This document shows positions 1 to 64,000 of a stretch of 64,000 bases of DNA, one piece after another (within the stretch, counting starts at the first letter, position 1; each line of letters begins with the position of its first letter). Source of the DNA: a virus; IMG/VR virus record IMGVR_UViG_3300027733_000033; one strand, written 5' to 3'. The notes below the pieces were generated by a model. That model did no database searches. It was not told the DNA's origin and was given only the letters and a program-made list of their open reading frames with translations. The position numbers and the translations under genes were made by a program.

Positions 1-128
1 TGTCTGCTAGGATGAATTTCTTTAGCTTCTTCCTCAGAATATGCAGATACGACCATAGAATCGTATGTATCGTAGCCGCTTCGTTCAATTTGCCATAATC
101 TATACAGAAAAAGTGATTTGTTATCCAT
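1..128 (-). CDS. Hypothetical phage protein, 3'-truncated at window edge
   Basis: ATG at 128 overlaps the end of the recombinase gene; reads MDNKSLFLYRLWQIERSGYDTYDSMVVSAYSEEEAKEIHP with no stop before position 1. Confidence 0.65.
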   Translation of the reverse strand, partial: MDNKSLFLYRLWQIERSGYDTYDSMVVSAYSEEEAKEIHPSR

Positions 129-789
129 TAATTTTAACTCTATCAAGTACTCGTTGGACTGAAACTGCTTGCCATTTACAACCTCTAGACGTTTTTACGT
201 TTAATTTATTAAGATTATTCGCAATAGAATTTAAGGATTCTCCATTTTTTATGTTGTCTATAATAATATCGAATATAGAATATGCAAACAAATCAGCATT
301 AGCCTTTCTAACAAGTAAACCCTTTTTTCTAGCAATAGGTAAGCTTTGTAAATTTCCTAAAGTTTCTCCTTTATCCTTTTTTACTTTTAGAGCAGCTTTA
401 GTGCGTTTAGAAATTAATAAAACTTCTTCCTCGGCTTTAGCTACATTCAATAAAAGTTTAGAATTGTCTATAGGTAACCCAATATCAACACAAACCAATT
501 TTACGTTTTGCTGTAACAAATTGGAAACAGCCCAAACATTTCTACTTAACCTGTCTGCAGAACTGACTATCAACATTAAATTGTCAGTTTTGCATTCTGA
601 TAAAATTTTACTTATGACTTTCCTATTTTTAAACTCACCTTTAGCAGATTTAATTTCATACTCAATTTTTACCAAATCAATATTATGTGAAATACAAAAC
701 TGTTCGATTTGCTTTTGCTGAGATTCTAAACCTAACCCTGATTCACCTTGTTCTTTAGAGCTAACTCTTACATAACCAATTGCTTTCAT
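121..789 (-). CDS. Serine recombinase (resolvase/invertase family)
   Basis: N-terminal GYVRVSS catalytic motif, LESQ, DRLSRN motif, ISKRTKAAL helix E, C-terminal SLNSIANNLN...KW..VSVQRVL DNA-binding segment. Confidence 0.92.
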   Translation of the reverse strand: MKAIGYVRVSSKEQGESGLGLESQQKQIEQFCISHNIDLVKIEYEIKSAKGEFKNRKVISKILSECKTDNLMLIVSSADRLSRNVWAVSNLLQQNVKLVCVDIGLPIDNSKLLLNVAKAEEEVLLISKRTKAALKVKKDKGETLGNLQSLPIARKKGLLVRKANADLFAYSIFDIIIDNIKNGESLNSIANNLNKLNVKTSRGCKWQAVSVQRVLDRVKING

Positions 790-792
790 TGT

Positions 793-1152
793 TTATCCTT
801 TACGTTTTGCAGTAGCCTTTCTTTTGTTAGAACGAATTAAACGTTCAGCGTAATCAAAACAAATACTTGGCATTTCTTCATTTTCATTAAGATCGCCTTC
901 AAAGATTTTGTTTAACATACCGCGCTGTTCTACTCCATATTCATCGATATAAACCTCAACTTTGGCACCAAGTTTGATGTTAGCGTCAATAAAATCGCAC
1001 GCAAAATATTCTAAATCTTTACCTTTAGAAGTCTTAAATTTAAGCTTAGAATAAATCACTTGTTTAACGTGTTTTCTTTGTTCAACAGGGAAAGAGTTGA
1101 TGAATACTTCAGATAGTGGTAAAGTAGTTGCTTCAGTCATGGTATTCTCCAA
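793..1152 (-). CDS. Hypothetical protein
   Basis: 119 aa ORF tightly packed in the operon; GGAG precedes the internal ATG at 1140, which is the probable start. Confidence 0.65.
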   Translation of the reverse strand: MENTMTEATTLPLSEVFINSFPVEQRKHVKQVIYSKLKFKTSKGKDLEYFACDFIDANIKLGAKVEVYIDEYGVEQRGMLNKIFEGDLNENEEMPSICFDYAERLIRSNKRKATAKRKG

Positions 1153-1401
1153 TTAGATATTAGACATTAATTCGTTAATTTTAGATTCTAATTCAGCTTC
1201 ATTAAAACATATAAAAGAGATACCGCCGCCATAAGATTTGTTGCTGTACTTTTTACCGCCTATCTTTTTGGCTCTTGATAACGCAATGTTATAAGTAGCG
1301 TCAATATCATACCCATCACTTTCTTTAATGAACGTAAAAAAATGGCAAACAACTCTTGGGTTACCATCAACAGTACGGTTAATTCTTTCAAACTTAATCA
1401 T
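1153..1401 (-). CDS. Hypothetical early protein
   Basis: Start reassigned to ATG 1401 (MIKFERINR) following a GGAG RBS, directly downstream of an early-type promoter. Confidence 0.7.
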   Translation of the reverse strand: MIKFERINRTVDGNPRVVCHFFTFIKESDGYDIDATYNIALSRAKKIGGKKYSNKSYGGGISFICFNEAELESKINELMSNI

Positions 1402-1484
1402 ATTAAACACTCCAATAACGTTATAGGTTAACTTCATTAATATCTATTATACTATGTTTTTATCAAAAGTAAAGCTTTATTTTT
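1402..1484 (-). promoter_or_regulatory. Sigma70-type early promoter with conserved leader (family B, copy 1)
   Basis: AAAATAAAGC-TTTACT-N16-TATAAT then AGATATTAATGAAGTTAA...GGAGTGT..AATATG; near-identical to 3173-3246. Confidence 0.75.
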
Positions 1485-1500
1485 AATAAAACCTAAAATA

Positions 1501-1578
1501 TTTTTAAGCGCTTAACCTCAATTCACGCCCGACTAGGCTATTATACGTGTTTGAAGATATAAAGTAAAGTTTTATTTT
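1501..1578 (-). repeat. Dispersed promoter-leader cassette (family A) copy 1
   Basis: AAAATAAAAC-TTTACT-N17-TATAATAGCCTAGTCGGGCGTGAATTGAGGTTAAGCGCTTAAAAA on minus strand. Confidence 0.9.
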
Positions 1579-1584
1579 AGGCAC

Positions 1585-1613
1585 AAAAAAGCCGACGATT
1601 AAGTCGGCTTTTT
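1585..1613. terminator. Intrinsic terminator after gp3 (potentially bidirectional)
   Basis: AAAAAAGCCGAC-GATTAA-GTCGGCTTTTT. Confidence 0.85.
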
Positions 1614-1614
1614 G

Positions 1615-2127
1615 CTATAGGGTTTCAAATTTGAAGAAAGTATAATTGAACGTCACATCACATGTTAGATAAGTAACATCTGACTGGTTAGTAACCATTG
1701 TCAACCCACCTAATTCTATCGGTCGTAAATCATAAAACGTTATATTTCGAATCACATTATTAGATGAAGATAAAATTTGTAAATTACCATCAGATACTTC
1801 ATTCAAATTACTCCCCGCTATAAAATCGCTAAACTGGATTCTTGCTTCGGGAAACCCTAACCCAACCATCCATTTATAAATAGCTAGATAATTGCTCATA
1901 TCTTCATCTACTATAAAGCTAACAGTCAAGTCTGAATACTGAAGATTGACCCCTGATGTATAAAAAGTAGATAGAGGAGTTTGAATTTCAGCTGGAGGTA
2001 AAGACACACTGGGTAACGTTACTTCTTGAGCAAAGTAAGTTAACTCAGGTATCTTCTGGATGCTGAATGTAAATCCAGACGCACTTAACGGATTCACATT
2101 ATGCTGATTTGCGACAAAGTTTGCCAT
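1615..2127 (-). CDS. gp3: Tail completion / tube terminator protein (T4 gp3-like)
   Basis: NPLSASGFTFSI..IPELTYFAQEVTLPSVSL, YSDLTVSFIVDEDMSNY..IYKWM, YLTCDVTFNY motifs. Confidence 0.85.
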   Translation of the reverse strand: MANFVANQHNVNPLSASGFTFSIQKIPELTYFAQEVTLPSVSLPPAEIQTPLSTFYTSGVNLQYSDLTVSFIVDEDMSNYLAIYKWMVGLGFPEARIQFSDFIAGSNLNEVSDGNLQILSSSNNVIRNITFYDLRPIELGGLTMVTNQSDVTYLTCDVTFNYTFFKFETL

Positions 2128-2129
2128 TT

Positions 2130-2351
2130 TTAACCTTTTAACGAAAGTGGAATTTTTAGGCTTATCTGTGCTACTTGGATAAAAAACATACCAACACCAA
2201 ATAGCGCAATATATGTTCCTAGAATTGGTTCAATACCGGTTACCATCAACAGGATACCAATAAAGGCTAACCCGTTGGTGTAAATTGTATAATACTCGCT
2301 TTTTTTCATAATTGAAAAATCCCATTGTAGGGTTGAAATAATGTTACTCAC
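2130..2351 (-). CDS. Small membrane protein
   Basis: Two hydrophobic segments; start may be the internal Met (MKKSEY). Confidence 0.55.
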   Translation of the reverse strand: MSNIISTLQWDFSIMKKSEYYTIYTNGLAFIGILLMVTGIEPILGTYIALFGVGMFFIQVAQISLKIPLSLKG

Positions 2352-2566
2352 GGTTGAGTAACCTCTTTAGTTTTGGGAGTAATTTTGCTCGTGACATTTT
2401 TACTTCCACTAGTATTTAATGGTAGATACCCGTTCAACAAATTTGACACTGTGTAAATAGCGTAAACTACAATTCCGCAACCCATTGCTGCTTTAAGCGT
2501 TGACGCAAGGTTATAGCCAATTTCTATCATAATATAATCCTCAAATTTACCAATTAGATTCATCAA
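2348..2566 (-). CDS. Small hypothetical membrane protein
   Basis: 72 aa ORF overlapping neighbours, one hydrophobic segment. Confidence 0.5.
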   Translation of the reverse strand: MMNLIGKFEDYIMIEIGYNLASTLKAAMGCGIVVYAIYTVSNLLNGYLPLNTSGSKNVTSKITPKTKEVTQP

Positions 2567-2750
2567 CGACCGGAATGGTCAATTCTGTCATAATACCGTT
2601 AACCTGATATTCAAATTTTACATGCAAAGTATATCCGATGCCGGTTGTATCTGTATGTAATAAATCAATATGCTGTACTTCAGGGAATTTCTGTAACAAA
2701 CTAGAAATATCGTTTACATCACTCACACTGATGTTTTTTATCTTATTCAT
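2547..2750 (-). CDS. Hypothetical protein
   Basis: Probable start MNKIKNIS at 2750 overlapping the upstream stop (track ORF extends to 2822). Confidence 0.55.
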   Translation of the reverse strand: MNKIKNISVSDVNDISSLLQKFPEVQHIDLLHTDTTGIGYTLHVKFEYQVNGIMTELTIPVVDESNW

Positions 2751-2931
2751 AATCACCGCGCAAGTAAGCTTTAATCCCGTCTTCAATCTCACGGGTTCGT
2801 TTTTTCTTAGGTAAATGAACATGACTTTTTCTTAACAAAGGACTGTTTAAAATCTTTTCCTTTGTTAAATCATCATAATTGTACCCACCTTTTATTTTAC
2901 CATCTGTATAGTTCATATTCTCCACGCTCAA
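2743..2931 (-). CDS. Hypothetical protein
   Basis: 62 aa ORF overlapping both neighbours in operon fashion. Confidence 0.5.
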   Translation of the reverse strand: MSVENMNYTDGKIKGGYNYDDLTKEKILNSPLLRKSHVHLPKKKRTREIEDGIKAYLRGDYE

Positions 2932-3172
2932 GCATACGCTGTCTTAATTGGTTTTCTCTAATTTGTTCTCTTAACATTTCTCTTCTTTCATACTCTCTAT
3001 ATCCATATTCCCTTTCACGTAAGATAACAACATCTCTTTCCACAGGTTGACTATATACTGACCCAAGAATAACACCGCCGATTATAGCAGGTGCTATCCA
3101 ATCATTTTCATGTGCAACCCCAACAGAAGGGATAGTTAAGGCTAACGCCGCAATCAATAATTTGTTTTTCAT
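2897..3172 (-). CDS. Exported/membrane-associated small protein
   Basis: Signal-peptide-like MKNKLLIAALALTIPSVGVA, hydrophobic WIAPAIIGGVILG, charged tail; GGAG RBS before ATG 3172. Confidence 0.7.
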   Translation of the reverse strand: MKNKLLIAALALTIPSVGVAHENDWIAPAIIGGVILGSVYSQPVERDVVILREREYGYREYERREMLREQIRENQLRQRMLERGEYELYRW

Positions 3173-3246
3173 ATTACACTCCATTAAGGTTTAACTTCAT
3201 TAAGATCTATTATACTATGATTTTTGTAAAAGTAAAGCTTTATTTT
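3173..3246 (-). promoter_or_regulatory. Sigma70-type early promoter with conserved leader (family B, copy 2)
   Basis: AAAATAAAGC-TTTACT-N16-TATAAT-AGATCTTAATGAAGTTAA...GGAGTGTAATATG. Confidence 0.75.
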
Positions 3247-3309
3247 AAATTATTTTTCATCAAATATAAAAAGCTAGACTTTTCTATTTTATCTATAATT
3301 TTTATCTAG

Positions 3310-3395
3310 GTTTTTCGTAAGTCATTGATTTATAAAGGTTTATTAAAATTAGGGATAAAAATAAAAGCTAATGAAATCAATGACTTACGAAAAAC
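3310..3395. repeat. Perfect 22 bp inverted repeat containing IHF-consensus sites
   Basis: GTTTTTCGTAAGTCATTGATTT (3310-3331) and AAATCAATGACTTACGAAAAAC (3374-3395); AATCAATGACTTA fits WATCAANNNNTTR. Confidence 0.85.
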
Positions 3396-3442
3396 GTAAA
3401 ATTAAATTGGTGACCCTGTAGGTAAGGTAGGGTTGAAAATAG

Positions 3443-3471
3443 TTTACTTTTATAACGAAATTATTTATAAT
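3443..3471 (+). promoter_or_regulatory. Sigma70-type promoter of uvsY
   Basis: TTTACT-N17-TATAAT, 30 nt upstream of the start. Confidence 0.7.
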
Positions 3472-3501
3472 ACATACTATAGAATACAACCGTGAGGGCA
3501 T

Positions 3502-3939
3502 ATGAATATAAGCGAACTACAAGAACAGTGGGAAATTGATTCGGAAATAGATGGAGTACAGTTAGACATAGAATCCATTAAATCTTCAAAACTTCATTCA
3601 AAATATATTGGGATATTGGTTGAGTCTAAACTGAAACTGATAAAGCTGAGACAGGAATACGCTAATTTAAGAACATTGAAGTTTAGGTATTACCGTGGGG
3701 AATTATCTAGAACAGAATTAGCAGAATTAAACTGGGTACAGTGCCAGTTAGGAAAGCCGCTAAAATCTGAGATGGACGAGATATTGAAGGGTGATACTGA
3801 CTTAACTACAATCGAAACCAAAATTGAATATATGGTATCTATGATATACATGCTTGAGTCTATATTAAATTCAATAAAAGATAGAACTTGGAGTATTAGA
3901 AACGCTATCGAATTTAAGAAGTTTCAAGCCGGCGTATAA
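3502..3939 (+). CDS. uvsY: Recombination mediator UvsY
   Basis: LQEQWEIDSEID, LHSKY, YYRGE, R.WSIRNAIEFKKFQAG C-terminus. Confidence 0.92.
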   Translation: MNISELQEQWEIDSEIDGVQLDIESIKSSKLHSKYIGILVESKLKLIKLRQEYANLRTLKFRYYRGELSRTELAELNWVQCQLGKPLKSEMDEILKGDTDLTTIETKIEYMVSMIYMLESILNSIKDRTWSIRNAIEFKKFQAGV

Positions 3940-3952
3940 AATTTTAACAAAA

Positions 3953-3978
3953 GAAAAGGGAGCCGAAGCTCCCTTTTC
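3953..3978. terminator. Bidirectional terminator between uvsY and gp23
   Basis: GAAAAGGGAGC-CGAA-GCTCCCTTTTC; cUUCGg loop on the minus strand. Confidence 0.9.
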
Positions 3979-4002
3979 ATTTACATTAATGTAAAATAAA
4001 TT

Positions 4003-5349
4003 CTACATAATGTTGCGTACACGAACAACACGATAGAAATAGTTTTTAGCTGCATATAAGCCAGTGTTACCAGAACCAGCATCCAATGTGCAGAATGGGT
4101 TAGCAGTGATACCATAACGTGTAGCAAAACCAATTTTTGGTTGGAACGTGTTAGGATCAGAAGCTCTCATTAATTGCAATGGAATATATGGGCAGTAGAA
4201 AATACCGGCGTCAAACGCGCTTGTACCTTTATAACCAACAACGAAGTATTGTTCGTTGCTCAAGTTACTTGAATAAGGATCGATGAATACTTTATAACGA
4301 CCGTTCAATACACCAGCATAAGTTGTAGATGTATCGTCAACGTTTAAGTTAGTGTTCAAAGCAGGAGCATAATCTAATGCGCCAGCCATCGCTAAAGCTG
4401 AAGCAACGTCAGCTGAAGTGATAATGAAGTTACCACGACCACGACGAGTCAATTGACCAATCGCATTAGCTTCACGTTCAATTTGGAACAATAAGCCTTT
4501 GAATTTTTCAACTGACCAACGACCATTTGAATCTGTATCTAAGTCGAAGATGCCAGCAGTAGTTGTACCGTTTTGTGCACCTGGAAGAGCAGAAAGATAA
4601 ACAGTACGGATAACTTCACGGTTAATCTCAGCAAGAATTTCTGTGCTTAAGATGTTAACCAATTCAGACTCAGCATCCAAGCCGTGTACTGATTGAAGAT
4701 CTTGTGCTAATTCATTTGTATATTCAGCTTTCAACGCACGTGATTTAGCAATAACGTGAGTTTTTTCGATAGAGAACGCCATTTCGTTGAAAGTAGCGCC
4801 GCCGCTAGAACCTAAAGCTTCTTTTGTAGCTGTAGACATAGCAGTGCCAGTATTATAACTAGCAGCACCAGGATAAGTACCAGTTTGGTCGCCGTTTACT
4901 GGAGTGCCAGTACCGTCAAACAACGCATTAGTAGCGCCGGCGAATTCTGTGTTAGCTTCGTTATAAAGCGCTTCTGTGCCGTTTTGTGAACCGTAACGTG
5001 ATTTCATCGCGAAGATCAAACCAGTAGGTTGAGTCATAGGTTGAACGCCGCAAATATCATAAGCAATAAGTTGTGGCATTGAACGACGAACCAAAGAAAT
5101 CAAGATAGGATCGTAACCAGAAACAGTACCAGTACCCGCGCCTGTACCACCTAAAGCGATACCAGTACCGCCGGCATTAGCAGGAGCTGCTTCATTAAGC
5201 ATACCGCTTGATTGTGTGCGCATATCATTTTCTTGGTTTTCCAATAATACCGCTGTTACTTCACGACGATATTTATCTTTGATTTCTGGCATTGCAGAAT
5301 GCTCAAGGATAGGATTCCATTTTTTTAATAATTCAGGACGTGTAGACAT
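4003..5349 (-). CDS. gp23: Major capsid protein
   Basis: KW.PIL, AVLLENQE, ICGVQPMTQPTGLIFAM, AKSRALKAEY, FQPKIGF.TRYG; L-N-E maturation site. Confidence 0.98.
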   Translation of the reverse strand: MSTRPELLKKWNPILEHSAMPEIKDKYRREVTAVLLENQENDMRTQSSGMLNEAAPANAGGTGIALGGTGAGTGTVSGYDPILISLVRRSMPQLIAYDICGVQPMTQPTGLIFAMKSRYGSQNGTEALYNEANTEFAGATNALFDGTGTPVNGDQTGTYPGAASYNTGTAMSTATKEALGSSGGATFNEMAFSIEKTHVIAKSRALKAEYTNELAQDLQSVHGLDAESELVNILSTEILAEINREVIRTVYLSALPGAQNGTTTAGIFDLDTDSNGRWSVEKFKGLLFQIEREANAIGQLTRRGRGNFIITSADVASALAMAGALDYAPALNTNLNVDDTSTTYAGVLNGRYKVFIDPYSSNLSNEQYFVVGYKGTSAFDAGIFYCPYIPLQLMRASDPNTFQPKIGFATRYGITANPFCTLDAGSGNTGLYAAKNYFYRVVRVRNIM

Positions 5350-5384
5350 TTTTAAAAATTTCCTTATAATAGATGAAGCAAAAA

Positions 5385-6206
5385 TTATTTAACGTGACGG
5401 TCAATTGCCGCAACATATTTATTGATAGATGGGTTTGAGTTGTAGCTTTCGTTTAGCTGTTCAACTGGAGCATCAGTAATAAAAGATACAGAAGGTTTTG
5501 TTGAACTCGGTTTGCTGAAATAATGCTCATTGATTGTATTCAATTTTGAACGGTAAGCCGCTTCACTAGAATAAGATAATTCTTCAGCAAGTTCACGGAA
5601 ACGTTCAGCATCAGTATCTACGAGTTTAGAAGTGAATTCTTCAACGATTAAAGAACGAGCAGATTCTTCTAATTTATATTTATATTGAATAGAAGTATCA
5701 ACAGCTTCTTTTAATTTAGATTGTAAGGTTTCAATTTGTTGTGCTTGTTCAGAAACAACATCAATTTTTGACTCAGGAATTTCGATATAAGAAGATTCGA
5801 ATAAACCTTTTAAGCCGCCAATGAATCCTTCAACAATTTCGGTTTTTAATCCAGTGTCGATAGCTAAAGCGTTTTGTTTAATGAACTGTTCAGAAACATA
5901 ACCCAAATAACCATCGATGCTTTCATCTAAAGACTCTGTATATTCATTAAATTTGTCTTCATATACATCAGATAATTCGTCAAATTTAACTTCATAAGAT
6001 TCTTCCAACTTATTGAATTTTGATTCATACATTTCTTCAATAACTTGTATTTCTGACTTAGCACGTTGAGCAACAGCATTCTCAAATGCCTCAACTAATT
6101 TACCTTTGGCTTCATCATCGAATCCTTCTAGTAAACCGTCAATAGAACCATCAGTTAATGACGCATCATTAACCATTGATTCGTATAATTTTTCTTTGAT
6201 TGACAT
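5385..6206 (-). CDS. gp22: Prohead core scaffold protein
   Basis: Acidic coiled coil, IDGYLGYV..., GLKTEIVEGFI.GLK.LF, position before gp23. Confidence 0.9.
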   Translation of the reverse strand: MSIKEKLYESMVNDASLTDGSIDGLLEGFDDEAKGKLVEAFENAVAQRAKSEIQVIEEMYESKFNKLEESYEVKFDELSDVYEDKFNEYTESLDESIDGYLGYVSEQFIKQNALAIDTGLKTEIVEGFIGGLKGLFESSYIEIPESKIDVVSEQAQQIETLQSKLKEAVDTSIQYKYKLEESARSLIVEEFTSKLVDTDAERFRELAEELSYSSEAAYRSKLNTINEHYFSKPSSTKPSVSFITDAPVEQLNESYNSNPSINKYVAAIDRHVK

Positions 6207-6243
6207 CAATTTCCCCTAATTAAATTCTTATTTTATTATTTAG

Positions 6244-6894
6244 CTATTTTACATTTCTAAGAAATTGTTCAAAAGATTCAACGCAAACCCGTTTAAGATC
6301 CTTTGAAGATGCAGATAAAATAGCCTGTTTAGTTTGTTCAGCATACATAGGTTGATAATGTCCGTTAATCAAAACCCATTCAGCATTTTCCATAATACCG
6401 TTAACCCAACAATCTATACCAGACGGCTCAGACACGATGTCAATAGTTCTTAAAAAGAAATCCGGTTGAACTTGGTTAACACCGTTAACCTGTTTCAGAC
6501 TACCAATCCCACGAGTTGAAACACCTAACTTAATCCCTTCTTTTAAAAGCGCCGCCGCTATAGCTCCTTGTGGCATCGATTCTAAAATCTTAGCTTTCCC
6601 ATAAACATCATTTTTACCCTCAAATCTTAAATCGGTAATTTTATGAGAAATTCTATCAGGGTTAACCGTCATAGTATCGGGATGACCCAACTCACCAGTT
6701 GAACGGTTTTCTTTAATTAAAGACTGGAAGTTATTAACTTCACGGTTCATAGTGTCCGCTTCGTAAACTCTTCCGTTTCTATTAGTTACGCCGGCTTGAG
6801 CAAAAACACCCTCAATATAATAACTTTTTTGCTTATCAGCACCTTCTAAAATGCTGTACGAAACACTTTCAGACAAATCAGTAAATAATTTCAT
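6244..6894 (-). CDS. gp21: Prohead maturation protease
   Basis: YIEGVFAQ...NRNGRVY, GELGHP, LGVSTRGIGSL, DIVSEPS; start reassigned to MKLFTD. Confidence 0.95.
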   Translation of the reverse strand: MKLFTDLSESVSYSILEGADKQKSYYIEGVFAQAGVTNRNGRVYEADTMNREVNNFQSLIKENRSTGELGHPDTMTVNPDRISHKITDLRFEGKNDVYGKAKILESMPQGAIAAALLKEGIKLGVSTRGIGSLKQVNGVNQVQPDFFLRTIDIVSEPSGIDCWVNGIMENAEWVLINGHYQPMYAEQTKQAILSASSKDLKRVCVESFEQFLRNVK

Positions 6895-6895
6895 G

Positions 6896-7324
6896 TTACG
6901 ATCCCACCACATCAGTGTTGTCATATTCACCAAATAATGGAGTTTCAATTTTAGATAGGTAGCCATCAACTTTTCTTAATCTAACCCAAAGTTGCGCTTC
7001 ACCACCTGAAATTGTTACAACCATATTTGATGCGTTTTCTGTATCATCTGGAGGAACCATAGCACCAGAAAAATCAAAAAAGCCTGACGCACCGCAGTTA
7101 AGGGTAAACACAGTCACTGAATTTCTTACCATTGTTATAACGCTAGTTGCGTCCCCAGTCCATTGGAGAGCAGCAACATTCACACGTCTAGGAACAGCAG
7201 CAAGTGTTTCTGTACTAACTTTAAGGTCGGTGTCTAAACTAATAGTAGCAGAACCGGCGTTACCGGCTATTTTCAAAAAGCATTCTTTTTCAGATGCTTT
7301 GATGATACTCTTAGTGACAGCCAT
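6896..7324 (-). CDS. Hypothetical head-cluster protein (occupies the gp68 position)
   Basis: 142 aa beta-rich ORF; only synteny supports a head role. Confidence 0.6.
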   Translation of the reverse strand: MAVTKSIIKASEKECFLKIAGNAGSATISLDTDLKVSTETLAAVPRRVNVAALQWTGDATSVITMVRNSVTVFTLNCGASGFFDFSGAMVPPDDTENASNMVVTISGGEAQLWVRLRKVDGYLSKIETPLFGEYDNTDVVGS

Positions 7325-7326
7325 GA

Positions 7327-7479
7327 TTATTCTTCCGTATCAATCACTAAATTTTTAGCAATATTTTGTTTAAGGTGTTCAAGATTATCTTGAATTTTGT
7401 CTGCCATAATAGCATTAAAGGTTTCTTGGATTAAATCCACATTACCTTGCTCAATGGCTTCTAGTAACTCATTGTTCAT
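7327..7479 (-). CDS. Small prohead core protein (gp67-like)
   Basis: Acidic 50 aa MNNELLEAIEQGN..FNAIMADKI..L, directly after portal. Confidence 0.65.
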   Translation of the reverse strand: MNNELLEAIEQGNVDLIQETFNAIMADKIQDNLEHLKQNIAKNLVIDTEE

Positions 7480-10276
7480 TTTGTGTATCCTGTGTTGTTT
7501 GTTGCGTATTATCTTCAGTAGATTGGTCAGATGTTTGCTGTTCAGCATTAGCCTGCAAAGTTGAATCTTCCTTGTTTTCTTTATCTATCTGTTTAATTTC
7601 TTCTTCAGTTTGATGTAATACGTTTTTGCGTATCCAATCAACAGAGTAATATTTACCTACATATGGGTCAATTAATTGTAGAGTTTGAATTCTTCCTTGA
7701 ATAATCTCATTATCTTTTAATTCAGCATAATGGTTATCTTCCGCGAACTCAAAATACAAAATTCGTTCAAGTTCTTCCCAGTCATCAGAACTGACAATAC
7801 CTTTACCGATCGTTTGGACTCTTAATAAATCAATAAACAGAGCAGTAAATTTATGTCTTAATCGACCAATAAATTTAGCAAACTTAACTTCGTCTCTTGA
7901 TATTTCAGAAGAACGCCCTATATTAAACCCAGATTCTGGAGTTAATCTTGAAGCAGGAACATTCAAAGATTTGTAAAGTTTATTTTGGAAAAACACAACA
8001 TCGTCAATTTGACCTAACGATTGTCCACCTGGAAGGGTAACAATTTCTGTGCCTTTAGAGTTCATCACAAAAATGCCTGAAGATAAAGCAAAATTGTGAT
8101 AATCGTGATGTATATGCTGTTCATCGATAGTTAACGTACCGACATCAATTGTATCCGTTCTAGTTACAACTTTTAATACCTTATGATTATTTAAGGATTT
8201 TGCTTTGTACGAACGGCGTTTTCCAACTTCATCAAAATTTCTAATGACAAAATCTGAAATTGAATCATACCCTTGTTCAAACAATGCTCTACTTAAAGAT
8301 TTTTTGCTTGATAAGTTAGGGTAAATAGAACTGGCAATTTCAACAATTTCTGAGTTTTTTATATTTGGATAATATGATTGTTTGATTGACTCAACCAACA
8401 CATTAAAATCATAACTTTTGCATAAAGAAGAAAATGCTTCGTTACGGTTAGCTAAATTCTTTTTCCATTTTTCATTAAATTCAGTTTCTGATAAAATTTC
8501 TTTATCTATTTTACGTTTTTCAGAAGCAACAGAACCAATCAAAGGCATTTCTTTGGTAAATCCTGGAGACCATTTTTTAAGATATTCTTCTTTTGATAAA
8601 ATAAGTTTATCTGCATTTCTTGATTCAGTTATATGTTCTCTTCCGAGTTTTAAACCTTTCCAAACATTTTCACATTCTGCATTAAACTTAGAAATCTCTT
8701 CTTTGCGAGCTAAACCATTTTCAGTTAAAAAGAAGGCTTTACCTGATTCAGACAGTTTAAGTTTCCATTCATCAACCTTTTCTGTCGTTCTCCAATGAGT
8801 AGAATATCCAGAATGCAATTTAAAATGGTCATCTTTATCCATAATAACCAAATTAGATGGATTATTATTGAATCTGTTAAAATCTATATGGTGGACAACT
8901 TCATTTTTGACTAAATTTCTTTCGGCAAACGAAGATACCATTTTATGAGTAGTAATCCATTTGTTGGATTCATTATCAAAAACATAATTGTAATCTTTAT
9001 TTTCATACAATACACGTTTTTCTACATCACAAGGCATCAATGATATGCCAGCAGATAAATCTTTAGCTTCTACCTTTAAGCCATTTCTTAAGATAAATTT
9101 ATGGTCTGGGGTACACGTTACGATTTGACCGTTGTCTAGATAAACATCAACAATTGTCGCATCATTTCGAGTAACACCTGCCCAAGAAATTAATCCAGGA
9201 ACAACTTTACCGGTAGGTGAAACAGAATAGACCCAGTTTTCTTTTCCTGCATTATGCTCAACTATGAGTTGACCTAATTCTACATCTCTGCCATCTAAAA
9301 GTTTTATTTTAGTCGATAAATCAAAACAGCCGTCTCTCCGTGGCATCCAATAATCTTCAATCATTGAAGGAGATTTGCGATCCTCGCTTATTTCTCCAGT
9401 CGTTGAGTTATAGACAAGTTTATTTCTAAACCTTGCCATAGTATCTTGAACATATTGGTCAGCCTTAATTTTAGGTAAAGAACCAACATCAATATAAAAC
9501 ACACGGCGTTCTGGTGCGCGGGTATAACGGTAGATAATCATTGCGTCTTCAGCCATTTTAAGCTGATTGACCAATTTGACACATTTATGCAGATAACTCT
9601 TAGCCAATCCAGTATTAGAATCAATTAAACCGGAATTAACATAAATTACAGAATCTGTTGAGAGTTTGATACCTTGGTTTGTAGTAGAAGTAAACCCTTT
9701 ATCGTTGTAAAGATAATAAGAATCACCATCAACGTGAACATCATTCCCTGATGCGTCTTTTACCTTTTTAACTTCTTTAATTTTACGAATTTTTCTTGGG
9801 TCGATATACCGGACTTCAACAATCCCATTTTTCAGATTATCTTTATCAAGTACAATATGGAAATACATTCTTCCATCAATGTACCATTGTCTAAAGAAAT
9901 CATACCCTTTTTTATTGAAGTCAAGAATGCTTAATATGCCATTAAATTCATCTCTAATTTTATTTTTAATCCCTTCAGAGTATTTAACCCCGTCCAGATT
10001 AATAGAAACTGGAGATTTAATGCCATCAAACGTAATTGCTTCATTCGTAATATCATCAATAGCAGATGAACAATCAGGATAATCAGCAGCAATTCTATAC
10101 TGTCTGATTAACTGATTTTCGTCTTTAACAACGCCGTCTAAGTCTAAGGCTAGACCATAAGCAGAATAAGCGCTTATGATCGAGCCGTCGTCATTAGATG
10201 GAGGAACAATCGATTCAATTTTTTTCTTAGATTTATCTTCTTTTTTACCGATAGTAAATCCGAATATTCCAGCCAT
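7469..10276 (-). CDS. gp20: Portal vertex protein containing an intein
   Basis: FRQWYIDGR, YIDPRKIRK, IYR..RAPERRVFYIDVG.LP, EDYW.PRR, LPGGQ.LG, ISRDEVKF. Confidence 0.97.
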   Translation of the reverse strand: MAGIFGFTIGKKEDKSKKKIESIVPPSNDDGSIISAYSAYGLALDLDGVVKDENQLIRQYRIAADYPDCSSAIDDITNEAITFDGIKSPVSINLDGVKYSEGIKNKIRDEFNGILSILDFNKKGYDFFRQWYIDGRMYFHIVLDKDNLKNGIVEVRYIDPRKIRKIKEVKKVKDASGNDVHVDGDSYYLYNDKGFTSTTNQGIKLSTDSVIYVNSGLIDSNTGLAKSYLHKCVKLVNQLKMAEDAMIIYRYTRAPERRVFYIDVGSLPKIKADQYVQDTMARFRNKLVYNSTTGEISEDRKSPSMIEDYWMPRRDGCFDLSTKIKLLDGRDVELGQLIVEHNAGKENWVYSVSPTGKVVPGLISWAGVTRNDATIVDVYLDNGQIVTCTPDHKFILRNGLKVEAKDLSAGISLMPCDVEKRVLYENKDYNYVFDNESNKWITTHKMVSSFAERNLVKNEVVHHIDFNRFNNNPSNLVIMDKDDHFKLHSGYSTHWRTTEKVDEWKLKLSESGKAFFLTENGLARKEEISKFNAECENVWKGLKLGREHITESRNADKLILSKEEYLKKWSPGFTKEMPLIGSVASEKRKIDKEILSETEFNEKWKKNLANRNEAFSSLCKSYDFNVLVESIKQSYYPNIKNSEIVEIASSIYPNLSSKKSLSRALFEQGYDSISDFVIRNFDEVGKRRSYKAKSLNNHKVLKVVTRTDTIDVGTLTIDEQHIHHDYHNFALSSGIFVMNSKGTEIVTLPGGQSLGQIDDVVFFQNKLYKSLNVPASRLTPESGFNIGRSSEISRDEVKFAKFIGRLRHKFTALFIDLLRVQTIGKGIVSSDDWEELERILYFEFAEDNHYAELKDNEIIQGRIQTLQLIDPYVGKYYSVDWIRKNVLHQTEEEIKQIDKENKEDSTLQANAEQQTSDQSTEDNTQQTTQDTQNEQ
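8060..9328 (-). mobile_element. Intein (423 aa) with HNH endonuclease in gp20
   Basis: Starts CFDLSTKIKLLDG, block B TCTPDHKF, VVHHIDFNRFNNNPSNL HNH motif, ends HNFALSSGIFVMN followed by Ser. Confidence 0.93.
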
Positions 10277-10303
10277 AATTTATATTATTCCAAAAATAAA
10301 GTT

Positions 10304-10849
10304 TTAATTAGTTGGTCCTGTAGATAATACTTCAGGTTTGTCACCATCTGCAAAGGTAAAGTAATCATATGTAAATGTTACTGTAAATTCTTCGATAGCA
10401 TCACCCTGACCGTAATCTAACTGAATATCGCTAACACTGCTAGGGTATGCATTATGTAGCACGTATTGACGTAGAATGGTATCAGCATTTCTGTCTAATT
10501 GGTTAACTATAATGTTTCCCCAATAGCCACGTAAATCACCGCCGATAGAATCATTGTTAGAAATAGCATAGTGCCATTCTTCAAACACTCTACGGTTACT
10601 GAATTCATTATCGTTAATAAAGGTAGCAGTCCATTGCGCAAAAGTTTTTTCACCGGCAAAATGGATAGTTTTACCACGAAATGGTACGGCTACGTCACCA
10701 ACATCAAATGCTGGTAAAGCAGCTGCTTTCAATAAAACTGCTTTAGTGGTATCAAATCCACGGTCACCTGGAAGGATAACACTGAATTGATTTGCTCTCG
10801 CGCCGCCTGTTGAAAGAGCAGCTTTAAATCTGTCGATAGTTGTAGACAT
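10304..10849 (-). CDS. gp19: Tail tube protein
   Basis: GGARANQF, VPFRG...AGEKTF..WT.T..ND, IEEFTVTF.YDY. Confidence 0.95.
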   Translation of the reverse strand: MSTTIDRFKAALSTGGARANQFSVILPGDRGFDTTKAVLLKAAALPAFDVGDVAVPFRGKTIHFAGEKTFAQWTATFINDNEFSNRRVFEEWHYAISNNDSIGGDLRGYWGNIIVNQLDRNADTILRQYVLHNAYPSSVSDIQLDYGQGDAIEEFTVTFTYDYFTFADGDKPEVLSTGPTN

Positions 10850-10852
10850 TTA

Positions 10853-13432
10853 TTATGCTCCTGCTGTAGTAAACGCAACTGATTGACGAGTTGCAACGAA
10901 GTTAAGAGTGATATAGTTGATGCTATAATTAGGTTTGACGAAAATGTCGGCAACGAAATTATTTGTTTCAACAACATTAGCGGTGTTGTTAGTTGCATCA
11001 CAAACAACTTTAAAGTCGTTAATGCCGCGTCTACCTTTAATATCTCTTAAGAAAGGTTCGATCAAGTTTTTAAACTGTGCTCTTGTTGTGTCATCATTAA
11101 TAGCGAACAATTGATATTGAGCAGATTTTTCGATAGATTTTTCTAACAAAATAAACAATCTACGAACACCGATACGGTCAAACGCGCTTGGGCGGTCTAA
11201 CAAAGTTTTATCGCCGAACAATACAGTTCCTTGACCTTTAAAGGTAACAACTGGGTTAACATTTTGAGGATACAAATTATCGCGATCAGCTTTTGTAGGA
11301 TTAACTGCTAATTTGATAACGTTTTTAATTTGACCGTTGTTAAAGCCGCCATTTGAAACCCATGGTTCAGATGTAATAGCAGCAAGACCAGCAATGTCAC
11401 CGTTTAAAGCAATCCAACGACGTTTATCATTATAAGCGTCATATTGATATTTAGCGCCTGTATCTAAGAAGCCATATGAAGACGATGGTAATTCTGAACG
11501 ATACTCAAGCAATTTATCAATAGCATCAGAACCAGTACCTTTGATGAATTCACCGGTAATAGTATCTTCTGGAGAAATAAATACGATAACGTCTTTTCTT
11601 GTTTCAGCTAAAGCAACAGCATGACTAGCAACAGTTGAAGAAGCTTTTCCTAAAGCGATAAAGGCAAAATTATATAAGTCTTTATTTGCAAGCAAATCTA
11701 AAGCAAGAATTTTTTCACCATCTGTAATCGATGCAGCATCAGTACCGCCGCTTAATTCAACATATAATGGATATGTTAAAGATTTGAATGATTGAGTTTT
11801 AACAATCACATCAGCTAATTCTGTGTTCCATGCGATACCTGTACCAGAAACGGCACTTGGAATATCCAACCAGTAAACATAAGCAGACGCGCTGTTGATA
11901 ACAGTTTTATAGTAGCTTGAAGAACCATCATCATATTTAGCATCAGATGCTTTAGATAAGAATGAATACTTTTCAAGGGTAGCACCTTTCACACCAGTAA
12001 ACGCACCATCTTTGTCGATAACTAAGATATGGATTTCGTCTTTAGCATTTAATACGCCTTTGCTTTTCGCATAAGAAGAAGTAGCAGGAGCTGAAGTAAA
12101 TTGACCAGTATAAGAACTTGCAATTGAAACTTCAAAGGCAACACCTGAAACAGCAACTTTGCCGAAATTAACTAAAGTCAAAGATGTATTAGTTTCAATA
12201 GAAGCAACTGTGCCAATAACTGTATGGGTTGAATCAGCTTTATGGATAACTTCACCAACTTTTAAAGTTGATAAGAAAGAAGTACCAACACCGGTAAGCG
12301 TTTTAGAAGATGTTGTAGAAGTAACAGTTCCAACACGAGATTGATATTGGAAAGTGTTAGAGTCAACAACAACGACTTGAATAGAGTTACCTAATTTGCC
12401 TGGATAACGAGCAGCAAATTCACCGATATTCAAACCGCCGTTAATATAGTTTGATTCATAATCGTCATAGTTATTGATTTTGATACGATTATCTTTAAAG
12501 GTTTTTATTTGTATATTATATGAAACACCAGAAACACCAACTACACCGTTAGCAGTTAAACTTAACTGTGTGTTATTTGTGATAGAAGCAATCGTACCGA
12601 TAACGATACCAGCAACAGTTGTTAAAACATCACCGATAGCTAAAATTTCAGAGAAATTAGTACCAACACCAACAACAGTTGTTGAATTTGTTAAGCTTGT
12701 AATTGTTCCTACTAATTTTGGAGCTGTGCCAAATGAAACACCTGAAGCAACAACAGCTGAATTAGCCGCTAACGTGATATGTGTATCGTCTGCGATAGAA
12801 AGAACTGTGCCTAAAATATCAAAACCAGCAGAGCTTGCTGTTAATTTAGTAACAAAACCGCCAACAGCAAGCTCTGTTGTAAATAACGTACCAACACCAA
12901 CAACAGAACTAGAACCAGTTGAAGCTGTAATTGTACCTGTTAATGAATCGATAGAAGATGTAGTTGAAGCAGTGCTTAAAGTTAACTGTGTATTATTTGT
13001 AATAGAAGCAACTGAACCAATAACATTATAGTCAGCATCAATTAAGTTTTGACCAATTGTTAATGTAGAAAACTGTGTTCCATTAAAACCAAAAACAGCA
13101 GTAGAACCAGCAACAAAATGCGCAGTACCGGTTAAAAGTACAGAAGGAGTTTTAACAGAGGTGTATTGAGCATCAGCATCAGCACGAATGTTAATTAAGT
13201 TATTAGAGTAAGCTAAAAAATTAGCAGCTGTAAACCAACTTTGAGCATTTGAATCTGTAGGTTTCCAGAATAATTCTTTCAAATTGAGTTCTGAAGTAAC
13301 TGTAGTCGGTTGAAGAACTGGTCCCCAGTTAAACAACCCTACATGCGCAGCGGCTGTTGAATTAAGACCAGAAACTGTTGAAGTGTTGTCAATTTCATTG
13401 ACTTCAATTCCTGGCGAGACTTGGTATGACAT
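10853..13432 (-). CDS. gp18: Tail sheath protein with four inserted ~60 aa modules
   Basis: SPGIEVNEID, F.WGP, FTAANFLAY, LFGDKT..PSAFDRIGVRRLF, FKVVCDATNNT. Confidence 0.97.
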   Translation of the reverse strand: MSYQVSPGIEVNEIDNTSTVSGLNSTAAAHVGLFNWGPVLQPTTVTSELNLKELFWKPTDSNAQSWFTAANFLAYSNNLINIRADADAQYTSVKTPSVLLTGTAHFVAGSTAVFGFNGTQFSTLTIGQNLIDADYNVIGSVASITNNTQLTLSTASTTSSIDSLTGTITASTGSSSVVGVGTLFTTELAVGGFVTKLTASSAGFDILGTVLSIADDTHITLAANSAVVASGVSFGTAPKLVGTITSLTNSTTVVGVGTNFSEILAIGDVLTTVAGIVIGTIASITNNTQLSLTANGVVGVSGVSYNIQIKTFKDNRIKINNYDDYESNYINGGLNIGEFAARYPGKLGNSIQVVVVDSNTFQYQSRVGTVTSTTSSKTLTGVGTSFLSTLKVGEVIHKADSTHTVIGTVASIETNTSLTLVNFGKVAVSGVAFEVSIASSYTGQFTSAPATSSYAKSKGVLNAKDEIHILVIDKDGAFTGVKGATLEKYSFLSKASDAKYDDGSSSYYKTVINSASAYVYWLDIPSAVSGTGIAWNTELADVIVKTQSFKSLTYPLYVELSGGTDAASITDGEKILALDLLANKDLYNFAFIALGKASSTVASHAVALAETRKDVIVFISPEDTITGEFIKGTGSDAIDKLLEYRSELPSSSYGFLDTGAKYQYDAYNDKRRWIALNGDIAGLAAITSEPWVSNGGFNNGQIKNVIKLAVNPTKADRDNLYPQNVNPVVTFKGQGTVLFGDKTLLDRPSAFDRIGVRRLFILLEKSIEKSAQYQLFAINDDTTRAQFKNLIEPFLRDIKGRRGINDFKVVCDATNNTANVVETNNFVADIFVKPNYSINYITLNFVATRQSVAFTTAGA

Positions 13433-13477
13433 ATGTACTCCTAAGAGAATTGGTTGTTAAATTATAGTTATAAAAAT

Positions 13478-13484
13478 ATTTAGT
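13478..13484 (-). promoter_or_regulatory. Putative T4-type late promoter (CTAAATA) for gp18
   Basis: The same heptamer lies shortly upstream of gp22, gp13, the 32239 fibre gene, the VrlC-like gene, gp25 and gp4. Confidence 0.7.
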
Positions 13485-13510
13485 GAAAAATGATTTTTAA
13501 TTTATGTTCA

Positions 13511-13587
13511 AAAATAAAACTTTACTTTTTAGACCAATGAGACTATAATAGCCTAGTCGGGCGTGAATTGAGGTTAAGCGGCTAAAA
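13511..13587 (+). repeat. Promoter-leader cassette (family A) copy 2
   Basis: AAAATAAAAC-TTTACT-N17-TATAATAGCCTAGTCGGGCGTGAATTGAGGTTAAGCG-GCTAAAA; abuts the gp15 stop, antisense. Confidence 0.9.
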
Positions 13588-13589
13588 TA

Positions 13590-14303
13590 TTATACCCCAA
13601 AGTTAAATGTCCATTGGTCTTGAGTTAATGTTCCTGGAACTGTAGCCGCCGTTTGATAGTTTCCATTTACATCAGGTAGATTAGCCGTTACATGTCTAAT
13701 CAATTTAGATCTTGTTATTTCACCAAATAAATTAACTTTAAGCGTAAAAGAAAATGTGTGAATTATAGATCGTCTTGTTCTAAAATCTGATTCATAATCA
13801 TCTTCTACTGACACCCCGTTTAAAACTAAAGGCACATCATTGATGATATTCATATCTGGAACAGCATCAATCGTAATTGTATAATGCGGAGTAAACATTG
13901 GCAGTATTTGTTCCATCACCATCAACCCGTCTTCAACATTTTTAGTTTGTAGATAAAGGTTAATATCAATATTATATGGAACAGGTGAAAACTGTGTATT
14001 CGCTTCAGTAGGCGTAGCGCTAGATGCTATCTTTTGCATCGAATTAACCTTTCTACTTGAATCGTACGAATAATTAGTTATTTCAAACCCAAATCTAGGC
14101 ATCGTAGTTAACGTATGATTGGTCAAATTTGGGTCTTGTTCAATTCTAGTAAGCCATTTCTGTTTGCTAGAATATGCTATAGGTATGTTAATAGTTTGTC
14201 CGACTGTACCATCAGTATTTAGCCTTTCAATTTGAAATTGAGAAAACAAGCTACCGAAAACTGTAATAGTCTTTTTGATTATACCGGCGTAATGTGGTGT
14301 CAT
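13590..14303 (-). CDS. gp15: Tail sheath stabiliser / terminator
   Basis: FGSLFS, IPIAY..KQKWL.R, PR.GFEI...YDS.RK, PVPYNI, EQILP.F.P, DDYE.DF..RR. Confidence 0.93.
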   Translation of the reverse strand: MTPHYAGIIKKTITVFGSLFSQFQIERLNTDGTVGQTINIPIAYSSKQKWLTRIEQDPNLTNHTLTTMPRFGFEITNYSYDSSRKVNSMQKIASSATPTEANTQFSPVPYNIDINLYLQTKNVEDGLMVMEQILPMFTPHYTITIDAVPDMNIINDVPLVLNGVSVEDDYESDFRTRRSIIHTFSFTLKVNLFGEITRSKLIRHVTANLPDVNGNYQTAATVPGTLTQDQWTFNFGV

Positions 14304-14959
14304 TAAAATTCCCCAAAAATATTAGTTTCGTCGAATTTAATTGTAGAAGCCTTAGTTTGGAATTTGCTATTATCACCAAATGAATCCTGATCGTCAGTAT
14401 CTGTATTGATATCAATATCAAATGATTTTAAGGTTTCAAACACATCAATATCAACTTCACCTGTATTAATTTTTTCTGAAGAATACTGGAATAATTCAAC
14501 GGTAAGCTTATACACATAAAGTCTGCCAATTTGATAAAATGGATCTTGATGTGCAACAAATTTAATTTCAAACAAACCGCCCGTTAAAGGAAAATACAGC
14601 AAATCTCCTTCAGCTGGTCTTTCAGGTAGGATAGTTGTCCCGTATGCCCCAACTAAATCTAACCATTCTTTTCTTGCTACGGTAAGCGTAGCAGACTGAT
14701 CCATAGTTAAACCAAATTTAGACATAAACGCGCCCTGTCCTTCGAACGAGTCTATGTTCTCAAAATAAGTCACTATAGGGTATGAATTGTTAAATTGAGA
14801 TAGGGTATCTTCCCCTAAAATATCATCAACACCAACCAATGTTCTAGGAATATAAAACATTTCCTGTCCATAAATATTGATTGTTTCTATGATTATACTT
14901 TCATAAAGGTTTTGTTCTGATGTAGATTTACCAAAATTAAAATATTGGTTGCGTGGCAT
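14303..14959 (-). CDS. gp14: Neck protein
   Basis: EQNLYE.IIIE.I..YG..M.YIPR, RPAEGDLLYFP, FEIKFV, PFYQIG, ELFQYS.E. Confidence 0.93.
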   Translation of the reverse strand: MPRNQYFNFGKSTSEQNLYESIIIETINIYGQEMFYIPRTLVGVDDILGEDTLSQFNNSYPIVTYFENIDSFEGQGAFMSKFGLTMDQSATLTVARKEWLDLVGAYGTTILPERPAEGDLLYFPLTGGLFEIKFVAHQDPFYQIGRLYVYKLTVELFQYSSEKINTGEVDIDVFETLKSFDIDINTDTDDQDSFGDNSKFQTKASTIKFDETNIFGEF

Positions 14960-14969
14960 AATTTAATCC

Positions 14970-15698
14970 TTAACCAATAAACATATCTAATAAGCCAGAT
15001 TCATTAGCCGCTTGTTGTTCTAATGCGGAAATCTCAGAAACGGCTGTATCATACATTGATTGTCCGTCAATAGTAACCCCACCTGGAAGAGAAACGCCGT
15101 TGTATTTGCTTAGGTTTTGACCCCATTGCATTTTGAATTTGGCAACCACATAAGCCTTTAACCAAACGTCATCATACATTTTAGTTTCTAATTCAGGATC
15201 TATAGCCTGATAACAATCAACAATAATGTAATGAAATGGTGATAATTTATCCCAATTCATATCGATGTACAGTTTACCGTTATTTTTATTGAATCTCAAC
15301 TGATTTTGTCCAGATAACAATGTGTCTAACATCTGAAGATGATTCATTGTCATTTGGTAATCTGTAATATTTGAATTGTGTAAATTCGCAATCATATCCA
15401 TACGGAACTGCGTTTCATAATTCAAAATTGAGTTAGACGAATTTGCGTTTAAAGAAAAAACTCGAGTTATACCGCGTATGTCGTCAGGCAACTGAATATA
15501 TTTGTTTGTCATATTAGTGCTAGTGATAAGATGCTTAAGATACATCTTTTCCACACCATCATAATGATACATGTTATAATATGCTATGGCGTCATCAAGT
15601 CTATCTTCTAATTGCTCATCTGCCACATTGACTTCAATAACAGGAGCGCCTAACGCTCTTAATGCGTACTGTTTTAATTGTTCTCTTGAACGAATCAT
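14970..15698 (-). CDS. gp13: Neck protein
   Basis: Y.LR.LGAPVIEVNV..EQ, WLKAY..A..K.QWGQNLSKY..V.LPGGVT. Confidence 0.95.
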   Translation of the reverse strand: MIRSREQLKQYALRALGAPVIEVNVADEQLEDRLDDAIAYYNMYHYDGVEKMYLKHLITSTNMTNKYIQLPDDIRGITRVFSLNANSSNSILNYETQFRMDMIANLHNSNITDYQMTMNHLQMLDTLLSGQNQLRFNKNNGKLYIDMNWDKLSPFHYIIVDCYQAIDPELETKMYDDVWLKAYVVAKFKMQWGQNLSKYNGVSLPGGVTIDGQSMYDTAVSEISALEQQAANESGLLDMFIG

Positions 15699-15745
15699 AT
15701 TTTACCTATTTGAAGTTGGCTTTGGTATATTATATTTAGTGAAAT

Positions 15746-15782
15746 AAAAAACCCTGTCAACCAGTTAAGATTGACAGGGTTA
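15746..15782 (-). terminator. Intrinsic terminator
   Basis: AAAAAACCCTGTCAA-loop-TTGACAGGGTT; U-run on minus strand. Confidence 0.8.
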
Positions 15783-15802
15783 GCACAACAATTCAATATG
15801 AT

Positions 15803-15994
15803 TTATTTGTTACAGTGAATTTCTATTGAGTTTGGTTCTAATGTTTTTGCTACTTTTTCACGCAAAGTAATTCTAGCAAACTCTGGTGCTTTACAGTAAT
15901 CCGTTACCGCCGCGCTGATTAAAGTTTCCGTTTCAACCAAAGCCGCACATCCTGTTAACATAAGGGTAAGCGCCGCCAATAATACTAATTTCAT
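15803..15994 (-). CDS. Small lipoprotein
   Basis: MKLVLLAALTLMLTG-C lipobox; two further Cys. Confidence 0.8.
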   Translation of the reverse strand: MKLVLLAALTLMLTGCAALVETETLISAAVTDYCKAPEFARITLREKVAKTLEPNSIEIHCNK

Positions 15995-16704
15995 AATTTC
16001 TCCAAGTTTTTAATGTAGTTTTTCATTTCATGATTAACGAAAAAATTGACCTTTCCTTTCTTTAATCCCAAAATAGTTCCTTTGATTTTGTCTTTAACCA
16101 TTTGAAAGACAGTCATATCAGTTAAGTCACCGTTATGATCAAAATAATTTAATTCACCATGATGATAGTATGGGAATATTGGATTTCTAGGTACAATATC
16201 AGCATTATTAACCCAACGATGATGCTCAATATTTAATGTGTTTAAGAAATTGATATAGGTATAATTCCCAACTCTTGGTGAACCAAAGGTATATAGGACT
16301 GGATTTGGCATATCAGGAAATCTGTGGCAACGACCAGCAATAAGAGTAGCCATAGCCGCGCCTAACGAATGTCCTGTAAGATACACTTTTCTGTTAGGGT
16401 ATTTGAGGAATAATTTAGATAAGTCATCCCAAATATTATCTACAGATGCTTTAAAGCCGTGATGGACTTTACCTATACCGGAACTGCTAGGAACTAATCT
16501 GAATCTAATATCCGCGATAATATCTTCAAGTTTAGTAGGTTGAGTTCCTCTACAAACAACAATAATTGTATCAATGTTAAAAAGAAAATAAGCCTGCGAG
16601 CCGTTTTTATCCAAAAATATGGTATTCCAATCTTGGAATTTGTAATCATCAGTGTAAGCTAATTCACTGAATTTTGCCATCATTAACGGCGTAATCATTT
16701 TCAC
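15991..16704 (-). CDS. Class 3 lipase (alpha/beta hydrolase)
   Basis: VCRGT, VHHGF, TGHSLGAAMA nucleophile elbow, YTFGSPRVG, DIVP, C-terminal H.M..Y. Confidence 0.93.
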   Translation of the reverse strand: MKMITPLMMAKFSELAYTDDYKFQDWNTIFLDKNGSQAYFLFNIDTIIVVCRGTQPTKLEDIIADIRFRLVPSSSGIGKVHHGFKASVDNIWDDLSKLFLKYPNRKVYLTGHSLGAAMATLIAGRCHRFPDMPNPVLYTFGSPRVGNYTYINFLNTLNIEHHRWVNNADIVPRNPIFPYYHHGELNYFDHNGDLTDMTVFQMVKDKIKGTILGLKKGKVNFFVNHEMKNYIKNLEKL

Positions 16705-16707
16705 CTC

Positions 16708-17013
16708 CTATAAGCGTTTTCTTACAGTCACCTGTATAACATCTTTACATGTAACAATTTTTGTATTAGCATCTGTTATGACAACATCAAACGACATTGA
16801 TGGAGGTTCCAACTCACCGACATCAAAATTATATTGGACGATACCAGCAGGTGCATCTAAAATAATCATATTTTTTAATTTTGTGACTTTAGCCTTAGTC
16901 ACCCATCTAATTTTTACCGTTGAGCCGGTTAAGTCTATTGGTGCAGAAGAAACAGTATCAATACATTTTACTTGAATCGCAGACCCTGTATCTCCTTCGA
17001 CGAAATTATACAT
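16708..17013 (-). CDS. BppU-N-like adaptor domain protein
   Basis: GDT, PIDLTGSTV, GIVQY motif pattern, 101 aa. Confidence 0.65.
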   Translation of the reverse strand: MYNFVEGDTGSAIQVKCIDTVSSAPIDLTGSTVKIRWVTKAKVTKLKNMIILDAPAGIVQYNFDVGELEPPSMSFDVVITDANTKIVTCKDVIQVTVRKRL

Positions 17014-18266
17014 TATTTCAACCCTTTCGCATTTAGTTTGTTAGTGAATTCAGAAATCGTAGATTCTTCAGTCGTAACAGAATCTGTAGATTTGATAACA
17101 TTTGTAAATTTATTATTCGCATTAATAGTTTTACCCGCGTTGACCATCGTTTTATCAACATCAGTAAATTTGGCTTTATGATAAATTGCTTGGCTAAAGT
17201 TAGATGTCGTATAATCAAATTTGGTAAATTTCTCATTAGACGAAATAACCGGTAAGAACGTAGACTCAACACTTTCAATAGCACTAAATTCGCTGCTTGG
17301 ATACAAGAATTTAGTGAAACTAATATCAGCATAATCTGTTTCAGTAAACGCCCTTGATGTATAGAGCACAGATAATTCAGATTTGAAGTGGTCTAAATTA
17401 CCTAATTCAACAAATATGTTATTGCTTCTTAATGGTAATGCCGCCGCGCCCGTAACACTTGAAACGTTAGACCCAAATTGTATGCCAGATATATCTGCTG
17501 TATAGACAACGAACACGTCTGATATTTCAGTTTTAATTGTGTTAGATGTTAATCCAAATCCTATAGATGTTAAAATAGATTGGATATCAGAAGATAGGCT
17601 ATTAGATTCTACAGATTTATAGGTAACGGAAGATAAATTTTCAACTGAAGAAGCTGCTGTGTAACCAGAAACATTAACGGTTGAATCTGATGAAACACCG
17701 AATGATTCTAATCCAGAATAGGTTACTATTGATGGGAGAACGTTTGATAAGCTTTTATCTAATGTGCCAACATAAGAACTAAAATAATTTGACTGAATTG
17801 GCGCCAGATTATTTGGATTTAGATTAGCCAGATTTGACTGTATAGAGTTAAACCGTAAATTAGATAAAACTGAACTGTATGAAGCAAAGGCATTATTTTC
17901 AGACGCAATAGAATTAGTTTGTAATAATTTGCGTGTATTTGAATAAACGGAGTTGATGCTTGTTGAACCATAAACGCCGGTTAAAATATCATTTGAATCT
18001 AAACGAATAGCAACAGACCCTATGTTTGTTATTGTTGTTGTGTTACTAAGGGTAAGCGTGTTAAATTTATTTGATATTGAATTTACAAATGGTGTTATTG
18101 ATAATGAAGATAGGTTATTATATGGAGCCAATACATTATTGACAGCATTTATTGAACCAGACGTGACAACATAGGCATCTGGTTCAATATAGTTTGCTTC
18201 AACGTAATATTCCCAACTGTCCAGATATTTAAAAACATTAGATAATGCTATGGTAATATCTGACAT
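17013..18266 (-). CDS. Ser/Asn-rich putative virion fibre protein
   Basis: 417 aa low-complexity ORF in the fibre block. Confidence 0.6.
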   Translation of the reverse strand: MSDITIALSNVFKYLDSWEYYVEANYIEPDAYVVTSGSINAVNNVLAPYNNLSSLSITPFVNSISNKFNTLTLSNTTTITNIGSVAIRLDSNDILTGVYGSTSINSVYSNTRKLLQTNSIASENNAFASYSSVLSNLRFNSIQSNLANLNPNNLAPIQSNYFSSYVGTLDKSLSNVLPSIVTYSGLESFGVSSDSTVNVSGYTAASSVENLSSVTYKSVESNSLSSDIQSILTSIGFGLTSNTIKTEISDVFVVYTADISGIQFGSNVSSVTGAAALPLRSNNIFVELGNLDHFKSELSVLYTSRAFTETDYADISFTKFLYPSSEFSAIESVESTFLPVISSNEKFTKFDYTTSNFSQAIYHKAKFTDVDKTMVNAGKTINANNKFTNVIKSTDSVTTEESTISEFTNKLNAKGLK

Positions 18267-18273
18267 AGGCGTA

Positions 18274-18732
18274 TTAGGTTAATCTTAAAAGACCAGTAAC
18301 ATTATCGTTAACAGGCATTGTTAGTGTAAATGTTCCAGCCGTTACAATTTGATTACCAAATGTATGAACTGAAACCGCGTTTTTACCGCTTGACGTGTAA
18401 TTATAAATTAGGACAGTATCAAACGGAGTAGATAATGTAACATTAGAAAAGATAATTGATGCTGTCGGCGTAACGTAAGCGACGCCATTTGTCACCAACG
18501 GTGCAGTATTAAATTCAACAGCAACACCACCGGCAGTATAACCTGTTCCAGTAACTTCACCAGTTGATGTGTATGCTGTAGTTGATGCATTAATAGTAGC
18601 AGTCGATAAATAAAGCGCCGCGTAAAAAGTATCTTTTGCTGTTGACGCCCTTACTACACTTGGACCAAACGCATGAATGCCGTTCAGTAAATCCTTTTTA
18701 AATGTGTTACACATCGCTTGTGTATTAGCCAT
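18274..18732 (-). CDS. Putative virion structural protein
   Basis: AMCNTFKKDLL.G.H.F, ALY, TTAY...GEVTGTGYTAGG, GTFTL pattern typical of small tail-associated proteins. Confidence 0.7.
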   Translation of the reverse strand: MANTQAMCNTFKKDLLNGIHAFGPSVVRASTAKDTFYAALYLSTATINASTTAYTSTGEVTGTGYTAGGVAVEFNTAPLVTNGVAYVTPTASIIFSNVTLSTPFDTVLIYNYTSSGKNAVSVHTFGNQIVTAGTFTLTMPVNDNVTGLLRLT

Positions 18733-18920
18733 TAGAAATTCCCTATTTCTGACGATGTTGTTATAGGCTTAATTGCAACATCAGTATCTAATCTAACAAC
18801 TTCACCATGTAACACATATTCAGTAAGAATAGACACAGTGCCATCTCCCTCAATACGATTAATGGTTTTAGTTAAAAGAGATTCTTCAACATCACCTTTT
18901 GTTGTATATATTAATGCCAT
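18732..18920 (-). CDS. Hypothetical protein
   Basis: 62 aa ORF coupled to neighbours. Confidence 0.6.
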   Translation of the reverse strand: MALIYTTKGDVEESLLTKTINRIEGDGTVSILTEYVLHGEVVRLDTDVAIKPITTSSEIGNF

Positions 18921-18923
18921 AAT

Positions 18924-19115
18924 TTACTCAAAAGACATTCCGATAGAAACATATTCATGTTTGGAAAACTCTGGGACTTCAGAAATTGTTCCTACAATTC
19001 CAGTTTCTACATCAATATACTTTTGTACTATAATAGAGTCAATTTCTTCTTGGGTTAACCCTTGATAAAAATGTGAACAATTTGGTAATTTGTCTGATAA
19101 TTTTAGTGTTGCCAT
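18924..19115 (-). CDS. Hypothetical protein
   Basis: 63 aa ORF coupled to neighbours. Confidence 0.55.
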   Translation of the reverse strand: MATLKLSDKLPNCSHFYQGLTQEEIDSIIVQKYIDVETGIVGTISEVPEFSKHEYVSIGMSFE

Positions 19116-19118
19116 AGT

Positions 19119-20123
19119 TTAGCTCCAGAATTGGATTAATATTTTGGTTGGTGTTTTATCTGTTTGTTGCCATCCAGGTGGTAATGCTGAGTAAATTTTT
19201 ACTATTCTCATACCAGTAAACGGCACAGTTGAATATTCGGAATTTAGTTTTGTCAATATATTAGCAAGGTATGATGTATTCATACCTGATCCATAATTGA
19301 ATGTAGTTGTAAACTTGTAATCTGTTAATGATATGATTACAGGTGCTTTAATTGTCGATGTTCCACCAAATATAGTTTGGAGTTCTTGTATTTTGCTAAA
19401 AGGACTCGACGCCTTTATAGTTGAGGTTTTGAACAGTTCTGTATCACGATAAAACTTAACGGATAACACTTCGCCTGGACCACAAAAACTAAACGCAATT
19501 TTATCCAGTGGAGTATTTAGTGATGTATACCTGACATTACCAAAAACTGGTAATGTCATACCAAAAAATGCACTTCGCATAATATCTATAGATGGATTAT
19601 CGCCGAATACGTATGGATACTTTATAAAACTTACTAATTTTGGTATTATAGGAAACGTTGTTTTGAACAATTCTGTATTCAGGTAAAACTTAACAGATAT
19701 TATCTTTGGTGTGTATAATATAGCACCAACATCAAATCTAAGTTTACTATTATTCAAAATTGTGAATAATTTTTGTGTACTTAACCCAGCATACTTATAA
19801 ATGTTGTTTATGGCATTATTGGTAAATACTTTTGCCGGTTGTATAGCCGTAAAATTGTTGGTTGTTGCTATAGAATAGCTTGATGACAATATTGTAGTTT
19901 TCACAAATGAATGCTCAAATATAAGCATTGTCGCAAATCTAACAAAAGTCGTAATATTTTTTGGAGATTGTATGCTTGTTATTCTATTGGAAGTCGCAAT
20001 ACTATAACTTCCAATTTTCATAGGGTTTAATGGTGATATCCCACGAGTTAACGATCCAATAGCCGCTGAGCGGCTACCGAATCCAAAAATATAACTTCCT
20101 GTTACATCAACCAGCGTTATCAT
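19119..20123 (-). CDS. Hypothetical protein with internal repeat
   Basis: 334 aa; SVKFY..TELFKT occurs twice. Confidence 0.6.
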   Translation of the reverse strand: MITLVDVTGSYIFGFGSRSAAIGSLTRGISPLNPMKIGSYSIATSNRITSIQSPKNITTFVRFATMLIFEHSFVKTTILSSSYSIATTNNFTAIQPAKVFTNNAINNIYKYAGLSTQKLFTILNNSKLRFDVGAILYTPKIISVKFYLNTELFKTTFPIIPKLVSFIKYPYVFGDNPSIDIMRSAFFGMTLPVFGNVRYTSLNTPLDKIAFSFCGPGEVLSVKFYRDTELFKTSTIKASSPFSKIQELQTIFGGTSTIKAPVIISLTDYKFTTTFNYGSGMNTSYLANILTKLNSEYSTVPFTGMRIVKIYSALPPGWQQTDKTPTKILIQFWS

Positions 20124-22324
20124 GCAGGCATTGCTATTTGAGCAAGGTTAATTACACCAGTTGGGTTTCCTCCAACTGAAAGCCCACCATTTACATTGCT
20201 GTAAACTTTTAATCCAGTATCAACTGATACGTAAATTCTCGAACCATCAAAATATGCTAAACAGTTTGTTGTAGCAAATGTGTTGGTTGTTCCTTGGTCT
20301 ATCATTAACACAGGAGCGGTCAATGAAGTTGTTATACCTTTACCAACCGAAGTTATGAACCAGTTATTAGCAACAACAGAATTTCTAGGTATCATAACTA
20401 TCGACCCTTGACATTTAAACGCGGTTAATGCTACGTTTGATGTCAATGCTGATGCTGTACTAACTGAAGTTGCACTAATTAATGCGCCAGTTCTTGTATT
20501 GAATTGAGTTTGATAAATTGCACCTGATGATACTGCTTGCCATGAAATAGCATTATTGCCATCTAGTATTTGCAAGTTTACATTAACAGGAATACCAGCT
20601 GTTGCAAGAGCTATAAACAGGGTAGGTGCAGTGCCGTTGTATGGAATTTTGATAATTCTGAAACTTGCTGCAGCTACTGGAATTGGAGTCGCTAAGAAGT
20701 TACCTTCAAAATCAGGTTTAATATCACGAACAATTTGAGTTTCAGCCGATGGTAATGCAGGGCAAGTAACCGTTGCTGTTGTAGCAGGAGTAATTGCTGA
20801 TAATGTACCAGTTGAAGCTTGAGTATTAAATCTGTAAAAGATTGGTGTATTTGATGCTGCAGCTGGTGAGCATATAATAGTACCACCGCTGATACCAATT
20901 GATCCATAACCAACGGAACTGTATGTTACTAAAGTTGTATCATCAGCAGTATCTAAACGCGATAACGAGATACCTACTGTACTTGATGTAAAATACACAT
21001 AACGCTCACCATCAAATTCAATATCAGTATAACCGCCGCCCGAAGCAACTGTACTTACCGTTTTTGTGTCAAGTCTAAATCTAACAACCGAAGCACCACC
21101 TGCTAAAATAGCATAAATTGCTGTTCCTGTATAACATACTGCATCAGGTCGTCCACCAAATGCATATACCTCGTTAGTCCACGAGGTATTAGCAAACCAC
21201 GATGTATTATCTGTACTTGCTGTTTTATGGTGGCAATTCAATAACCAATGAGATCTATCAGTACCGGTTGCAGACGCATTACCATCAGAATCACAAGGTA
21301 TAGTAATCTTGTTCATGTTTTGGCCAATAGGAGCCAAAACTTTTAACCCATAAATTTGACCATAGTTTGTTATTGTACCTGCATAATCATATATTGGTTT
21401 GATTGGCAAAGTTAATCTTCGTGTAGAATCCCAACCATTTGATATGAATTTATTTGCACCATTGCCCAAATACCAAATGAAAGCATTTACTGTAGTAGAT
21501 AACCAGTTTGGCATAAATGTTGCACCATAGTCACCACCCCAGTTTTTAGCAGCATTGATACTAGTATTACCATTACGAACTCTAGGCATGCTTATAAGCG
21601 TATAGTCGCCAGCATTCAATGGTTTACCAGAACCTCCAGCAGTTTGAGCGCCCAATGTCCATAATGTAGATGATACCCAACCCCAGCAAGGATAATTTGC
21701 TGTTGTTGTATCCATAACATCTTCACGTTGAGTTTCAAAAATGCCTGCCCACATTGATGGTTCATTATTGATATATGAGTGAATGACACCCCAGCGTGGA
21801 GAGAAATTAACGATAAAATCACATGAAGTTAAATTGAAAGCGACTGGTGCACTATCCATATAGGTATATGCTTCATTTACACCAGTATGACTTGATACAG
21901 CGGCAGGAGATGCTGCTGCATAGTTAACTGGGTTGTCCCAATATTCAAAGCAAGTAATGTTGGCTGTTAATCGTTTTAGATTGTATCTAATAACGGCATT
22001 TTTATATGTCACTGCATCTTTGTTAATACATCTAAAAACTTGAGTATAAATTGGTGATTGTGTTCCGGTCGTATTATCTTGACCACCCCAGAATGAATCA
22101 AATAGTGTCCATCCGCTATCGGTTTGAGCAGTTACGCCAGATGCAGCAGTAAATGTGACGCCACCTAATGCTCCTGCACTTCCTGGTGTAGTATCGGTAA
22201 TAGCATCAGCAATTGTATTTGCGAATGTCATAAATGTAGTTAAATTCCCAGCACCTGAGGTAGGTGTAAATTGGGTTGATACTTGTACAGTTGATGTACC
22301 TATGTATTTGGCTGAAATTGTCAT
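20120..22324 (-). CDS. Putative tail fibre / receptor-binding protein with beta-propeller-like C-terminal half
   Basis: 734 aa Thr/Ala/Gly/Trp-rich; FDGERYVYF, FDGSRIYV blade-like motifs. Confidence 0.6.
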   Translation of the reverse strand: MTISAKYIGTSTVQVSTQFTPTSGAGNLTTFMTFANTIADAITDTTPGSAGALGGVTFTAASGVTAQTDSGWTLFDSFWGGQDNTTGTQSPIYTQVFRCINKDAVTYKNAVIRYNLKRLTANITCFEYWDNPVNYAAASPAAVSSHTGVNEAYTYMDSAPVAFNLTSCDFIVNFSPRWGVIHSYINNEPSMWAGIFETQREDVMDTTTANYPCWGWVSSTLWTLGAQTAGGSGKPLNAGDYTLISMPRVRNGNTSINAAKNWGGDYGATFMPNWLSTTVNAFIWYLGNGANKFISNGWDSTRRLTLPIKPIYDYAGTITNYGQIYGLKVLAPIGQNMNKITIPCDSDGNASATGTDRSHWLLNCHHKTASTDNTSWFANTSWTNEVYAFGGRPDAVCYTGTAIYAILAGGASVVRFRLDTKTVSTVASGGGYTDIEFDGERYVYFTSSTVGISLSRLDTADDTTLVTYSSVGYGSIGISGGTIICSPAAASNTPIFYRFNTQASTGTLSAITPATTATVTCPALPSAETQIVRDIKPDFEGNFLATPIPVAAASFRIIKIPYNGTAPTLFIALATAGIPVNVNLQILDGNNAISWQAVSSGAIYQTQFNTRTGALISATSVSTASALTSNVALTAFKCQGSIVMIPRNSVVANNWFITSVGKGITTSLTAPVLMIDQGTTNTFATTNCLAYFDGSRIYVSVDTGLKVYSNVNGGLSVGGNPTGVINLAQIAMPA

Positions 22325-22704
22325 GAATATACCAATGTTATGTTTAAGTTAGATCCACCAGTAGCAGAAATGATGTCCATAGTTATAAAATCTTCCGTTG
22401 TCAGCTGTACGTTAACAGAAACAGAATTTGATTTATGTTGAGTTGATGTTAAGGTAAGGTAAGATCCTAAAATACTACTGCCATTCTTTTTTATATTTAT
22501 TTGAATATTATCAGATGACACTACACCAATAGTAGCAAAAACACTTAAAATTGTAATTGGTTTATCTGGATACCATCTAGCAGTTCCATAGGTAGGTTCT
22601 AGTTGACCAAAAAAATTTAAAGTTTTAGTTTGAGTTATACCAGAAAGAGTATCAGTATCTTTTAATTGACGGAGTCTTCCATCTTCTATAACTATAGGGC
22701 GCAT
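22321..22704 (-). CDS. Small tail-associated protein
   Basis: INIKKNG.SI, D.ITMDI, GSNL.ITL beta-sandwich-like pattern. Confidence 0.6.
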   Translation of the reverse strand: MRPIVIEDGRLRQLKDTDTLSGITQTKTLNFFGQLEPTYGTARWYPDKPITILSVFATIGVVSSDNIQINIKKNGSSILGSYLTLTSTQHKSNSVSVNVQLTTEDFITMDIISATGGSNLNITLVYS

Positions 22705-22705
22705 A

Positions 22706-23218
22706 TTATGCTAATTCAACTGGATCAGCAAATTCAACATTAATCGTAGTTGCGCTGGTTGCAACCCCTACTTTTTGAACAACGTTACCAGTTGTTGATG
22801 GAGGAGTGCTAGTAAATCCTCCTGGAGTTGTACTTAAAAATACGTTTCCAGCGGTAGCGCCCGTAACAGTATTATTCGATCCTTCAAAATATACAGTCGC
22901 AGTTGACGGATGAGTAAATGATGATAAAACAAATCCATGTGCTTCTTTACCAACAGTTGTGGCATCTGCTAAACGAACAGCAGGCGAACCTGAGTTATTC
23001 CAAATGTTAACAAATTTACCCGCGCTTAATGATTCACTGGTAGCAATAGCCGCTGTATCAGCACCAATACCAACAGGAAGAAAAGATGAATCTAATCTTC
23101 CGCTAACGTCTAACGCCGGTAATTTACCCGCGTCGCCTGCACCAGCAGAAGTCTGTACTCCACCATCAATCAATTTATGATTTCCGGCAGATAATGTAAC
23201 AAATTTTTGAATAGCCAT
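22706..23218 (-). CDS. Small structural protein (cement/DUF2190-like beta fold)
   Basis: LADAT, AHGFVL, ATVYFEG, VFLSTTPG, VQKVGVA. Confidence 0.55.
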   Translation of the reverse strand: MAIQKFVTLSAGNHKLIDGGVQTSAGAGDAGKLPALDVSGRLDSSFLPVGIGADTAAIATSESLSAGKFVNIWNNSGSPAVRLADATTVGKEAHGFVLSSFTHPSTATVYFEGSNNTVTGATAGNVFLSTTPGGFTSTPPSTTGNVVQKVGVATSATTINVEFADPVELA

Positions 23219-23222
23219 ATGT

Positions 23223-23657
23223 TTACTCGATTAAAATAGGTTGAGATAAAGATATAATAAGTGTATCAGAAGAATACGCGACACCGATTTGTTGAGATAT
23301 ACCGGTAGAAACTGCTGTAACAATATTGCCGTTGTTTCCCAAATAATAGGTTGTTCCTGCAACTAAACCAGAAAATCCATTTAGTGTTCCAGACGACATA
23401 ACATTAGCAACATTACCAGAAGTCACAGCTTGAGTTGTTACACCTACTACTTTACCAATATGAGATGGTGTATCTTTATCAGCATATTGGCATCCTGTTG
23501 GAGTCATAATAACAACCCTGTTACCGCCTAAAGTTATAGCAGCTGTAATGGATAACGTTAAAGGCGCTTTGTTTGTATCTAAAAAATTAAAATTAGCATC
23601 CATCTCATTAGATGTGAGAGGAGAACCTTTTGCTGAACGTAATGTTACATTACCCAT
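23223..23657 (-). CDS. Small structural protein with fibre-anchor N-terminus
   Basis: TLRSAKGSPLT.NE.DANF N-terminus shared with 30134-32239; G.V, YYLG..G, QQIGVA as in the neighbouring gene. Confidence 0.6.
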   Translation of the reverse strand: MGNVTLRSAKGSPLTSNEMDANFNFLDTNKAPLTLSITAAITLGGNRVVIMTPTGCQYADKDTPSHIGKVVGVTTQAVTSGNVANVMSSGTLNGFSGLVAGTTYYLGNNGNIVTAVSTGISQQIGVAYSSDTLIISLSQPILIE

Positions 23658-23672
23658 ATTATAAACTCTATT

Positions 23673-24065
23673 TTATTTAGTAATTTCTTTCTTGACTCTT
23701 GGTTTCCGTGTTACCGGCGCTTTACCCGTTTTCAATATTTGTGTTCCATTAGCAGGTTGGACTTCATTTGGTTTATCAATAAACCGCTCAACTGCTTTGC
23801 TAAAATAATAAAAGGCTATTATATCAATCCCAATATCTTTACATGCCCAAAGTGGTAAAGTCGCATCACTAGGCGACACGCCAGTTCCCAAATAAATGAT
23901 GTTTCTGAATACTTGTGAAAGTAACCCAACAACAGCTAACAGTAACCCTATTTTATGCCAAACTGGATACAAACGAAGTCTGTCGCTAAGTAAGCCGCAA
24001 AACAATATTACGGAAGCAAGTATGTTAAAAAATGTTAATGCTACAAATCCAACGTCTGCTATCAT
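23673..24065 (-). CDS. Holin-like membrane protein
   Basis: About three hydrophobic helices and a basic C-terminal tail. Confidence 0.55.
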   Translation of the reverse strand: MIADVGFVALTFFNILASVILFCGLLSDRLRLYPVWHKIGLLLAVVGLLSQVFRNIIYLGTGVSPSDATLPLWACKDIGIDIIAFYYFSKAVERFIDKPNEVQPANGTQILKTGKAPVTRKPRVKKEITK

Positions 24066-24067
24066 GT

Positions 24068-24484
24068 CTATTTACCGGTTGGTTCTTTTGGTGTTCTAGG
24101 TTTTCTTGGTTTAGTAGGTGGCTTTCTGGTAGCCTTTGGAGCTGTTTTACGCAGTTCTTGAGTCACTTCAAGAATATCTTGCCCTTCTCTATTATCGAAA
24201 AATTTGGCTATGAATGATAACACACCCACAGCACAAATTCCGATAATATAACCAACTCCCATTATAGATTCAGTATCAGTAGGCGGTATTTCAAGCATGC
24301 GCAAAGCAATCCCACAAAGCGCAAAACTAGCTCCGATTGACATCCCGCCAATCATTAAACCGGCTACGAATTCACCGTATTTATGGAGCTGTTTTGGTTG
24401 CCAAAATAAACCGATACTGATACCACCAAGAAATGCTGAAAAACTACTAAACAGTTTGGCAACCAGTGGAATAGTCTCATTCAT
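24068..24484 (-). CDS. Holin-like membrane protein
   Basis: Three hydrophobic helices and a Lys/Pro/Arg-rich tail. Confidence 0.6.
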   Translation of the reverse strand: MNETIPLVAKLFSSFSAFLGGISIGLFWQPKQLHKYGEFVAGLMIGGMSIGASFALCGIALRMLEIPPTDTESIMGVGYIIGICAVGVLSFIAKFFDNREGQDILEVTQELRKTAPKATRKPPTKPRKPRTPKEPTGK

Positions 24485-24526
24485 TTTAAATCCTTTTAAT
24501 TGTTTCTTGATGTGTTTAATTTATGC

Positions 24527-24901
24527 TTATTCTGGTTTTGGATATTTAGTTTTAACTGCTAGGCATGCATCAATGTATGACTTCATTTGAACTTTGTCAC
24601 CTTTGACGATCCCGTCCAAGTAATCTTTAAAGTCTGGGTATTCAGCCGCCCGTTGTCTTTGATACTCAGTTTGGATAAACTCAATATTTTTGGCATGTAA
24701 AATAGCCTTTTCTTCATCAGATAACTTAGGTCTGAAATAATTAATATTTCCACCCAAAGTTGCTGCGAAAAATTCTACTTCTTCTGCGGAACTAAATGGA
24801 ACCAATGTTTCGGGATTATATGATGGTAATACACACTCATATAGGGCATCATCATCTGTAGTTATTGTGCTTGTTAAATCATCATTAATTGTTACTATCA
24901 T
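24527..24901 (-). CDS. Tail fibre assembly chaperone-like protein
   Basis: C-terminal YQRQRAAEYP...YLD...AVKTKYPKP. Confidence 0.6.
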   Translation of the reverse strand: MIVTINDDLTSTITTDDDALYECVLPSYNPETLVPFSSAEEVEFFAATLGGNINYFRPKLSDEEKAILHAKNIEFIQTEYQRQRAAEYPDFKDYLDGIVKGDKVQMKSYIDACLAVKTKYPKPE

Positions 24902-25203
24902 TATGATTCTACTCCTAAAATGGCAAACCCTACATAAGATACACCATTAGTAAATACTGTACCTCCTTGCATACCATTCAGTGGAAAATACGATATGCCC
25001 GTTGATACACCAGTGCCTGATGAATACACCTCCACGCCATTAATGGATAATTGACCATATCCATTTTGACAAATTGCGATACCATTAAATACTCTGCCAG
25101 AAGGAACAGTGTATATGACTGTGTTTGTTGAACCGCTTTTTGCCGATATAGTTCTAGGTGCGACTAGCGCGGATGCGGTTGATACTGTTGATACTGTTAA
25201 CAT
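24901..25203 (-). CDS. Small tail-associated protein
   Basis: IYTVPSGR, ILGVES pattern. Confidence 0.55.
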   Translation of the reverse strand: MLTVSTVSTASALVAPRTISAKSGSTNTVIYTVPSGRVFNGIAICQNGYGQLSINGVEVYSSGTGVSTGISYFPLNGMQGGTVFTNGVSYVGFAILGVES

Positions 25204-25212
25204 ATTATTTCC

Positions 25213-25722
25213 TTATACCGTTTTTATTCCAGTGATTCTAAGAGTCGTTGTTGGTCCGTATGTATTTTTTTGTGCTGTTGTAGCAGCATCATTAAAAATT
25301 GGTTGAACAATACTTGTGCTTGTTATTCTAAGATTTGAAATAGATTTTGAATCAATTATGGATAAATTTCTGTCAACTATTACTAATTTTGAAGTTGCGC
25401 CTATTCCAATAATGCCAACTTTATATTTCTTTAAAAGTTTGACTATATCATCCCAGACATGGTCAACGGATGCTTTGAATCCTTTATGGACTTTACCAAT
25501 ACCAGAACTACTAGTCACAAGTTTGAATCTAATATCGGCAACTATGTCTTGCCACTCGGTAACTTGAGTACCTCGGCAAACTATAATGATAGTGTCTATA
25601 TTGAATAGGAAATAGGCTTGAGAACCTTTCTTATCAATAAGAATACTTTGATAGCCAGGGAAGTCCTGGTTATCGTTATAAGCAAGATTGCTAAATTGTG
25701 CTAGTAGTAATGGTATTGTCAT
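25213..25722 (-). pseudogene. Chimeric ORF: truncated lipase N-half fused to an unrelated C-terminus
   Basis: First ~100 aa closely match 15991-16704 (DK.GSQAYFLFNIDTIIVVCRGTQ, SSSGIGKVH.GFKASVD) but the match stops before GHSLG. Confidence 0.75.
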
Positions 25723-25723
25723 G

Positions 25724-26032
25724 TTATAATTGAGATCTTAATGTTTCAATTTGAAGTTCAACGTCTGCAAGCCATGCTGTGCCGATACCTAAAATAGCTT
25801 CACGCTGTCTGCGCGGTGTCACTGACGCTTCTAGTACGGCAATGTTTGCTTTGATTTTCGCTTTCTCATCTATAACGGGTATATTTTCATTTATAAAATT
25901 CCCATTGATATATGCCCAACCAATTCCTACACCTTCTGGCATTAGAATCCAACCCTGCTCTGCCGCATATTCTGGTCCTGATACAACATTATTGATTACT
26001 TTATTATTTTCTATTACTGCGTAATTATTCAT
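25724..26032 (-). CDS. Tail fibre chaperone-like protein
   Basis: YAVIEN..V.N, GIGW.Y.NG.F, C-terminal helix TPRRQREA. Confidence 0.6.
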   Translation of the reverse strand: MNNYAVIENNKVINNVVSGPEYAAEQGWILMPEGVGIGWAYINGNFINENIPVIDEKAKIKANIAVLEASVTPRRQREAILGIGTAWLADVELQIETLRSQL

Positions 26033-26916
26033 TATGCGTATTCCTCAACGATTACAATACCCGCTCCACCATTATCACCTGCTCCATTTGGAGCACCTCC
26101 AGTCCCCCCTGCTCCATACGCGGCATTACTATTAGAAGAACCTCCCCAGTAAGATACGCCCCCTGGCATCTTATTTGAGTTTGTAGAACCTGTTCCTGTG
26201 CTTGGAATTCCCTTTCCACCATATAAATTTATATTACCAGCAGATGCACTTCCTCCATTGCCAGCATAACCACTGCCGCCTGAAATTGTGCCAGCAGTAC
26301 CACCGTCTCCAGTTCCATCAGCACCAAAACTACTACTTCCTCCACTAGTTCCATTTCCGCCTGTAGCACCGCCAGTTCCGACTGCTCCTACAGTTACAGT
26401 TACAGTAGTAAGACTAGTAGCACTTAAGAATTTAATACTTGTTCCGCCTGCTCCGCCAGAACCACCGTATGCGTTAAACGAGCTAGACGCACCACCACTG
26501 CCACCTCCTCCGCCTCCAGTAACAGTAACACGAATGTTATTAGTCCCAGCACCTTTAGTCCAAGTCCCAGAAGATGTAAAAACTGTCATTCTTAAAAGAG
26601 AACCTGAAGATGGCGTTTGCCAAGTTGCATCAGTTGAACTTGTTGCTATTAATGCTTGTCCGGCTGTTGGAGCAGTTGCTCCGCTGACAGATACAGTTGT
26701 TGTTGCTGATTTTATACCGTAAGCTATTGCATATGTACAACTTGAAAGATTACCGCTAGAAGGCGTTCCAAGTACCGGCGTAACAAGTGTAGGGGATATT
26801 GATAATACATTATTACCGCTACCAGTAGATACCGTTACACCAGTACCACCATTTGCAACCTGCAATGGATTAGTTCCGCCACCTGCTCTTAATATATTTG
26901 AAAGACTTTTTGTCAT
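26032..26916 (-). CDS. Glycine-rich tail fibre protein
   Basis: VANGGTG, SPTLVTPVLGTP, FTSSGTWT, GGGGGGSG, GIVIVEEY. Confidence 0.75.
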   Translation of the reverse strand: MTKSLSNILRAGGGTNPLQVANGGTGVTVSTGSGNNVLSISPTLVTPVLGTPSSGNLSSCTYAIAYGIKSATTTVSVSGATAPTAGQALIATSSTDATWQTPSSGSLLRMTVFTSSGTWTKGAGTNNIRVTVTGGGGGGSGGASSSFNAYGGSGGAGGTSIKFLSATSLTTVTVTVGAVGTGGATGGNGTSGGSSSFGADGTGDGGTAGTISGGSGYAGNGGSASAGNINLYGGKGIPSTGTGSTNSNKMPGGVSYWGGSSNSNAAYGAGGTGGAPNGAGDNGGAGIVIVEEYA

Positions 26917-26927
26917 TTCTTATTTCC

Positions 26928-27407
26928 TTATAGTTGAGTTGGCCAAATCACGGTAAACGGAAATCCTTCTTGGCTAGTGATATCCCTTAATTCTTGTCTA
27001 TATATCGACCAAGCATCTTTATCAACTGGAGCATCTGCTACTTGAGTCCAATCAGTATCCTTCAATAACTGGTTTCTTGTGTTTCTTACCGAAGTACCTT
27101 GTTGGGTATCAATTCGTGCTTTGTATTCAGCTTCTTGTTCAAGAGCAGTCTGAGTTTCATTATCAGTAAAGACTGGTCCCAAACTATACTTAGTAAAATA
27201 TTGACCTTTGACTTTCTTAACACCCTCACGGAATGAATATTGATAAGGCGTAGTCGGAACAGCCTGTTCACCTTCAAGAACTGGAGCAGCACCAAAATCT
27301 GCTAGGATATCTTCAGTAATGATTGGAGGGAAACTAGTGTTAGCATTAAGGTTTCTGAATTCCTGTTCAGAAACCACTTGTTGAGTTTTTGTAAAGATAA
27401 TTTCCAT
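26928..27407 (-). CDS. Tail fibre assembly chaperone
   Basis: RN.LL..TDWTQ..DAP...W..YRQ.LRDI..Q.GFP..V.WP; start reassigned to MEIIF. Confidence 0.8.
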   Translation of the reverse strand: MEIIFTKTQQVVSEQEFRNLNANTSFPPIITEDILADFGAAPVLEGEQAVPTTPYQYSFREGVKKVKGQYFTKYSLGPVFTDNETQTALEQEAEYKARIDTQQGTSVRNTRNQLLKDTDWTQVADAPVDKDAWSIYRQELRDITSQEGFPFTVIWPTQL

Positions 27408-27415
27408 TTGATGTC

Positions 27416-29365
27416 CTATGATATTGCTAAGAAGATGTAGGATACTCCAGAAGCATTTGCTGAAGCAGTTGTTTGGTTTACTGTAAATCCAGGCGCATAA
27501 GGATCTAACCAATCTTCACCAGTAACTTCAGCCGCTGATGAATTAAGAGATAATATTGGATCATTTCCAGATACGATTCCTCTAGCAGTATCGGCCACTA
27601 ACCAGTCACCAGTAGTTGAGGTAGCTTTTACCAAGACAAATCTTGCGCCTGCCGCAAATCCACATTCGATATTTTGACTAGAACCATTACCTGTGTAGGA
27701 GCCTACTTTAGAGATTCCTGCGAGTGTGGCGAATAGGTAGGCGACGTAGGTGTGTGTTGATACATTTGGTGTATATGATCCATACGAACTGTCTAAACTA
27801 AATGTAGTCGATGTAGCAGCGGTAATAATATTTGCATATGAAGTTGAAAATGCGTTGGTAAAATATAACCACGCACCCTTTGCACTCAAACCTAGTTGAG
27901 AGCATGCAACTTGCCAAGTTGTAAAATTTGCGCCACTTGACGTTCTGTCAGCAAAAATAAGTAGTTCTGGTGAGCTAGTTAGATTGTGGTTTATGTTTTG
28001 TGTAGCCCCATTCCCCGTATAACAAACTTCATCAAAGAATCCGGGGGCGCGTTTGAGATGATGTTGGATATATGTATAACCACTTCCATTAAACGATTGC
28101 GAGCTATTTCCATCGGAACCAAGTTTGATACCATCCATTTCAAAACTTTGAATTGCGCTAGTGTCTGAACGTTCTGCTTCAGTATTATCATTTCTCAAAT
28201 ATGAGTTGGGACCTCGTAATTTATCGCACCAAACTGGATGCCATCCCGCAGCATCACGACGTTGACCACGAACTACGTCTGGAGAAAATCCAATTCCGGT
28301 AATTGTAGTTATGGTTGCGTTGCCAGTTCTCGCAATAGCGTTATAAACCTGCGTCCCACTCGTTGGCGGCTTGTTTGGGCGACGGATTGCCATGTAGATG
28401 TAAGTGGCAGTCGTACTAGGAGTAAAGTTAGATACTCCGCTAAACCCCGTAGCGTTAGGACCAAGATAATAAGACGTTCCTGTTTCAAAACCGCTAGTGT
28501 TTGGGGCTAATACTTGAGTAACGTCATTACCCGATGCTGCGATAGCGTTAAATGCAGGGCGCATAACATCCATCACAGCCCAATTTTCTGCAATATCAGT
28601 ACGTCTTATTAAAATGTATTGAGGTTCCCACCCTAAAGTTATATTTGGGTATTGCAAATAAGTGCTAGTAAACGACCCGCACTGAATAATTCCAGTTGAT
28701 GACGTGTCATGAGCGAATAGGTAGGCGACGTAAGTACCGCCAGAAGCATTAACAGTAGCATCTGTACCCACAGAAAACACGGAGCTTGTCGGTGCTGTTG
28801 AGTTCCATACGGTAGGTACTGAGGCTTGTGCATCACGTAAATTTAGCTGTATTGAATATGCGGCTGACGTTAAACTTCTATGATAAACCTGCCAATCTGC
28901 TGTTGTGTCAGTACGCTTAACTATAATCATTCCCGGAGCAACACCAAGACTATGTGCAATCGTTCTTGCACTACCTGTCCCCGTATAAGTCACCACATCA
29001 AAAAACTTCGCGGCTTTGCGGAATGTCCATGAGACGTAGGTAGAACCTGAATTATTACCACCATTATTTAATGAAACAGCAAACCCTGATGCGCTTACAG
29101 AATCTACAATATCATTGCCAACAGATTGTGCGCTAGTGTCATTGCTAACAAGACTGTTTTGAATACCTCTAGTTGTATCTTGTAAATAATTGTTATATGT
29201 TGTGCTTCTACTTTTTAACCAAACCATCCCGCCTTTACCCGCCAAGTCAATGCCGTTAGTGATGGTTTGCGTTGAGGCGTTGCCGGTATAGAGATAGGTT
29301 GAAAAGACCGAATCGGAATAAAGAGTTTCACCATCATCAGAATTAGAATTTAACATTAAACTCAT
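27416..29365 (-). CDS. Tail fibre / receptor-binding protein with internally repeated domain
   Basis: Recurring YTGN/YTGT, FFD.V.YTG and YVAYLFA motifs; followed by a chaperone gene. Confidence 0.75.
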   Translation of the reverse strand: MSLMLNSNSDDGETLYSDSVFSTYLYTGNASTQTITNGIDLAGKGGMVWLKSRSTTYNNYLQDTTRGIQNSLVSNDTSAQSVGNDIVDSVSASGFAVSLNNGGNNSGSTYVSWTFRKAAKFFDVVTYTGTGSARTIAHSLGVAPGMIIVKRTDTTADWQVYHRSLTSAAYSIQLNLRDAQASVPTVWNSTAPTSSVFSVGTDATVNASGGTYVAYLFAHDTSSTGIIQCGSFTSTYLQYPNITLGWEPQYILIRRTDIAENWAVMDVMRPAFNAIAASGNDVTQVLAPNTSGFETGTSYYLGPNATGFSGVSNFTPSTTATYIYMAIRRPNKPPTSGTQVYNAIARTGNATITTITGIGFSPDVVRGQRRDAAGWHPVWCDKLRGPNSYLRNDNTEAERSDTSAIQSFEMDGIKLGSDGNSSQSFNGSGYTYIQHHLKRAPGFFDEVCYTGNGATQNINHNLTSSPELLIFADRTSSGANFTTWQVACSQLGLSAKGAWLYFTNAFSTSYANIITAATSTTFSLDSSYGSYTPNVSTHTYVAYLFATLAGISKVGSYTGNGSSQNIECGFAAGARFVLVKATSTTGDWLVADTARGIVSGNDPILSLNSSAAEVTGEDWLDPYAPGFTVNQTTASANASGVSYIFLAIS

Positions 29366-30111
29366 ATCACTAACTCCTTACAATTATCAAAATGCCATCT
29401 TTTCATAATTCCAATACCACCCATTTTAGTGCAATGCGGACACTTTACTTTTTGTTTAGGAACACCAATTAAGGCTTTGGATATCTTTAAACTGTGTTCT
29501 TGTGTTTTAGGTATATCTTTTAAGGCAAGTGATGTTTTTCTTTTTGTTTCTTCAGATGGTTTGTAATCCGATTCTAATCTTGCCTTTGCAATATTAAGTC
29601 TACCTTGTTCCGATTTAGGTTTTCTCATATTTTGCTTGTGTTCTTCACTGATTGTTTTTCCTTTCTGTTTTTCTGACTGCTTACGCTTAGTTTCTTCGGT
29701 ATGGTGTCTTCCCCACCATATAGAATCTTCTCCGCGTTTTCCGTAGTTTGGATTATTTTCTCCAGATAAATTTCTATTTAAGCCAGACAATCCTTCACCG
29801 CCATCAGTTAGATTGGTAAGTATTCCAGTTTTATTATCACGTCTACCAAGCAATTCTATTACAAACATTTCTAATTCAAAGGCAAGTTTTTCTGTCAAAT
29901 TTGTATCACTATATTTTATAATGACTTCACCATTTTTAGATACAATTTCTCTAATAGTGTTAAGTTTATGCTTATTTGATTTCTTAGTATCTGGGTAAGC
30001 CGCTTCATTTATATGGTCCATTGCTCTATTTTTCTTACCTTTACCAATATAGAATGGTTGATTAGTAAATGGATTTATTAAAGCGTATGTATAATAATTA
30101 TTCATATTCAA
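29362..30111 (-). CDS. Free-standing GIY-YIG homing endonuclease with NUMOD3 repeats
   Basis: YYTYAL..P....PFYIGKG...R, LTNLTDGGEG, HTEETKRK, CPHC...MKRWHFDNCK. Confidence 0.88.
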   Translation of the reverse strand: MNMNNYYTYALINPFTNQPFYIGKGKKNRAMDHINEAAYPDTKKSNKHKLNTIREIVSKNGEVIIKYSDTNLTEKLAFELEMFVIELLGRRDNKTGILTNLTDGGEGLSGLNRNLSGENNPNYGKRGEDSIWWGRHHTEETKRKQSEKQKGKTISEEHKQNMRKPKSEQGRLNIAKARLESDYKPSEETKRKTSLALKDIPKTQEHSLKISKALIGVPKQKVKCPHCTKMGGIGIMKRWHFDNCKELVI

Positions 30112-30133
30112 TTCCTGCTATTGGAAACATAAT

Positions 30134-32239
30134 TTAACCCACGTTCAATTTAATGCCAGTATTAACCAAATAATAATTGGTCCCGTCTGTACTTGCTACC
30201 ACAAAAGTCAATACATCAATTTTTCCACTTGTTCCGGTTAATGTAGGAGCAGTAGAAGCCGTCCATTTCATATTAGCATTCCATGAAATTGTACTACCAC
30301 CATTATACCGTACAATTGCTTCATATTGATTACCAACCAAACTACTTAATGTTCCAGTCAAATTGAATGTAGTAATATTAGCATTCAGATTGATTCTGAA
30401 AATCTGATTAGTAGTCAAATCCCATGTAACTGCATTAGTCGATGGAGCAGTTTCTGCTGAAGTAGAAGGAGTTTGAGGTTTTGTAAAGGTTGTAGCAGTT
30501 CCTGGAGCAACATAATCCGTTCCAGCAGATGCTGCGGTTAACGCGCCACCTGAATTTGCTTTTAATAATGACGTCCCTGAAGGAGGAGCAAGATAATCTG
30601 TGCCAGCAGTCGCATTCGATAAAGCACCACCAGAATTTGCTTTTAATAATGACGTCCCTGAAGGAGGAGCAAGATAATCTGTGCCAGCAGTCGCATTAGT
30701 AAGAGTATTACCAGTTCCTTTGGTTAGTCCTGTTAATGTGACTGATGTTGATACATTACCTAATGAACCTACAGGCGTTTCTAATAATTTCCAGTTAGTG
30801 CCGGTAGAACTATAAACGAATGAGACGTAAGTACCATTCATGTCTAAAATTAATGATGTGTCACTTTCGATTGTAGTAGTACCACCACGATTGATGGTCA
30901 AATTAGCAGTATTAAAGTTTCCAGTAATATCAACTACACCAATAATATCACCATCAGTTGGCGATGTTGGGAATGTTATAGAGAATGCACCAGAAGTAGT
31001 ATCACATCTTACTAAATCATTTGATGTTGCAGTATAGCCATTAGCAGTTTTAATAGTAGTAGGAGTTAAACCGCCACCAATAGAACCCCATTTAGAACCA
31101 TTATAACCTTCAAAAGTAGTAAGATCGCTATTGAATCTTAAATAACCTGCGACAGGAGTTCCTGGTCGAGCACCAGTTCCACCAGTAGGAATACCTAAAC
31201 TTGGAGCAGTAATATCAAGGCTAGATGTTGAAAATACTCCACCTCTATTGATATAAAGTGCATAATTGGTAGCACCACCAGTTGCATCGCCATACAGACC
31301 AATATTCATACCGCCAGCATGTGTGTCATTAGCATAACCACGAACGCCAACAGCAGAACCACCGTCTCCTGTTGCTGAAACGTGACCCTCACCTATAACC
31401 CCACCAGAACGAGCCAAACCAGATGTATAACCCGCGCCGTACAACCCAACACCATAATTAGCAAAGGTAATTGTTCCTGATACTGCAGCAATATTATTTG
31501 CTGACAATGTTACACTTGTTCCTGATACAGCAGTTACAGTTGCGTTTGGTGCTATACCCGTACCACTTACACCCTGTCCAACTAAAATAGCCGCGTTTGC
31601 CGCGCCTAATGTAATTGTATTGACACTATTTAAGCCGGTGGCTGTTGATGTAGTTACACTTCCAAGTCCTTCACCCATCATACCAATTACATGAGGTTCA
31701 GCTTGACCTCCAGTTGAAACTGAACTAGCAATAGAAAGTGCGTTAGGAAATCTGGTTGTGCTTGCACCGGCACCAATCAATACGTTTCCAGTAAAGGTTG
31801 GGGACGCAAGATTAGCTTTAAGATTTAATGCGGTTTGTTGAGTAGTTGATACAGGTTTTGCTGAATCTGCTGTATTATCAACACTGCCTAATCCAACCAT
31901 CGTTTTTGTGATACCAGAAACAGTACCAGTAAAGGTTGGGGACGCAAGATTAGCTTTAAGATCTAACGCGGTTTGTTGAGCAGTTGATACAGGTTTATTT
32001 GCATCAGAAGTATTTGTTACGTTACCTAACCCAACCATTGAAGCAGATATACCAGAAACAGTACCAGTGAAGGTTGGACTGATATTTAATACAGGAGAAC
32101 CAGTGCCGGTTGGAGTCGGCAAAGTGTAGGGTGCTACATTTGAACCACCCAATGCAATAAGTAAATTGGTAAAATTGGCATCCACCTCTGCGTTTGTTAG
32201 TGGAGACCCTTTCGCCGTTCTAAGGGTAAGCGTTGACAT
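30134..32239 (-). CDS. Tail fibre protein
   Basis: TLRTAKGSPLT N-terminus, KANLASPTFTG repeats, LRFNS....FEGYNG..W, internal tandem repeats. Confidence 0.8.
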   Translation of the reverse strand: MSTLTLRTAKGSPLTNAEVDANFTNLLIALGGSNVAPYTLPTPTGTGSPVLNISPTFTGTVSGISASMVGLGNVTNTSDANKPVSTAQQTALDLKANLASPTFTGTVSGITKTMVGLGSVDNTADSAKPVSTTQQTALNLKANLASPTFTGNVLIGAGASTTRFPNALSIASSVSTGGQAEPHVIGMMGEGLGSVTTSTATGLNSVNTITLGAANAAILVGQGVSGTGIAPNATVTAVSGTSVTLSANNIAAVSGTITFANYGVGLYGAGYTSGLARSGGVIGEGHVSATGDGGSAVGVRGYANDTHAGGMNIGLYGDATGGATNYALYINRGGVFSTSSLDITAPSLGIPTGGTGARPGTPVAGYLRFNSDLTTFEGYNGSKWGSIGGGLTPTTIKTANGYTATSNDLVRCDTTSGAFSITFPTSPTDGDIIGVVDITGNFNTANLTINRGGTTTIESDTSLILDMNGTYVSFVYSSTGTNWKLLETPVGSLGNVSTSVTLTGLTKGTGNTLTNATAGTDYLAPPSGTSLLKANSGGALSNATAGTDYLAPPSGTSLLKANSGGALTAASAGTDYVAPGTATTFTKPQTPSTSAETAPSTNAVTWDLTTNQIFRINLNANITTFNLTGTLSSLVGNQYEAIVRYNGGSTISWNANMKWTASTAPTLTGTSGKIDVLTFVVASTDGTNYYLVNTGIKLNVG
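30500..30697 (-). repeat. 81 bp (27 aa) tandem repeat in fibre gene
   Basis: 65 bp identical at 30552 and 30633 (NATAGTDYLAPPSGTSLLKANS) plus a partial third unit. Confidence 0.85.
31790..32080 (-). repeat. ~135 bp (45 aa) duplicated segment in fibre gene
   Basis: MVGLG.V.NT.D..KPVST.QQTAL.LKANLASPTFTG twice. Confidence 0.8.
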
Positions 32240-32300
32240 TATTAATTCCTTTAAAGTTGGAGGTGTTACCGTTATTATTTTTCAACAATTTATAATATAT

Positions 32301-32953
32301 TTAGTGTTGAAATAAAGAGACTGATGTTTCTGCTTTACATTTATCAAAATGCCATCTTTTCATTCCATTTTCACCTCCAGTTTACCGCAATGTGGACATG
32401 TGACTTGTTTTCTAGGTTCACCTTTATCTGAGCGTGGGTTTCTAGGTTTACTTGATTTTTTGTATGGACCACGTTTTTTGCCTGTCATATTAGCAGATAT
32501 TTTGTCTTTAGCTTCTTGTGATTTGGATTTACCTTTATTTGGAGCAACTCTGCCTTTAGCACAAGCTTTCATGTTAGCTTTAGCTTCTTCTGAACGAGGT
32601 CTACGCATTTTGGCTTTAGTTTCTTCTGATGGCTTTTCACCAGAGGCACCTCCATCTAACCCGTTTTCTGGAATTAGATTTGCCCATTCATCAGAATTAA
32701 CTATGTCGTTATCAACAGAAAACTTTAACGCAACCTCGACAATTGAAGCGTCATAGTACAACTCAGAAACCCAAAGAGTAACGATATGTTCTTTACCGTG
32801 TTTTTTGATGTGGTTACACCAGTATTTGCCTGAGCCGTTGTAGGTGTATGGGTCTCTAGTGGTCTTACCGAAATATTTCTTTTTGGTTATGGAATGCTGT
32901 TTGATGTAAAGATAGGTGGGTGTGATAGGAGTATAAATACTTGTGCTGGTCAT
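32301..32953 (-). CDS. GIY-YIG-like/NUMOD3 homing endonuclease with a C-terminal frameshift
   Basis: TYLYIKQH...KKYFGKT, Y.GSG.YW, WANLIPENG, SEETKAKM; start MTSTSIY after AAGGA; in-frame stop at 32360, while the shifted frame gives GGENGMKRWHFDKCK ending at 32301. Confidence 0.82.
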
Positions 32954-32984
32954 GGTAATTCCTTTTATCGATAGAATGATTAGT

Positions 32985-33021
32985 GCCACTGGGGACTGCA
33001 ATCCCGCGAGTGGCTTTTTTT
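32985..33021 (+). terminator. Terminator-like hairpin antisense to the homing endonuclease leader
   Basis: GCCACT-GGGGACTGCAATCCCGCG-AGTGGC-TTTTTTT. Confidence 0.7.
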
Positions 33022-33038
33022 GTACAAAATATTTAGTA

Positions 33039-33116
33039 AAAATAGAGCTTTACTTTATGTTGCTAAACACGTATAATAGCCTAGTCGGGCGTGAATTGAG
33101 GTTAAGCGCTTAAAAA
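33039..33116 (+). repeat. Promoter-leader cassette (family A) copy 3
   Basis: AAAATAGAGC-TTTACT-N17-TATAATAGCCTAGTCGGGCGTGAATTGAGGTTAAGCGCTTAAAAA. Confidence 0.9.
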
Positions 33117-33117
33117 T

Positions 33118-33150
33118 AAAGCCGGTAAACTGTTAAGTCATACCGGCTTA
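33118..33150. terminator. Hairpin/terminator after the 33157 gene
   Basis: AAGCCGGTA-loop-TACCGGCTT with A-rich flank (U-rich on minus). Confidence 0.7.
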
Positions 33151-33156
33151 TGAATA

Positions 33157-33360
33157 CTATTTTGATAAGACTTGTCTAAGTAAATTCTTTAATTCTGATA
33201 GTTCTGATTTAAGGCTAACCACTTCAGAAGATAAAGAATGTGTTTTATTATTTTCTTCGCGCATTTGTTTAAATTTACGCATTTCATTAATGTCTACATT
33301 CAATATAGAATTTGACCGTTCATCACGTTTTAAACTAGGATTATCTTTTACACTTATCAT
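33157..33360 (-). CDS. Small coiled-coil protein
   Basis: VKDNPSLKRD..SNSILN, ELKNLL; typical companion downstream of VrlC-like genes. Confidence 0.7.
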   Translation of the reverse strand: MISVKDNPSLKRDERSNSILNVDINEMRKFKQMREENNKTHSLSSEVVSLKSELSELKNLLRQVLSK

Positions 33361-35216
33361 GACGTTGCTATAGCTCTCAAATTTTTAACTCTAGGGAAAT
33401 TAACAGGGTTATCCGAATACATCACCACTTTGACAATAAAGGTTTTGAACGAGCTGTGATTTACCTTTCCAAGTTGATAATAAAAATCATCAAGTTTGTA
33501 CTCATCAATAACAAAATCATTATCGGTTGATGAATACTGCACGTCACCTTTTAATGGAATTTGTATATACGAATGGTCTTCAAACGTAGCGAAATCATCA
33601 CCAGCAACCGCCTTAACAAACACTTCTATAGAAGTCCCGTGTTGTCTATTAACATCAAGTATCACACGAATACCAGTAGCATCAAACCCATCTGCCAATA
33701 CAACTTTTTTTGTCACGTATTTAGCCGCCGCGCCGCCCTTATTAGGATCGGTTTCATCAACCAATAAATCCAGTTTGGTATTAATAGCGTTCTGAAAAAA
33801 TTTCATATTAATCTTATCTTTCTGAATAACAGGAGAAAGATTAGTACTGGTTGACGATAGGTTAAACTTAACATAAGGCGTTGTTGCAGAAGATAAAGTC
33901 GTTCTGGTTGCTAGTTTCGTATTTGTATTATTGTTAACTGGGATGTAATCGCCACCCAATTTAGAATAATATTTCAACGATGTACCGGCAATTTCTTTAT
34001 CAGGCGAAGTGATGCTAATCATATCAGATATAATAGAATCTGAATCTTTGATTAGAGGTATTTCAACATCAAGAGAAGAAGTATTAAATACACACTTATG
34101 GATATTGAACATCATATCTTTAGTTTGGTCAGCAGTCCATGTTCTGGCGTTTTGCGACATAAAGAATGACCCGACATTACCGTCTGGATTTGTTGAAATT
34201 AGCTTACCTGTAGCCAAATCTGTAGAACCCAATTCCGAAACGAAAACGCGGTATTTTGCGTTGTCCGAACCAACAACGATAGCATATTCTCCAGCTTCAA
34301 GATGAATAGGATCGCTAAATGTAAACGTTGTTGCTGCAGGGATAGGAGCTATGCTAGTTCCTGTTGGTAAATTAACAGAAGCGTATGGCTTTTCAACTCT
34401 TGAGTTTGTTAAATACGAATCAGAAGAAGGATACCCGTTAACTGTTTTTGTTATGTAAATCCAAGCAGTAGAGTTTGAACCAGTTTCAGGTTTTTGCGAA
34501 AAATAGACATCTGCTTTAGAAAGGAATAAGCCGTTAGGGTATTCTTTTGGGTTTACATAAAATGATTGGGCAACTGGATCGGATACTGTAGTTTTTTCTT
34601 CCGCCGCTGATGTAAATATAGAAGATGAAGAACTAGTAAATGCTGAACCTGTATGTTTAACTGTATCATATGCAACGTTAGCCGCATTTGATCCTTTCAC
34701 TGATACTGGGAAAATGTAAAACGTTTTAGATGCTCCAATAGTCCATGAAAAAGTTTTTGAAGTGTCTGGAGACACTTCCGCAATAAGTGTCCATTCCGCT
34801 ACATTTTTTGCTCCTACTTCAACGTTAGGATTATTTGCAGCATATAACGTAGAAGTAGTTGTTGCGCCTTTGTTTGAATATGAATATGTAAATTCCAACG
34901 GTTCATTTATAATATCAGATACGGTTACTTTATAAATATGACCCCATCCTACCCCACTCACCGAAAAAGCTCCGTGACTGTTATTTATACTTTGTATAGA
35001 AACAGTAATTAATTTGTTGATATACGCAGCTGAAGTTTTGAAGTTCGGGTAATCGACATTCACAGGTATTGCTGTGTTTGTGGAATTTATAGAAAATACA
35101 AAATTTCCATCAGTAGTTGAGGATGTGGATGTAAAATCGACTGCGCATCTTATGGAACCAGCTAAATCTGTTCCCGTAACTTGACCAACAGGCAATGTAC
35201 CTTTAAATTTTGACAT
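33357..35216 (-). CDS. Virion structural protein corresponding to the VrlC-like C-terminal region
   Basis: DPVAQSF, GLFLSKADVYF, FTFSDPIHL..GEYAIV, GSFFMSQN..TWT, KYVTKKVVL, PRVKNLRAIA. Confidence 0.8.
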   Translation of the reverse strand: MSKFKGTLPVGQVTGTDLAGSIRCAVDFTSTSSTTDGNFVFSINSTNTAIPVNVDYPNFKTSAAYINKLITVSIQSINNSHGAFSVSGVGWGHIYKVTVSDIINEPLEFTYSYSNKGATTTSTLYAANNPNVEVGAKNVAEWTLIAEVSPDTSKTFSWTIGASKTFYIFPVSVKGSNAANVAYDTVKHTGSAFTSSSSSIFTSAAEEKTTVSDPVAQSFYVNPKEYPNGLFLSKADVYFSQKPETGSNSTAWIYITKTVNGYPSSDSYLTNSRVEKPYASVNLPTGTSIAPIPAATTFTFSDPIHLEAGEYAIVVGSDNAKYRVFVSELGSTDLATGKLISTNPDGNVGSFFMSQNARTWTADQTKDMMFNIHKCVFNTSSLDVEIPLIKDSDSIISDMISITSPDKEIAGTSLKYYSKLGGDYIPVNNNTNTKLATRTTLSSATTPYVKFNLSSTSTNLSPVIQKDKINMKFFQNAINTKLDLLVDETDPNKGGAAAKYVTKKVVLADGFDATGIRVILDVNRQHGTSIEVFVKAVAGDDFATFEDHSYIQIPLKGDVQYSSTDNDFVIDEYKLDDFYYQLGKVNHSSFKTFIVKVVMYSDNPVNFPRVKNLRAIATS

Positions 35217-35242
35217 AGTATTCCTTTATGTTTAACTTTGGA

Positions 35243-35272
35243 ATTTGGCGGGTTAATGTAAAACCCGCCAAA
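35243..35272. terminator. Strong GC hairpin between the two VrlC-like genes
   Basis: ATTTGGCGGGTT-AATGTA-AAACCCGCCAAAT. Confidence 0.65.
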
Positions 35273-35292
35273 TAATTCAATTAATTAATGCG

Positions 35293-38200
35293 TTAGATGT
35301 ACATTTTCCGTATAAGAAGGAGCGAAACTGTTGGACCAGCACCCATAAAACTTGGGCTGACTTGACCGTCTTGTTTGTACGAATGATACAAGCCTTTATT
35401 ATCAAAATACCAAAGGAATGGAGTATTCTCTAAAATGATAGGATAGTTTGTTGTGTTTAATTTTGAAAATCCACTAAACACATTCATCATACGTTTATCT
35501 GGAATAATCCAGTCATTATACCAATCAGAAACACCTAATTCTTGATTATTTAGTTTATCCACATAATCTTTAGCTTCCTGAAAATTACTAACATAGGTTC
35601 TAAAATTTATGTCGTATTTTATAATAAACTTGGTATTTGGAATTTCTTTACCGGCGCTATCTACGTCAAACCAAATTCCATTTCCATAAACCGTTAAGCC
35701 GTCTGAAGTATCAGTTCCTTCAATCCATTTTTTTCTAGAACCGTTAACAATTGGGCTATTCAAATCAGAAAATATAACATTATCCACAGTTATACCGTTT
35801 GAAGGAGTTAAAGTCCAATTTAATGGAGTTTTGCTATTAAATCCTGTGGTATCAACATTAAATGTTATTAATTTACTTGTCGCATATAATAGGTTATCTT
35901 TAGTTGTTACATTAATCGTCCCATCAGATTTTTCTTCTAAAATATTTAAAAACGCATTTAATGAAGTTGTTGCTGCAGCCGGTCTATTTAAGAAAAACAT
36001 AGCCTGAGCAATCATATCTAAATTCAATTTATTAGGCAATGCTCTAAATTTGAATTTATAATGAGATGTTGAATTAGAGTCATACGTTATAACACCAGCA
36101 ACAGATTTAGATACATTTGTTATATCCGAAACTAATGGTTCAATATATTCAACCAAATCCGCAGAGAAATTTAATGCGCTTGGTAACACATTGTTATACC
36201 CTTGGACAACAAAATATTCATTATTCTTAACTTGCGTTATCGAATTTCCATTCATATCAAAAAAGTTGATAGTCTGGTTCGGTGTTGATGAATTAACAAC
36301 AAATGCTGATGATGTGACAACAGAACCGTTCGTCGTATACGCCGTATCTTTAGGGTAAACTGTTAACAATATTTCTGTGCTTTGGTCAACAATTAAATTA
36401 TCGTCTAATTTGAATTTAACTTTATTTTCAGTCAATAAATTTCTAGCGTAAACTGTAGTTGTTGCAACAGGAACACCGTCGCCACTTTCTTCAATTAAGC
36501 TAAATTTTCTACCATTTTTAGTTGCTAACGTAAAGTTATACAAATCAGTAACAGATGCGTTTTTAGGCGTAATCGTAAATGTTACAATTTCTCCTTCTTT
36601 TTTAGCATTATTCGCAGAAGATGAATCGTTAGTGATTACAAAGGTTTTCTTTAATCCCGCATTTTGAGAAACGTTTATTGGGAAAAACGCAACAGAACCA
36701 TCAGAACCAACAAATCTAATTCTACACTGCTTAGGTACTGTGGCAGAAGAGTTAAATCCAACAGGAATATAATATTTAAATTTCGCGACGTTTCCAGGCA
36801 TCGCCAGATTGCTACTGTTAAACGTAATCAATCTAGAAGTTAAATCTTCAACAATTGTTATGCCATTAAGGTCTGTGTATGAAATATGAACACCAGCAGC
36901 ACCTTGGATACCAACATAAGATCCTGAAGAATAATCAAACACACCAACTTGATAAGTTGTATCAGTAAGCCTTGGAGTGACGCTAACTTCCCATTGTTGC
37001 GCTTCATTAACATCTTTATCTGCCGATATAATGATACCTTTGTTGGTGTCAATATATGTCAAAGATTTGATTGTAGAATCAGCGACGTTAACGATTTTAG
37101 ATTCAATCTGACCAACTGTATCGGATTTAGAAGTTACCTTAACAATGACTTTGTTGTTTCCTGTCAATGTTACACTAGGAGTTATAACACCGCCACCATT
37201 TATCGCAGTTACCGCTGTTCCGTTGACCCAAACATTTATATCTGAAGCTAATGTTAAACCGTGTAACGGTAGCGTCAATGTATGTGTATCACCGCCGGCA
37301 AAATTTTCTGGCGAATATTCCATGGTAACAGAACCGCCGTTATAAATTGTCATTGGCAACGATGGTTTATAAGCTTTAACTGGAGCTGCAGCAATAGTAG
37401 AAGTCACTAAAGATGAAGCCAAATAGCCTAAATCATTTGCTCTGATAATATAGCATGTCAAACTGACTTTATCATTCGCGGTAATTGAACCAGTGTTAAC
37501 TTTGAATTTTACAAGGTCATTTGCATAAGTCGTTACATCATATAACAATCCAGTTGTAGGAATCACAGCGTTTAGTGCCGCGTTTGTTGTTGTATGAGAA
37601 GAAATAACCGTAGCAGCTGAACCACCATTTGGTGTAATTGTAAAATTAGAAGCTGTTAATGCTGTTGTATTGCCCGCTAACGGATTAATAACAAAATAAA
37701 CCTTATCTGTAGATGTATTGATAACAGCAGTTTTATTAACAAAAATATCATAATCACCGCCTATGGTAATACTAAATGCAGACTCACCAGCATATCCATT
37801 TCTGTAAATAGATAAAGCATCAGAAACGATAGATTTAGTTTTTACTGTTAAGGTTTGTTTCGTTGCCAATTGTTTAATTACACCAGAAACCTTAGCAGAA
37901 CTCAGAGTTAGCGAAATATCATTACCGGCTTGTAACGTGCTAGTGTTCTTTTTAATCCAGAATGTAGTTGATGCTATTTTGTTAGAATCTACTTTATTAT
38001 CAGTAACAGGTATAGAGTAAACCGCGCTTCCTGTAGTTGATGTGAATAAATCTAAAGATTTCGTTCCAGTTTGAATTGTATACGATACCAAATCTCCAGA
38101 AGTAAAATCTCCAGAATAAATATCAGCTCTAACCATATAAGGGTTAGCAGAATCTGGTAAAGTCAAAAACGATGTTATTTCAGAACCTGATACATCGTAA

Positions 38201-41200
38201 AATTTAATCACAGGTAATGGAGTCGCAACAGATACCATCGTCATTTCTGAATTTGTTCCTGTAGGAACAACGCCGCCTGCGTCAACAACAGTCAACACGA
38301 TAGCTTTATTCGTAGGATACCCAACAGAATTTCTTGTTATTGCTGCAGTTAAAGAACCACCAACAGAAATCGTACCAGAACCACTGTATGTGCTAAAATA
38401 GGTTGAAATATCACTAGCATCAGCAAAGGCAATAGACCAAGTTACGTTTCTAGATGTATTTTCATTTGCAATAGTAACAGTATAATTTTTAGTTGCGCCG
38501 GCGGCTATCGTAGCAGAATCTTTTGCTATTGTAAACGCACGAGCAGAATTATTCAAATACAGTGTACTTGTTCCAGACAAACCCCCACGAACAGCAGATT
38601 TTACTTCTGCTTTTAATGTAATATTACTTGGAACCGCAAGGGTGAACCCTACATCAACTAAATTAGATGCAGCAGTTAACGCCGCAACGGTCATAGTTTG
38701 AGAAAATGTGTTGGTATTTCCACTAAATACATACCCAGAAGTTGGCATTGGACTAGGTGTTATTGTAATCGTTACATTTTCTGTAGTAGGTAGCGCTGTT
38801 TGAGTGATTAACAATTTAGCAGAAGAAGCCGTACCGCTTGTGCTAGTTGGATTAATCGTAGTCAAATCTGCTGTGTTAGTACTGTTTCTAAATTTAGTAG
38901 ATAAAGTAGGTTGAACTGATTTAGATAAGTTATATGTGCTAGATGTTAACGTATCTTTATCATTATACAACATAGTGACATTAAAGGTTTTATCTAATGT
39001 AGCAGTTCTTAAAGCAACCGCAGTCAAACTAAATGTAAACACACCAGAACTATTCAATACACCAGAAGTAGCGTTTAAGGTATATTCATTAGATGCTAAA
39101 TTTGAAACTTTGATTCCTGTAACTTTAGTTCCAGCAGCAGCAGAACCATAACTTGATGTTACTGTGAAGTTAATTGTTTCACTATCAGCGATACTAGCAT
39201 TGGCAGATTTATCTGCTGTTAACGTAGAAGTTTCGGCATTATTTTGAATATAACAAATAGAATTAGTGCCTTTCCCTTTGTTGATTCCAGTTAACTCTAA
39301 TTTCAAAGTTTTTGGTGCAGTTAATACTAAGCTATTAGAAACTGTGACAGATACAACCAAAGCTGTTCCTGTGAAAGAAGTAATAGCAGGAGAAACTGTA
39401 TAACCGGTTAAAGTTGTTACATCAACATCATTAGCCGTAATAATAAACGGGATTGTGTCAGATGACGCATTTGTTGTATAATGATTAGTTTCTAACGCAA
39501 AGGTTATTCTAGATCCTTGAGCAACATTAGAAGAATAAGCGTTATTTGACAATTTGTAATATTTCGTGTCAAATATACCTATGATTCTAACAATATGTTC
39601 TTTAGAGTTACCAGAAGCGTCAGTAAAGACGTATCTATACTGACCATTTTTATCTTTGTATACAGTTTGACCAGATACATCATCAGCAGAAACCGTTCTC
39701 GTTAAAATATGAGTAGAGTTAGCGTTAGATGTATTAAATGGGTTTGCCGTAGAGAAAGAAGATGTGATATCAACTTCAGCGGCGCTTCCGATTTTCTTAT
39801 AAACTTTATACGAAATAGGAATATCCGCTTCAGCATTAGTGGACTGGAATGTCACATTAACGGTATCAGTTGTCCCTACTGAAATTGGACCAGTTACAGA
39901 ATATTCAGTTTTTACAGGATTCAACAATTTAATCGTAGACGATAAAGATGTACCGTATAAAAATTCAGGATATTTCGTAATGTCTCTGCTAGATTTATTA
40001 TGCGGAGTAACCGTTAGCGTAATTTTTCTAGCAGCTTGAGATACCCCATCATCTGTTACTTTCAATTTAATGACTGCTTTACCAGCTGAATCAACGGCAA
40101 ACGTAAACGATGCCAAAGATGTAATTGCTGTTCCATTTACAGTTTTAGAATCAAAGGTAGCCGTTCCATCTGTTACAACAACTGTGCCAGTAAAGTCACC
40201 TTTCAAATCATAGTTGACCGCGTTAAACGTAAAGGTGAATATCTCTGCTTCACTAACAACATAACTAGATGGTTCAATGGTATAAGTAGAAGTTGGTTTA
40301 GGAACTTTTAACTCAGTCACCGTAGCAGTGCCAACTTGGTCGCCTGTAACAACAGTAATAGGTTTCGTGTCAGCATATTTTGCGCTCATATCAACGTAAT
40401 AGTTAACAGAAACATATGATGATGCGTATTCTTTACTAGCCGGACTATTAGAGAAAGTAATTACAAAAGTAGATCCTTCTTTCCCCTCAGGAATAACGAT
40501 ATAACCGGTCGCGTTGCCAGAATCATCTGTAGCAGGTGGAGTCGTTAAAAATACAGAACCTGTTGCGTTTGTTACAAACCCGTCTTCTTGCAATTCTTTA
40601 CCAAAGAAATAATACAAATTGGTGTTAGCCAACATGTTAGTTACTTTATATTGGATAACACGTTCACGTGTAACAGGGATAACATTCTTAGTGAAATTAT
40701 ACGTTGTTCCTGATACAACTTTATTTTTTGAAGTGGCAATATCAATAAAATCAGCATCGGCAGAAGTTATAGCAGATGTAGATAAAGTAGCGCCTGATTT
40801 CGGATCCCAAGCATTCCATACTGTAACCGGCACAAGGTCTGATGTTCCAGCTAATTGTTTAATTGTATCAGCATCGTTTACAGGCAACAACTCTTTAACC
40901 CAGTGGTCTGTATCTGGAACCAAAGCAGCAGAACCAGAAACTGTAACAACATTATAAGGGTTAACTGATACTGTTGTTGAATACGAATCCACACCGGTTA
41001 ATTTTGTTGAAGTATAGGGTAAAGTGATTGTGTTAGAATTTATACCTGTTCCAGTCGTAGCTAAATTAGCATGCGCTGTTTTAGTGTAGAATTTTGGTCT
41101 TAATTCATTTTTGTCATAATCAATCTCAGTTTGCATATCTGGATTGGTAACGTCAGCAACATTTTTACCTTGAAAAGAATCAACTAAGAACCCGTTGTTG

Positions 41201-44061
41201 AATAATGGAGTGCCATTATCATCAGTAAAGGTTTTAGATGATGTATCTTTTTCAAGCATAGACAACGAGGTGTAGTATTCAACATTTTCAATTCTGCCTT
41301 CTAATGCTCCGATATCTTTCATCGTATATCTTTTATTTTTAACTAAAGATAATTTTGTCGATTTTTCATCGTCAGTATAAGCATCATAGGTAATAGAACA
41401 AATATCCATAGCATCTGGGTTAGATGCTGGATTGGTAGGTTGTCTAGCAGGAATACCTTGTATGACTTGATATTTACCAGTTTTATCTAAAGACAATTTG
41501 TCGATTCTACCAAGATAATAATCAACATCTAAAATAGCATTAGAATATGGCAAAGTGAATGTATCAAACCCCGCCGCGTCTTCTTGTTGAACTGGTCTAA
41601 AGTCTAAACAGTTTCTCAATTTGTACGTTGAAAACGACACACTATCGTAATAATCTCCAATATCAGAATATGAAACACCAATAGCGTTATTTACAACCAG
41701 AGGTCCTTCACCAGAATGTAAATAATAGTCAAATACAACCAAAACTGTTGTTGCTACTGTGAACACAGATGTTCTGCTTATTGACCCATTACCGTAATAA
41801 GAATCAGTTTGACCGTTATCAATTTGGAATTTAGAAGCAATATTTTCATATGCAGTTGTTCCTAATGTAGTTCCTGTAATATCATACAGTTTACCGTTAC
41901 GCATAACAACAGAATTAGAAGCATATGTGACTAATGGGTCATATGTACCGGCGTAAGTTTTACTTGCAACTACATAAGCGCCCGTGAATTTATGAATATC
42001 AGAAACACCCAAACTTTGTTTAACCGCTGAGTTTGCTGCAAAACTGACAGTTTTTCCATAATTTACCACTAAGGTTTTTGTTCTTGTAGCCTGTCCAGTT
42101 ATATTTACAGTGGCTATGATATCAACAGTCCCATTAAATGACGAATCATTAAAGTCAAAACTCACAGAAGAATTTGTTAATGGATTTGTGCTAACTGTAA
42201 TATCTGCGGTAGACAAATCTAATATTGTGTCAACCGTATAACCAGTGCCAGATGACAAAGTCAATAAAGATATTGTATAATTAATATTGTTAAATGAACC
42301 AGAAGATGGAACAAAATCTTTAGTCAATGAATCTGAAGTTAAAGAACAAACGCCACCGTAAACAGGAACAGATTTGAATAATCTTTTAGATTCATAAGAA
42401 GCTGTAGAAACGGTTTTAATATTACCAAGTGGAATTGGGAACACCAATAATCTATTTGATGTATCAGATATTTTAGACGAAATAAGGGTAGCTGTGAATT
42501 CTCCTGAAATTTCGCCAATAGAAACAACAGAAGCAAACGATTCAGCAGTTAATACAACATCATCTAGATAAAGTTGATATTCTCCATAAGAAACTGGAAG
42601 TAAGTTTATAACTCTAGCAGTCCCAATAACAACATCACTGGAAGAATAAAAATTAATTGAAGATGAACTTGTTATATCAGGCAGATTACCGGTTATTTCA
42701 CTGACAGTAATGTAGTTACCATATTGAGTTGCAACTGTGTAATCTAATGTAGATGCGAAAGTTCTTGGTTTTGTTAACTCAATAGAAGTTACGCCGTTTT
42801 TTTCAATCTCGTAGCCTTTAACATAAGCTTTTCCTGGTGCGACATTTAAAGTTAATAATGTATCATCTGGGTTAGCTTTTACCGTAGGTAATAAACCATT
42901 TACAATATAATCTCCAGATTCGTCATATGTTCTACGAGCGAATATATCTTCAAGATTTGAATAGATAGGTAGGCGTTGGTCTGATTCAACAACACCATTT
43001 TTAATGTGGCAAATATCAATGAAATCTTCAGAAGATAAAGATTGTTCTTGATAGGAAACAGCAGATGCTTCTAAAGATATGAAATATCTATCTGCACCTG
43101 GAGCAGCATAGTTGTACGAACCGAAAGAAGGATCTAATAAAGTTGAATCTGTATCAGAAGTAATGATAGATTCAACTGCTTTTAATCCGATAACTTTAGA
43201 CAATGGAACCGTATATGATGTTGCATCTGTTACTAAAGTGTTAGCATTATTTTTAAGGGTTAAATGTGTATTATCTGCGATACTCAATACAGTTCCGATA
43301 AGTTTATTATCAGATGTAAAAATATCATCACCAATAGCTAATTCAGTTGTAAATAATGTTCCAACGCCGGTAATACTAGCAGAACTTGTTATTGCTGTAA
43401 TTGTTCCCGTATAAGGCAAATTAGCATATTTAGAAACAACAATAGTTTGCGTTGGGCAATATACAAATGAATTTTTAGTATAAAAAATGCCTTCGTCAAT
43501 ACCAAATAAAACAGAATTTCCAGATACATTATCTCCAGTTGCTTCAGTAGAAAAAGATCTAAAAATAGAAGTCGTGCCTATAACTGGATTTGGGACAGAA
43601 TACACATCAAGACGAACACCAGTAGACACATATTTTGATGACGATCCTGTAGAGCCACCAGAAAGGAAAGTAGCATAAATTGTTTTTGGGTCTGTGCCAG
43701 TTTTTTGTGTAACCGCTTTAATTAAAAACTTTCTATTATCTGGTTTAAGTACATCTTCACTATTTACAACGATAGTTTTACCAACTAAAGTATCATCAAA
43801 AACGATAGCGGCGCTATTAAACGAATCTGAGATTTTAAAATAGGTTACGTTAAAATCAATTGTGTGCGCAGCACCATCAACAACTGAGCCATCTTCAAAA
43901 ATATGGTCAGCAAATTTTGTTACTTGGTTTTGAAGAATTGATTGTATCTGCGTAAGCTCACGCGCTTGGACTGCGACTCCTGGTTTAAAAAGTATCTTAT
44001 GGAATCCTTTTTTATGATCATAATCATCATAATAAGGATCTATGTTCAAATTCATTGGCAT
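35293..44061 (-). CDS. Giant virion structural protein (VrlC/DUF4815-like), 2922 aa
   Basis: NLNIDPYYDDY..KILFKPG.AVQARELTQIQSILQNQ, APGADR, ARRTYDESGDY, GKAYVKGYE, RYTMKDIG.LE.RI.N.EYYT.LS. Confidence 0.88.
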   Translation of the reverse strand: MPMNLNIDPYYDDYDHKKGFHKILFKPGVAVQARELTQIQSILQNQVTKFADHIFEDGSVVDGAAHTIDFNVTYFKISDSFNSAAIVFDDTLVGKTIVVNSEDVLKPDNRKFLIKAVTQKTGTDPKTIYATFLSGGSTGSSSKYVSTGVRLDVYSVPNPVIGTTSIFRSFSTEATGDNVSGNSVLFGIDEGIFYTKNSFVYCPTQTIVVSKYANLPYTGTITAITSSASITGVGTLFTTELAIGDDIFTSDNKLIGTVLSIADNTHLTLKNNANTLVTDATSYTVPLSKVIGLKAVESIITSDTDSTLLDPSFGSYNYAAPGADRYFISLEASAVSYQEQSLSSEDFIDICHIKNGVVESDQRLPIYSNLEDIFARRTYDESGDYIVNGLLPTVKANPDDTLLTLNVAPGKAYVKGYEIEKNGVTSIELTKPRTFASTLDYTVATQYGNYITVSEITGNLPDITSSSSINFYSSSDVVIGTARVINLLPVSYGEYQLYLDDVVLTAESFASVVSIGEISGEFTATLISSKISDTSNRLLVFPIPLGNIKTVSTASYESKRLFKSVPVYGGVCSLTSDSLTKDFVPSSGSFNNINYTISLLTLSSGTGYTVDTILDLSTADITVSTNPLTNSSVSFDFNDSSFNGTVDIIATVNITGQATRTKTLVVNYGKTVSFAANSAVKQSLGVSDIHKFTGAYVVASKTYAGTYDPLVTYASNSVVMRNGKLYDITGTTLGTTAYENIASKFQIDNGQTDSYYGNGSISRTSVFTVATTVLVVFDYYLHSGEGPLVVNNAIGVSYSDIGDYYDSVSFSTYKLRNCLDFRPVQQEDAAGFDTFTLPYSNAILDVDYYLGRIDKLSLDKTGKYQVIQGIPARQPTNPASNPDAMDICSITYDAYTDDEKSTKLSLVKNKRYTMKDIGALEGRIENVEYYTSLSMLEKDTSSKTFTDDNGTPLFNNGFLVDSFQGKNVADVTNPDMQTEIDYDKNELRPKFYTKTAHANLATTGTGINSNTITLPYTSTKLTGVDSYSTTVSVNPYNVVTVSGSAALVPDTDHWVKELLPVNDADTIKQLAGTSDLVPVTVWNAWDPKSGATLSTSAITSADADFIDIATSKNKVVSGTTYNFTKNVIPVTRERVIQYKVTNMLANTNLYYFFGKELQEDGFVTNATGSVFLTTPPATDDSGNATGYIVIPEGKEGSTFVITFSNSPASKEYASSYVSVNYYVDMSAKYADTKPITVVTGDQVGTATVTELKVPKPTSTYTIEPSSYVVSEAEIFTFTFNAVNYDLKGDFTGTVVVTDGTATFDSKTVNGTAITSLASFTFAVDSAGKAVIKLKVTDDGVSQAARKITLTVTPHNKSSRDITKYPEFLYGTSLSSTIKLLNPVKTEYSVTGPISVGTTDTVNVTFQSTNAEADIPISYKVYKKIGSAAEVDITSSFSTANPFNTSNANSTHILTRTVSADDVSGQTVYKDKNGQYRYVFTDASGNSKEHIVRIIGIFDTKYYKLSNNAYSSNVAQGSRITFALETNHYTTNASSDTIPFIITANDVDVTTLTGYTVSPAITSFTGTALVVSVTVSNSLVLTAPKTLKLELTGINKGKGTNSICYIQNNAETSTLTADKSANASIADSETINFTVTSSYGSAAAGTKVTGIKVSNLASNEYTLNATSGVLNSSGVFTFSLTAVALRTATLDKTFNVTMLYNDKDTLTSSTYNLSKSVQPTLSTKFRNSTNTADLTTINPTSTSGTASSAKLLITQTALPTTENVTITITPSPMPTSGYVFSGNTNTFSQTMTVAALTAASNLVDVGFTLAVPSNITLKAEVKSAVRGGLSGTSTLYLNNSARAFTIAKDSATIAAGATKNYTVTIANENTSRNVTWSIAFADASDISTYFSTYSGSGTISVGGSLTAAITRNSVGYPTNKAIVLTVVDAGGVVPTGTNSEMTMVSVATPLPVIKFYDVSGSEITSFLTLPDSANPYMVRADIYSGDFTSGDLVSYTIQTGTKSLDLFTSTTGSAVYSIPVTDNKVDSNKIASTTFWIKKNTSTLQAGNDISLTLSSAKVSGVIKQLATKQTLTVKTKSIVSDALSIYRNGYAGESAFSITIGGDYDIFVNKTAVINTSTDKVYFVINPLAGNTTALTASNFTITPNGGSAATVISSHTTTNAALNAVIPTTGLLYDVTTYANDLVKFKVNTGSITANDKVSLTCYIIRANDLGYLASSLVTSTIAAAPVKAYKPSLPMTIYNGGSVTMEYSPENFAGGDTHTLTLPLHGLTLASDINVWVNGTAVTAINGGGVITPSVTLTGNNKVIVKVTSKSDTVGQIESKIVNVADSTIKSLTYIDTNKGIIISADKDVNEAQQWEVSVTPRLTDTTYQVGVFDYSSGSYVGIQGAAGVHISYTDLNGITIVEDLTSRLITFNSSNLAMPGNVAKFKYYIPVGFNSSATVPKQCRIRFVGSDGSVAFFPINVSQNAGLKKTFVITNDSSSANNAKKEGEIVTFTITPKNASVTDLYNFTLATKNGRKFSLIEESGDGVPVATTTVYARNLLTENKVKFKLDDNLIVDQSTEILLTVYPKDTAYTTNGSVVTSSAFVVNSSTPNQTINFFDMNGNSITQVKNNEYFVVQGYNNVLPSALNFSADLVEYIEPLVSDITNVSKSVAGVITYDSNSTSHYKFKFRALPNKLNLDMIAQAMFFLNRPAAATTSLNAFLNILEEKSDGTINVTTKDNLLYATSKLITFNVDTTGFNSKTPLNWTLTPSNGITVDNVIFSDLNSPIVNGSRKKWIEGTDTSDGLTVYGNGIWFDVDSAGKEIPNTKFIIKYDINFRTYVSNFQEAKDYVDKLNNQELGVSDWYNDWIIPDKRMMNVFSGFSKLNTTNYPIILENTPFLWYFDNKGLYHSYKQDGQVSPSFMGAGPTVSLLLIRKMYI

Positions 44062-44116
44062 ATTCTAGTTCTCTTATTGTTATTGGTTAACGATACAATT
44101 ATTTAGCCTAATTTCT

Positions 44117-45736
44117 TCAAAATTTAATTACTGATTGCAAAGAAATAGTTTGTTCATTTGATTGATAAAATGCGTATCTGTTATCTATATACAACATATC
44201 ACCGCTAAACATGTCCACAGATGGGGCAGTGACACTGTCAACCCTAAACACAATACTAGGATTTGTTGAGACAGACAAAAAATTGGAAACAGATAATGGG
44301 ACATTATCTTTAGGTTGTAGCAATAGCGTGCCCCCCGTTGTCGTTGTCTTAGCTGCAACAACGATAAATTGTTTACCAACATAAGAACCTGATGTTAAAT
44401 TTAATATTGTATCGTTTGGATAATCTATCAAATTAAATGTGCTAGTTGTTGTTACAGTATAACAGCTAGAACCTATAATTCCAGTATATGGTAAAGAATC
44501 GGCGGCGCTTGGATTTCTAATTAATCCAAACTGTCTATAATCATTATCAATAACAAAACCGTTAATATTATCATCATGAATAGATGTTGAAAACATAATG
44601 CGATTTCCAAATAATTCTTTTATTGCATTTTTTCCATGTCCACCATATGGAGAAATAATAGCACGAGCTGTTGCATTATGTCCTGTAGAATCAGTTATAG
44701 TTACAGTTGCATAAGTATAATCATATCCTGTATTTGTAATAGTGATACTTTGAATTTGATTAGATAAATTAAACACAGGAATTGCAGTACATCCTTGTCC
44801 ATCACCATTGATTATAATTTGTGTTGTTAATACATTATAATCGTATCCACCAAATGTTACCTTAATTCGTTCAATTGACCCATTTATAGCCGATAATTCA
44901 ACATTAGATTGTTGCGTTGTTACTGAACCGTAATCTGTTGATGATGTTAATTTAGCGCCCGTTCCTGGAGTTGCATTACCATCTGTGACTTGATATTGGA
45001 CATCAAGATACCCTTCTCCGTGATTGTCAATAATCACGCCAGTTATTTGTCCTGTTATATTATCAATATCAGGAGTTATATGTGCACCAACACCTGTTTG
45101 AGAAATAGTTGTAATTGTTGTGGTTGTAGGGTGATAACCAGATCCACCATCTAAAATTACAACATTATCAATACCGCCGTTGTTATAGTATCTCGTTGAC
45201 ATAGAGTTTGACACTGGAACAAACGTCGGTGTCATAAATTTACGCTGGAAAATAATAGGTATTGCATACATAAATTTCCAAATATACCCGTCAACTTCTT
45301 TAAACGGCAATACGTCTGTATTAGACGGTTGAACAGTAGATGGTTGACCATTATTGTTGTTTAAACATTTATAGACTTTATTAGATGATGTCACAACATA
45401 AAACTTAGCAGATTCAAGTGAAGAAGCTCCAGAATTAGCCAAGTTTGTGGTTGAATATAAATCATCATAATCATCATAAACTGTACCGTTAACCCAATTG
45501 ATTCTTGGAATAACGAAAGAAATATCGTTCACAGATACGCGCTTGACAAAAACTGCATCTCGTTTAGTTTGTTGTTCATAAACGAAAGTTTTTGTAGGGT
45601 TTTCCGGTTCATCTGTAACATTATAGGGTAAACTTTTACCAAGATAGTAATAAAATTTTACAGTGTTACTTTTGATGTCACGAAAAGTCGAATCAGCTAA
45701 TGCGATATGGAACCCTTGGCTAATAATTGAACTCAT
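44117..45736 (-). CDS. gp8: Baseplate wedge subunit
   Basis: VIPRINW..GT.Y, FYVVTS..KVYKCL.NN, DGYIWKFMY, GGHG, DYRQFGLI.NP, SGDMLYIDNR. Confidence 0.88.
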   Translation of the reverse strand: MSSIISQGFHIALADSTFRDIKSNTVKFYYYLGKSLPYNVTDEPENPTKTFVYEQQTKRDAVFVKRVSVNDISFVIPRINWVNGTVYDDYDDLYSTTNLANSGASSLESAKFYVVTSSNKVYKCLNNNNGQPSTVQPSNTDVLPFKEVDGYIWKFMYAIPIIFQRKFMTPTFVPVSNSMSTRYYNNGGIDNVVILDGGSGYHPTTTTITTISQTGVGAHITPDIDNITGQITGVIIDNHGEGYLDVQYQVTDGNATPGTGAKLTSSTDYGSVTTQQSNVELSAINGSIERIKVTFGGYDYNVLTTQIIINGDGQGCTAIPVFNLSNQIQSITITNTGYDYTYATVTITDSTGHNATARAIISPYGGHGKNAIKELFGNRIMFSTSIHDDNINGFVIDNDYRQFGLIRNPSAADSLPYTGIIGSSCYTVTTTSTFNLIDYPNDTILNLTSGSYVGKQFIVVAAKTTTTGGTLLLQPKDNVPLSVSNFLSVSTNPSIVFRVDSVTAPSVDMFSGDMLYIDNRYAFYQSNEQTISLQSVIKF

Positions 45737-45743
45737 AAAAATC

Positions 45744-46193
45744 CTAAGAAAGTGTGATTACCCATGAAATAATTATGGATTGTGATGCTATTTTTGTTAT
45801 TGTTGGAAATACAGTTTTGCATAGCATCTTACCACCGGTTAGCGCATTAAAAATACCGGCTTCACTAATAGAACCAGTTGCATTTCCAGCTAAAAATGTC
45901 CCAACATAACTTATGGTGTTGCCATTTACTGTTGGTGTTAATAAATTAACTCTTGTTCCGATTGGTGTTGTTAACGCGGTATCATTAGCTAATACGCGCG
46001 AATCCCCAATGCCAACTCCCATGTGTGACATGGGAGTTTCTGTCGTTCCTGATAATAGCCTTAACAAAATATGATTTTTACCGGCATCAACAATCATGTT
46101 TGGTATTTCAATAGTTTCTAATAATATACCATTCAAATCGAATTTTTCAATGGTCAATTTACCGGTGATTTTTAACATTTCTTTACCAAACAT
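45744..46193 (-). CDS. Small tail-collar-like protein (paralog 2)
   Basis: NMIVDAG, HMGVG.G, EAGIFN, TVFPTITK, SWVIT. Confidence 0.7.
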   Translation of the reverse strand: MFGKEMLKITGKLTIEKFDLNGILLETIEIPNMIVDAGKNHILLRLLSGTTETPMSHMGVGIGDSRVLANDTALTTPIGTRVNLLTPTVNGNTISYVGTFLAGNATGSISEAGIFNALTGGKMLCKTVFPTITKIASQSIIISWVITLS

Positions 46194-46205
46194 AAATTTT
46201 CCTTA

Positions 46206-46652
46206 TTAAGAAATTGTGATTACCCATGTAATTGTGATGGTATCGCCAGCTTCTTTTGTGATAGTAGGGAATACAGTTCTAGCCAACATATTAGTTAAAA
46301 TGCCCGTTGCGCTATTGAATATACCTGCTTCAGTCAATGTTCCTGTGTTTGCACCAGGAGCAAACGTAGTAACATAAGTTACTGTGTTTGTAGACGCAGT
46401 TGTTGATGATAGCGCAACACGAGTAGAAATTTGTGTTCCTAATGCAATATCACCGACAGCTGCCGCAACTGACCCAGAACCAACAGCCATATGAGTAATA
46501 GCGCCGGTTCCCCCAGATAACAATGTGGCAATAATAGTTTTGCCGGTTGTAACAACTAAGTTTGATACAACTTTGTCTGTAACTTCATTATTGCTATTAG
46601 TTTTTACAATAGAAACAACGCCGGTAACTCCAGATTGTGAATTTAAAATCAT
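46206..46652 (-). CDS. Small tail-collar-like protein (paralog 1)
   Basis: NLVVTTG, HMAVGSG, EAGIFN, TVFPTITK, TWVIT. Confidence 0.7.
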   Translation of the reverse strand: MILNSQSGVTGVVSIVKTNSNNEVTDKVVSNLVVTTGKTIIATLLSGGTGAITHMAVGSGSVAAAVGDIALGTQISTRVALSSTTASTNTVTYVTTFAPGANTGTLTEAGIFNSATGILTNMLARTVFPTITKEAGDTITITWVITIS

Positions 46653-46661
46653 TTTTATTCC

Positions 46662-49193
46662 TTAAAAGTTTGTTGTATATGTGCCTTCTGCATATGCTTG
46701 AGAATTATAATCTTCAAGAAAATATGAAAGCGCTATTTTAGTTAAAATTAAAGATCCAGTATCTGTAGTGCCAGAAGTAGAATCACTGAATCCTTTACTT
46801 AATAATTTAGAGAAAGTTTGAGATGGTGTAATTGCATCTGCTAATTGTTTAGAGAACGCAGTCGTTTTTGTTTCAGTATAAGTAATCGTTTCCGATAACC
46901 CTTTGTTAAACAATTTTGTGCTACTATCAGATTGCGTCACATAATCGGTTAACCCTTTGTTAAACAATTTTGTGCTACTATCAGAATTTGTTATGGAATC
47001 TGCTAACCCTTTGTTAAATAATTTCGTTCTACTATCAGAATTTGTTATGGAATCTGCTAACCCTTTGTTAAACAATTTTGTGCTACTATCAGATTGCGTC
47101 ACATAATCGGTTAACCCTTTGTTAAACAATTTTGTGCTACTATCAGAATTTGTTATGGAATCTGCTAACCCTTTGTTAAACAATTTTGTGCTAGAATCTG
47201 GCGCAGTTATAGAATCTGCTAATGCCTTACCAAATAATTTCGTTCTAGAATCTGGCGCAGTTATAGATTCTGCTAACCCTTTGTTAAACAATTTCGTTCT
47301 AGAATCTGGCGCAGTTATAGAATCTGCTAATGCCTTACCAAACAATTTTGTGCTAGAATCTGGTGCAGTTATAGATTCTGCTAATGCCTTACCAAATAAT
47401 TTCGTTCTACTATCAGAATTTGTTATGGAATCTGCTAATGCCTTACCAAATAATTTCGTTCTATTTTCAGATTGCGTCACATAATCTGCTAATGCCTTAC
47501 CAAATAATTTCGTTCTACTATCAGAATTTGTTATGGAATCTGCTAATGCCTTACCAAATAATTTCGTTCTAGAATCACTTTTACCAACACTATCAGCAAA
47601 TGGCTTTTCAATTAATGTAGAATGATCATCAGTAAAAAGTAAAATTTCTTTGAATAATTTTTTAAAGAAATAGCCTACCTGCTCAAGAGATATTGACATA
47701 TCAATATCATTATTTAAGGTGTATTCACCAAACATTAAATAGCCGGCTGGGTTCACCACATGTTTAACAATATCTTTATACAACTGAATATCTTCTGACA
47801 CTTTAATCGCATAAGAATAAATTTGATAATAATAATTATCCTGTAAAACAAATGCATCAGACGCAAACCCGTTGCTGGCTGTAAACGATCCAGGATATTT
47901 GCGGATAATTCCCATTTCAATTTCAATAATAGCGGTATTATCATCTGTTACATAATATCCAGGAGGAGCAGTGTAATCTGAATGAAATGTCCGTAAAACT
48001 TCACCGGAATAATCTATAGGTGCATACTCAACAAAATAATCTTGATATGTTATTACCCCGTCTTCAACGAACCCAGTTGTGTAATCATATAATTTTGATG
48101 GGTCAAACGTTTCAGATTTATTGAATCCAGATACTAAATTGAAATAAGAGTTTTGTTCATACCCAGACCCGAAAAAAATTAATTGTATAGATTTGATACC
48201 GCCGTCTGCATCTATGTCGACAATTTTACATTTTGCCCCGCTACCACCTGCGTCTAAATCAAATATCTGACCAAGTTTGAATTTAGCGCCTTTCTTTTCA
48301 ACCCTAAGTTTAGCAACAGATGGCTGTATAACACATAATACATCTTCAAACAAAATTTCATTATATAGCTCCAAATCATTATGATAAAATCCTTCCATAA
48401 AGATTTCATATTGACCGTTATTTACCGCTCTAACTCTGCTAACATAAACTTCAATTGTTTTATATGTTGATTGTATATTAACATATTTGCCAGTTAACGA
48501 ATATGCGTCTGCAACAGAAGTTTTAAATTGTATAGCAGAAATGGCATCAATATAAGCATGATCAACTAACGTTAAAATTGTGTCAGATTGAATAGAATAT
48601 ATTGTTCCAATAATAATATTTGTATCAGTTTTATGTAAAATAGAACCTTTTTGCAAATGTGTAAATTGTGTATTATAACCTGTTACAATCGTACTACTTT
48701 TAGATGTAGAAATAGAACCGGTTTGATTTTGATATGTTTTATCGTTTAACCAAGAAGTTGATATCCCTTTGTCATTAGAACTGACTGAAACAAGAACGGA
48801 TATTTCTTGTTTCCATCTGCCATCAGATGCTTTCAGAATAAAATCTTTTGGGTAAAATATATCAATCTCTTTACCGAACAGATGTCTAAATAAAATTCTC
48901 AATGATTCTTCTGAGCCTTTAGCTGAGTAAAAATCTTTAATATGTTTTAAAAGTAACCTTTCATCTATGCCATGTACAGATGGTATGTCTGAAACACCTA
49001 ATTCAGATTTGATATGTTCCACAAATACATCTAAATTGTCATCTAAAGATTTTAAGTTACCAAACGCCCTAAAATCTGTTTGTTCAATATACGAATAATA
49101 CAGTTCTAAAAATTTTATGAAATTGCCATATTTTGGTATGGTAAATTCAGGAAACTGTGACGATATTATCGAGGATAGTTTAGTTTTATCCAT
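46662..49193 (-). CDS. gp7: Baseplate wedge initiator with C-terminal tandem repeats
   Basis: FIKFLELYY, IKDFY.AKGSEES..ILFR.LF, LKASDGRW, LQDN.YYQ.YSY.IK, PAG..MFG. Confidence 0.82.
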   Translation of the reverse strand: MDKTKLSSIISSQFPEFTIPKYGNFIKFLELYYSYIEQTDFRAFGNLKSLDDNLDVFVEHIKSELGVSDIPSVHGIDERLLLKHIKDFYSAKGSEESLRILFRHLFGKEIDIFYPKDFILKASDGRWKQEISVLVSVSSNDKGISTSWLNDKTYQNQTGSISTSKSSTIVTGYNTQFTHLQKGSILHKTDTNIIIGTIYSIQSDTILTLVDHAYIDAISAIQFKTSVADAYSLTGKYVNIQSTYKTIEVYVSRVRAVNNGQYEIFMEGFYHNDLELYNEILFEDVLCVIQPSVAKLRVEKKGAKFKLGQIFDLDAGGSGAKCKIVDIDADGGIKSIQLIFFGSGYEQNSYFNLVSGFNKSETFDPSKLYDYTTGFVEDGVITYQDYFVEYAPIDYSGEVLRTFHSDYTAPPGYYVTDDNTAIIEIEMGIIRKYPGSFTASNGFASDAFVLQDNYYYQIYSYAIKVSEDIQLYKDIVKHVVNPAGYLMFGEYTLNNDIDMSISLEQVGYFFKKLFKEILLFTDDHSTLIEKPFADSVGKSDSRTKLFGKALADSITNSDSRTKLFGKALADYVTQSENRTKLFGKALADSITNSDSRTKLFGKALAESITAPDSSTKLFGKALADSITAPDSRTKLFNKGLAESITAPDSRTKLFGKALADSITAPDSSTKLFNKGLADSITNSDSSTKLFNKGLTDYVTQSDSSTKLFNKGLADSITNSDSRTKLFNKGLADSITNSDSSTKLFNKGLTDYVTQSDSSTKLFNKGLSETITYTETKTTAFSKQLADAITPSQTFSKLLSKGFSDSTSGTTDTGSLILTKIALSYFLEDYNSQAYAEGTYTTNF
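46875..47577 (-). repeat. 54 bp (18 aa) tandem array, 13 clear units
   Basis: DS[RS]TKLF[GKA/NKG]L[AT][DE][SITNS/YVTQS/SITAP]. Confidence 0.92.
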
Positions 49194-49195
49194 AA

Positions 49196-51010
49196 TTATC
49201 TACTCTTTGTAAATACATAACTAGAACCACCAAATGCAGTTGAATCAACAACAGCATCAATAATGATATTATTTGTGTCTAATTGTACTATGTTATGTTG
49301 TCTTGAAATAATATCGTTAGAAGCCGGCTTAATAAAAAATTCAAATTTTGTATTTGCCAGTCTTGAAATTGAAACTTCAGTCAAATTAATAGTGCCTTCT
49401 TCATAATTTACAGTTCCAAATGTTCCAACAGAATAAATTTTATTATACTCTGTATCTAATGTATATTTTATAAGGTTCCCGAGTCCATCGTCTTCCATGT
49501 AAAATATGGTTGACGCATCGCCTGTCACGTAGAACCCAGTCGTAGTAACCGCTTCCTCAGGCACACCAGCCGCATATATAGGATTATGCAAATCAATTGT
49601 ATATGGTGTTTTTGTATTGAAGTAAATGTTAACTGGTCTACGAATCAAAATATTAGTGATGTTTGAAAGTATAGCTGAATCAACACCATCAATCAATTTT
49701 AAAAATTTAGAATACCTGAAAACTGAATCAAACTTTTTAAGGCTTGTTTCATTATAATCTCTAACAACAACATCAATAGCAGATATTAAATCATTTTTGG
49801 TTCTAGTCGTAGCCGCCTTATCATAATGAGCAACAATATTAACCTGTAGATTGATATAATTAGGATCTACAAATTCAGGCGTTACTCCTATCACATTTCT
49901 GTTTTTAAGCAAATCTATTTTAATTAATTCTTTTTCAGCAGCAGATAATTTGCTAGAATATTTTGGTTTGATGCACATAAACACTTTACCGTAAACCGGT
50001 GGAATGTTATCCTCACCGCCCCACACATTAATTGTATCTATGTTTGTATAATTAGCCTTTATGACAGAAAGGTAATCATTAGCAGTCACCGCCCTATTAT
50101 GTGAATTTAATAGTTTTGGGGCATTAAATCTAATTTCAGATGCTGTTTCTGGTTCATCGCCACCAGAAGAAGGTAATACCGTAATAACAAAAGAAGAACC
50201 ACCTAATTCAACAATGCTTCTGGTTAACGCAAACTGGCGAATATCGTTAGCGTCTGCTCTATTGGTTATAAAGTATTCAATTGTTACAATATTTCCGTTT
50301 GTTAGCGCTTTACCTAATTTGTCGTTTCCGAATGACACTTCAAAATTATTGTCGTAAATTTCTTTAAGAAAAAACACGGTATCTGTTGATTTCACATTAA
50401 GAATATCGCTTGCTAATGTGTATGTAGTTACAGCGGTAGAAGAACTTGATTCTTTTACAATTACCTTTACTGTATCAACATCAACATTTTTGTTTGAGAT
50501 AATATATTTGGTTGTGTCAGAAACGGTGTACGTTTCATAATTTGGTATCCCTTCTTTAATCTCTATAGCATTTGCTCTATATATCCCATTAACAGGCACA
50601 ACAGGGATATCTTCTGTGTTATAGAAAAAGTAAGATTTTCCATTAGCCGTACATGAGAACGCAGAATATTTCGGCAAAATAGCTGAAGCCGGCGTTAACG
50701 TAGGGTTAGAGATAATCAAATCGACAGTAGCAGTTGCGCATTTTGCCGAGCGCGGTAAGTAACCTAGCATAGTTGCCAAAGAAACAACACTTTCCCTTTT
50801 AGATGCTGTATCTAAAAAAGATTCGTTAAGCGCCATATTGGTATACAGTGAATTGTAATGCGTATTGTATGCAAGCAAATCAACTAAGATAGATAAACCA
50901 GAACCCTCAAAATCATAATCAGATAAAGTTGATTGACCCTTTAGAAAGTTTTTTAGATTATTTTTTATGTTATCAAAGTCAAGTTCAGAAACATTTATTT
51001 GTTTATTCAT
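49196..51010 (-). CDS. gp6: Baseplate wedge subunit
   Basis: ELDFD.IK..L, DYDFEGS.L..L.D.LAYNTHY, FG....GK, RAVT..DY, WGGED..PP.YGKV. Confidence 0.95.
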   Translation of the reverse strand: MNKQINVSELDFDNIKNNLKNFLKGQSTLSDYDFEGSGLSILVDLLAYNTHYNSLYTNMALNESFLDTASKRESVVSLATMLGYLPRSAKCATATVDLIISNPTLTPASAILPKYSAFSCTANGKSYFFYNTEDIPVVPVNGIYRANAIEIKEGIPNYETYTVSDTTKYIISNKNVDVDTVKVIVKESSSSTAVTTYTLASDILNVKSTDTVFFLKEIYDNNFEVSFGNDKLGKALTNGNIVTIEYFITNRADANDIRQFALTRSIVELGGSSFVITVLPSSGGDEPETASEIRFNAPKLLNSHNRAVTANDYLSVIKANYTNIDTINVWGGEDNIPPVYGKVFMCIKPKYSSKLSAAEKELIKIDLLKNRNVIGVTPEFVDPNYINLQVNIVAHYDKAATTRTKNDLISAIDVVVRDYNETSLKKFDSVFRYSKFLKLIDGVDSAILSNITNILIRRPVNIYFNTKTPYTIDLHNPIYAAGVPEEAVTTTGFYVTGDASTIFYMEDDGLGNLIKYTLDTEYNKIYSVGTFGTVNYEEGTINLTEVSISRLANTKFEFFIKPASNDIISRQHNIVQLDTNNIIIDAVVDSTAFGGSSYVFTKSR

Positions 51011-52068
51011 TATCGTGTACGTTCCAGTGTTAGGTTAAGCGTGTATGGCAAATTAGATTCTGTTATGTAAAATTCAATACTAATATTTGCCAAATTTTTA
51101 TTAGATTCTGGACTAATAACAACATCAACATTTGTTAAGGTAGCTCTAGGCTCATATGCTGATACCACCTCTCTAATTGTACGTTTAATAATTTCAGCGT
51201 AAACTGGAGAAGAAGATTCAAATAAAAGGCTGGTGATTTGCGAGCCTAGATTTGAATTAAACGGGCGTTCATAATTCATTGTTCTGACAAGATGCTCAAT
51301 AGAAGTTTTAACCGCGTTTGCATCAATCTTAAAGGTAATATCACCAGGATGCGAAAATGTAAAATTAGCATCTGACACTGTAATATGCTTAGTTGAATCA
51401 GCAAGTTCCAATACGAATATCACATGTTCTATGTTTTCAAGAACGTTATCGGTCACAGTTCTTATTTGAACATATGCCGTGTAAACATCTTGAGCCTTTT
51501 CATAAAATGCTAAAGTCCCGCTAAGGTAATCCGAAATGTTAAATGTATTATCAGAATTTCTAGGATATTCACCAACAACGTCAAAAGAATCTAACCCTAA
51601 AATTCTATATTTGACAGGATAATTTTCTGTATCAGGGTAATTTGTATCAACATCAAAACGAATCAAATTTGACTCTATCTGATTGTTTGATAGGTTAGAC
51701 ACATTAAAAAAGTATTCTGTTCCATCCTTATTGAATGTAAATGTGCCGTTGGATACTGTTAACTCTGTCACCTGTAAGTATGTTCCATCATACAAATCCG
51801 TCATTATCGAAAGTAAAGCATTTCCATATAGCGTTAAAAATGAGTCAGATTCTATAGATTTAATTTTACCTATGAATGAATTAGATACATAAAGATTATC
51901 GTCTACAGAAAGGTAACGGGTGAATTGTGTATCAAACCCAACCACAATTGGCGAACCAGAGTTGTAATTAAGATATCCTTTACCTGAAATGCGTTCAAAT
52001 GCTGAAGGGTTAGGCATGAAGTTGAGGTCGATATCCTTGTAGCGTTTTATCGTTGACATATTCGGCAT
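51010..52068 (-). CDS. gp25: Baseplate wedge subunit gp25 with a large internal insertion
   Basis: N-terminal YKDIDLNF..NP and C-terminal AVKTSI..L..T..YERPF...GS...LLFE, YEPR, LERTR separated by ~220 extra aa. Confidence 0.85.
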   Translation of the reverse strand: MPNMSTIKRYKDIDLNFMPNPSAFERISGKGYLNYNSGSPIVVGFDTQFTRYLSVDDNLYVSNSFIGKIKSIESDSFLTLYGNALLSIMTDLYDGTYLQVTELTVSNGTFTFNKDGTEYFFNVSNLSNNQIESNLIRFDVDTNYPDTENYPVKYRILGLDSFDVVGEYPRNSDNTFNISDYLSGTLAFYEKAQDVYTAYVQIRTVTDNVLENIEHVIFVLELADSTKHITVSDANFTFSHPGDITFKIDANAVKTSIEHLVRTMNYERPFNSNLGSQITSLLFESSSPVYAEIIKRTIREVVSAYEPRATLTNVDVVISPESNKNLANISIEFYITESNLPYTLNLTLERTR

Positions 52069-52108
52069 TAAGTTAAAGTGAAGATATATTATTTAGCGCT
52101 TTAATTGT

Positions 52109-52186
52109 AAAATAAAACTTTACTTTTTACTCCTAGAAGCGTATAATAGCCTAGTCGGGCGTGAATTGAGGTTAAGCGCTTAAAAA
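52109..52186 (+). repeat. Promoter-leader cassette (family A) copy 4
   Basis: AAAATAAAAC-TTTACT-N17-TATAATAGCCTAGTCGGGCGTGAATTGAGGTTAAGCGCTTAAAAA. Confidence 0.9.
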
Positions 52187-52230
52187 GTTTAGCGCTAAAT
52201 TAATTATGATATTAACTTTATTGGGTATTT

Positions 52231-52605
52231 ATGGAAATTGAAACTATTACACTAGATGAAGAACGAATTGAACGATTCTTAAATGAATTTAAAGGTGAAG
52301 TTCAACCGTGGACAAAAGATAATCTATTAGAAAAACAAATGTTCAAAGGTTTGTTTGTGACTAGACAGGCGGCTATTGAATACCTGTATAAGATGGATGC
52401 TGATGTACTAAAGCGTGAAGAATATAAAGATACCGGTATTATGTTACGCAGAGTCAAAGAACCTAAATCTGGAACCATTTACACAGAAAGAAGTAAAGAA
52501 GGGTTTCCTGGAATATGCTATGATTATTTGTGTTGGTTGATATCAAGTTGGGTGCCAAAATCGGATATAGATATAACACAATTTAAAACGCCTAAAAACG
52601 CCTAA
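52231..52605 (+). CDS. Hypothetical protein (moron-like, opposite strand)
   Basis: 124 aa ORF directly downstream of cassette copy 4. Confidence 0.65.
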   Translation: MEIETITLDEERIERFLNEFKGEVQPWTKDNLLEKQMFKGLFVTRQAAIEYLYKMDADVLKREEYKDTGIMLRRVKEPKSGTIYTERSKEGFPGICYDYLCWLISSWVPKSDIDITQFKTPKNA

Positions 52606-52655
52606 AAACGCTAAATAAATATTTAAAACTAAATTATTTTTATTAAGGAGTCACA

Positions 52656-52990
52656 ATGTTAGGATTTAAAGAGTTTAAAGTTGCTGTTATGGAATCAGCA
52701 CTAAATGAAAATGTATCACCAAAAGTTTATAAGTTGGATAAAGTAATCCAAAATCTGTAGTAAAGGCTTTAATTTCAGATAAAGTTTTTACGCAATCTAA
52801 AATTAGCAGTTCTTTATACCCAGCAAAGAATATTAAAAGTGTTATGATTAATAGTGAAGATGGACATGATAAAGATCCAGTTGATGTTATTCAACAAATT
52901 AAAAATGAATGGAATGTTTGGGTTGGATTCGAAGACGGCGTTCCCATCGCAAGTTACGAAAATGGCACTATAGTTGTTACATATAAGTAA
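52656..52990 (+). pseudogene. Frameshifted putative internal head protein
   Basis: CTAAATA and AAGGAG upstream; MLGFKEF...ESALNE N-terminus; stop at 52760, but the -1 frame from ~52741 stays open to TAA 52990. Confidence 0.6.
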
Positions 52991-52996
52991 ATTATT

Positions 52997-53024
52997 AAAA
53001 GCCGGCTAATTACCGGCTTTTTTT
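52997..53024. terminator. Bidirectional intrinsic terminator
   Basis: AAAAGCCGG-CTAATTA-CCGGCTTTTTT between convergent genes. Confidence 0.85.
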
Positions 53025-53056
53025 CGCATAAAATTTACCGCATGTGATGTTGATAT

Positions 53057-55873
53057 CTATTTGTAAAGGATAAATTTACCGTGAGTGTATTGAGGATTTT
53101 TACCATTAACGCAAACGCCAGTCATTTTTTTAACAGCATGGTCGTTAGTAAAATTGGGATTGAATGCGATATGGATCCAGTTTGCACCAGAACCTTTATC
53201 GTATTCAAGAATCATTTGAGAAAAAGCCGGTAAAGAATTAGATAATTGGATAGCTAAATTGTACATATCTTCATGAGATCGTTTAGGTTCAAACCTCATA
53301 TCAATAGCTCTACCTTTATAATGATCAGAAGTCATATTACCGCCTTTATGTGACATAGTTCTTAACCCATCATTTATATTCCATTTACCGCTTGGATCGC
53401 AAGTTCCATATTTACCCTTAAGCGGACCAAGTAAATCATAAATTGGTTCGCAAATACTTTCGGCTAATGATGCTAAATTATCAACTAAGTCAGAAGCTTT
53501 ATATTTTATCATTTTACCCTTTTCAGGGTAAAATGATCCTTCTTGTAATGTTATATCCATAGGAATAACTCCAGGTGGCATAAAGTTACCTAATACAAAA
53601 TGTTTAGAAATTTTAAAATTAGGTGGAAACGATTTTCCAGAATTATTTGCTATTGTTTGATGTATATTTTCATCTCTATTTGCGTTCAATTTAGAACCTA
53701 TTTTAGCTGTGTAAGTAGAAACAGAAGAATTGTCTAAAGCTCCACTATTTTCTGCGGAAGCAGTTAACTTTTCATCATCATTTTGTATTTCAAAATCTGG
53801 TTGGTTTCCATATAATTGGCTATATTCTGCAGATTGTTTATCAAATAACGCATTTCCAGTTGCGTCTAAGTCACCTTCATATTTCGTTGACAATGAGGAT
53901 ACACGTTCGCAAGGTTCTAATGGTTCAAAATTAGCGTTTGACGGTGATCTAACTTCAGGATATTTACCTGTTAATGTGTTACGTTTAAAATAAATAGATT
54001 CTGATGTAGTGTTTGTAGCAGTATCTTCATCACCAACAACAACAGTAGATTGTGGATTATATGAAACTGTAAGTTGGTTAGGTGTCGTTGGCTCAGTATT
54101 TGTTCCTTTACCGGCTTCAGTTAATTGTGTATGATCATCTCCATTTGAATCTGTTGCTGTTAGTTTAACATATTTTGCAAGTGGCACGTTATCGCCAGAT
54201 AAATTTATTGTACTTGCTTTGATAGATGCATTTGTAGGAGTGTATAATAAAAAATCACCCGTTGAGTTTATCGTTGTAGTTGTAGCGGATTCCATTCGAA
54301 TAGCCGCACCCGCCTTAAAGGTTATATCGCTAGGAGATTCAAAGGCTAATTTACCGTATGGAGTTTTAAAAGTCATACCGCCGTATGTTTTATTTTCCTT
54401 ATCCTCTTCGTCAGGTAACTCATCAATTTTACCATATTCAATGTTGAAGTTTTTGCCTACGGAAATCTCAAAGTTTTCACCAACATTAATTGCTAAATTT
54501 TTAGCCACATTTATAGAAGCATCATTATGGAATATAGTGTCTGCTGTTCCGTTAACTTCAACTGTAGAATTTCCTTCACACAATAAATTTAGATCCCCTA
54601 ATACGGTTATGTTACATGTTCCTTTTACAAAAACGTTGCCGTTTCTTTCTGTTATCCAATAACCATCGCCAACAATGTGATTAACTTGAGTACCATTATT
54701 ATCAATTTCGATAAAAGAACCCTTTCTATGGTATAAATTAACTCTTTCTGCGTTTGGTGTATCATCAAATTCTAATACATGACCTCCTTCACTTTCCATC
54801 ACTTTGTTGTATGGGTACATTGAAGCGTAAGGAGCCGCCGGTTGGTTAAATTTAGAATCATTTACTGAAGGAATTTCTGCATTTCTAATAGAATCTTTAA
54901 ATTCAACACAAGTATTTTTAATGTTTCCTCTTGCTAACCTATTAGTATCCGCTTCGTTCATATAATCACGAAGCGGATACTTACCGGACGGATCTGTAAA
55001 CCCTATCTTACTGAAATTTTCATCTCTTGATTCAGTGAGAGCTTCTTGTTTATTTTTAGGCTCTAATGCTATTTCTTCTGTAGATTTTGAAGTATCATTT
55101 GTTCCTGCATCTTTATTGGTAGGTTTAGGATCTATAACAGAATTCATAATAGGGACTGGAATTCCTGCTCTAGTTAAGAAAAACTCGTAACATTTCTTTT
55201 TTTCTTGTATAACACCTGGACATTTTTTGAATTGGTTTGCGTTAACCATTCTACATAACGTTAAAAAAATATCTGGTTCAGATTGACGTTTTTTAAATTT
55301 ATCAAGACCTCCAAATTTGTTAACTAAAAATCCTACAGCAGCTTTAATATCAGCATTATTTTCACTAGACATTACTAATTCTGGATTACTTACAAAATCG
55401 AAAGTCCAATTTTTTTCATCGCCTAACGCCTTACCTAATACAATACATTTATCCATAGCAGATTTGTAGCCATCTTTAAATGTTATTTGCATCAATCCCC
55501 TACCATAATATGTACCACCATCTTTTAATGTTCGAGGTGGTTTTTGATGTAAGCCGTAGAAATATCCAAAAAATTCTTCTTTTGTCCCTTTAAAATTTGG
55601 TTGAGAATATTTTGTTGCTATATCATCAGAAACTGTCCAAGTTTTTAATAATTGAGTTTTAGAATAATGGAAATCTTCTTCTTGATTTAAAAAGCCACAT
55701 TCTATTGATAAAATTCCCATAATAGCTGCTAAACAATTTTCGTTATCTATACCAATATCTTTAAATTGTTTAAGTAATCTACCAAGATTAGTAACCTTTA
55801 AATCTATATTGCCATTTCTCAATCTTTCTGGTAAATTTCCGGAATTGATGTTTGTAGTTTTACTTTTAGCCAT
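53057..55873 (-). CDS. gp5-like tail spike: GH19-like hydrolase, beta-helix and peptidase M15-like domain
   Basis: YYGRGLMQIT; YPYNKVMESEGGHVLEFDDTP.AER...YHRKG; ISKHF, SDHYKGRAID, WIHI. Confidence 0.85.
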   Translation of the reverse strand: MAKSKTTNINSGNLPERLRNGNIDLKVTNLGRLLKQFKDIGIDNENCLAAIMGILSIECGFLNQEEDFHYSKTQLLKTWTVSDDIATKYSQPNFKGTKEEFFGYFYGLHQKPPRTLKDGGTYYGRGLMQITFKDGYKSAMDKCIVLGKALGDEKNWTFDFVSNPELVMSSENNADIKAAVGFLVNKFGGLDKFKKRQSEPDIFLTLCRMVNANQFKKCPGVIQEKKKCYEFFLTRAGIPVPIMNSVIDPKPTNKDAGTNDTSKSTEEIALEPKNKQEALTESRDENFSKIGFTDPSGKYPLRDYMNEADTNRLARGNIKNTCVEFKDSIRNAEIPSVNDSKFNQPAAPYASMYPYNKVMESEGGHVLEFDDTPNAERVNLYHRKGSFIEIDNNGTQVNHIVGDGYWITERNGNVFVKGTCNITVLGDLNLLCEGNSTVEVNGTADTIFHNDASINVAKNLAINVGENFEISVGKNFNIEYGKIDELPDEEDKENKTYGGMTFKTPYGKLAFESPSDITFKAGAAIRMESATTTTINSTGDFLLYTPTNASIKASTINLSGDNVPLAKYVKLTATDSNGDDHTQLTEAGKGTNTEPTTPNQLTVSYNPQSTVVVGDEDTATNTTSESIYFKRNTLTGKYPEVRSPSNANFEPLEPCERVSSLSTKYEGDLDATGNALFDKQSAEYSQLYGNQPDFEIQNDDEKLTASAENSGALDNSSVSTYTAKIGSKLNANRDENIHQTIANNSGKSFPPNFKISKHFVLGNFMPPGVIPMDITLQEGSFYPEKGKMIKYKASDLVDNLASLAESICEPIYDLLGPLKGKYGTCDPSGKWNINDGLRTMSHKGGNMTSDHYKGRAIDMRFEPKRSHEDMYNLAIQLSNSLPAFSQMILEYDKGSGANWIHIAFNPNFTNDHAVKKMTGVCVNGKNPQYTHGKFILYK

Positions 55874-56658
55874 TATTGTGTCACCGTTGTTTGTGTTGTT
55901 GCCTTAGATATTTTATCTTTAGGATCAAAATTTTTATTAAAAAATGGCAACAAATCATTAGAGTCGGCGTAGAAAAATTTTGATTGGAATCTATCAAAAG
56001 GTTTATCAAATAATTGTTGTTTAGAAATCTCCCATTCTATAGGAAATTCTAAATGTAAAATGTAAGAATTAAGGTCAGAATCAAACGTTCCAGATGCTAC
56101 TGTATCCATATTTCCTTCTGTTTCTACTACTCGCCATTCGTCTTCTTGAGTAAGATCTTGTTTTACTGATTGAACAAGTTTGTATATTGAATTTGGTTCT
56201 GGTTCAGCTGCATCTATTGATTCTATACCATTATAATAATCCATCACTTTACCTGCCATTTTTTCAATTTCTACAGCGGCGTTAGGATTACCCGATGTTG
56301 TACCTAAAATACCATTTTCATCAGTAAAGATAACTTCATTATGTGCTTCAGTGTATAACTGAGCAGAAAGTGTTTGAGGAATACCGCCTATGCTACCCAG
56401 CATCAATGGTTGCTGTTCATACTCATCTACAAAAATTATGACAACCCATGTTCCTGTTACCACACCGGTTGGGCTCCATCCTATACCATTCATAGATGCG
56501 TTGTTGATAGGCATTACCGGATATGCCCAAGGTAGCATATCCGTTGGAAGTTCCTCTTTATTTTCTGTATGTTTTCCAACAACCCTAACTCGACATCTAC
56601 CGAGCATTAGTGGATCAAGTCTATCTTCCACTACTCCAAAGAAAAAATTACTCATCAC
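55873..56658 (-). CDS. gp5: gp5 N-terminal OB-fold protein
   Basis: FFGVVEDR.DP..LGRCRVRVVG.H, LPT..LPWA, GTWV..F.D...QQP..LG. Confidence 0.85.
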   Translation of the reverse strand: MMSNFFFGVVEDRLDPLMLGRCRVRVVGKHTENKEELPTDMLPWAYPVMPINNASMNGIGWSPTGVVTGTWVVIIFVDEYEQQPLMLGSIGGIPQTLSAQLYTEAHNEVIFTDENGILGTTSGNPNAAVEIEKMAGKVMDYYNGIESIDAAEPEPNSIYKLVQSVKQDLTQEDEWRVVETEGNMDTVASGTFDSDLNSYILHLEFPIEWEISKQQLFDKPFDRFQSKFFYADSNDLLPFFNKNFDPKDKISKATTQTTVTQ

Positions 56659-58013
56659 GCCGCCCGTTCAACTTCGTTTAAATCTATTGATAAACTATCT
56701 TTCATTAACAACATTACACACTGATGATTTTGGTTTGTTATTATATGTCTAATTGCTGTTATAAGATAGTTACCGCTTAATAATTTATCTTCTTGTTCAT
56801 CTTCTAATTCAAGATTACAAACTTTGTACAATACAAAGCTGACCCTTTGCCCTACAGTATAATCTGTTCTTCCTAATACCGTAATTTCAATTTGCTGTGT
56901 ATCCATCAAATTCATTAAAGAAAGCCGGCGCTGAGCAATTTTTGAATTAGAGATATCGTGATTCCCTTCAAAAATAGCATTTGCCTTTTCCATCATAATG
57001 TAGGCGTTTTCTTTTGTATTGATAGACTGTTTAGAAATAGGAGCAAATTCGTTTAGTCTAATTTCTTTATCATAGTTGGTCTTATAATCAAACGCAATAT
57101 TCCGATAGGTTTTATTGGTTATGTTATGTACGATAAGGTTAGACGCAAAGGTTCCACTTCTGTTTCTATCGATATAACTAAAAGATTCAACCACGTTGAA
57201 GTCTAACACTCTCGAATAGTTTTTCTCAAAGTCGAACGTTGTAGTTCTGTTTTCTTTATCTGTAGGGATATCTCTGGTGAAGTTGTCTTTTCTAAACTCA
57301 CGTGTTATATCGTTTCTGAATAAAGCTTCTAATGAAATAAAGTTTAAGCCGTTACGATTTTCAAAAAACAAAAATGTTGGAGATCCTTCTGTCATTGTAC
57401 CGTTATTATTTGCCGGCATACTAATAGCGTGTTCAGCAAGGTAATTAAGATTTTTAACAGGTGACCAAAAATTAGAAACGTAAGCGTGACCATTTGATGT
57501 TTCTTCAATATTAAATCTTTCCAGCTGTTCTTCAGTTAATTCTTTAGAATCATTTTGGAAATACGAATATTGCTTAAGAATATCTGATGCAATGTCCGAA
57601 ATCTTACTAGCATTAAACCCCTTTGAAAGTTTAATATTCATATCCAGTAAAGCTTCAACAGAAACAAAATGAAGAATATAGCTAACTAAACGATCATTTG
57701 TGTATTGTCTATCAGATACTTTATAAACATAAAAGCGCCCATGAATTGAATGCTTTTTATCCTCATCAGGAAATCCTGGAGTAACGATATCTAAATCAAG
57801 AAATTCCTCACCAACAATAGGCAATTTATTGATGAGCGCATTAGCATCTTGAATTACAAGTGTTCCATTTATAAACGGCGCAAATATGTCTTCATAAACG
57901 TTTATCCCAAGAAACATATTTTGTAGGTCAACCACAAAAGACGTATTAATGGATACAATTTCCATTTTGTTTATTACAACTTCGCCGGCGAATGTTAAAT
58001 TTCTAGTGGTCAT
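56655..58013 (-). CDS. Baseplate hub protein (gp27-like)
   Basis: YEDIF.PFI.G, FLFFEN..G.NF.S.E.L, SGNYLITAIRH; located between gp53 and gp5. Confidence 0.75.
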   Translation of the reverse strand: MTTRNLTFAGEVVINKMEIVSINTSFVVDLQNMFLGINVYEDIFAPFINGTLVIQDANALINKLPIVGEEFLDLDIVTPGFPDEDKKHSIHGRFYVYKVSDRQYTNDRLVSYILHFVSVEALLDMNIKLSKGFNASKISDIASDILKQYSYFQNDSKELTEEQLERFNIEETSNGHAYVSNFWSPVKNLNYLAEHAISMPANNNGTMTEGSPTFLFFENRNGLNFISLEALFRNDITREFRKDNFTRDIPTDKENRTTTFDFEKNYSRVLDFNVVESFSYIDRNRSGTFASNLIVHNITNKTYRNIAFDYKTNYDKEIRLNEFAPISKQSINTKENAYIMMEKANAIFEGNHDISNSKIAQRRLSLMNLMDTQQIEITVLGRTDYTVGQRVSFVLYKVCNLELEDEQEDKLLSGNYLITAIRHIITNQNHQCVMLLMKDSLSIDLNEVERAA

Positions 58014-58570
58014 AAGTCGTTCAGTTCTCTAATAATATAAGTGATTATTTCTTTTGGGATGTATTTCAGATACCGTTTCTCTTCATTCAAAACGGTTTCA
58101 TAATCGTAATTAGTTACCCCGTATGAACTGATGTAGTTTAGATAAGCCGTATATTCCGGAGTCGTCACAGAAGGATACCCCACAGGCTGTTCTAGTTTAA
58201 CCGGAGTTGTTATTTTTATCACATTTCCATCAATTATTTTTTGGCAATGATGGATACCGTGGATATCGTCATATTTATCGCTAAGATATTTGTCAAAAAC
58301 TTTAACCGGTATTGGGAAATCTGTTAGATAATCAAATCTGTCATTAAGAAGCATAAGCGCCCAATGATAGTTTGGTGTGCCATAAATTTTTTCAGATATA
58401 ACTTCAGGCGTATCACCGTCTTGTATTGTATAGTATTCATATGACGTGATTTTATCTTTAACAATTTCTTTGAATCTGACATTATGTGTGATGTCTTTTA
58501 ATACGATTAACTGTTCTTCATCGTTAATCGTAAAAGGGTAATACAGAGTTGGCACGTTTGTGAAATACAT
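58010..58570 (-). CDS. gp53: Baseplate wedge subunit
   Basis: MYF..P, Y.IQDGDTPE.IS.KIYG...YHW, YE...NE.KR. Confidence 0.9.
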   Translation of the reverse strand: MYFTNVPTLYYPFTINDEEQLIVLKDITHNVRFKEIVKDKITSYEYYTIQDGDTPEVISEKIYGTPNYHWALMLLNDRFDYLTDFPIPVKVFDKYLSDKYDDIHGIHHCQKIIDGNVIKITTPVKLEQPVGYPSVTTPEYTAYLNYISSYGVTNYDYETVLNEEKRYLKYIPKEIITYIIRELNDL

Positions 58571-58572
58571 TA

Positions 58573-59559
58573 TTAATATCCTCCATTTAGAACAGAATCT
58601 TTATCAAGTGTCGCCAATTCTTTAAATTCTAAAGTCATTGTGATATGATTTGGAGAACCGTCATTAAATGTAGAAAATTGTCCAATAGGAGAATAATTGA
58701 TTGAAACCTTTTCAAGCACACATGTGGTATGTTGATGCACATTATTATTCAAATCTTTATCAAAATAGTAATAGATGTCAAATTCTGCTGGATATTTATA
58801 CATCAATGTGCCTGCTGTTAATTCAGGCATCATATTACCTTTAAATTGGCGAATAATCTCTTGAACTGTATCTGATTCTTTTTTACTTTTTGGTGAAAAC
58901 GTGTATGAAAAAGAGAACGTTCTAAAATCAACCCCTTTGAATAATAATTCTTGTTGGGGATTCAATAACATTCTAGAACCAAGTTTAAGCAAATCAGGCG
59001 TATTTTTAACTGCTAAATTTACACCCTCTTTCATCTTGTTAATCATTTCTGTTTTTTTTGCGTCCTTTGCGTTCATTCCATTTGTTGGAGTAGCAGTTAA
59101 CGTTGGCAGAACAAATAATCTATCAGTCAAACTCATTGATTCATAATTAGCGCTGTATGTTGAACTAAGCGCCGGTGGTGTATAAAGTACGATATTACAA
59201 AATCCATTTTTAAGTGGTGTTGGAATAGATGGGCTTTCTTTACCGCTAACTCCACGCGCAGCAACAGCCGCTTGTTGAGCAGCTGATTGAGAACGCTGAC
59301 CGCTACCTGCAGACCATTCACTAGATAATGAATCTAAAGAAGAAAAAACAGTGCCTAGGATATTTCTTGCCGATGGGTTATCTAATGTATTGAGAGCATT
59401 AGATATAATTTTTGCCTTTTTACTTTCTAATGTTTTTAATGGGTTTCTAAAAGAGGAGTCTGACAGCACAAACATGACATAGTTCGCACCGTAAGGGTTA
59501 TCTGTTTCCGAACGAAGATCGTCGGGATAGATTAGTGTTTGCACGTAAGGCGAAGCCAT
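58573..59559 (-). CDS. gp48: Baseplate-tail tube cap
   Basis: NP..ELLFKG..FRTFSF.Y.F.PKS..ES, YP..F, V..NY.P, L.F.E. Confidence 0.88.
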   Translation of the reverse strand: MASPYVQTLIYPDDLRSETDNPYGANYVMFVLSDSSFRNPLKTLESKKAKIISNALNTLDNPSARNILGTVFSSLDSLSSEWSAGSGQRSQSAAQQAAVAARGVSGKESPSIPTPLKNGFCNIVLYTPPALSSTYSANYESMSLTDRLFVLPTLTATPTNGMNAKDAKKTEMINKMKEGVNLAVKNTPDLLKLGSRMLLNPQQELLFKGVDFRTFSFSYTFSPKSKKESDTVQEIIRQFKGNMMPELTAGTLMYKYPAEFDIYYYFDKDLNNNVHQHTTCVLEKVSINYSPIGQFSTFNDGSPNHITMTLEFKELATLDKDSVLNGGY

Positions 59560-59629
59560 GGGTATAAAATCCTTTTAAATAAGTTAAACAAACCATTCAT
59601 TTATATTATTTAAGCCGCTAAATAAAATT

Positions 59630-60097
59630 ATGAGAAAAACGAGATTTCCAAAACCCCGAAAATGGTTTCCTAAAAACCCAGAAAAGTATGTTGGTGATGT
59701 AAATAATATCATATCAAGAAGCAGTTGGGAAACCAAATTTTTAAATTGGGCAGATAATAATCCTGCTATAATTTCATATTCATCTGAAGAAACGGTTATA
59801 CCTTACATATCTATAACGGATATGAAACCACATAGATATTATCCTGATTTTAAAATTAAGGTAAAAGATGCACAAGGTAATATTAAAACCTATATTGTTG
59901 AAATTAAGCCTAATTCACAAAGAAATCCTCCTATATATAAAGGAAAGAAAACCCAAAGATACATAAATGAATGTTCTACGTTTATGGTTAACCAATCAAA
60001 ATGGAAAGCGGCAGAAAGTTTTTGTAAAGAACGTGGGTTAGGGTTCATTGTATTAGATGAATATGATTTAGGTATAGCACAAAGGAAAACAAAATGA
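59630..60097 (+). CDS. gp4: Head completion nuclease
   Basis: PKNPEKYVGD, RSSWE, SSEE..IPY, HRYYPDF, EIKP, NQSKWKAA. Confidence 0.93.
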   Translation: MRKTRFPKPRKWFPKNPEKYVGDVNNIISRSSWETKFLNWADNNPAIISYSSEETVIPYISITDMKPHRYYPDFKIKVKDAQGNIKTYIVEIKPNSQRNPPIYKGKKTQRYINECSTFMVNQSKWKAAESFCKERGLGFIVLDEYDLGIAQRKTK

Positions 60098-60837
60098 TAC
60101 AGCAAGATGTTGAAAGTCCAAGTCCGGCTGCAATTAAAAAACTAAGAACAAAAAATGGGTTAACCTTACAAAAGGCGGCAACTTTAGCCGGCGTTGCGTC
60201 ATCTACATTTGAGAAAATGGAGAATGGCGTTATTAAAATGTCAGGCGATACTTGGGATAAACTGAATCGTAAGACAGCGGTAAAGCCTAATATAAAAGCC
60301 ACCTTAGAAACATCAACTAATTATGAGTTGAAAGATTTGGTTTTAAAATCTAAAGCGTGGTTTAATTCTGAAGCAAAATCATTAGCAGCATCAACCACAT
60401 TAAAGGTTAGAGGTAGAGCAACTGGTTCTCCTGTTCCTGGAGAAATGTATTCATTTTACTATGATGCTAAACACAAAGATACTTTACCTTACTGGGATAA
60501 ATTTCCATTAGTGTTTCCTTTCAGAATTATGCCTGATGGATTTTACGGTATTAATTTACATTACTTACATTACAAAGAACGGATTATATTATTAGACGCA
60601 TTGGATGCGGTTGCTACATCCCCTAGAAAAGAAGTATCAAAAAGATTACAAATTTCGTATTCAATATTACAGCAGGCGGCTAAAAATAAAAAATTCGAAA
60701 AATGTATTCATAGATATTTGTTTGCTCATTTGAAAACCCCGTTAAAAAAGATACATTCAGATAAATGGATTTTAAGCGCGATGCTACCAAACGAAATGTT
60801 TGTTGGTGCGACGACTAAACAAATATGGAGTTTATAG
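60094..60837 (+). CDS. gp2: DNA end protector with N-terminal XRE-type HTH
   Basis: PG.MY.FYYDAKHKDTLPYWDKFPL, GINLHYL, C.HRYL..H; N-terminal IKKLR...GLT..KAA.LAGV..ST..K.E.G. Confidence 0.88.
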   Translation: MIQQDVESPSPAAIKKLRTKNGLTLQKAATLAGVASSTFEKMENGVIKMSGDTWDKLNRKTAVKPNIKATLETSTNYELKDLVLKSKAWFNSEAKSLAASTTLKVRGRATGSPVPGEMYSFYYDAKHKDTLPYWDKFPLVFPFRIMPDGFYGINLHYLHYKERIILLDALDAVATSPRKEVSKRLQISYSILQQAAKNKKFEKCIHRYLFAHLKTPLKKIHSDKWILSAMLPNEMFVGATTKQIWSL

Positions 60838-61431
60838 ATGAGTAAAGGTAAAGATTTAATTAATTTCATATCATTGGTTAAAAATGACGGGTTAAGTAAA
60901 GCCAGTCATTTTGATGTTGATATTTTTATGCCCAAAGCTTTTGATAACGAAGCCGGTAGATCGTTGTTTGACCAATTTAGTCACTTGACAATGTTATGTG
61001 AATCAACTGTACTTCCAGGGATGATGTTGGTTCAAACAGTTTACGAAACCTTTGGTGAGCAAAGAAAAATTCCAACATCTAGACAGTTTAATGATATTTC
61101 TTTAACATTCATTTGCGATATTGATTTAGTGACGCGCCGGTTTTTTGAAGCATGGACGGAATATGTAATTGACCCTGTTACAAGAACAATGGGATATTAT
61201 GAGAATTACACCACCACTATGACTATAGGTATTAATGATGGCGCTTCGGAAGCATTTAATAATAAACAAGGCGATAAAAAAAGAGATTCTAATCGCAGAC
61301 TGACGATGACATTATATGAAGTTTACCCTAAGCAAATTCAAGATATCACATTAAGTTATGATGAAGCAGGATTTGCTAAAGTTACCGTAGATTTGTCATA
61401 TAAGTTCCATTCTATTGCTGTTGGTGCATAA
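60838..61431 (+). CDS. gp54: Baseplate tail tube initiator (gp19-like fold)
   Basis: LCES..LPG, ISLTF..D, FF..W, GYY..Y, L.EVYP. Confidence 0.75.
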   Translation: MSKGKDLINFISLVKNDGLSKASHFDVDIFMPKAFDNEAGRSLFDQFSHLTMLCESTVLPGMMLVQTVYETFGEQRKIPTSRQFNDISLTFICDIDLVTRRFFEAWTEYVIDPVTRTMGYYENYTTTMTIGINDGASEAFNNKQGDKKRDSNRRLTMTLYEVYPKQIQDITLSYDEAGFAKVTVDLSYKFHSIAVGA

Positions 61432-61854
61432 ATGAAAATTGATGATAATTTGGCTACTGTGTTCAATTTAGATACGAACATAATTGAAGGTGAGATTGTA
61501 GGTGAAGTAACGAAAGCGCCGTTAGTGAGAGCAGAACCGTTTGAAGCTGAGAATGATTTTGAATACGCAAGAGAAAATATAAAATCATTAATAGCACAAG
61601 GAGAAGACGCGCTTGAGTCTATAATTGACATAGCAAAATCTAGTGAAGCTCCTAGAGCGTTTGAAATTGTAGCCGGTTTATTGAAACAGCTTTCAGATAT
61701 GAACCATCAGGTCATAGATTTACATGTTAAGAAAAAAGGCTTAAAGGGTAAAGTTGAAAGTGAATCTCCTAAAACTGTCACCAACAATAGTATATTTGTT
61801 GGTACAACTAGCGAGTTGAATAAAATGATTAATGATTTGACGAATAAGGGATAG
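61432..61854 (+). CDS. gp16: Terminase small subunit
   Basis: D.EYARENI..LI..G..AL, A..SE.PRAFE, TNN.IFVG.T.EL. Confidence 0.88.
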   Translation: MKIDDNLATVFNLDTNIIEGEIVGEVTKAPLVRAEPFEAENDFEYARENIKSLIAQGEDALESIIDIAKSSEAPRAFEIVAGLLKQLSDMNHQVIDLHVKKKGLKGKVESESPKTVTNNSIFVGTTSELNKMINDLTNKG

Positions 61855-61855
61855 T

Positions 61856-62569
61856 ATGTTACCACAACCTAAAAAAAGCGCCCCAGTATATACAACAAAA
61901 ATTCCATCTTCTGGCGAAACTATCAAGTTTCATCCATTTTTAGTTGAAGATGAAAAAGCGTTATTAATTGCTCAAGAATCAGAAGATCTTGATGTAATGA
62001 TTGATACAATTCTAGACGTAATAAGCCGTTGTGTTCTAACCAAAATTGACACTGATAAGTTAGCGATATTTGATATCGAATACATATTCCTTCAAATTAG
62101 AGCAAAATCGGTAGGTGAAACCGCAGAGTTAATATTTTCATGTGATGATTGTGTTACACCAACATCTAAGGTTAAAATCAGTTTCAATTTAGAAAACATC
62201 AACGTAGAGAAAAACCCTAAGCATACAAAACGAATTTCTTTATTTGATGACGTAGGCGTTATGATGAAATACCCTGCGTACAAATCATTGAAGTTGCTGG
62301 ATTCAAATTTGAAAGATACAGAAATGGAATTCGATTTGGTAATTGATAGCGTTGATTACATTTATGATAAAGAAGAAATACATCACATCTCAGATTACAC
62401 TAAAGAAGAAGTTGTTGATTTCTTTAACGCCTTAACAAAAGAAAACTTCAACAAGGTTTATGAATTTTTTGAAACCATGCCACAAATGGTTCAACGGGTA
62501 AAATACAAATGTCCTGATTGCGGTAAAGCGCATAATAAAATTATAGAAGGGATCGAATATTTTTTTTAA
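61856..62569 (+). CDS. gp26: Baseplate hub assembly protein
   Basis: LP, PFLV.DEK.LL.A, FDIEYIFLQIRAKSVGE, CDDC, MKYP, CPDC, EG...FF. Confidence 0.92.
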   Translation: MLPQPKKSAPVYTTKIPSSGETIKFHPFLVEDEKALLIAQESEDLDVMIDTILDVISRCVLTKIDTDKLAIFDIEYIFLQIRAKSVGETAELIFSCDDCVTPTSKVKISFNLENINVEKNPKHTKRISLFDDVGVMMKYPAYKSLKLLDSNLKDTEMEFDLVIDSVDYIYDKEEIHHISDYTKEEVVDFFNALTKENFNKVYEFFETMPQMVQRVKYKCPDCGKAHNKIIEGIEYFF

Positions 62570-62754
62570 TGGCAATGAGCCACGATAATTTGCTGAATTA
62601 TATGAAGACGAATTTTGCCCTTATTCAATATCATAAATACAGCATAGGCGACATTGAAAGATTAATGCCATTTGAAAGGGAAATATACGTTTCGTTGTTA
62701 ATTATGCATTTGAAAGAAGAAAAGGAACGAATAGAAAGGAATAAAAGAAAATGA
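62569..62754 (+). CDS. gp51: Baseplate hub assembly catalyst
   Basis: NY.KTNFALIQYHKYS..DIE.LMPFEREIYV.LL. Confidence 0.9.
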   Translation: MAMSHDNLLNYMKTNFALIQYHKYSIGDIERLMPFEREIYVSLLIMHLKEEKERIERNKRK

Positions 62755-64000
62755 GTAAACGGGATAAAAGTTTGACCGCATTACTGGATAAGCAGGCAAA
62801 ACAGGTGTCTGATATCAAAGAAGATACTAATGAACTAAAAGAAAAAGCTGTAGAATTAAAGGAAGAAATAAAAGTAGCCGCCGGAACTGTCACAGGCTCA
62901 CCTATTCAAACAGGGACTAAGGTTTTAAACGCCACATCAGATTTGCATTCATTAGTAGATAATTCATTTGAGAATACAGATTTCGGTAAACTTTTGTCCA
63001 GCATAGATAAAGGCATCAACGATAAAAATAGCAATCTATTAAAATTGATGGAATCCTTAAAAGGCAAGTTTTCTTCATCTGTCATTAATAAAACAGAAAC
63101 TAAAGTTAATGAACCAGCGCCGACTCCAGTATTTCAACCACCAATAAGAAAAGAACCACCAAGTAGGTTCTTTTCTGGTATTGATGCGTTTCAGAAAAAG
63201 CTTGGTGTAAAAGATTATTCTATGCTGAGTAAGCGTATAAGTAATGCCTTAGCATTTACAAAATACGATTTGAGCGAAAAACAAAAGCCTGAATTTGAAC
63301 AGGTTATACCTGAAAAGAAAGCAAATAAAAGCGCAGTAAAAGCTGTAGAATCATCTGTACAGTTTTCTCCGTTGGCTAAACTTGCTGCCGACACAAAATC
63401 ACATAAGGCTTATGTTGATAAGGTATTAAAGGAAAATCCTAAGCTTTTGAAAAAGGGTAATGTTGAAGAAGTAAAAGGCAAACTGTTAGCTGAGTCAAAG
63501 GAACTGAGAAAACAGGCTAAAGGATATGTTGAGTTTGAAAAAGATTTAAAGGTATTAAAAGAAAACAACTTAACACAAGACAGTAAATTGATTAAGACCA
63601 TCGAAACTAAGATGGAAAAAATCAAAAAGTATGTTGAAAAAACTAATAGATTAGAGCCGGTAAAGGCTGAATCGGTTAAACCAGAATCTGCTGTTCCATC
63701 AACATCATTAGATGAAGCCGAGCATAAAGACAGTAACACTAAGTCTCAAGAAGAAATCGACAATTCTAAATTCCAAGAAAACCTACTTAATCAAAATAAA
63801 CAGCAGTTAGACATATCGAGTAAACAATATAAAACCTCTGATGAACAATTAAAAGTTCAAAATAAGATGTATGAGATTTTACAGAGATTTGAAAGTAAAG
63901 GTTTTGGTGGAGGAAACAACAAAAATGATGATTCAGTATTTGATGATTTTTTAGGCGGTGAAAAAAGAGACCGAAACCCTAAACGAAGTCCTACAAGAAC
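62751..64000 (+). CDS. Partial coiled-coil protein, probably gp29-like tail length determinant
   Basis: ATGA overlap with the gp51 stop; MSKRDKSLTALLDKQ..., K/E-rich, appears open to the window end; synteny. Confidence 0.55.
   Translation, partial: MSKRDKSLTALLDKQAKQVSDIKEDTNELKEKAVELKEEIKVAAGTVTGSPIQTGTKVLNATSDLHSLVDNSFENTDFGKLLSSIDKGINDKNSNLLKLMESLKGKFSSSVINKTETKVNEPAPTPVFQPPIRKEPPSRFFSGIDAFQKKLGVKDYSMLSKRISNALAFTKYDLSEKQKPEFEQVIPEKKANKSAVKAVESSVQFSPLAKLAADTKSHKAYVDKVLKENPKLLKKGNVEEVKGKLLAESKELRKQAKGYVEFEKDLKVLKENNLTQDSKLIKTIETKMEKIKKYVEKTNRLEPVKAESVKPESAVPSTSLDEAEHKDSNTKSQEEIDNSKFQENLLNQNKQQLDISSKQYKTSDEQLKVQNKMYEILQRFESKGFGGGNNKNDDSVFDDFLGGEKRDRNPKRSPTR

Follow-up and report, generated by a model that had tools for sequence, protein, structure and literature searches.

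The four dispersed repeats in this phage DNA are best read, at a probability of about 0.45, as a distinct boxed class of host-sigma70 early promoters, in which a fixed block near the start of transcription would act as a DNA-level control site and the whole element as a recombination seam. The window, meaning the whole stretch of 64,000 nucleotides that was analysed, corresponds to the third of a T4-like lake phage genome (~185 kb; uncultured, from freshwater) that holds the late genes. Every copy reads, 5' to 3', as an A-rich block (at -38 to -30 in all of them), CTTTACT, a 17-nt spacer that is unlike between copies, TATAAT, and then the box. The 37-mer TATAATAGCCTAGTCGGGCGTGAATTGAGGTTAAGCG occurs exactly four times in the window, at 1509-1545(-), 13544-13580(+), 33072-33108(+) and 52142-52178(+); it was found 0 times in 100 shuffles, and allowing up to 3 mismatches adds no further window copy. 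The copies are both the longest dispersed repeats and the longest inverted repeats of the window. Copies 1, 3 and 4 are identical across 47 nt, from CGTATAAT through GCGCTTAAAAA and including the palindrome TTAAGCGCTTAA, while copy 2 diverges from the others past AAGCG. The first-pass annotation had described four copies of an invariant 37 bp core with an A-rich block, TTTACT and a differing 17 bp spacer, and all of this is exact in position and present in 4/4 copies; the identity of 45 bp that it gave for three copies, ending in the palindrome, is in fact somewhat longer.

Its placement of the copies at module junctions also agrees with the gene neighbours on each side. Copy 1 separates a tail-tube-like gene from an early operon; copy 2 lies between the genes for a gp15-like sheath stabiliser and the gp18 sheath, and copy 3 between a homing endonuclease or fibre-like gene and giant structural genes. 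Copy 4 has a baseplate wedge gene on one side and a small plus-strand ORF on the other. The features are collected in Table 1.

Table 1. Boxed promoters of the window and the features around them
Feature	Position	Strand	Remarks
Ordinary ('class II') early promoter	1446..1474	-	16-nt spacer; leader AGATATTAATGAAGTTAAC..GGAG..ATG
Boxed promoter, copy 1	1501..1578	-	A-tract, CTTTACT, 17-nt spacer, TATAAT, 37-nt box, CTTAAAAA
Intrinsic terminator	1585..1613	-	GCCGAC stem, T-run; ends tail-tube-like gene upstream of copy 1; read from sequence
CTAAATA late promoter	13477..13483	-	51 nt upstream of sheath start; divergent from copy 2
Boxed promoter, copy 2	13511..13587	+	Back-to-back with sheath late promoter
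Strain-specific insertion	32313..33027	-	NUMOD3 homing endonuclease gene 32360-32959 and hairpin leader
CTAAATA late promoter	33030..33036	-	Belongs to homing endonuclease gene; divergent from copy 3
Boxed promoter, copy 3	33039..33116	+	Back-to-back with homing endonuclease gene's late promoter
Hairpin after copy 3	33120..33148	.	Placed as minus-strand terminator of gene 33357-35216; weak on plus strand
CTAAATA late promoter	52090..52096	-	28 nt upstream of wedge gene start (52068); divergent from copy 4
Boxed promoter, copy 4	52109..52186	+	Back-to-back with baseplate wedge gene's late promoter

The DNA downstream of the copies is heterogeneous: a second promoter, a gene in convergent orientation, a hairpin or an ORF. 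Copy 1 stands downstream of a terminator and ~94 bp upstream of a second, ordinary early promoter, and 9 nt separate the end of the copy 2 box from the stop codon of the gp15-like gene, which is convergent to it. Transcription from copy 3 would head into the hairpin and then into a convergent 619-aa structural gene. Copy 4 is 53 nt upstream of a 124-aa ORF, an ORFan found in this clade only, whose atlas matches are at chance level. A start codon within 50 nt of the box occurs at 0 window copies, and at two of them the gene ahead is convergent. Each of the three late-region copies (3/3) is back-to-back with a CTAAATA late promoter and convergent toward the preceding late operon; outside the late region, the element either leads a pair of tandem promoters or is directed at a homing endonuclease gene. 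Since copies 1 and 4, along with several copies in relatives, are in sense orientation to early genes, antisense action cannot account for the function in full.

The promoter part of the element is not special to these repeats: CTTTACTTT..TATAAT is the clade's ordinary early promoter, present in dozens of copies, of which a minority bear the box. One ordinary promoter, in tandem behind copy 1, drives a TreK-like gene (1153-1437). The box sets apart a distinct minority class among otherwise standard early promoters. The deflating possibility raised in the first-pass annotation, that the element is simply the standard early promoter upstream of sense early ORFs, is correct for the promoter itself but not for the box, nor for the sense ORFs, since most window copies are without one directly following.

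The box consists of two parts, box 1 universal in the clade and box 2 lineage-private. Box 1 is TATAAT followed by AGCCTAGTCGGGCGTGAA, and includes the discriminator, which is predicted to be untranscribed. When the same locus is compared between lineages, flanks and spacer are only 57-62% identical, whereas the -10 and box 1 are identical at 25/26 positions and the -10 hexamer with the following 18 nt is unchanged. Box 1 is retained in the same way in loci fetched via the sheath protein, independent of any search for the box. Because box 1 has been kept while flanks and spacer have diverged this far, its conservation argues for selection rather than recency, and the earlier remark that there is more conservation here than a promoter needs proves sound. 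The six discriminator bases are invariant in the boxed class and variable in other early promoters. Within one genome the spacer differs among copies, with both blocks that adjoin it 100% conserved.

Box 2 is ~17 nt long, G-rich and C-poor, carries GAGG/AAGG, and is generally common to the copies on one contig; the exception is L102, whose two tandem copies have unlike box 2 sequences. All variants retain a purine tract with GG and have nearly no C. Box 2 has an identity of 65% between lineages A and B, against 94-95% for the adjacent DNA, and both B copies carry the new version; the whole of box 2 was exchanged as one block between close relatives. The 12-nt palindrome is restricted to type A copies, and the box is without dyad symmetry.

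The boxed element is confined to one clade of freshwater T4-like phages, and the box was never found without TATAAT. Cultured phages gave no match to the element or to the adjoining DNA, a metagenome scan gained 1 further boxed locus, and shorter box patterns in IMG/VR gave 2 extra matches, both by chance and both without a promoter. A box 20-mer matched 2 contigs among prokaryote genomes (n=185,579), one a mis-binned phage contig and the other a chance match in unrelated context, and host mimicry by the box was rejected. Exact short matches to the box or its complement elsewhere are 10-12-mers at chance level, apart from a half-copy in L102. By eye, there is no convincing match to a MotA box, a sigma-dependent pause element, ops, or LexA, CtrA or DnaA sites. 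No conserved reading frame was found in the box; the mini-ORF GTG-AAT-TGA within it lacks a ribosome-binding site at usable spacing, is missing from one variant, and was rejected. Public metatranscriptome runs are assembled contigs that break inside the box and cannot show starts or strands; RNA cover near copy 1 in these contigs is low, which is given no weight as evidence.

Wherever a relative covers one of the four loci, that locus is occupied; element positions are conserved, no empty site was found, and the first-pass suggestion of a mobile unit, in the sense of polymorphic occupancy, is not supported. Recombination at the elements, by contrast, has left several scars. Two relatives (L011 and L098) have the locus-2 spacer at locus 1, and on one chimeric contig (L099) the upstream flank of locus 1 is joined to the downstream flank of locus 2. 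The strain-specific insertion adjoins copy 3 and is missing in relative G002; an endonuclease cassette is likewise present or absent at the locus shared by L001 and L009, and boxed copies in L001 and L102 face homologous endonuclease genes. L102 also carries a half-element with a C4 -> A change, imported with a homing endonuclease. The elements are recombination seams at which spacers, flanks and nuclease cassettes are exchanged. A joint of 1436 to 13511 on opposite strands was rejected as an inversion: it has a short 55-nt side and is explained by a locus-1 variant with the locus-2 spacer.

In the mechanism that we favor, the promoter unit comprises an UP-like A-tract, CTTTACTTT, a free 17-nt spacer, TATAAT and the fixed box, which is predicted to run from the untranscribed discriminator (about -6) to about +30. 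We infer that the start most likely lies 6-7 nt past TATAAT, and the RNAs would then begin (A)GUCGGGCGUGAA. Because the conserved block straddles this predicted start and has no RNA fold, it is read as a DNA-level site, either an operator or a site of RNA-polymerase interaction. A clade-specific factor acting via the box could turn all promoters of the class on or off together. Late-region members would fire convergently, at the 3' end of the late operon that precedes them or at homing endonuclease genes, and the outcome could be early antisense RNA or transcriptional interference. In early regions, the boxed promoter would be an additional one upstream of the ordinary promoter. The 70-80 bp near-identical elements may also serve as crossover points for modular exchange, much as PeSL (promoter early/stem-loop) cassettes do. 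Of the earlier proposal of a protein-binding or recombination site, protein binding is still the best reading of the box, and recombination is supported in that the elements are seams where exchange is seen.

A more specific version of this mechanism is speculative and, in our judgment, unlikely to be right in full. The box would be a two-part site (box 1 clade-common, box 2 lineage-private) for a hypothetical phage-encoded reader that controls gene-less early promoters, which in turn silence or insulate late operons and homing endonuclease genes. The reader might repress, activate or, as an antiterminator does, load onto polymerase, and the exchange of whole box 2 blocks between near-identical phages would change specificity in a way comparable to lambdoid immunity or nut/N specificity. 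No such reader/box system is known from T4-like phages without MotA/AsiA. Several points count against DNA-level reading: operators usually have the dyad symmetry that the box lacks, and no protein emerged as a candidate reader. In addition, the likeness of box 2 on one contig could stem from gene conversion alone, since the spacer swaps show that conversion occurs.

The G-richness of box 2, its lack of C and the kept GAGG/AAGG would also fit a role at the RNA level, and the foremost rival, although doubtful, takes the RNA as the product. The copies would share an unstructured, G-rich, C-poor 5' leader with a Shine-Dalgarno-like tract, serving as a 5' stabiliser, a ribosome decoy, a multi-copy short regulatory RNA, or a handle for an RNA-binding or antitermination factor that lets untranslated antisense RNAs escape Rho. 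The heterogeneous downstream DNA suggests that the common 5' part matters, the tail GCGCTTAAAAA/GCGCTTTAA has what we take to be a loose likeness to boxA (lambda nut, rrn boxA), and copy 3 with its hairpin could yield an RNA of ~65 nt. On the minus strand, however, that hairpin is followed by a U-run from the box's A-tail and is placed as the terminator of the convergent gene (33357-35216); it is a weak terminator on the plus strand, no other window copy has a hairpin after the box, and the copies share no conserved terminator or 3' end. The invariant block begins in the discriminator, which should be untranscribed, and the Shine-Dalgarno-like tract has no start codon following. The first-pass annotation had offered a multi-copy small RNA and proposed Infernal/Rfam and covariation among its checks, and this idea finds no backing. 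Rfam gave no match across the whole window at gathering thresholds and only chance-level matches at E<10 around copies 3 and 4; a tRNA/tmRNA search of the window found none, and a slight likeness of the box to a tRNA D-arm was rejected because the arm cannot form. Single-sequence folds have z-scores that are not significant. RNAalifold found 0 covarying pairs; the only pairs in its consensus are four that never vary and that partly precede the likely start, in a stem that the C4 -> A change of the L102 half-copy breaks. Complementarity of box or leader to the window and relatives is not above chance, and pairing of the leader with the relatives' nearby structured RNA is no better than for shuffled sequence. 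There is accordingly neither the conserved 3' end, nor the structure or seed with a target, expected of a small-RNA gene, and no conserved hairpin follows the box as at a lambda-type nut site.

It is considerably less probable that the elements act as replication origins of the R-loop kind represented by oriF/oriG in T4, where the G-rich 5' end of the transcript, hybridised to its template, would prime the leading strand. The promoters stand independently of genes and are scattered, in either orientation, roughly every 15-30 kb; their genome-wide number, an estimate made from less than a whole genome, is similar to that of T4's origins (PMC3016281). The non-template strand is G-skewed (11 G vs 3 C in the first 25 nt). 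T4's oriF(uvsY) and oriG(34), however, require an A+T-rich unwinding element of no particular sequence (PMC3016281), and here the conserved part is sequence-specific and the first 30 nt past the promoters are GC-rich. A+T richness further on is found at copies 1 and 4 alone; the DNA after copy 2 is coding straight away, and that after copy 3 forms a GC hairpin. Furthermore uvsY (3502-3939), the place of oriF in T4, has an ordinary unboxed promoter.

Much the same low standing goes to the view that the box is primarily a recombination or homing site, for phage homing endonucleases or for the serine recombinase encoded 0.7 kb from copy 1 (121-789). Homologous NUMOD3 cassettes adjoin boxed promoters at three separate loci, and the foreign-type half-copy travels with one of them; but the boxes are identical in genomes with and without the endonuclease, and so are not a disrupted or immune target, and nucleases exploit conserved sequence rather than account for its conservation. 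The operon with the recombinase has copy 1 at its head, in inverted orientation relative to copies 2-4, and the L099 joint is one that inversion would produce. That joint is explained equally well as an assembly chimera across a 72-bp identical inverted repeat. The recombinase is present in this strain alone and missing from all relatives that keep the boxes, and the asymmetric box has no dyad-symmetric invertase site (hix/gix type). Finally, we give very little credence to recent duplication of one promoter region homogenised by gene conversion, with no special function: conversion or exchange does happen, as the L011 and L098 spacers attest, but box 1 is unchanged where flanks are near saturation, the spacer 7-23 nt away varies within one genome between fully conserved blocks, and the positions are conserved across relatives.

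The timing of early, middle and late genes is poorly understood in T4-like phages without MotA/AsiA, outside T4 and its close kin. A promoter class boxed at its start site, set back-to-back with late promoters and directed at late operons would provide a concrete, testable handle on this timing, and opens the ideas that early antisense RNA silences genes, that late operons are insulated and that homing endonucleases are kept under control. The universal and private halves of the box predict a hypothetical reader factor, and the elements illustrate how regulatory repeats of 70-80 bp act as gene-exchange seams in abundant lake phages. If the box merely tunes promoter escape, it would be a modest extension of the PeSLs.

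A related class is that of the very strong early promoters of phage T5 (e.g. N25), where, as here, the transcribed stretch from +1 to some +20 is conserved; in work of the Bujard laboratory in the 1980s it reportedly affects the late stages of initiation. N25 and the boxed promoters both start TATAAT AG and carry AATTTGAGAGAGG and AATTGAGG, respectively; the T5 region is A/T- and purine-rich and loosely conserved, whereas the box has 18-20 invariant, GC-rich nucleotides and a lineage-private half.

PeSL cassettes are known from the T4-type phages RB49/phi1, T4/PST and KVP40/nt-1, and those of T4/PST use TTTACW-N17-TAYWAT (PMC2839356, PMC4122927), a promoter of the type seen here. Like them, the boxed copies are repeated composite units of an AT-rich tract and a strong, near-consensus sigma70-type early promoter, and are tied to indels, exchanged cassettes and degraded half-elements. 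A terminator stem-loop often lies just upstream of a PeSL, as at copies 1 (1585-1613) and 3 (32985-33021) but not at copies 2 and 4. A PeSL runs up to the Shine-Dalgarno sequence and start codon of its own gene; the boxed class does not, and has a fixed GC-rich 37-nt block. PeSLs also occur mostly in hyperplastic early regions and more rarely in structural modules, whereas 3/4 window copies are in the virion-gene region and face late genes, at positions that are conserved rather than polymorphic. The clade's 'class II' promoters appear to fit the PeSL definition better.

Early cis-antisense RNAs cover late and structural genes in the virulent phage PAK_P3 (PMC4933390), and CfrI of cyanophage S-PM2 is antisense to a homing endonuclease gene (PMC2984593). 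The boxed class similarly has host-type promoters, expected to be early, aimed within the structural region against late or homing endonuclease genes. The PAK_P3 and S-PM2 RNAs, however, were found by RNA-seq and have no common promoter-proximal box, whereas the boxed class is defined by its sequence and some of its copies are in sense to early genes. With the T4 origins, the boxed class shares several dispersed copies per genome and promoters whose transcript, rather than a protein, could be the output; the T4 origins use MotA-dependent middle promoters, and the boxed class an early-type promoter with a sequence-specific GC-rich box (PMC3016281).

The 37-mer TATAATAGCCTAGTCGGGCGTGAATTGAGGTTAAGCG has exactly four exact matches in the window, where none is expected by chance, and allowing up to three mismatches reveals no additional copy. 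Ahead of every match lie CTTTACT, a 17-nt spacer that is unlike in each copy, and an A-tract. Copies 1, 3 and 4 are identical over 47 nt, with GCGCTTAAAAA as the end, and copy 2 diverges from them past AAGCG. No other dispersed or inverted repeat of the window is as strong as these copies, and the first-pass annotation was correct in describing four such elements, their places and their variable spacer. Each is an early promoter whose start region carries a two-part box: box 1, which is TATAAT plus a start-site half (including the discriminator) common to all lineages, and box 2, a lineage-private second half of about 17 nt.

Principal features of the window
Feature	Position	Strand	Remarks
37-mer, copy 1	1509-1545	-	exact match; second promoter 94 bp on
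37-mer, copy 2	13544-13580	+	exact match; convergent stop codon 9 nt away
37-mer, copy 3	33072-33108	+	exact match; downstream hairpin is the convergent gene's terminator
37-mer, copy 4	52142-52178	+	exact match; 124-aa ORF restricted to the clade, 53 nt away
Serine recombinase	121-789	-	222 aa, Resolvase domain; last gene of operon headed by copy 1
Major head protein	4003-5349	-	T4-type virion gene
gp22, gp21, portal with insertion	7469-10276	-	T4-type virion genes
Tail tube		-	T4-type virion gene
Sheath	10853-13432	-	T4-type virion gene
gp15-like sheath stabiliser	13590-14303	-	T4-type virion gene
Neck protein		-	T4-type virion gene
Wedge and hub proteins		-	T4-type virion genes
Giant protein, 2922 aa	35293-44061	-	grouped with the T4-type virion genes; possible virion or fibre protein
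NUMOD3 homing endonuclease cassette	32313-33027		adjoins copy 3; own CTAAATA promoter, long hairpin leader

All large minus-strand genes of the window are T4-type virion genes. Homologues of the head protein in T4-like cyanophage, Pelagibacter and Methylophilales myophages are about 62% identical to it, and no cultured phage matches the window at the nucleotide level. Its relatives come from IMG/VR contigs and from the lake-water runs of 18 studies; one relative of 63.6 kb is 34% complete by CheckV, which implies a genome of about 185 kb. The 2922-aa protein and the adjoining 619-aa protein (33357-35216, minus strand) both have matches to PHROG families 358 and 877, neither with a known function, and could be giant proteins of the virion or its fibres. 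An 843-aa wedge-like gene (46662-49193) contains at least 12 tandem 54-nt (18-aa) repeats at 46726-47619. A UvsY homologue (3443-3939, plus strand), whose early promoter is of the ordinary unboxed kind, adjoins the head genes, unlike its position in T4.

The promoter and the box are distinct features. CTTTACTTT-N-TATAAT is the general early promoter of the clade, with dozens of examples in a scan of the window and 12 related loci, and the box occupies the start region in only a minority of them. A common type of ordinary, unboxed promoter (class II) combines a spacer of 16 nt with a variable leader, AGAtnTTAATGAAGTTAAAC...GGAG..ATG. A box without its own TATAAT was never found in searches with shorter box patterns, which returned the same loci again plus two chance matches lacking a promoter. 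Three contigs of 37-64 kb have two boxed copies each, versus four in the window.

Across 25 distinct copies, conservation is complete (100%) in the A-tract, CTTTACTTT, TATAAT and box positions 1-15 while the spacer varies freely, a pattern that is partly circular because the box itself was the query that fetched many of these copies; loci fetched via the sheath protein display it too. In phages whose sheath is 69-77% identical, flanks and spacer match the window at 57-62% identity, and the -10 element plus box 1 matches at 25/26 positions. T4-like phages with sheath identity of 54% or less have solely a TATAAATA late promoter at the corresponding position.

The second half of the box (about +21 to +37) falls into lineage-specific types: A (TTGAGGTTAAGCG), B (TTGGGTTTAGGCG), C (GTAAGGGTTAACGCC), D (TTAAGGATAAGCGG) and the further variants E and F. 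Every type is G-rich and C-poor, and retains a GAGG, AAGG or GGG tract. Between the window and its close relatives with type B, adjacent DNA is 94-95% identical (97.5% farther out), whereas identity in box 2 drops to 65%, and the new version is present in both B-lineage copies. This argues that box 2 was replaced as a block and is kept alike within a genome, with the exception of contig L102, where two tandem copies differ.

In the late-gene region, the boxed promoters are placed against late genes. CTAAATA has 16 minus-strand and four plus-strand occurrences, and ten of the former lie 23-77 nt ahead of minus-strand gene starts; the bias and spacing identify it as the late promoter of the clade. 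Copies 2, 3 and 4 stand back-to-back with CTAAATA sites at 13483, 33036 and 52096, respectively, and each is directed into the preceding late operon from its 3' end. Copy 2 lies between the adjacent gp15-like and gp18 genes, about 157 nt apart (13433-13589); terminase genes 16 and 17, which separate gp15 and gp18 in T4, are missing there and are located elsewhere. Past copy 2, the plus strand has no intrinsic terminator for many kilobases. In contigs L001 and L102, boxed copies point at the 3' end of a NUMOD3 homing endonuclease gene. There is precedent for early antisense RNAs across structural genes in PAK_P3 (PMC4933390), and across a homing endonuclease gene, by CfrI of S-PM2 (PMC2984593).

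Six bases of the invariant block are not expected to be transcribed, and the block lacks a fold and joins a universal to a private half, so that a DNA-level control site is the simplest explanation. We tentatively favor this reading, with a probability of roughly 0.45: the box would mark a special promoter class whose start is read by RNA polymerase and probably also by a clade-specific factor. Such a class would produce early transcripts that run convergent or antisense at late-operon borders, and would supply early operons with an additional upstream promoter.

The box might instead act at the RNA level, as a leader, but this appears unlikely. Predicted folds of the four copy transcripts are not above shuffled sequence. 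RNAalifold with 16 variants finds a sole 4-bp stem, GCCU/GGGC, which is invariant and without covariation; half of it is in the discriminator, upstream of the expected sigma70 polymerase start, and a C4 to A change in the L102 half-copy breaks it. Rfam, tRNA and tmRNA searches gave no match, and the multi-copy small RNA proposed in the first-pass annotation therefore finds no support. The SD-like tract is not followed by a start codon at any copy, and the downstream context is unlike at each; a second promoter behind a boxed copy, as at copy 1, recurs in L009, L011, L093/96/103, L094, L098 and L102. The metatranscriptome material consists of assembled contigs, in which starts and strands are not visible. 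Separately, about 290 nt of non-coding sequence, some 6 kb left of the window (L098:8546-8840, plus strand; L003 ~2450-2756, minus strand), lies behind an early promoter beside a tRNA cluster and includes AGCCTAGTCG, identical to the opening 10 nt of the box. Compared with shuffled sequence its predicted fold is far more stable (z -3.7), and Rfam has no match for it.

It is improbable that the boxed promoters serve as R-loop origins; the unwinding elements of T4, A+T-rich and independent of sequence, are a poor match for them (PMC3016281). Similarly improbable is that the box is a homing or recombinase target. The serine recombinase gene is found in this strain only: in L003, L098, L104 and two lake runs, 134 is joined straight to 797. 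Since relatives without the gene retain their boxes, the boxes are independent of the recombinase. Neutral repeats, with loci 1-4 occupied in every relative that covers them, are a very remote prospect.

That same occupancy speaks against the earlier proposal of a mobile unit. From these comparisons, the boxed elements are apparently recombination seams, not mobile units. The locus-2 spacer is found at locus 1 in L011 and L098, and L011 additionally retains half of the copy-3 hairpin. The NUMOD3 cassette beside copy 3 is missing in G002, and copies 75-79% identical occur at other loci in L001, L004, L010 and L102; a homologue directly follows the box in L001 and not in L009. L102 has a truncated type-A copy adjoining the cassette, the genome's own copies being types E and F. 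In the 4.9-kb contig L099 (IMGVR_UViG_3300044984_001826), a type-B boxed promoter links the upstream flank of locus 1 with the downstream flank of locus 2, where gp15-gp13 DNA shares 97.5% identity with the window; the contig reflects either inversion between inverted copies or a chimeric assembly. Apart from the boxed elements, in the portal (gp20) gene (7469-10276) an in-frame insertion of about 1270 nt (8059-9342) has a weak intein-splicing match (under the Pfam cut-off) and a weak HNH match. In DNA and RNA contigs from other lake samples, 8059 is joined directly to ~9330-9342, arguing for a strain-polymorphic intein-like element and against a spliced intron.

No published description of such a boxed promoter class was found, and the closest known system is the promoter-early stem-loop (PeSL) cassette of T4-type phages, whose published definition is fitted by the class II promoters. 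The boxed class resembles PeSLs in promoter type, AT tract and the role at exchange points proposed for those cassettes (PMC2839356, PMC4122927); an upstream terminator, as in PeSLs, is present at copies 1 and 3 and absent at copies 2 and 4. It differs from them in its fixed two-part box without a start codon, in its siting within the structural module, set against late genes, and in its conserved positions.
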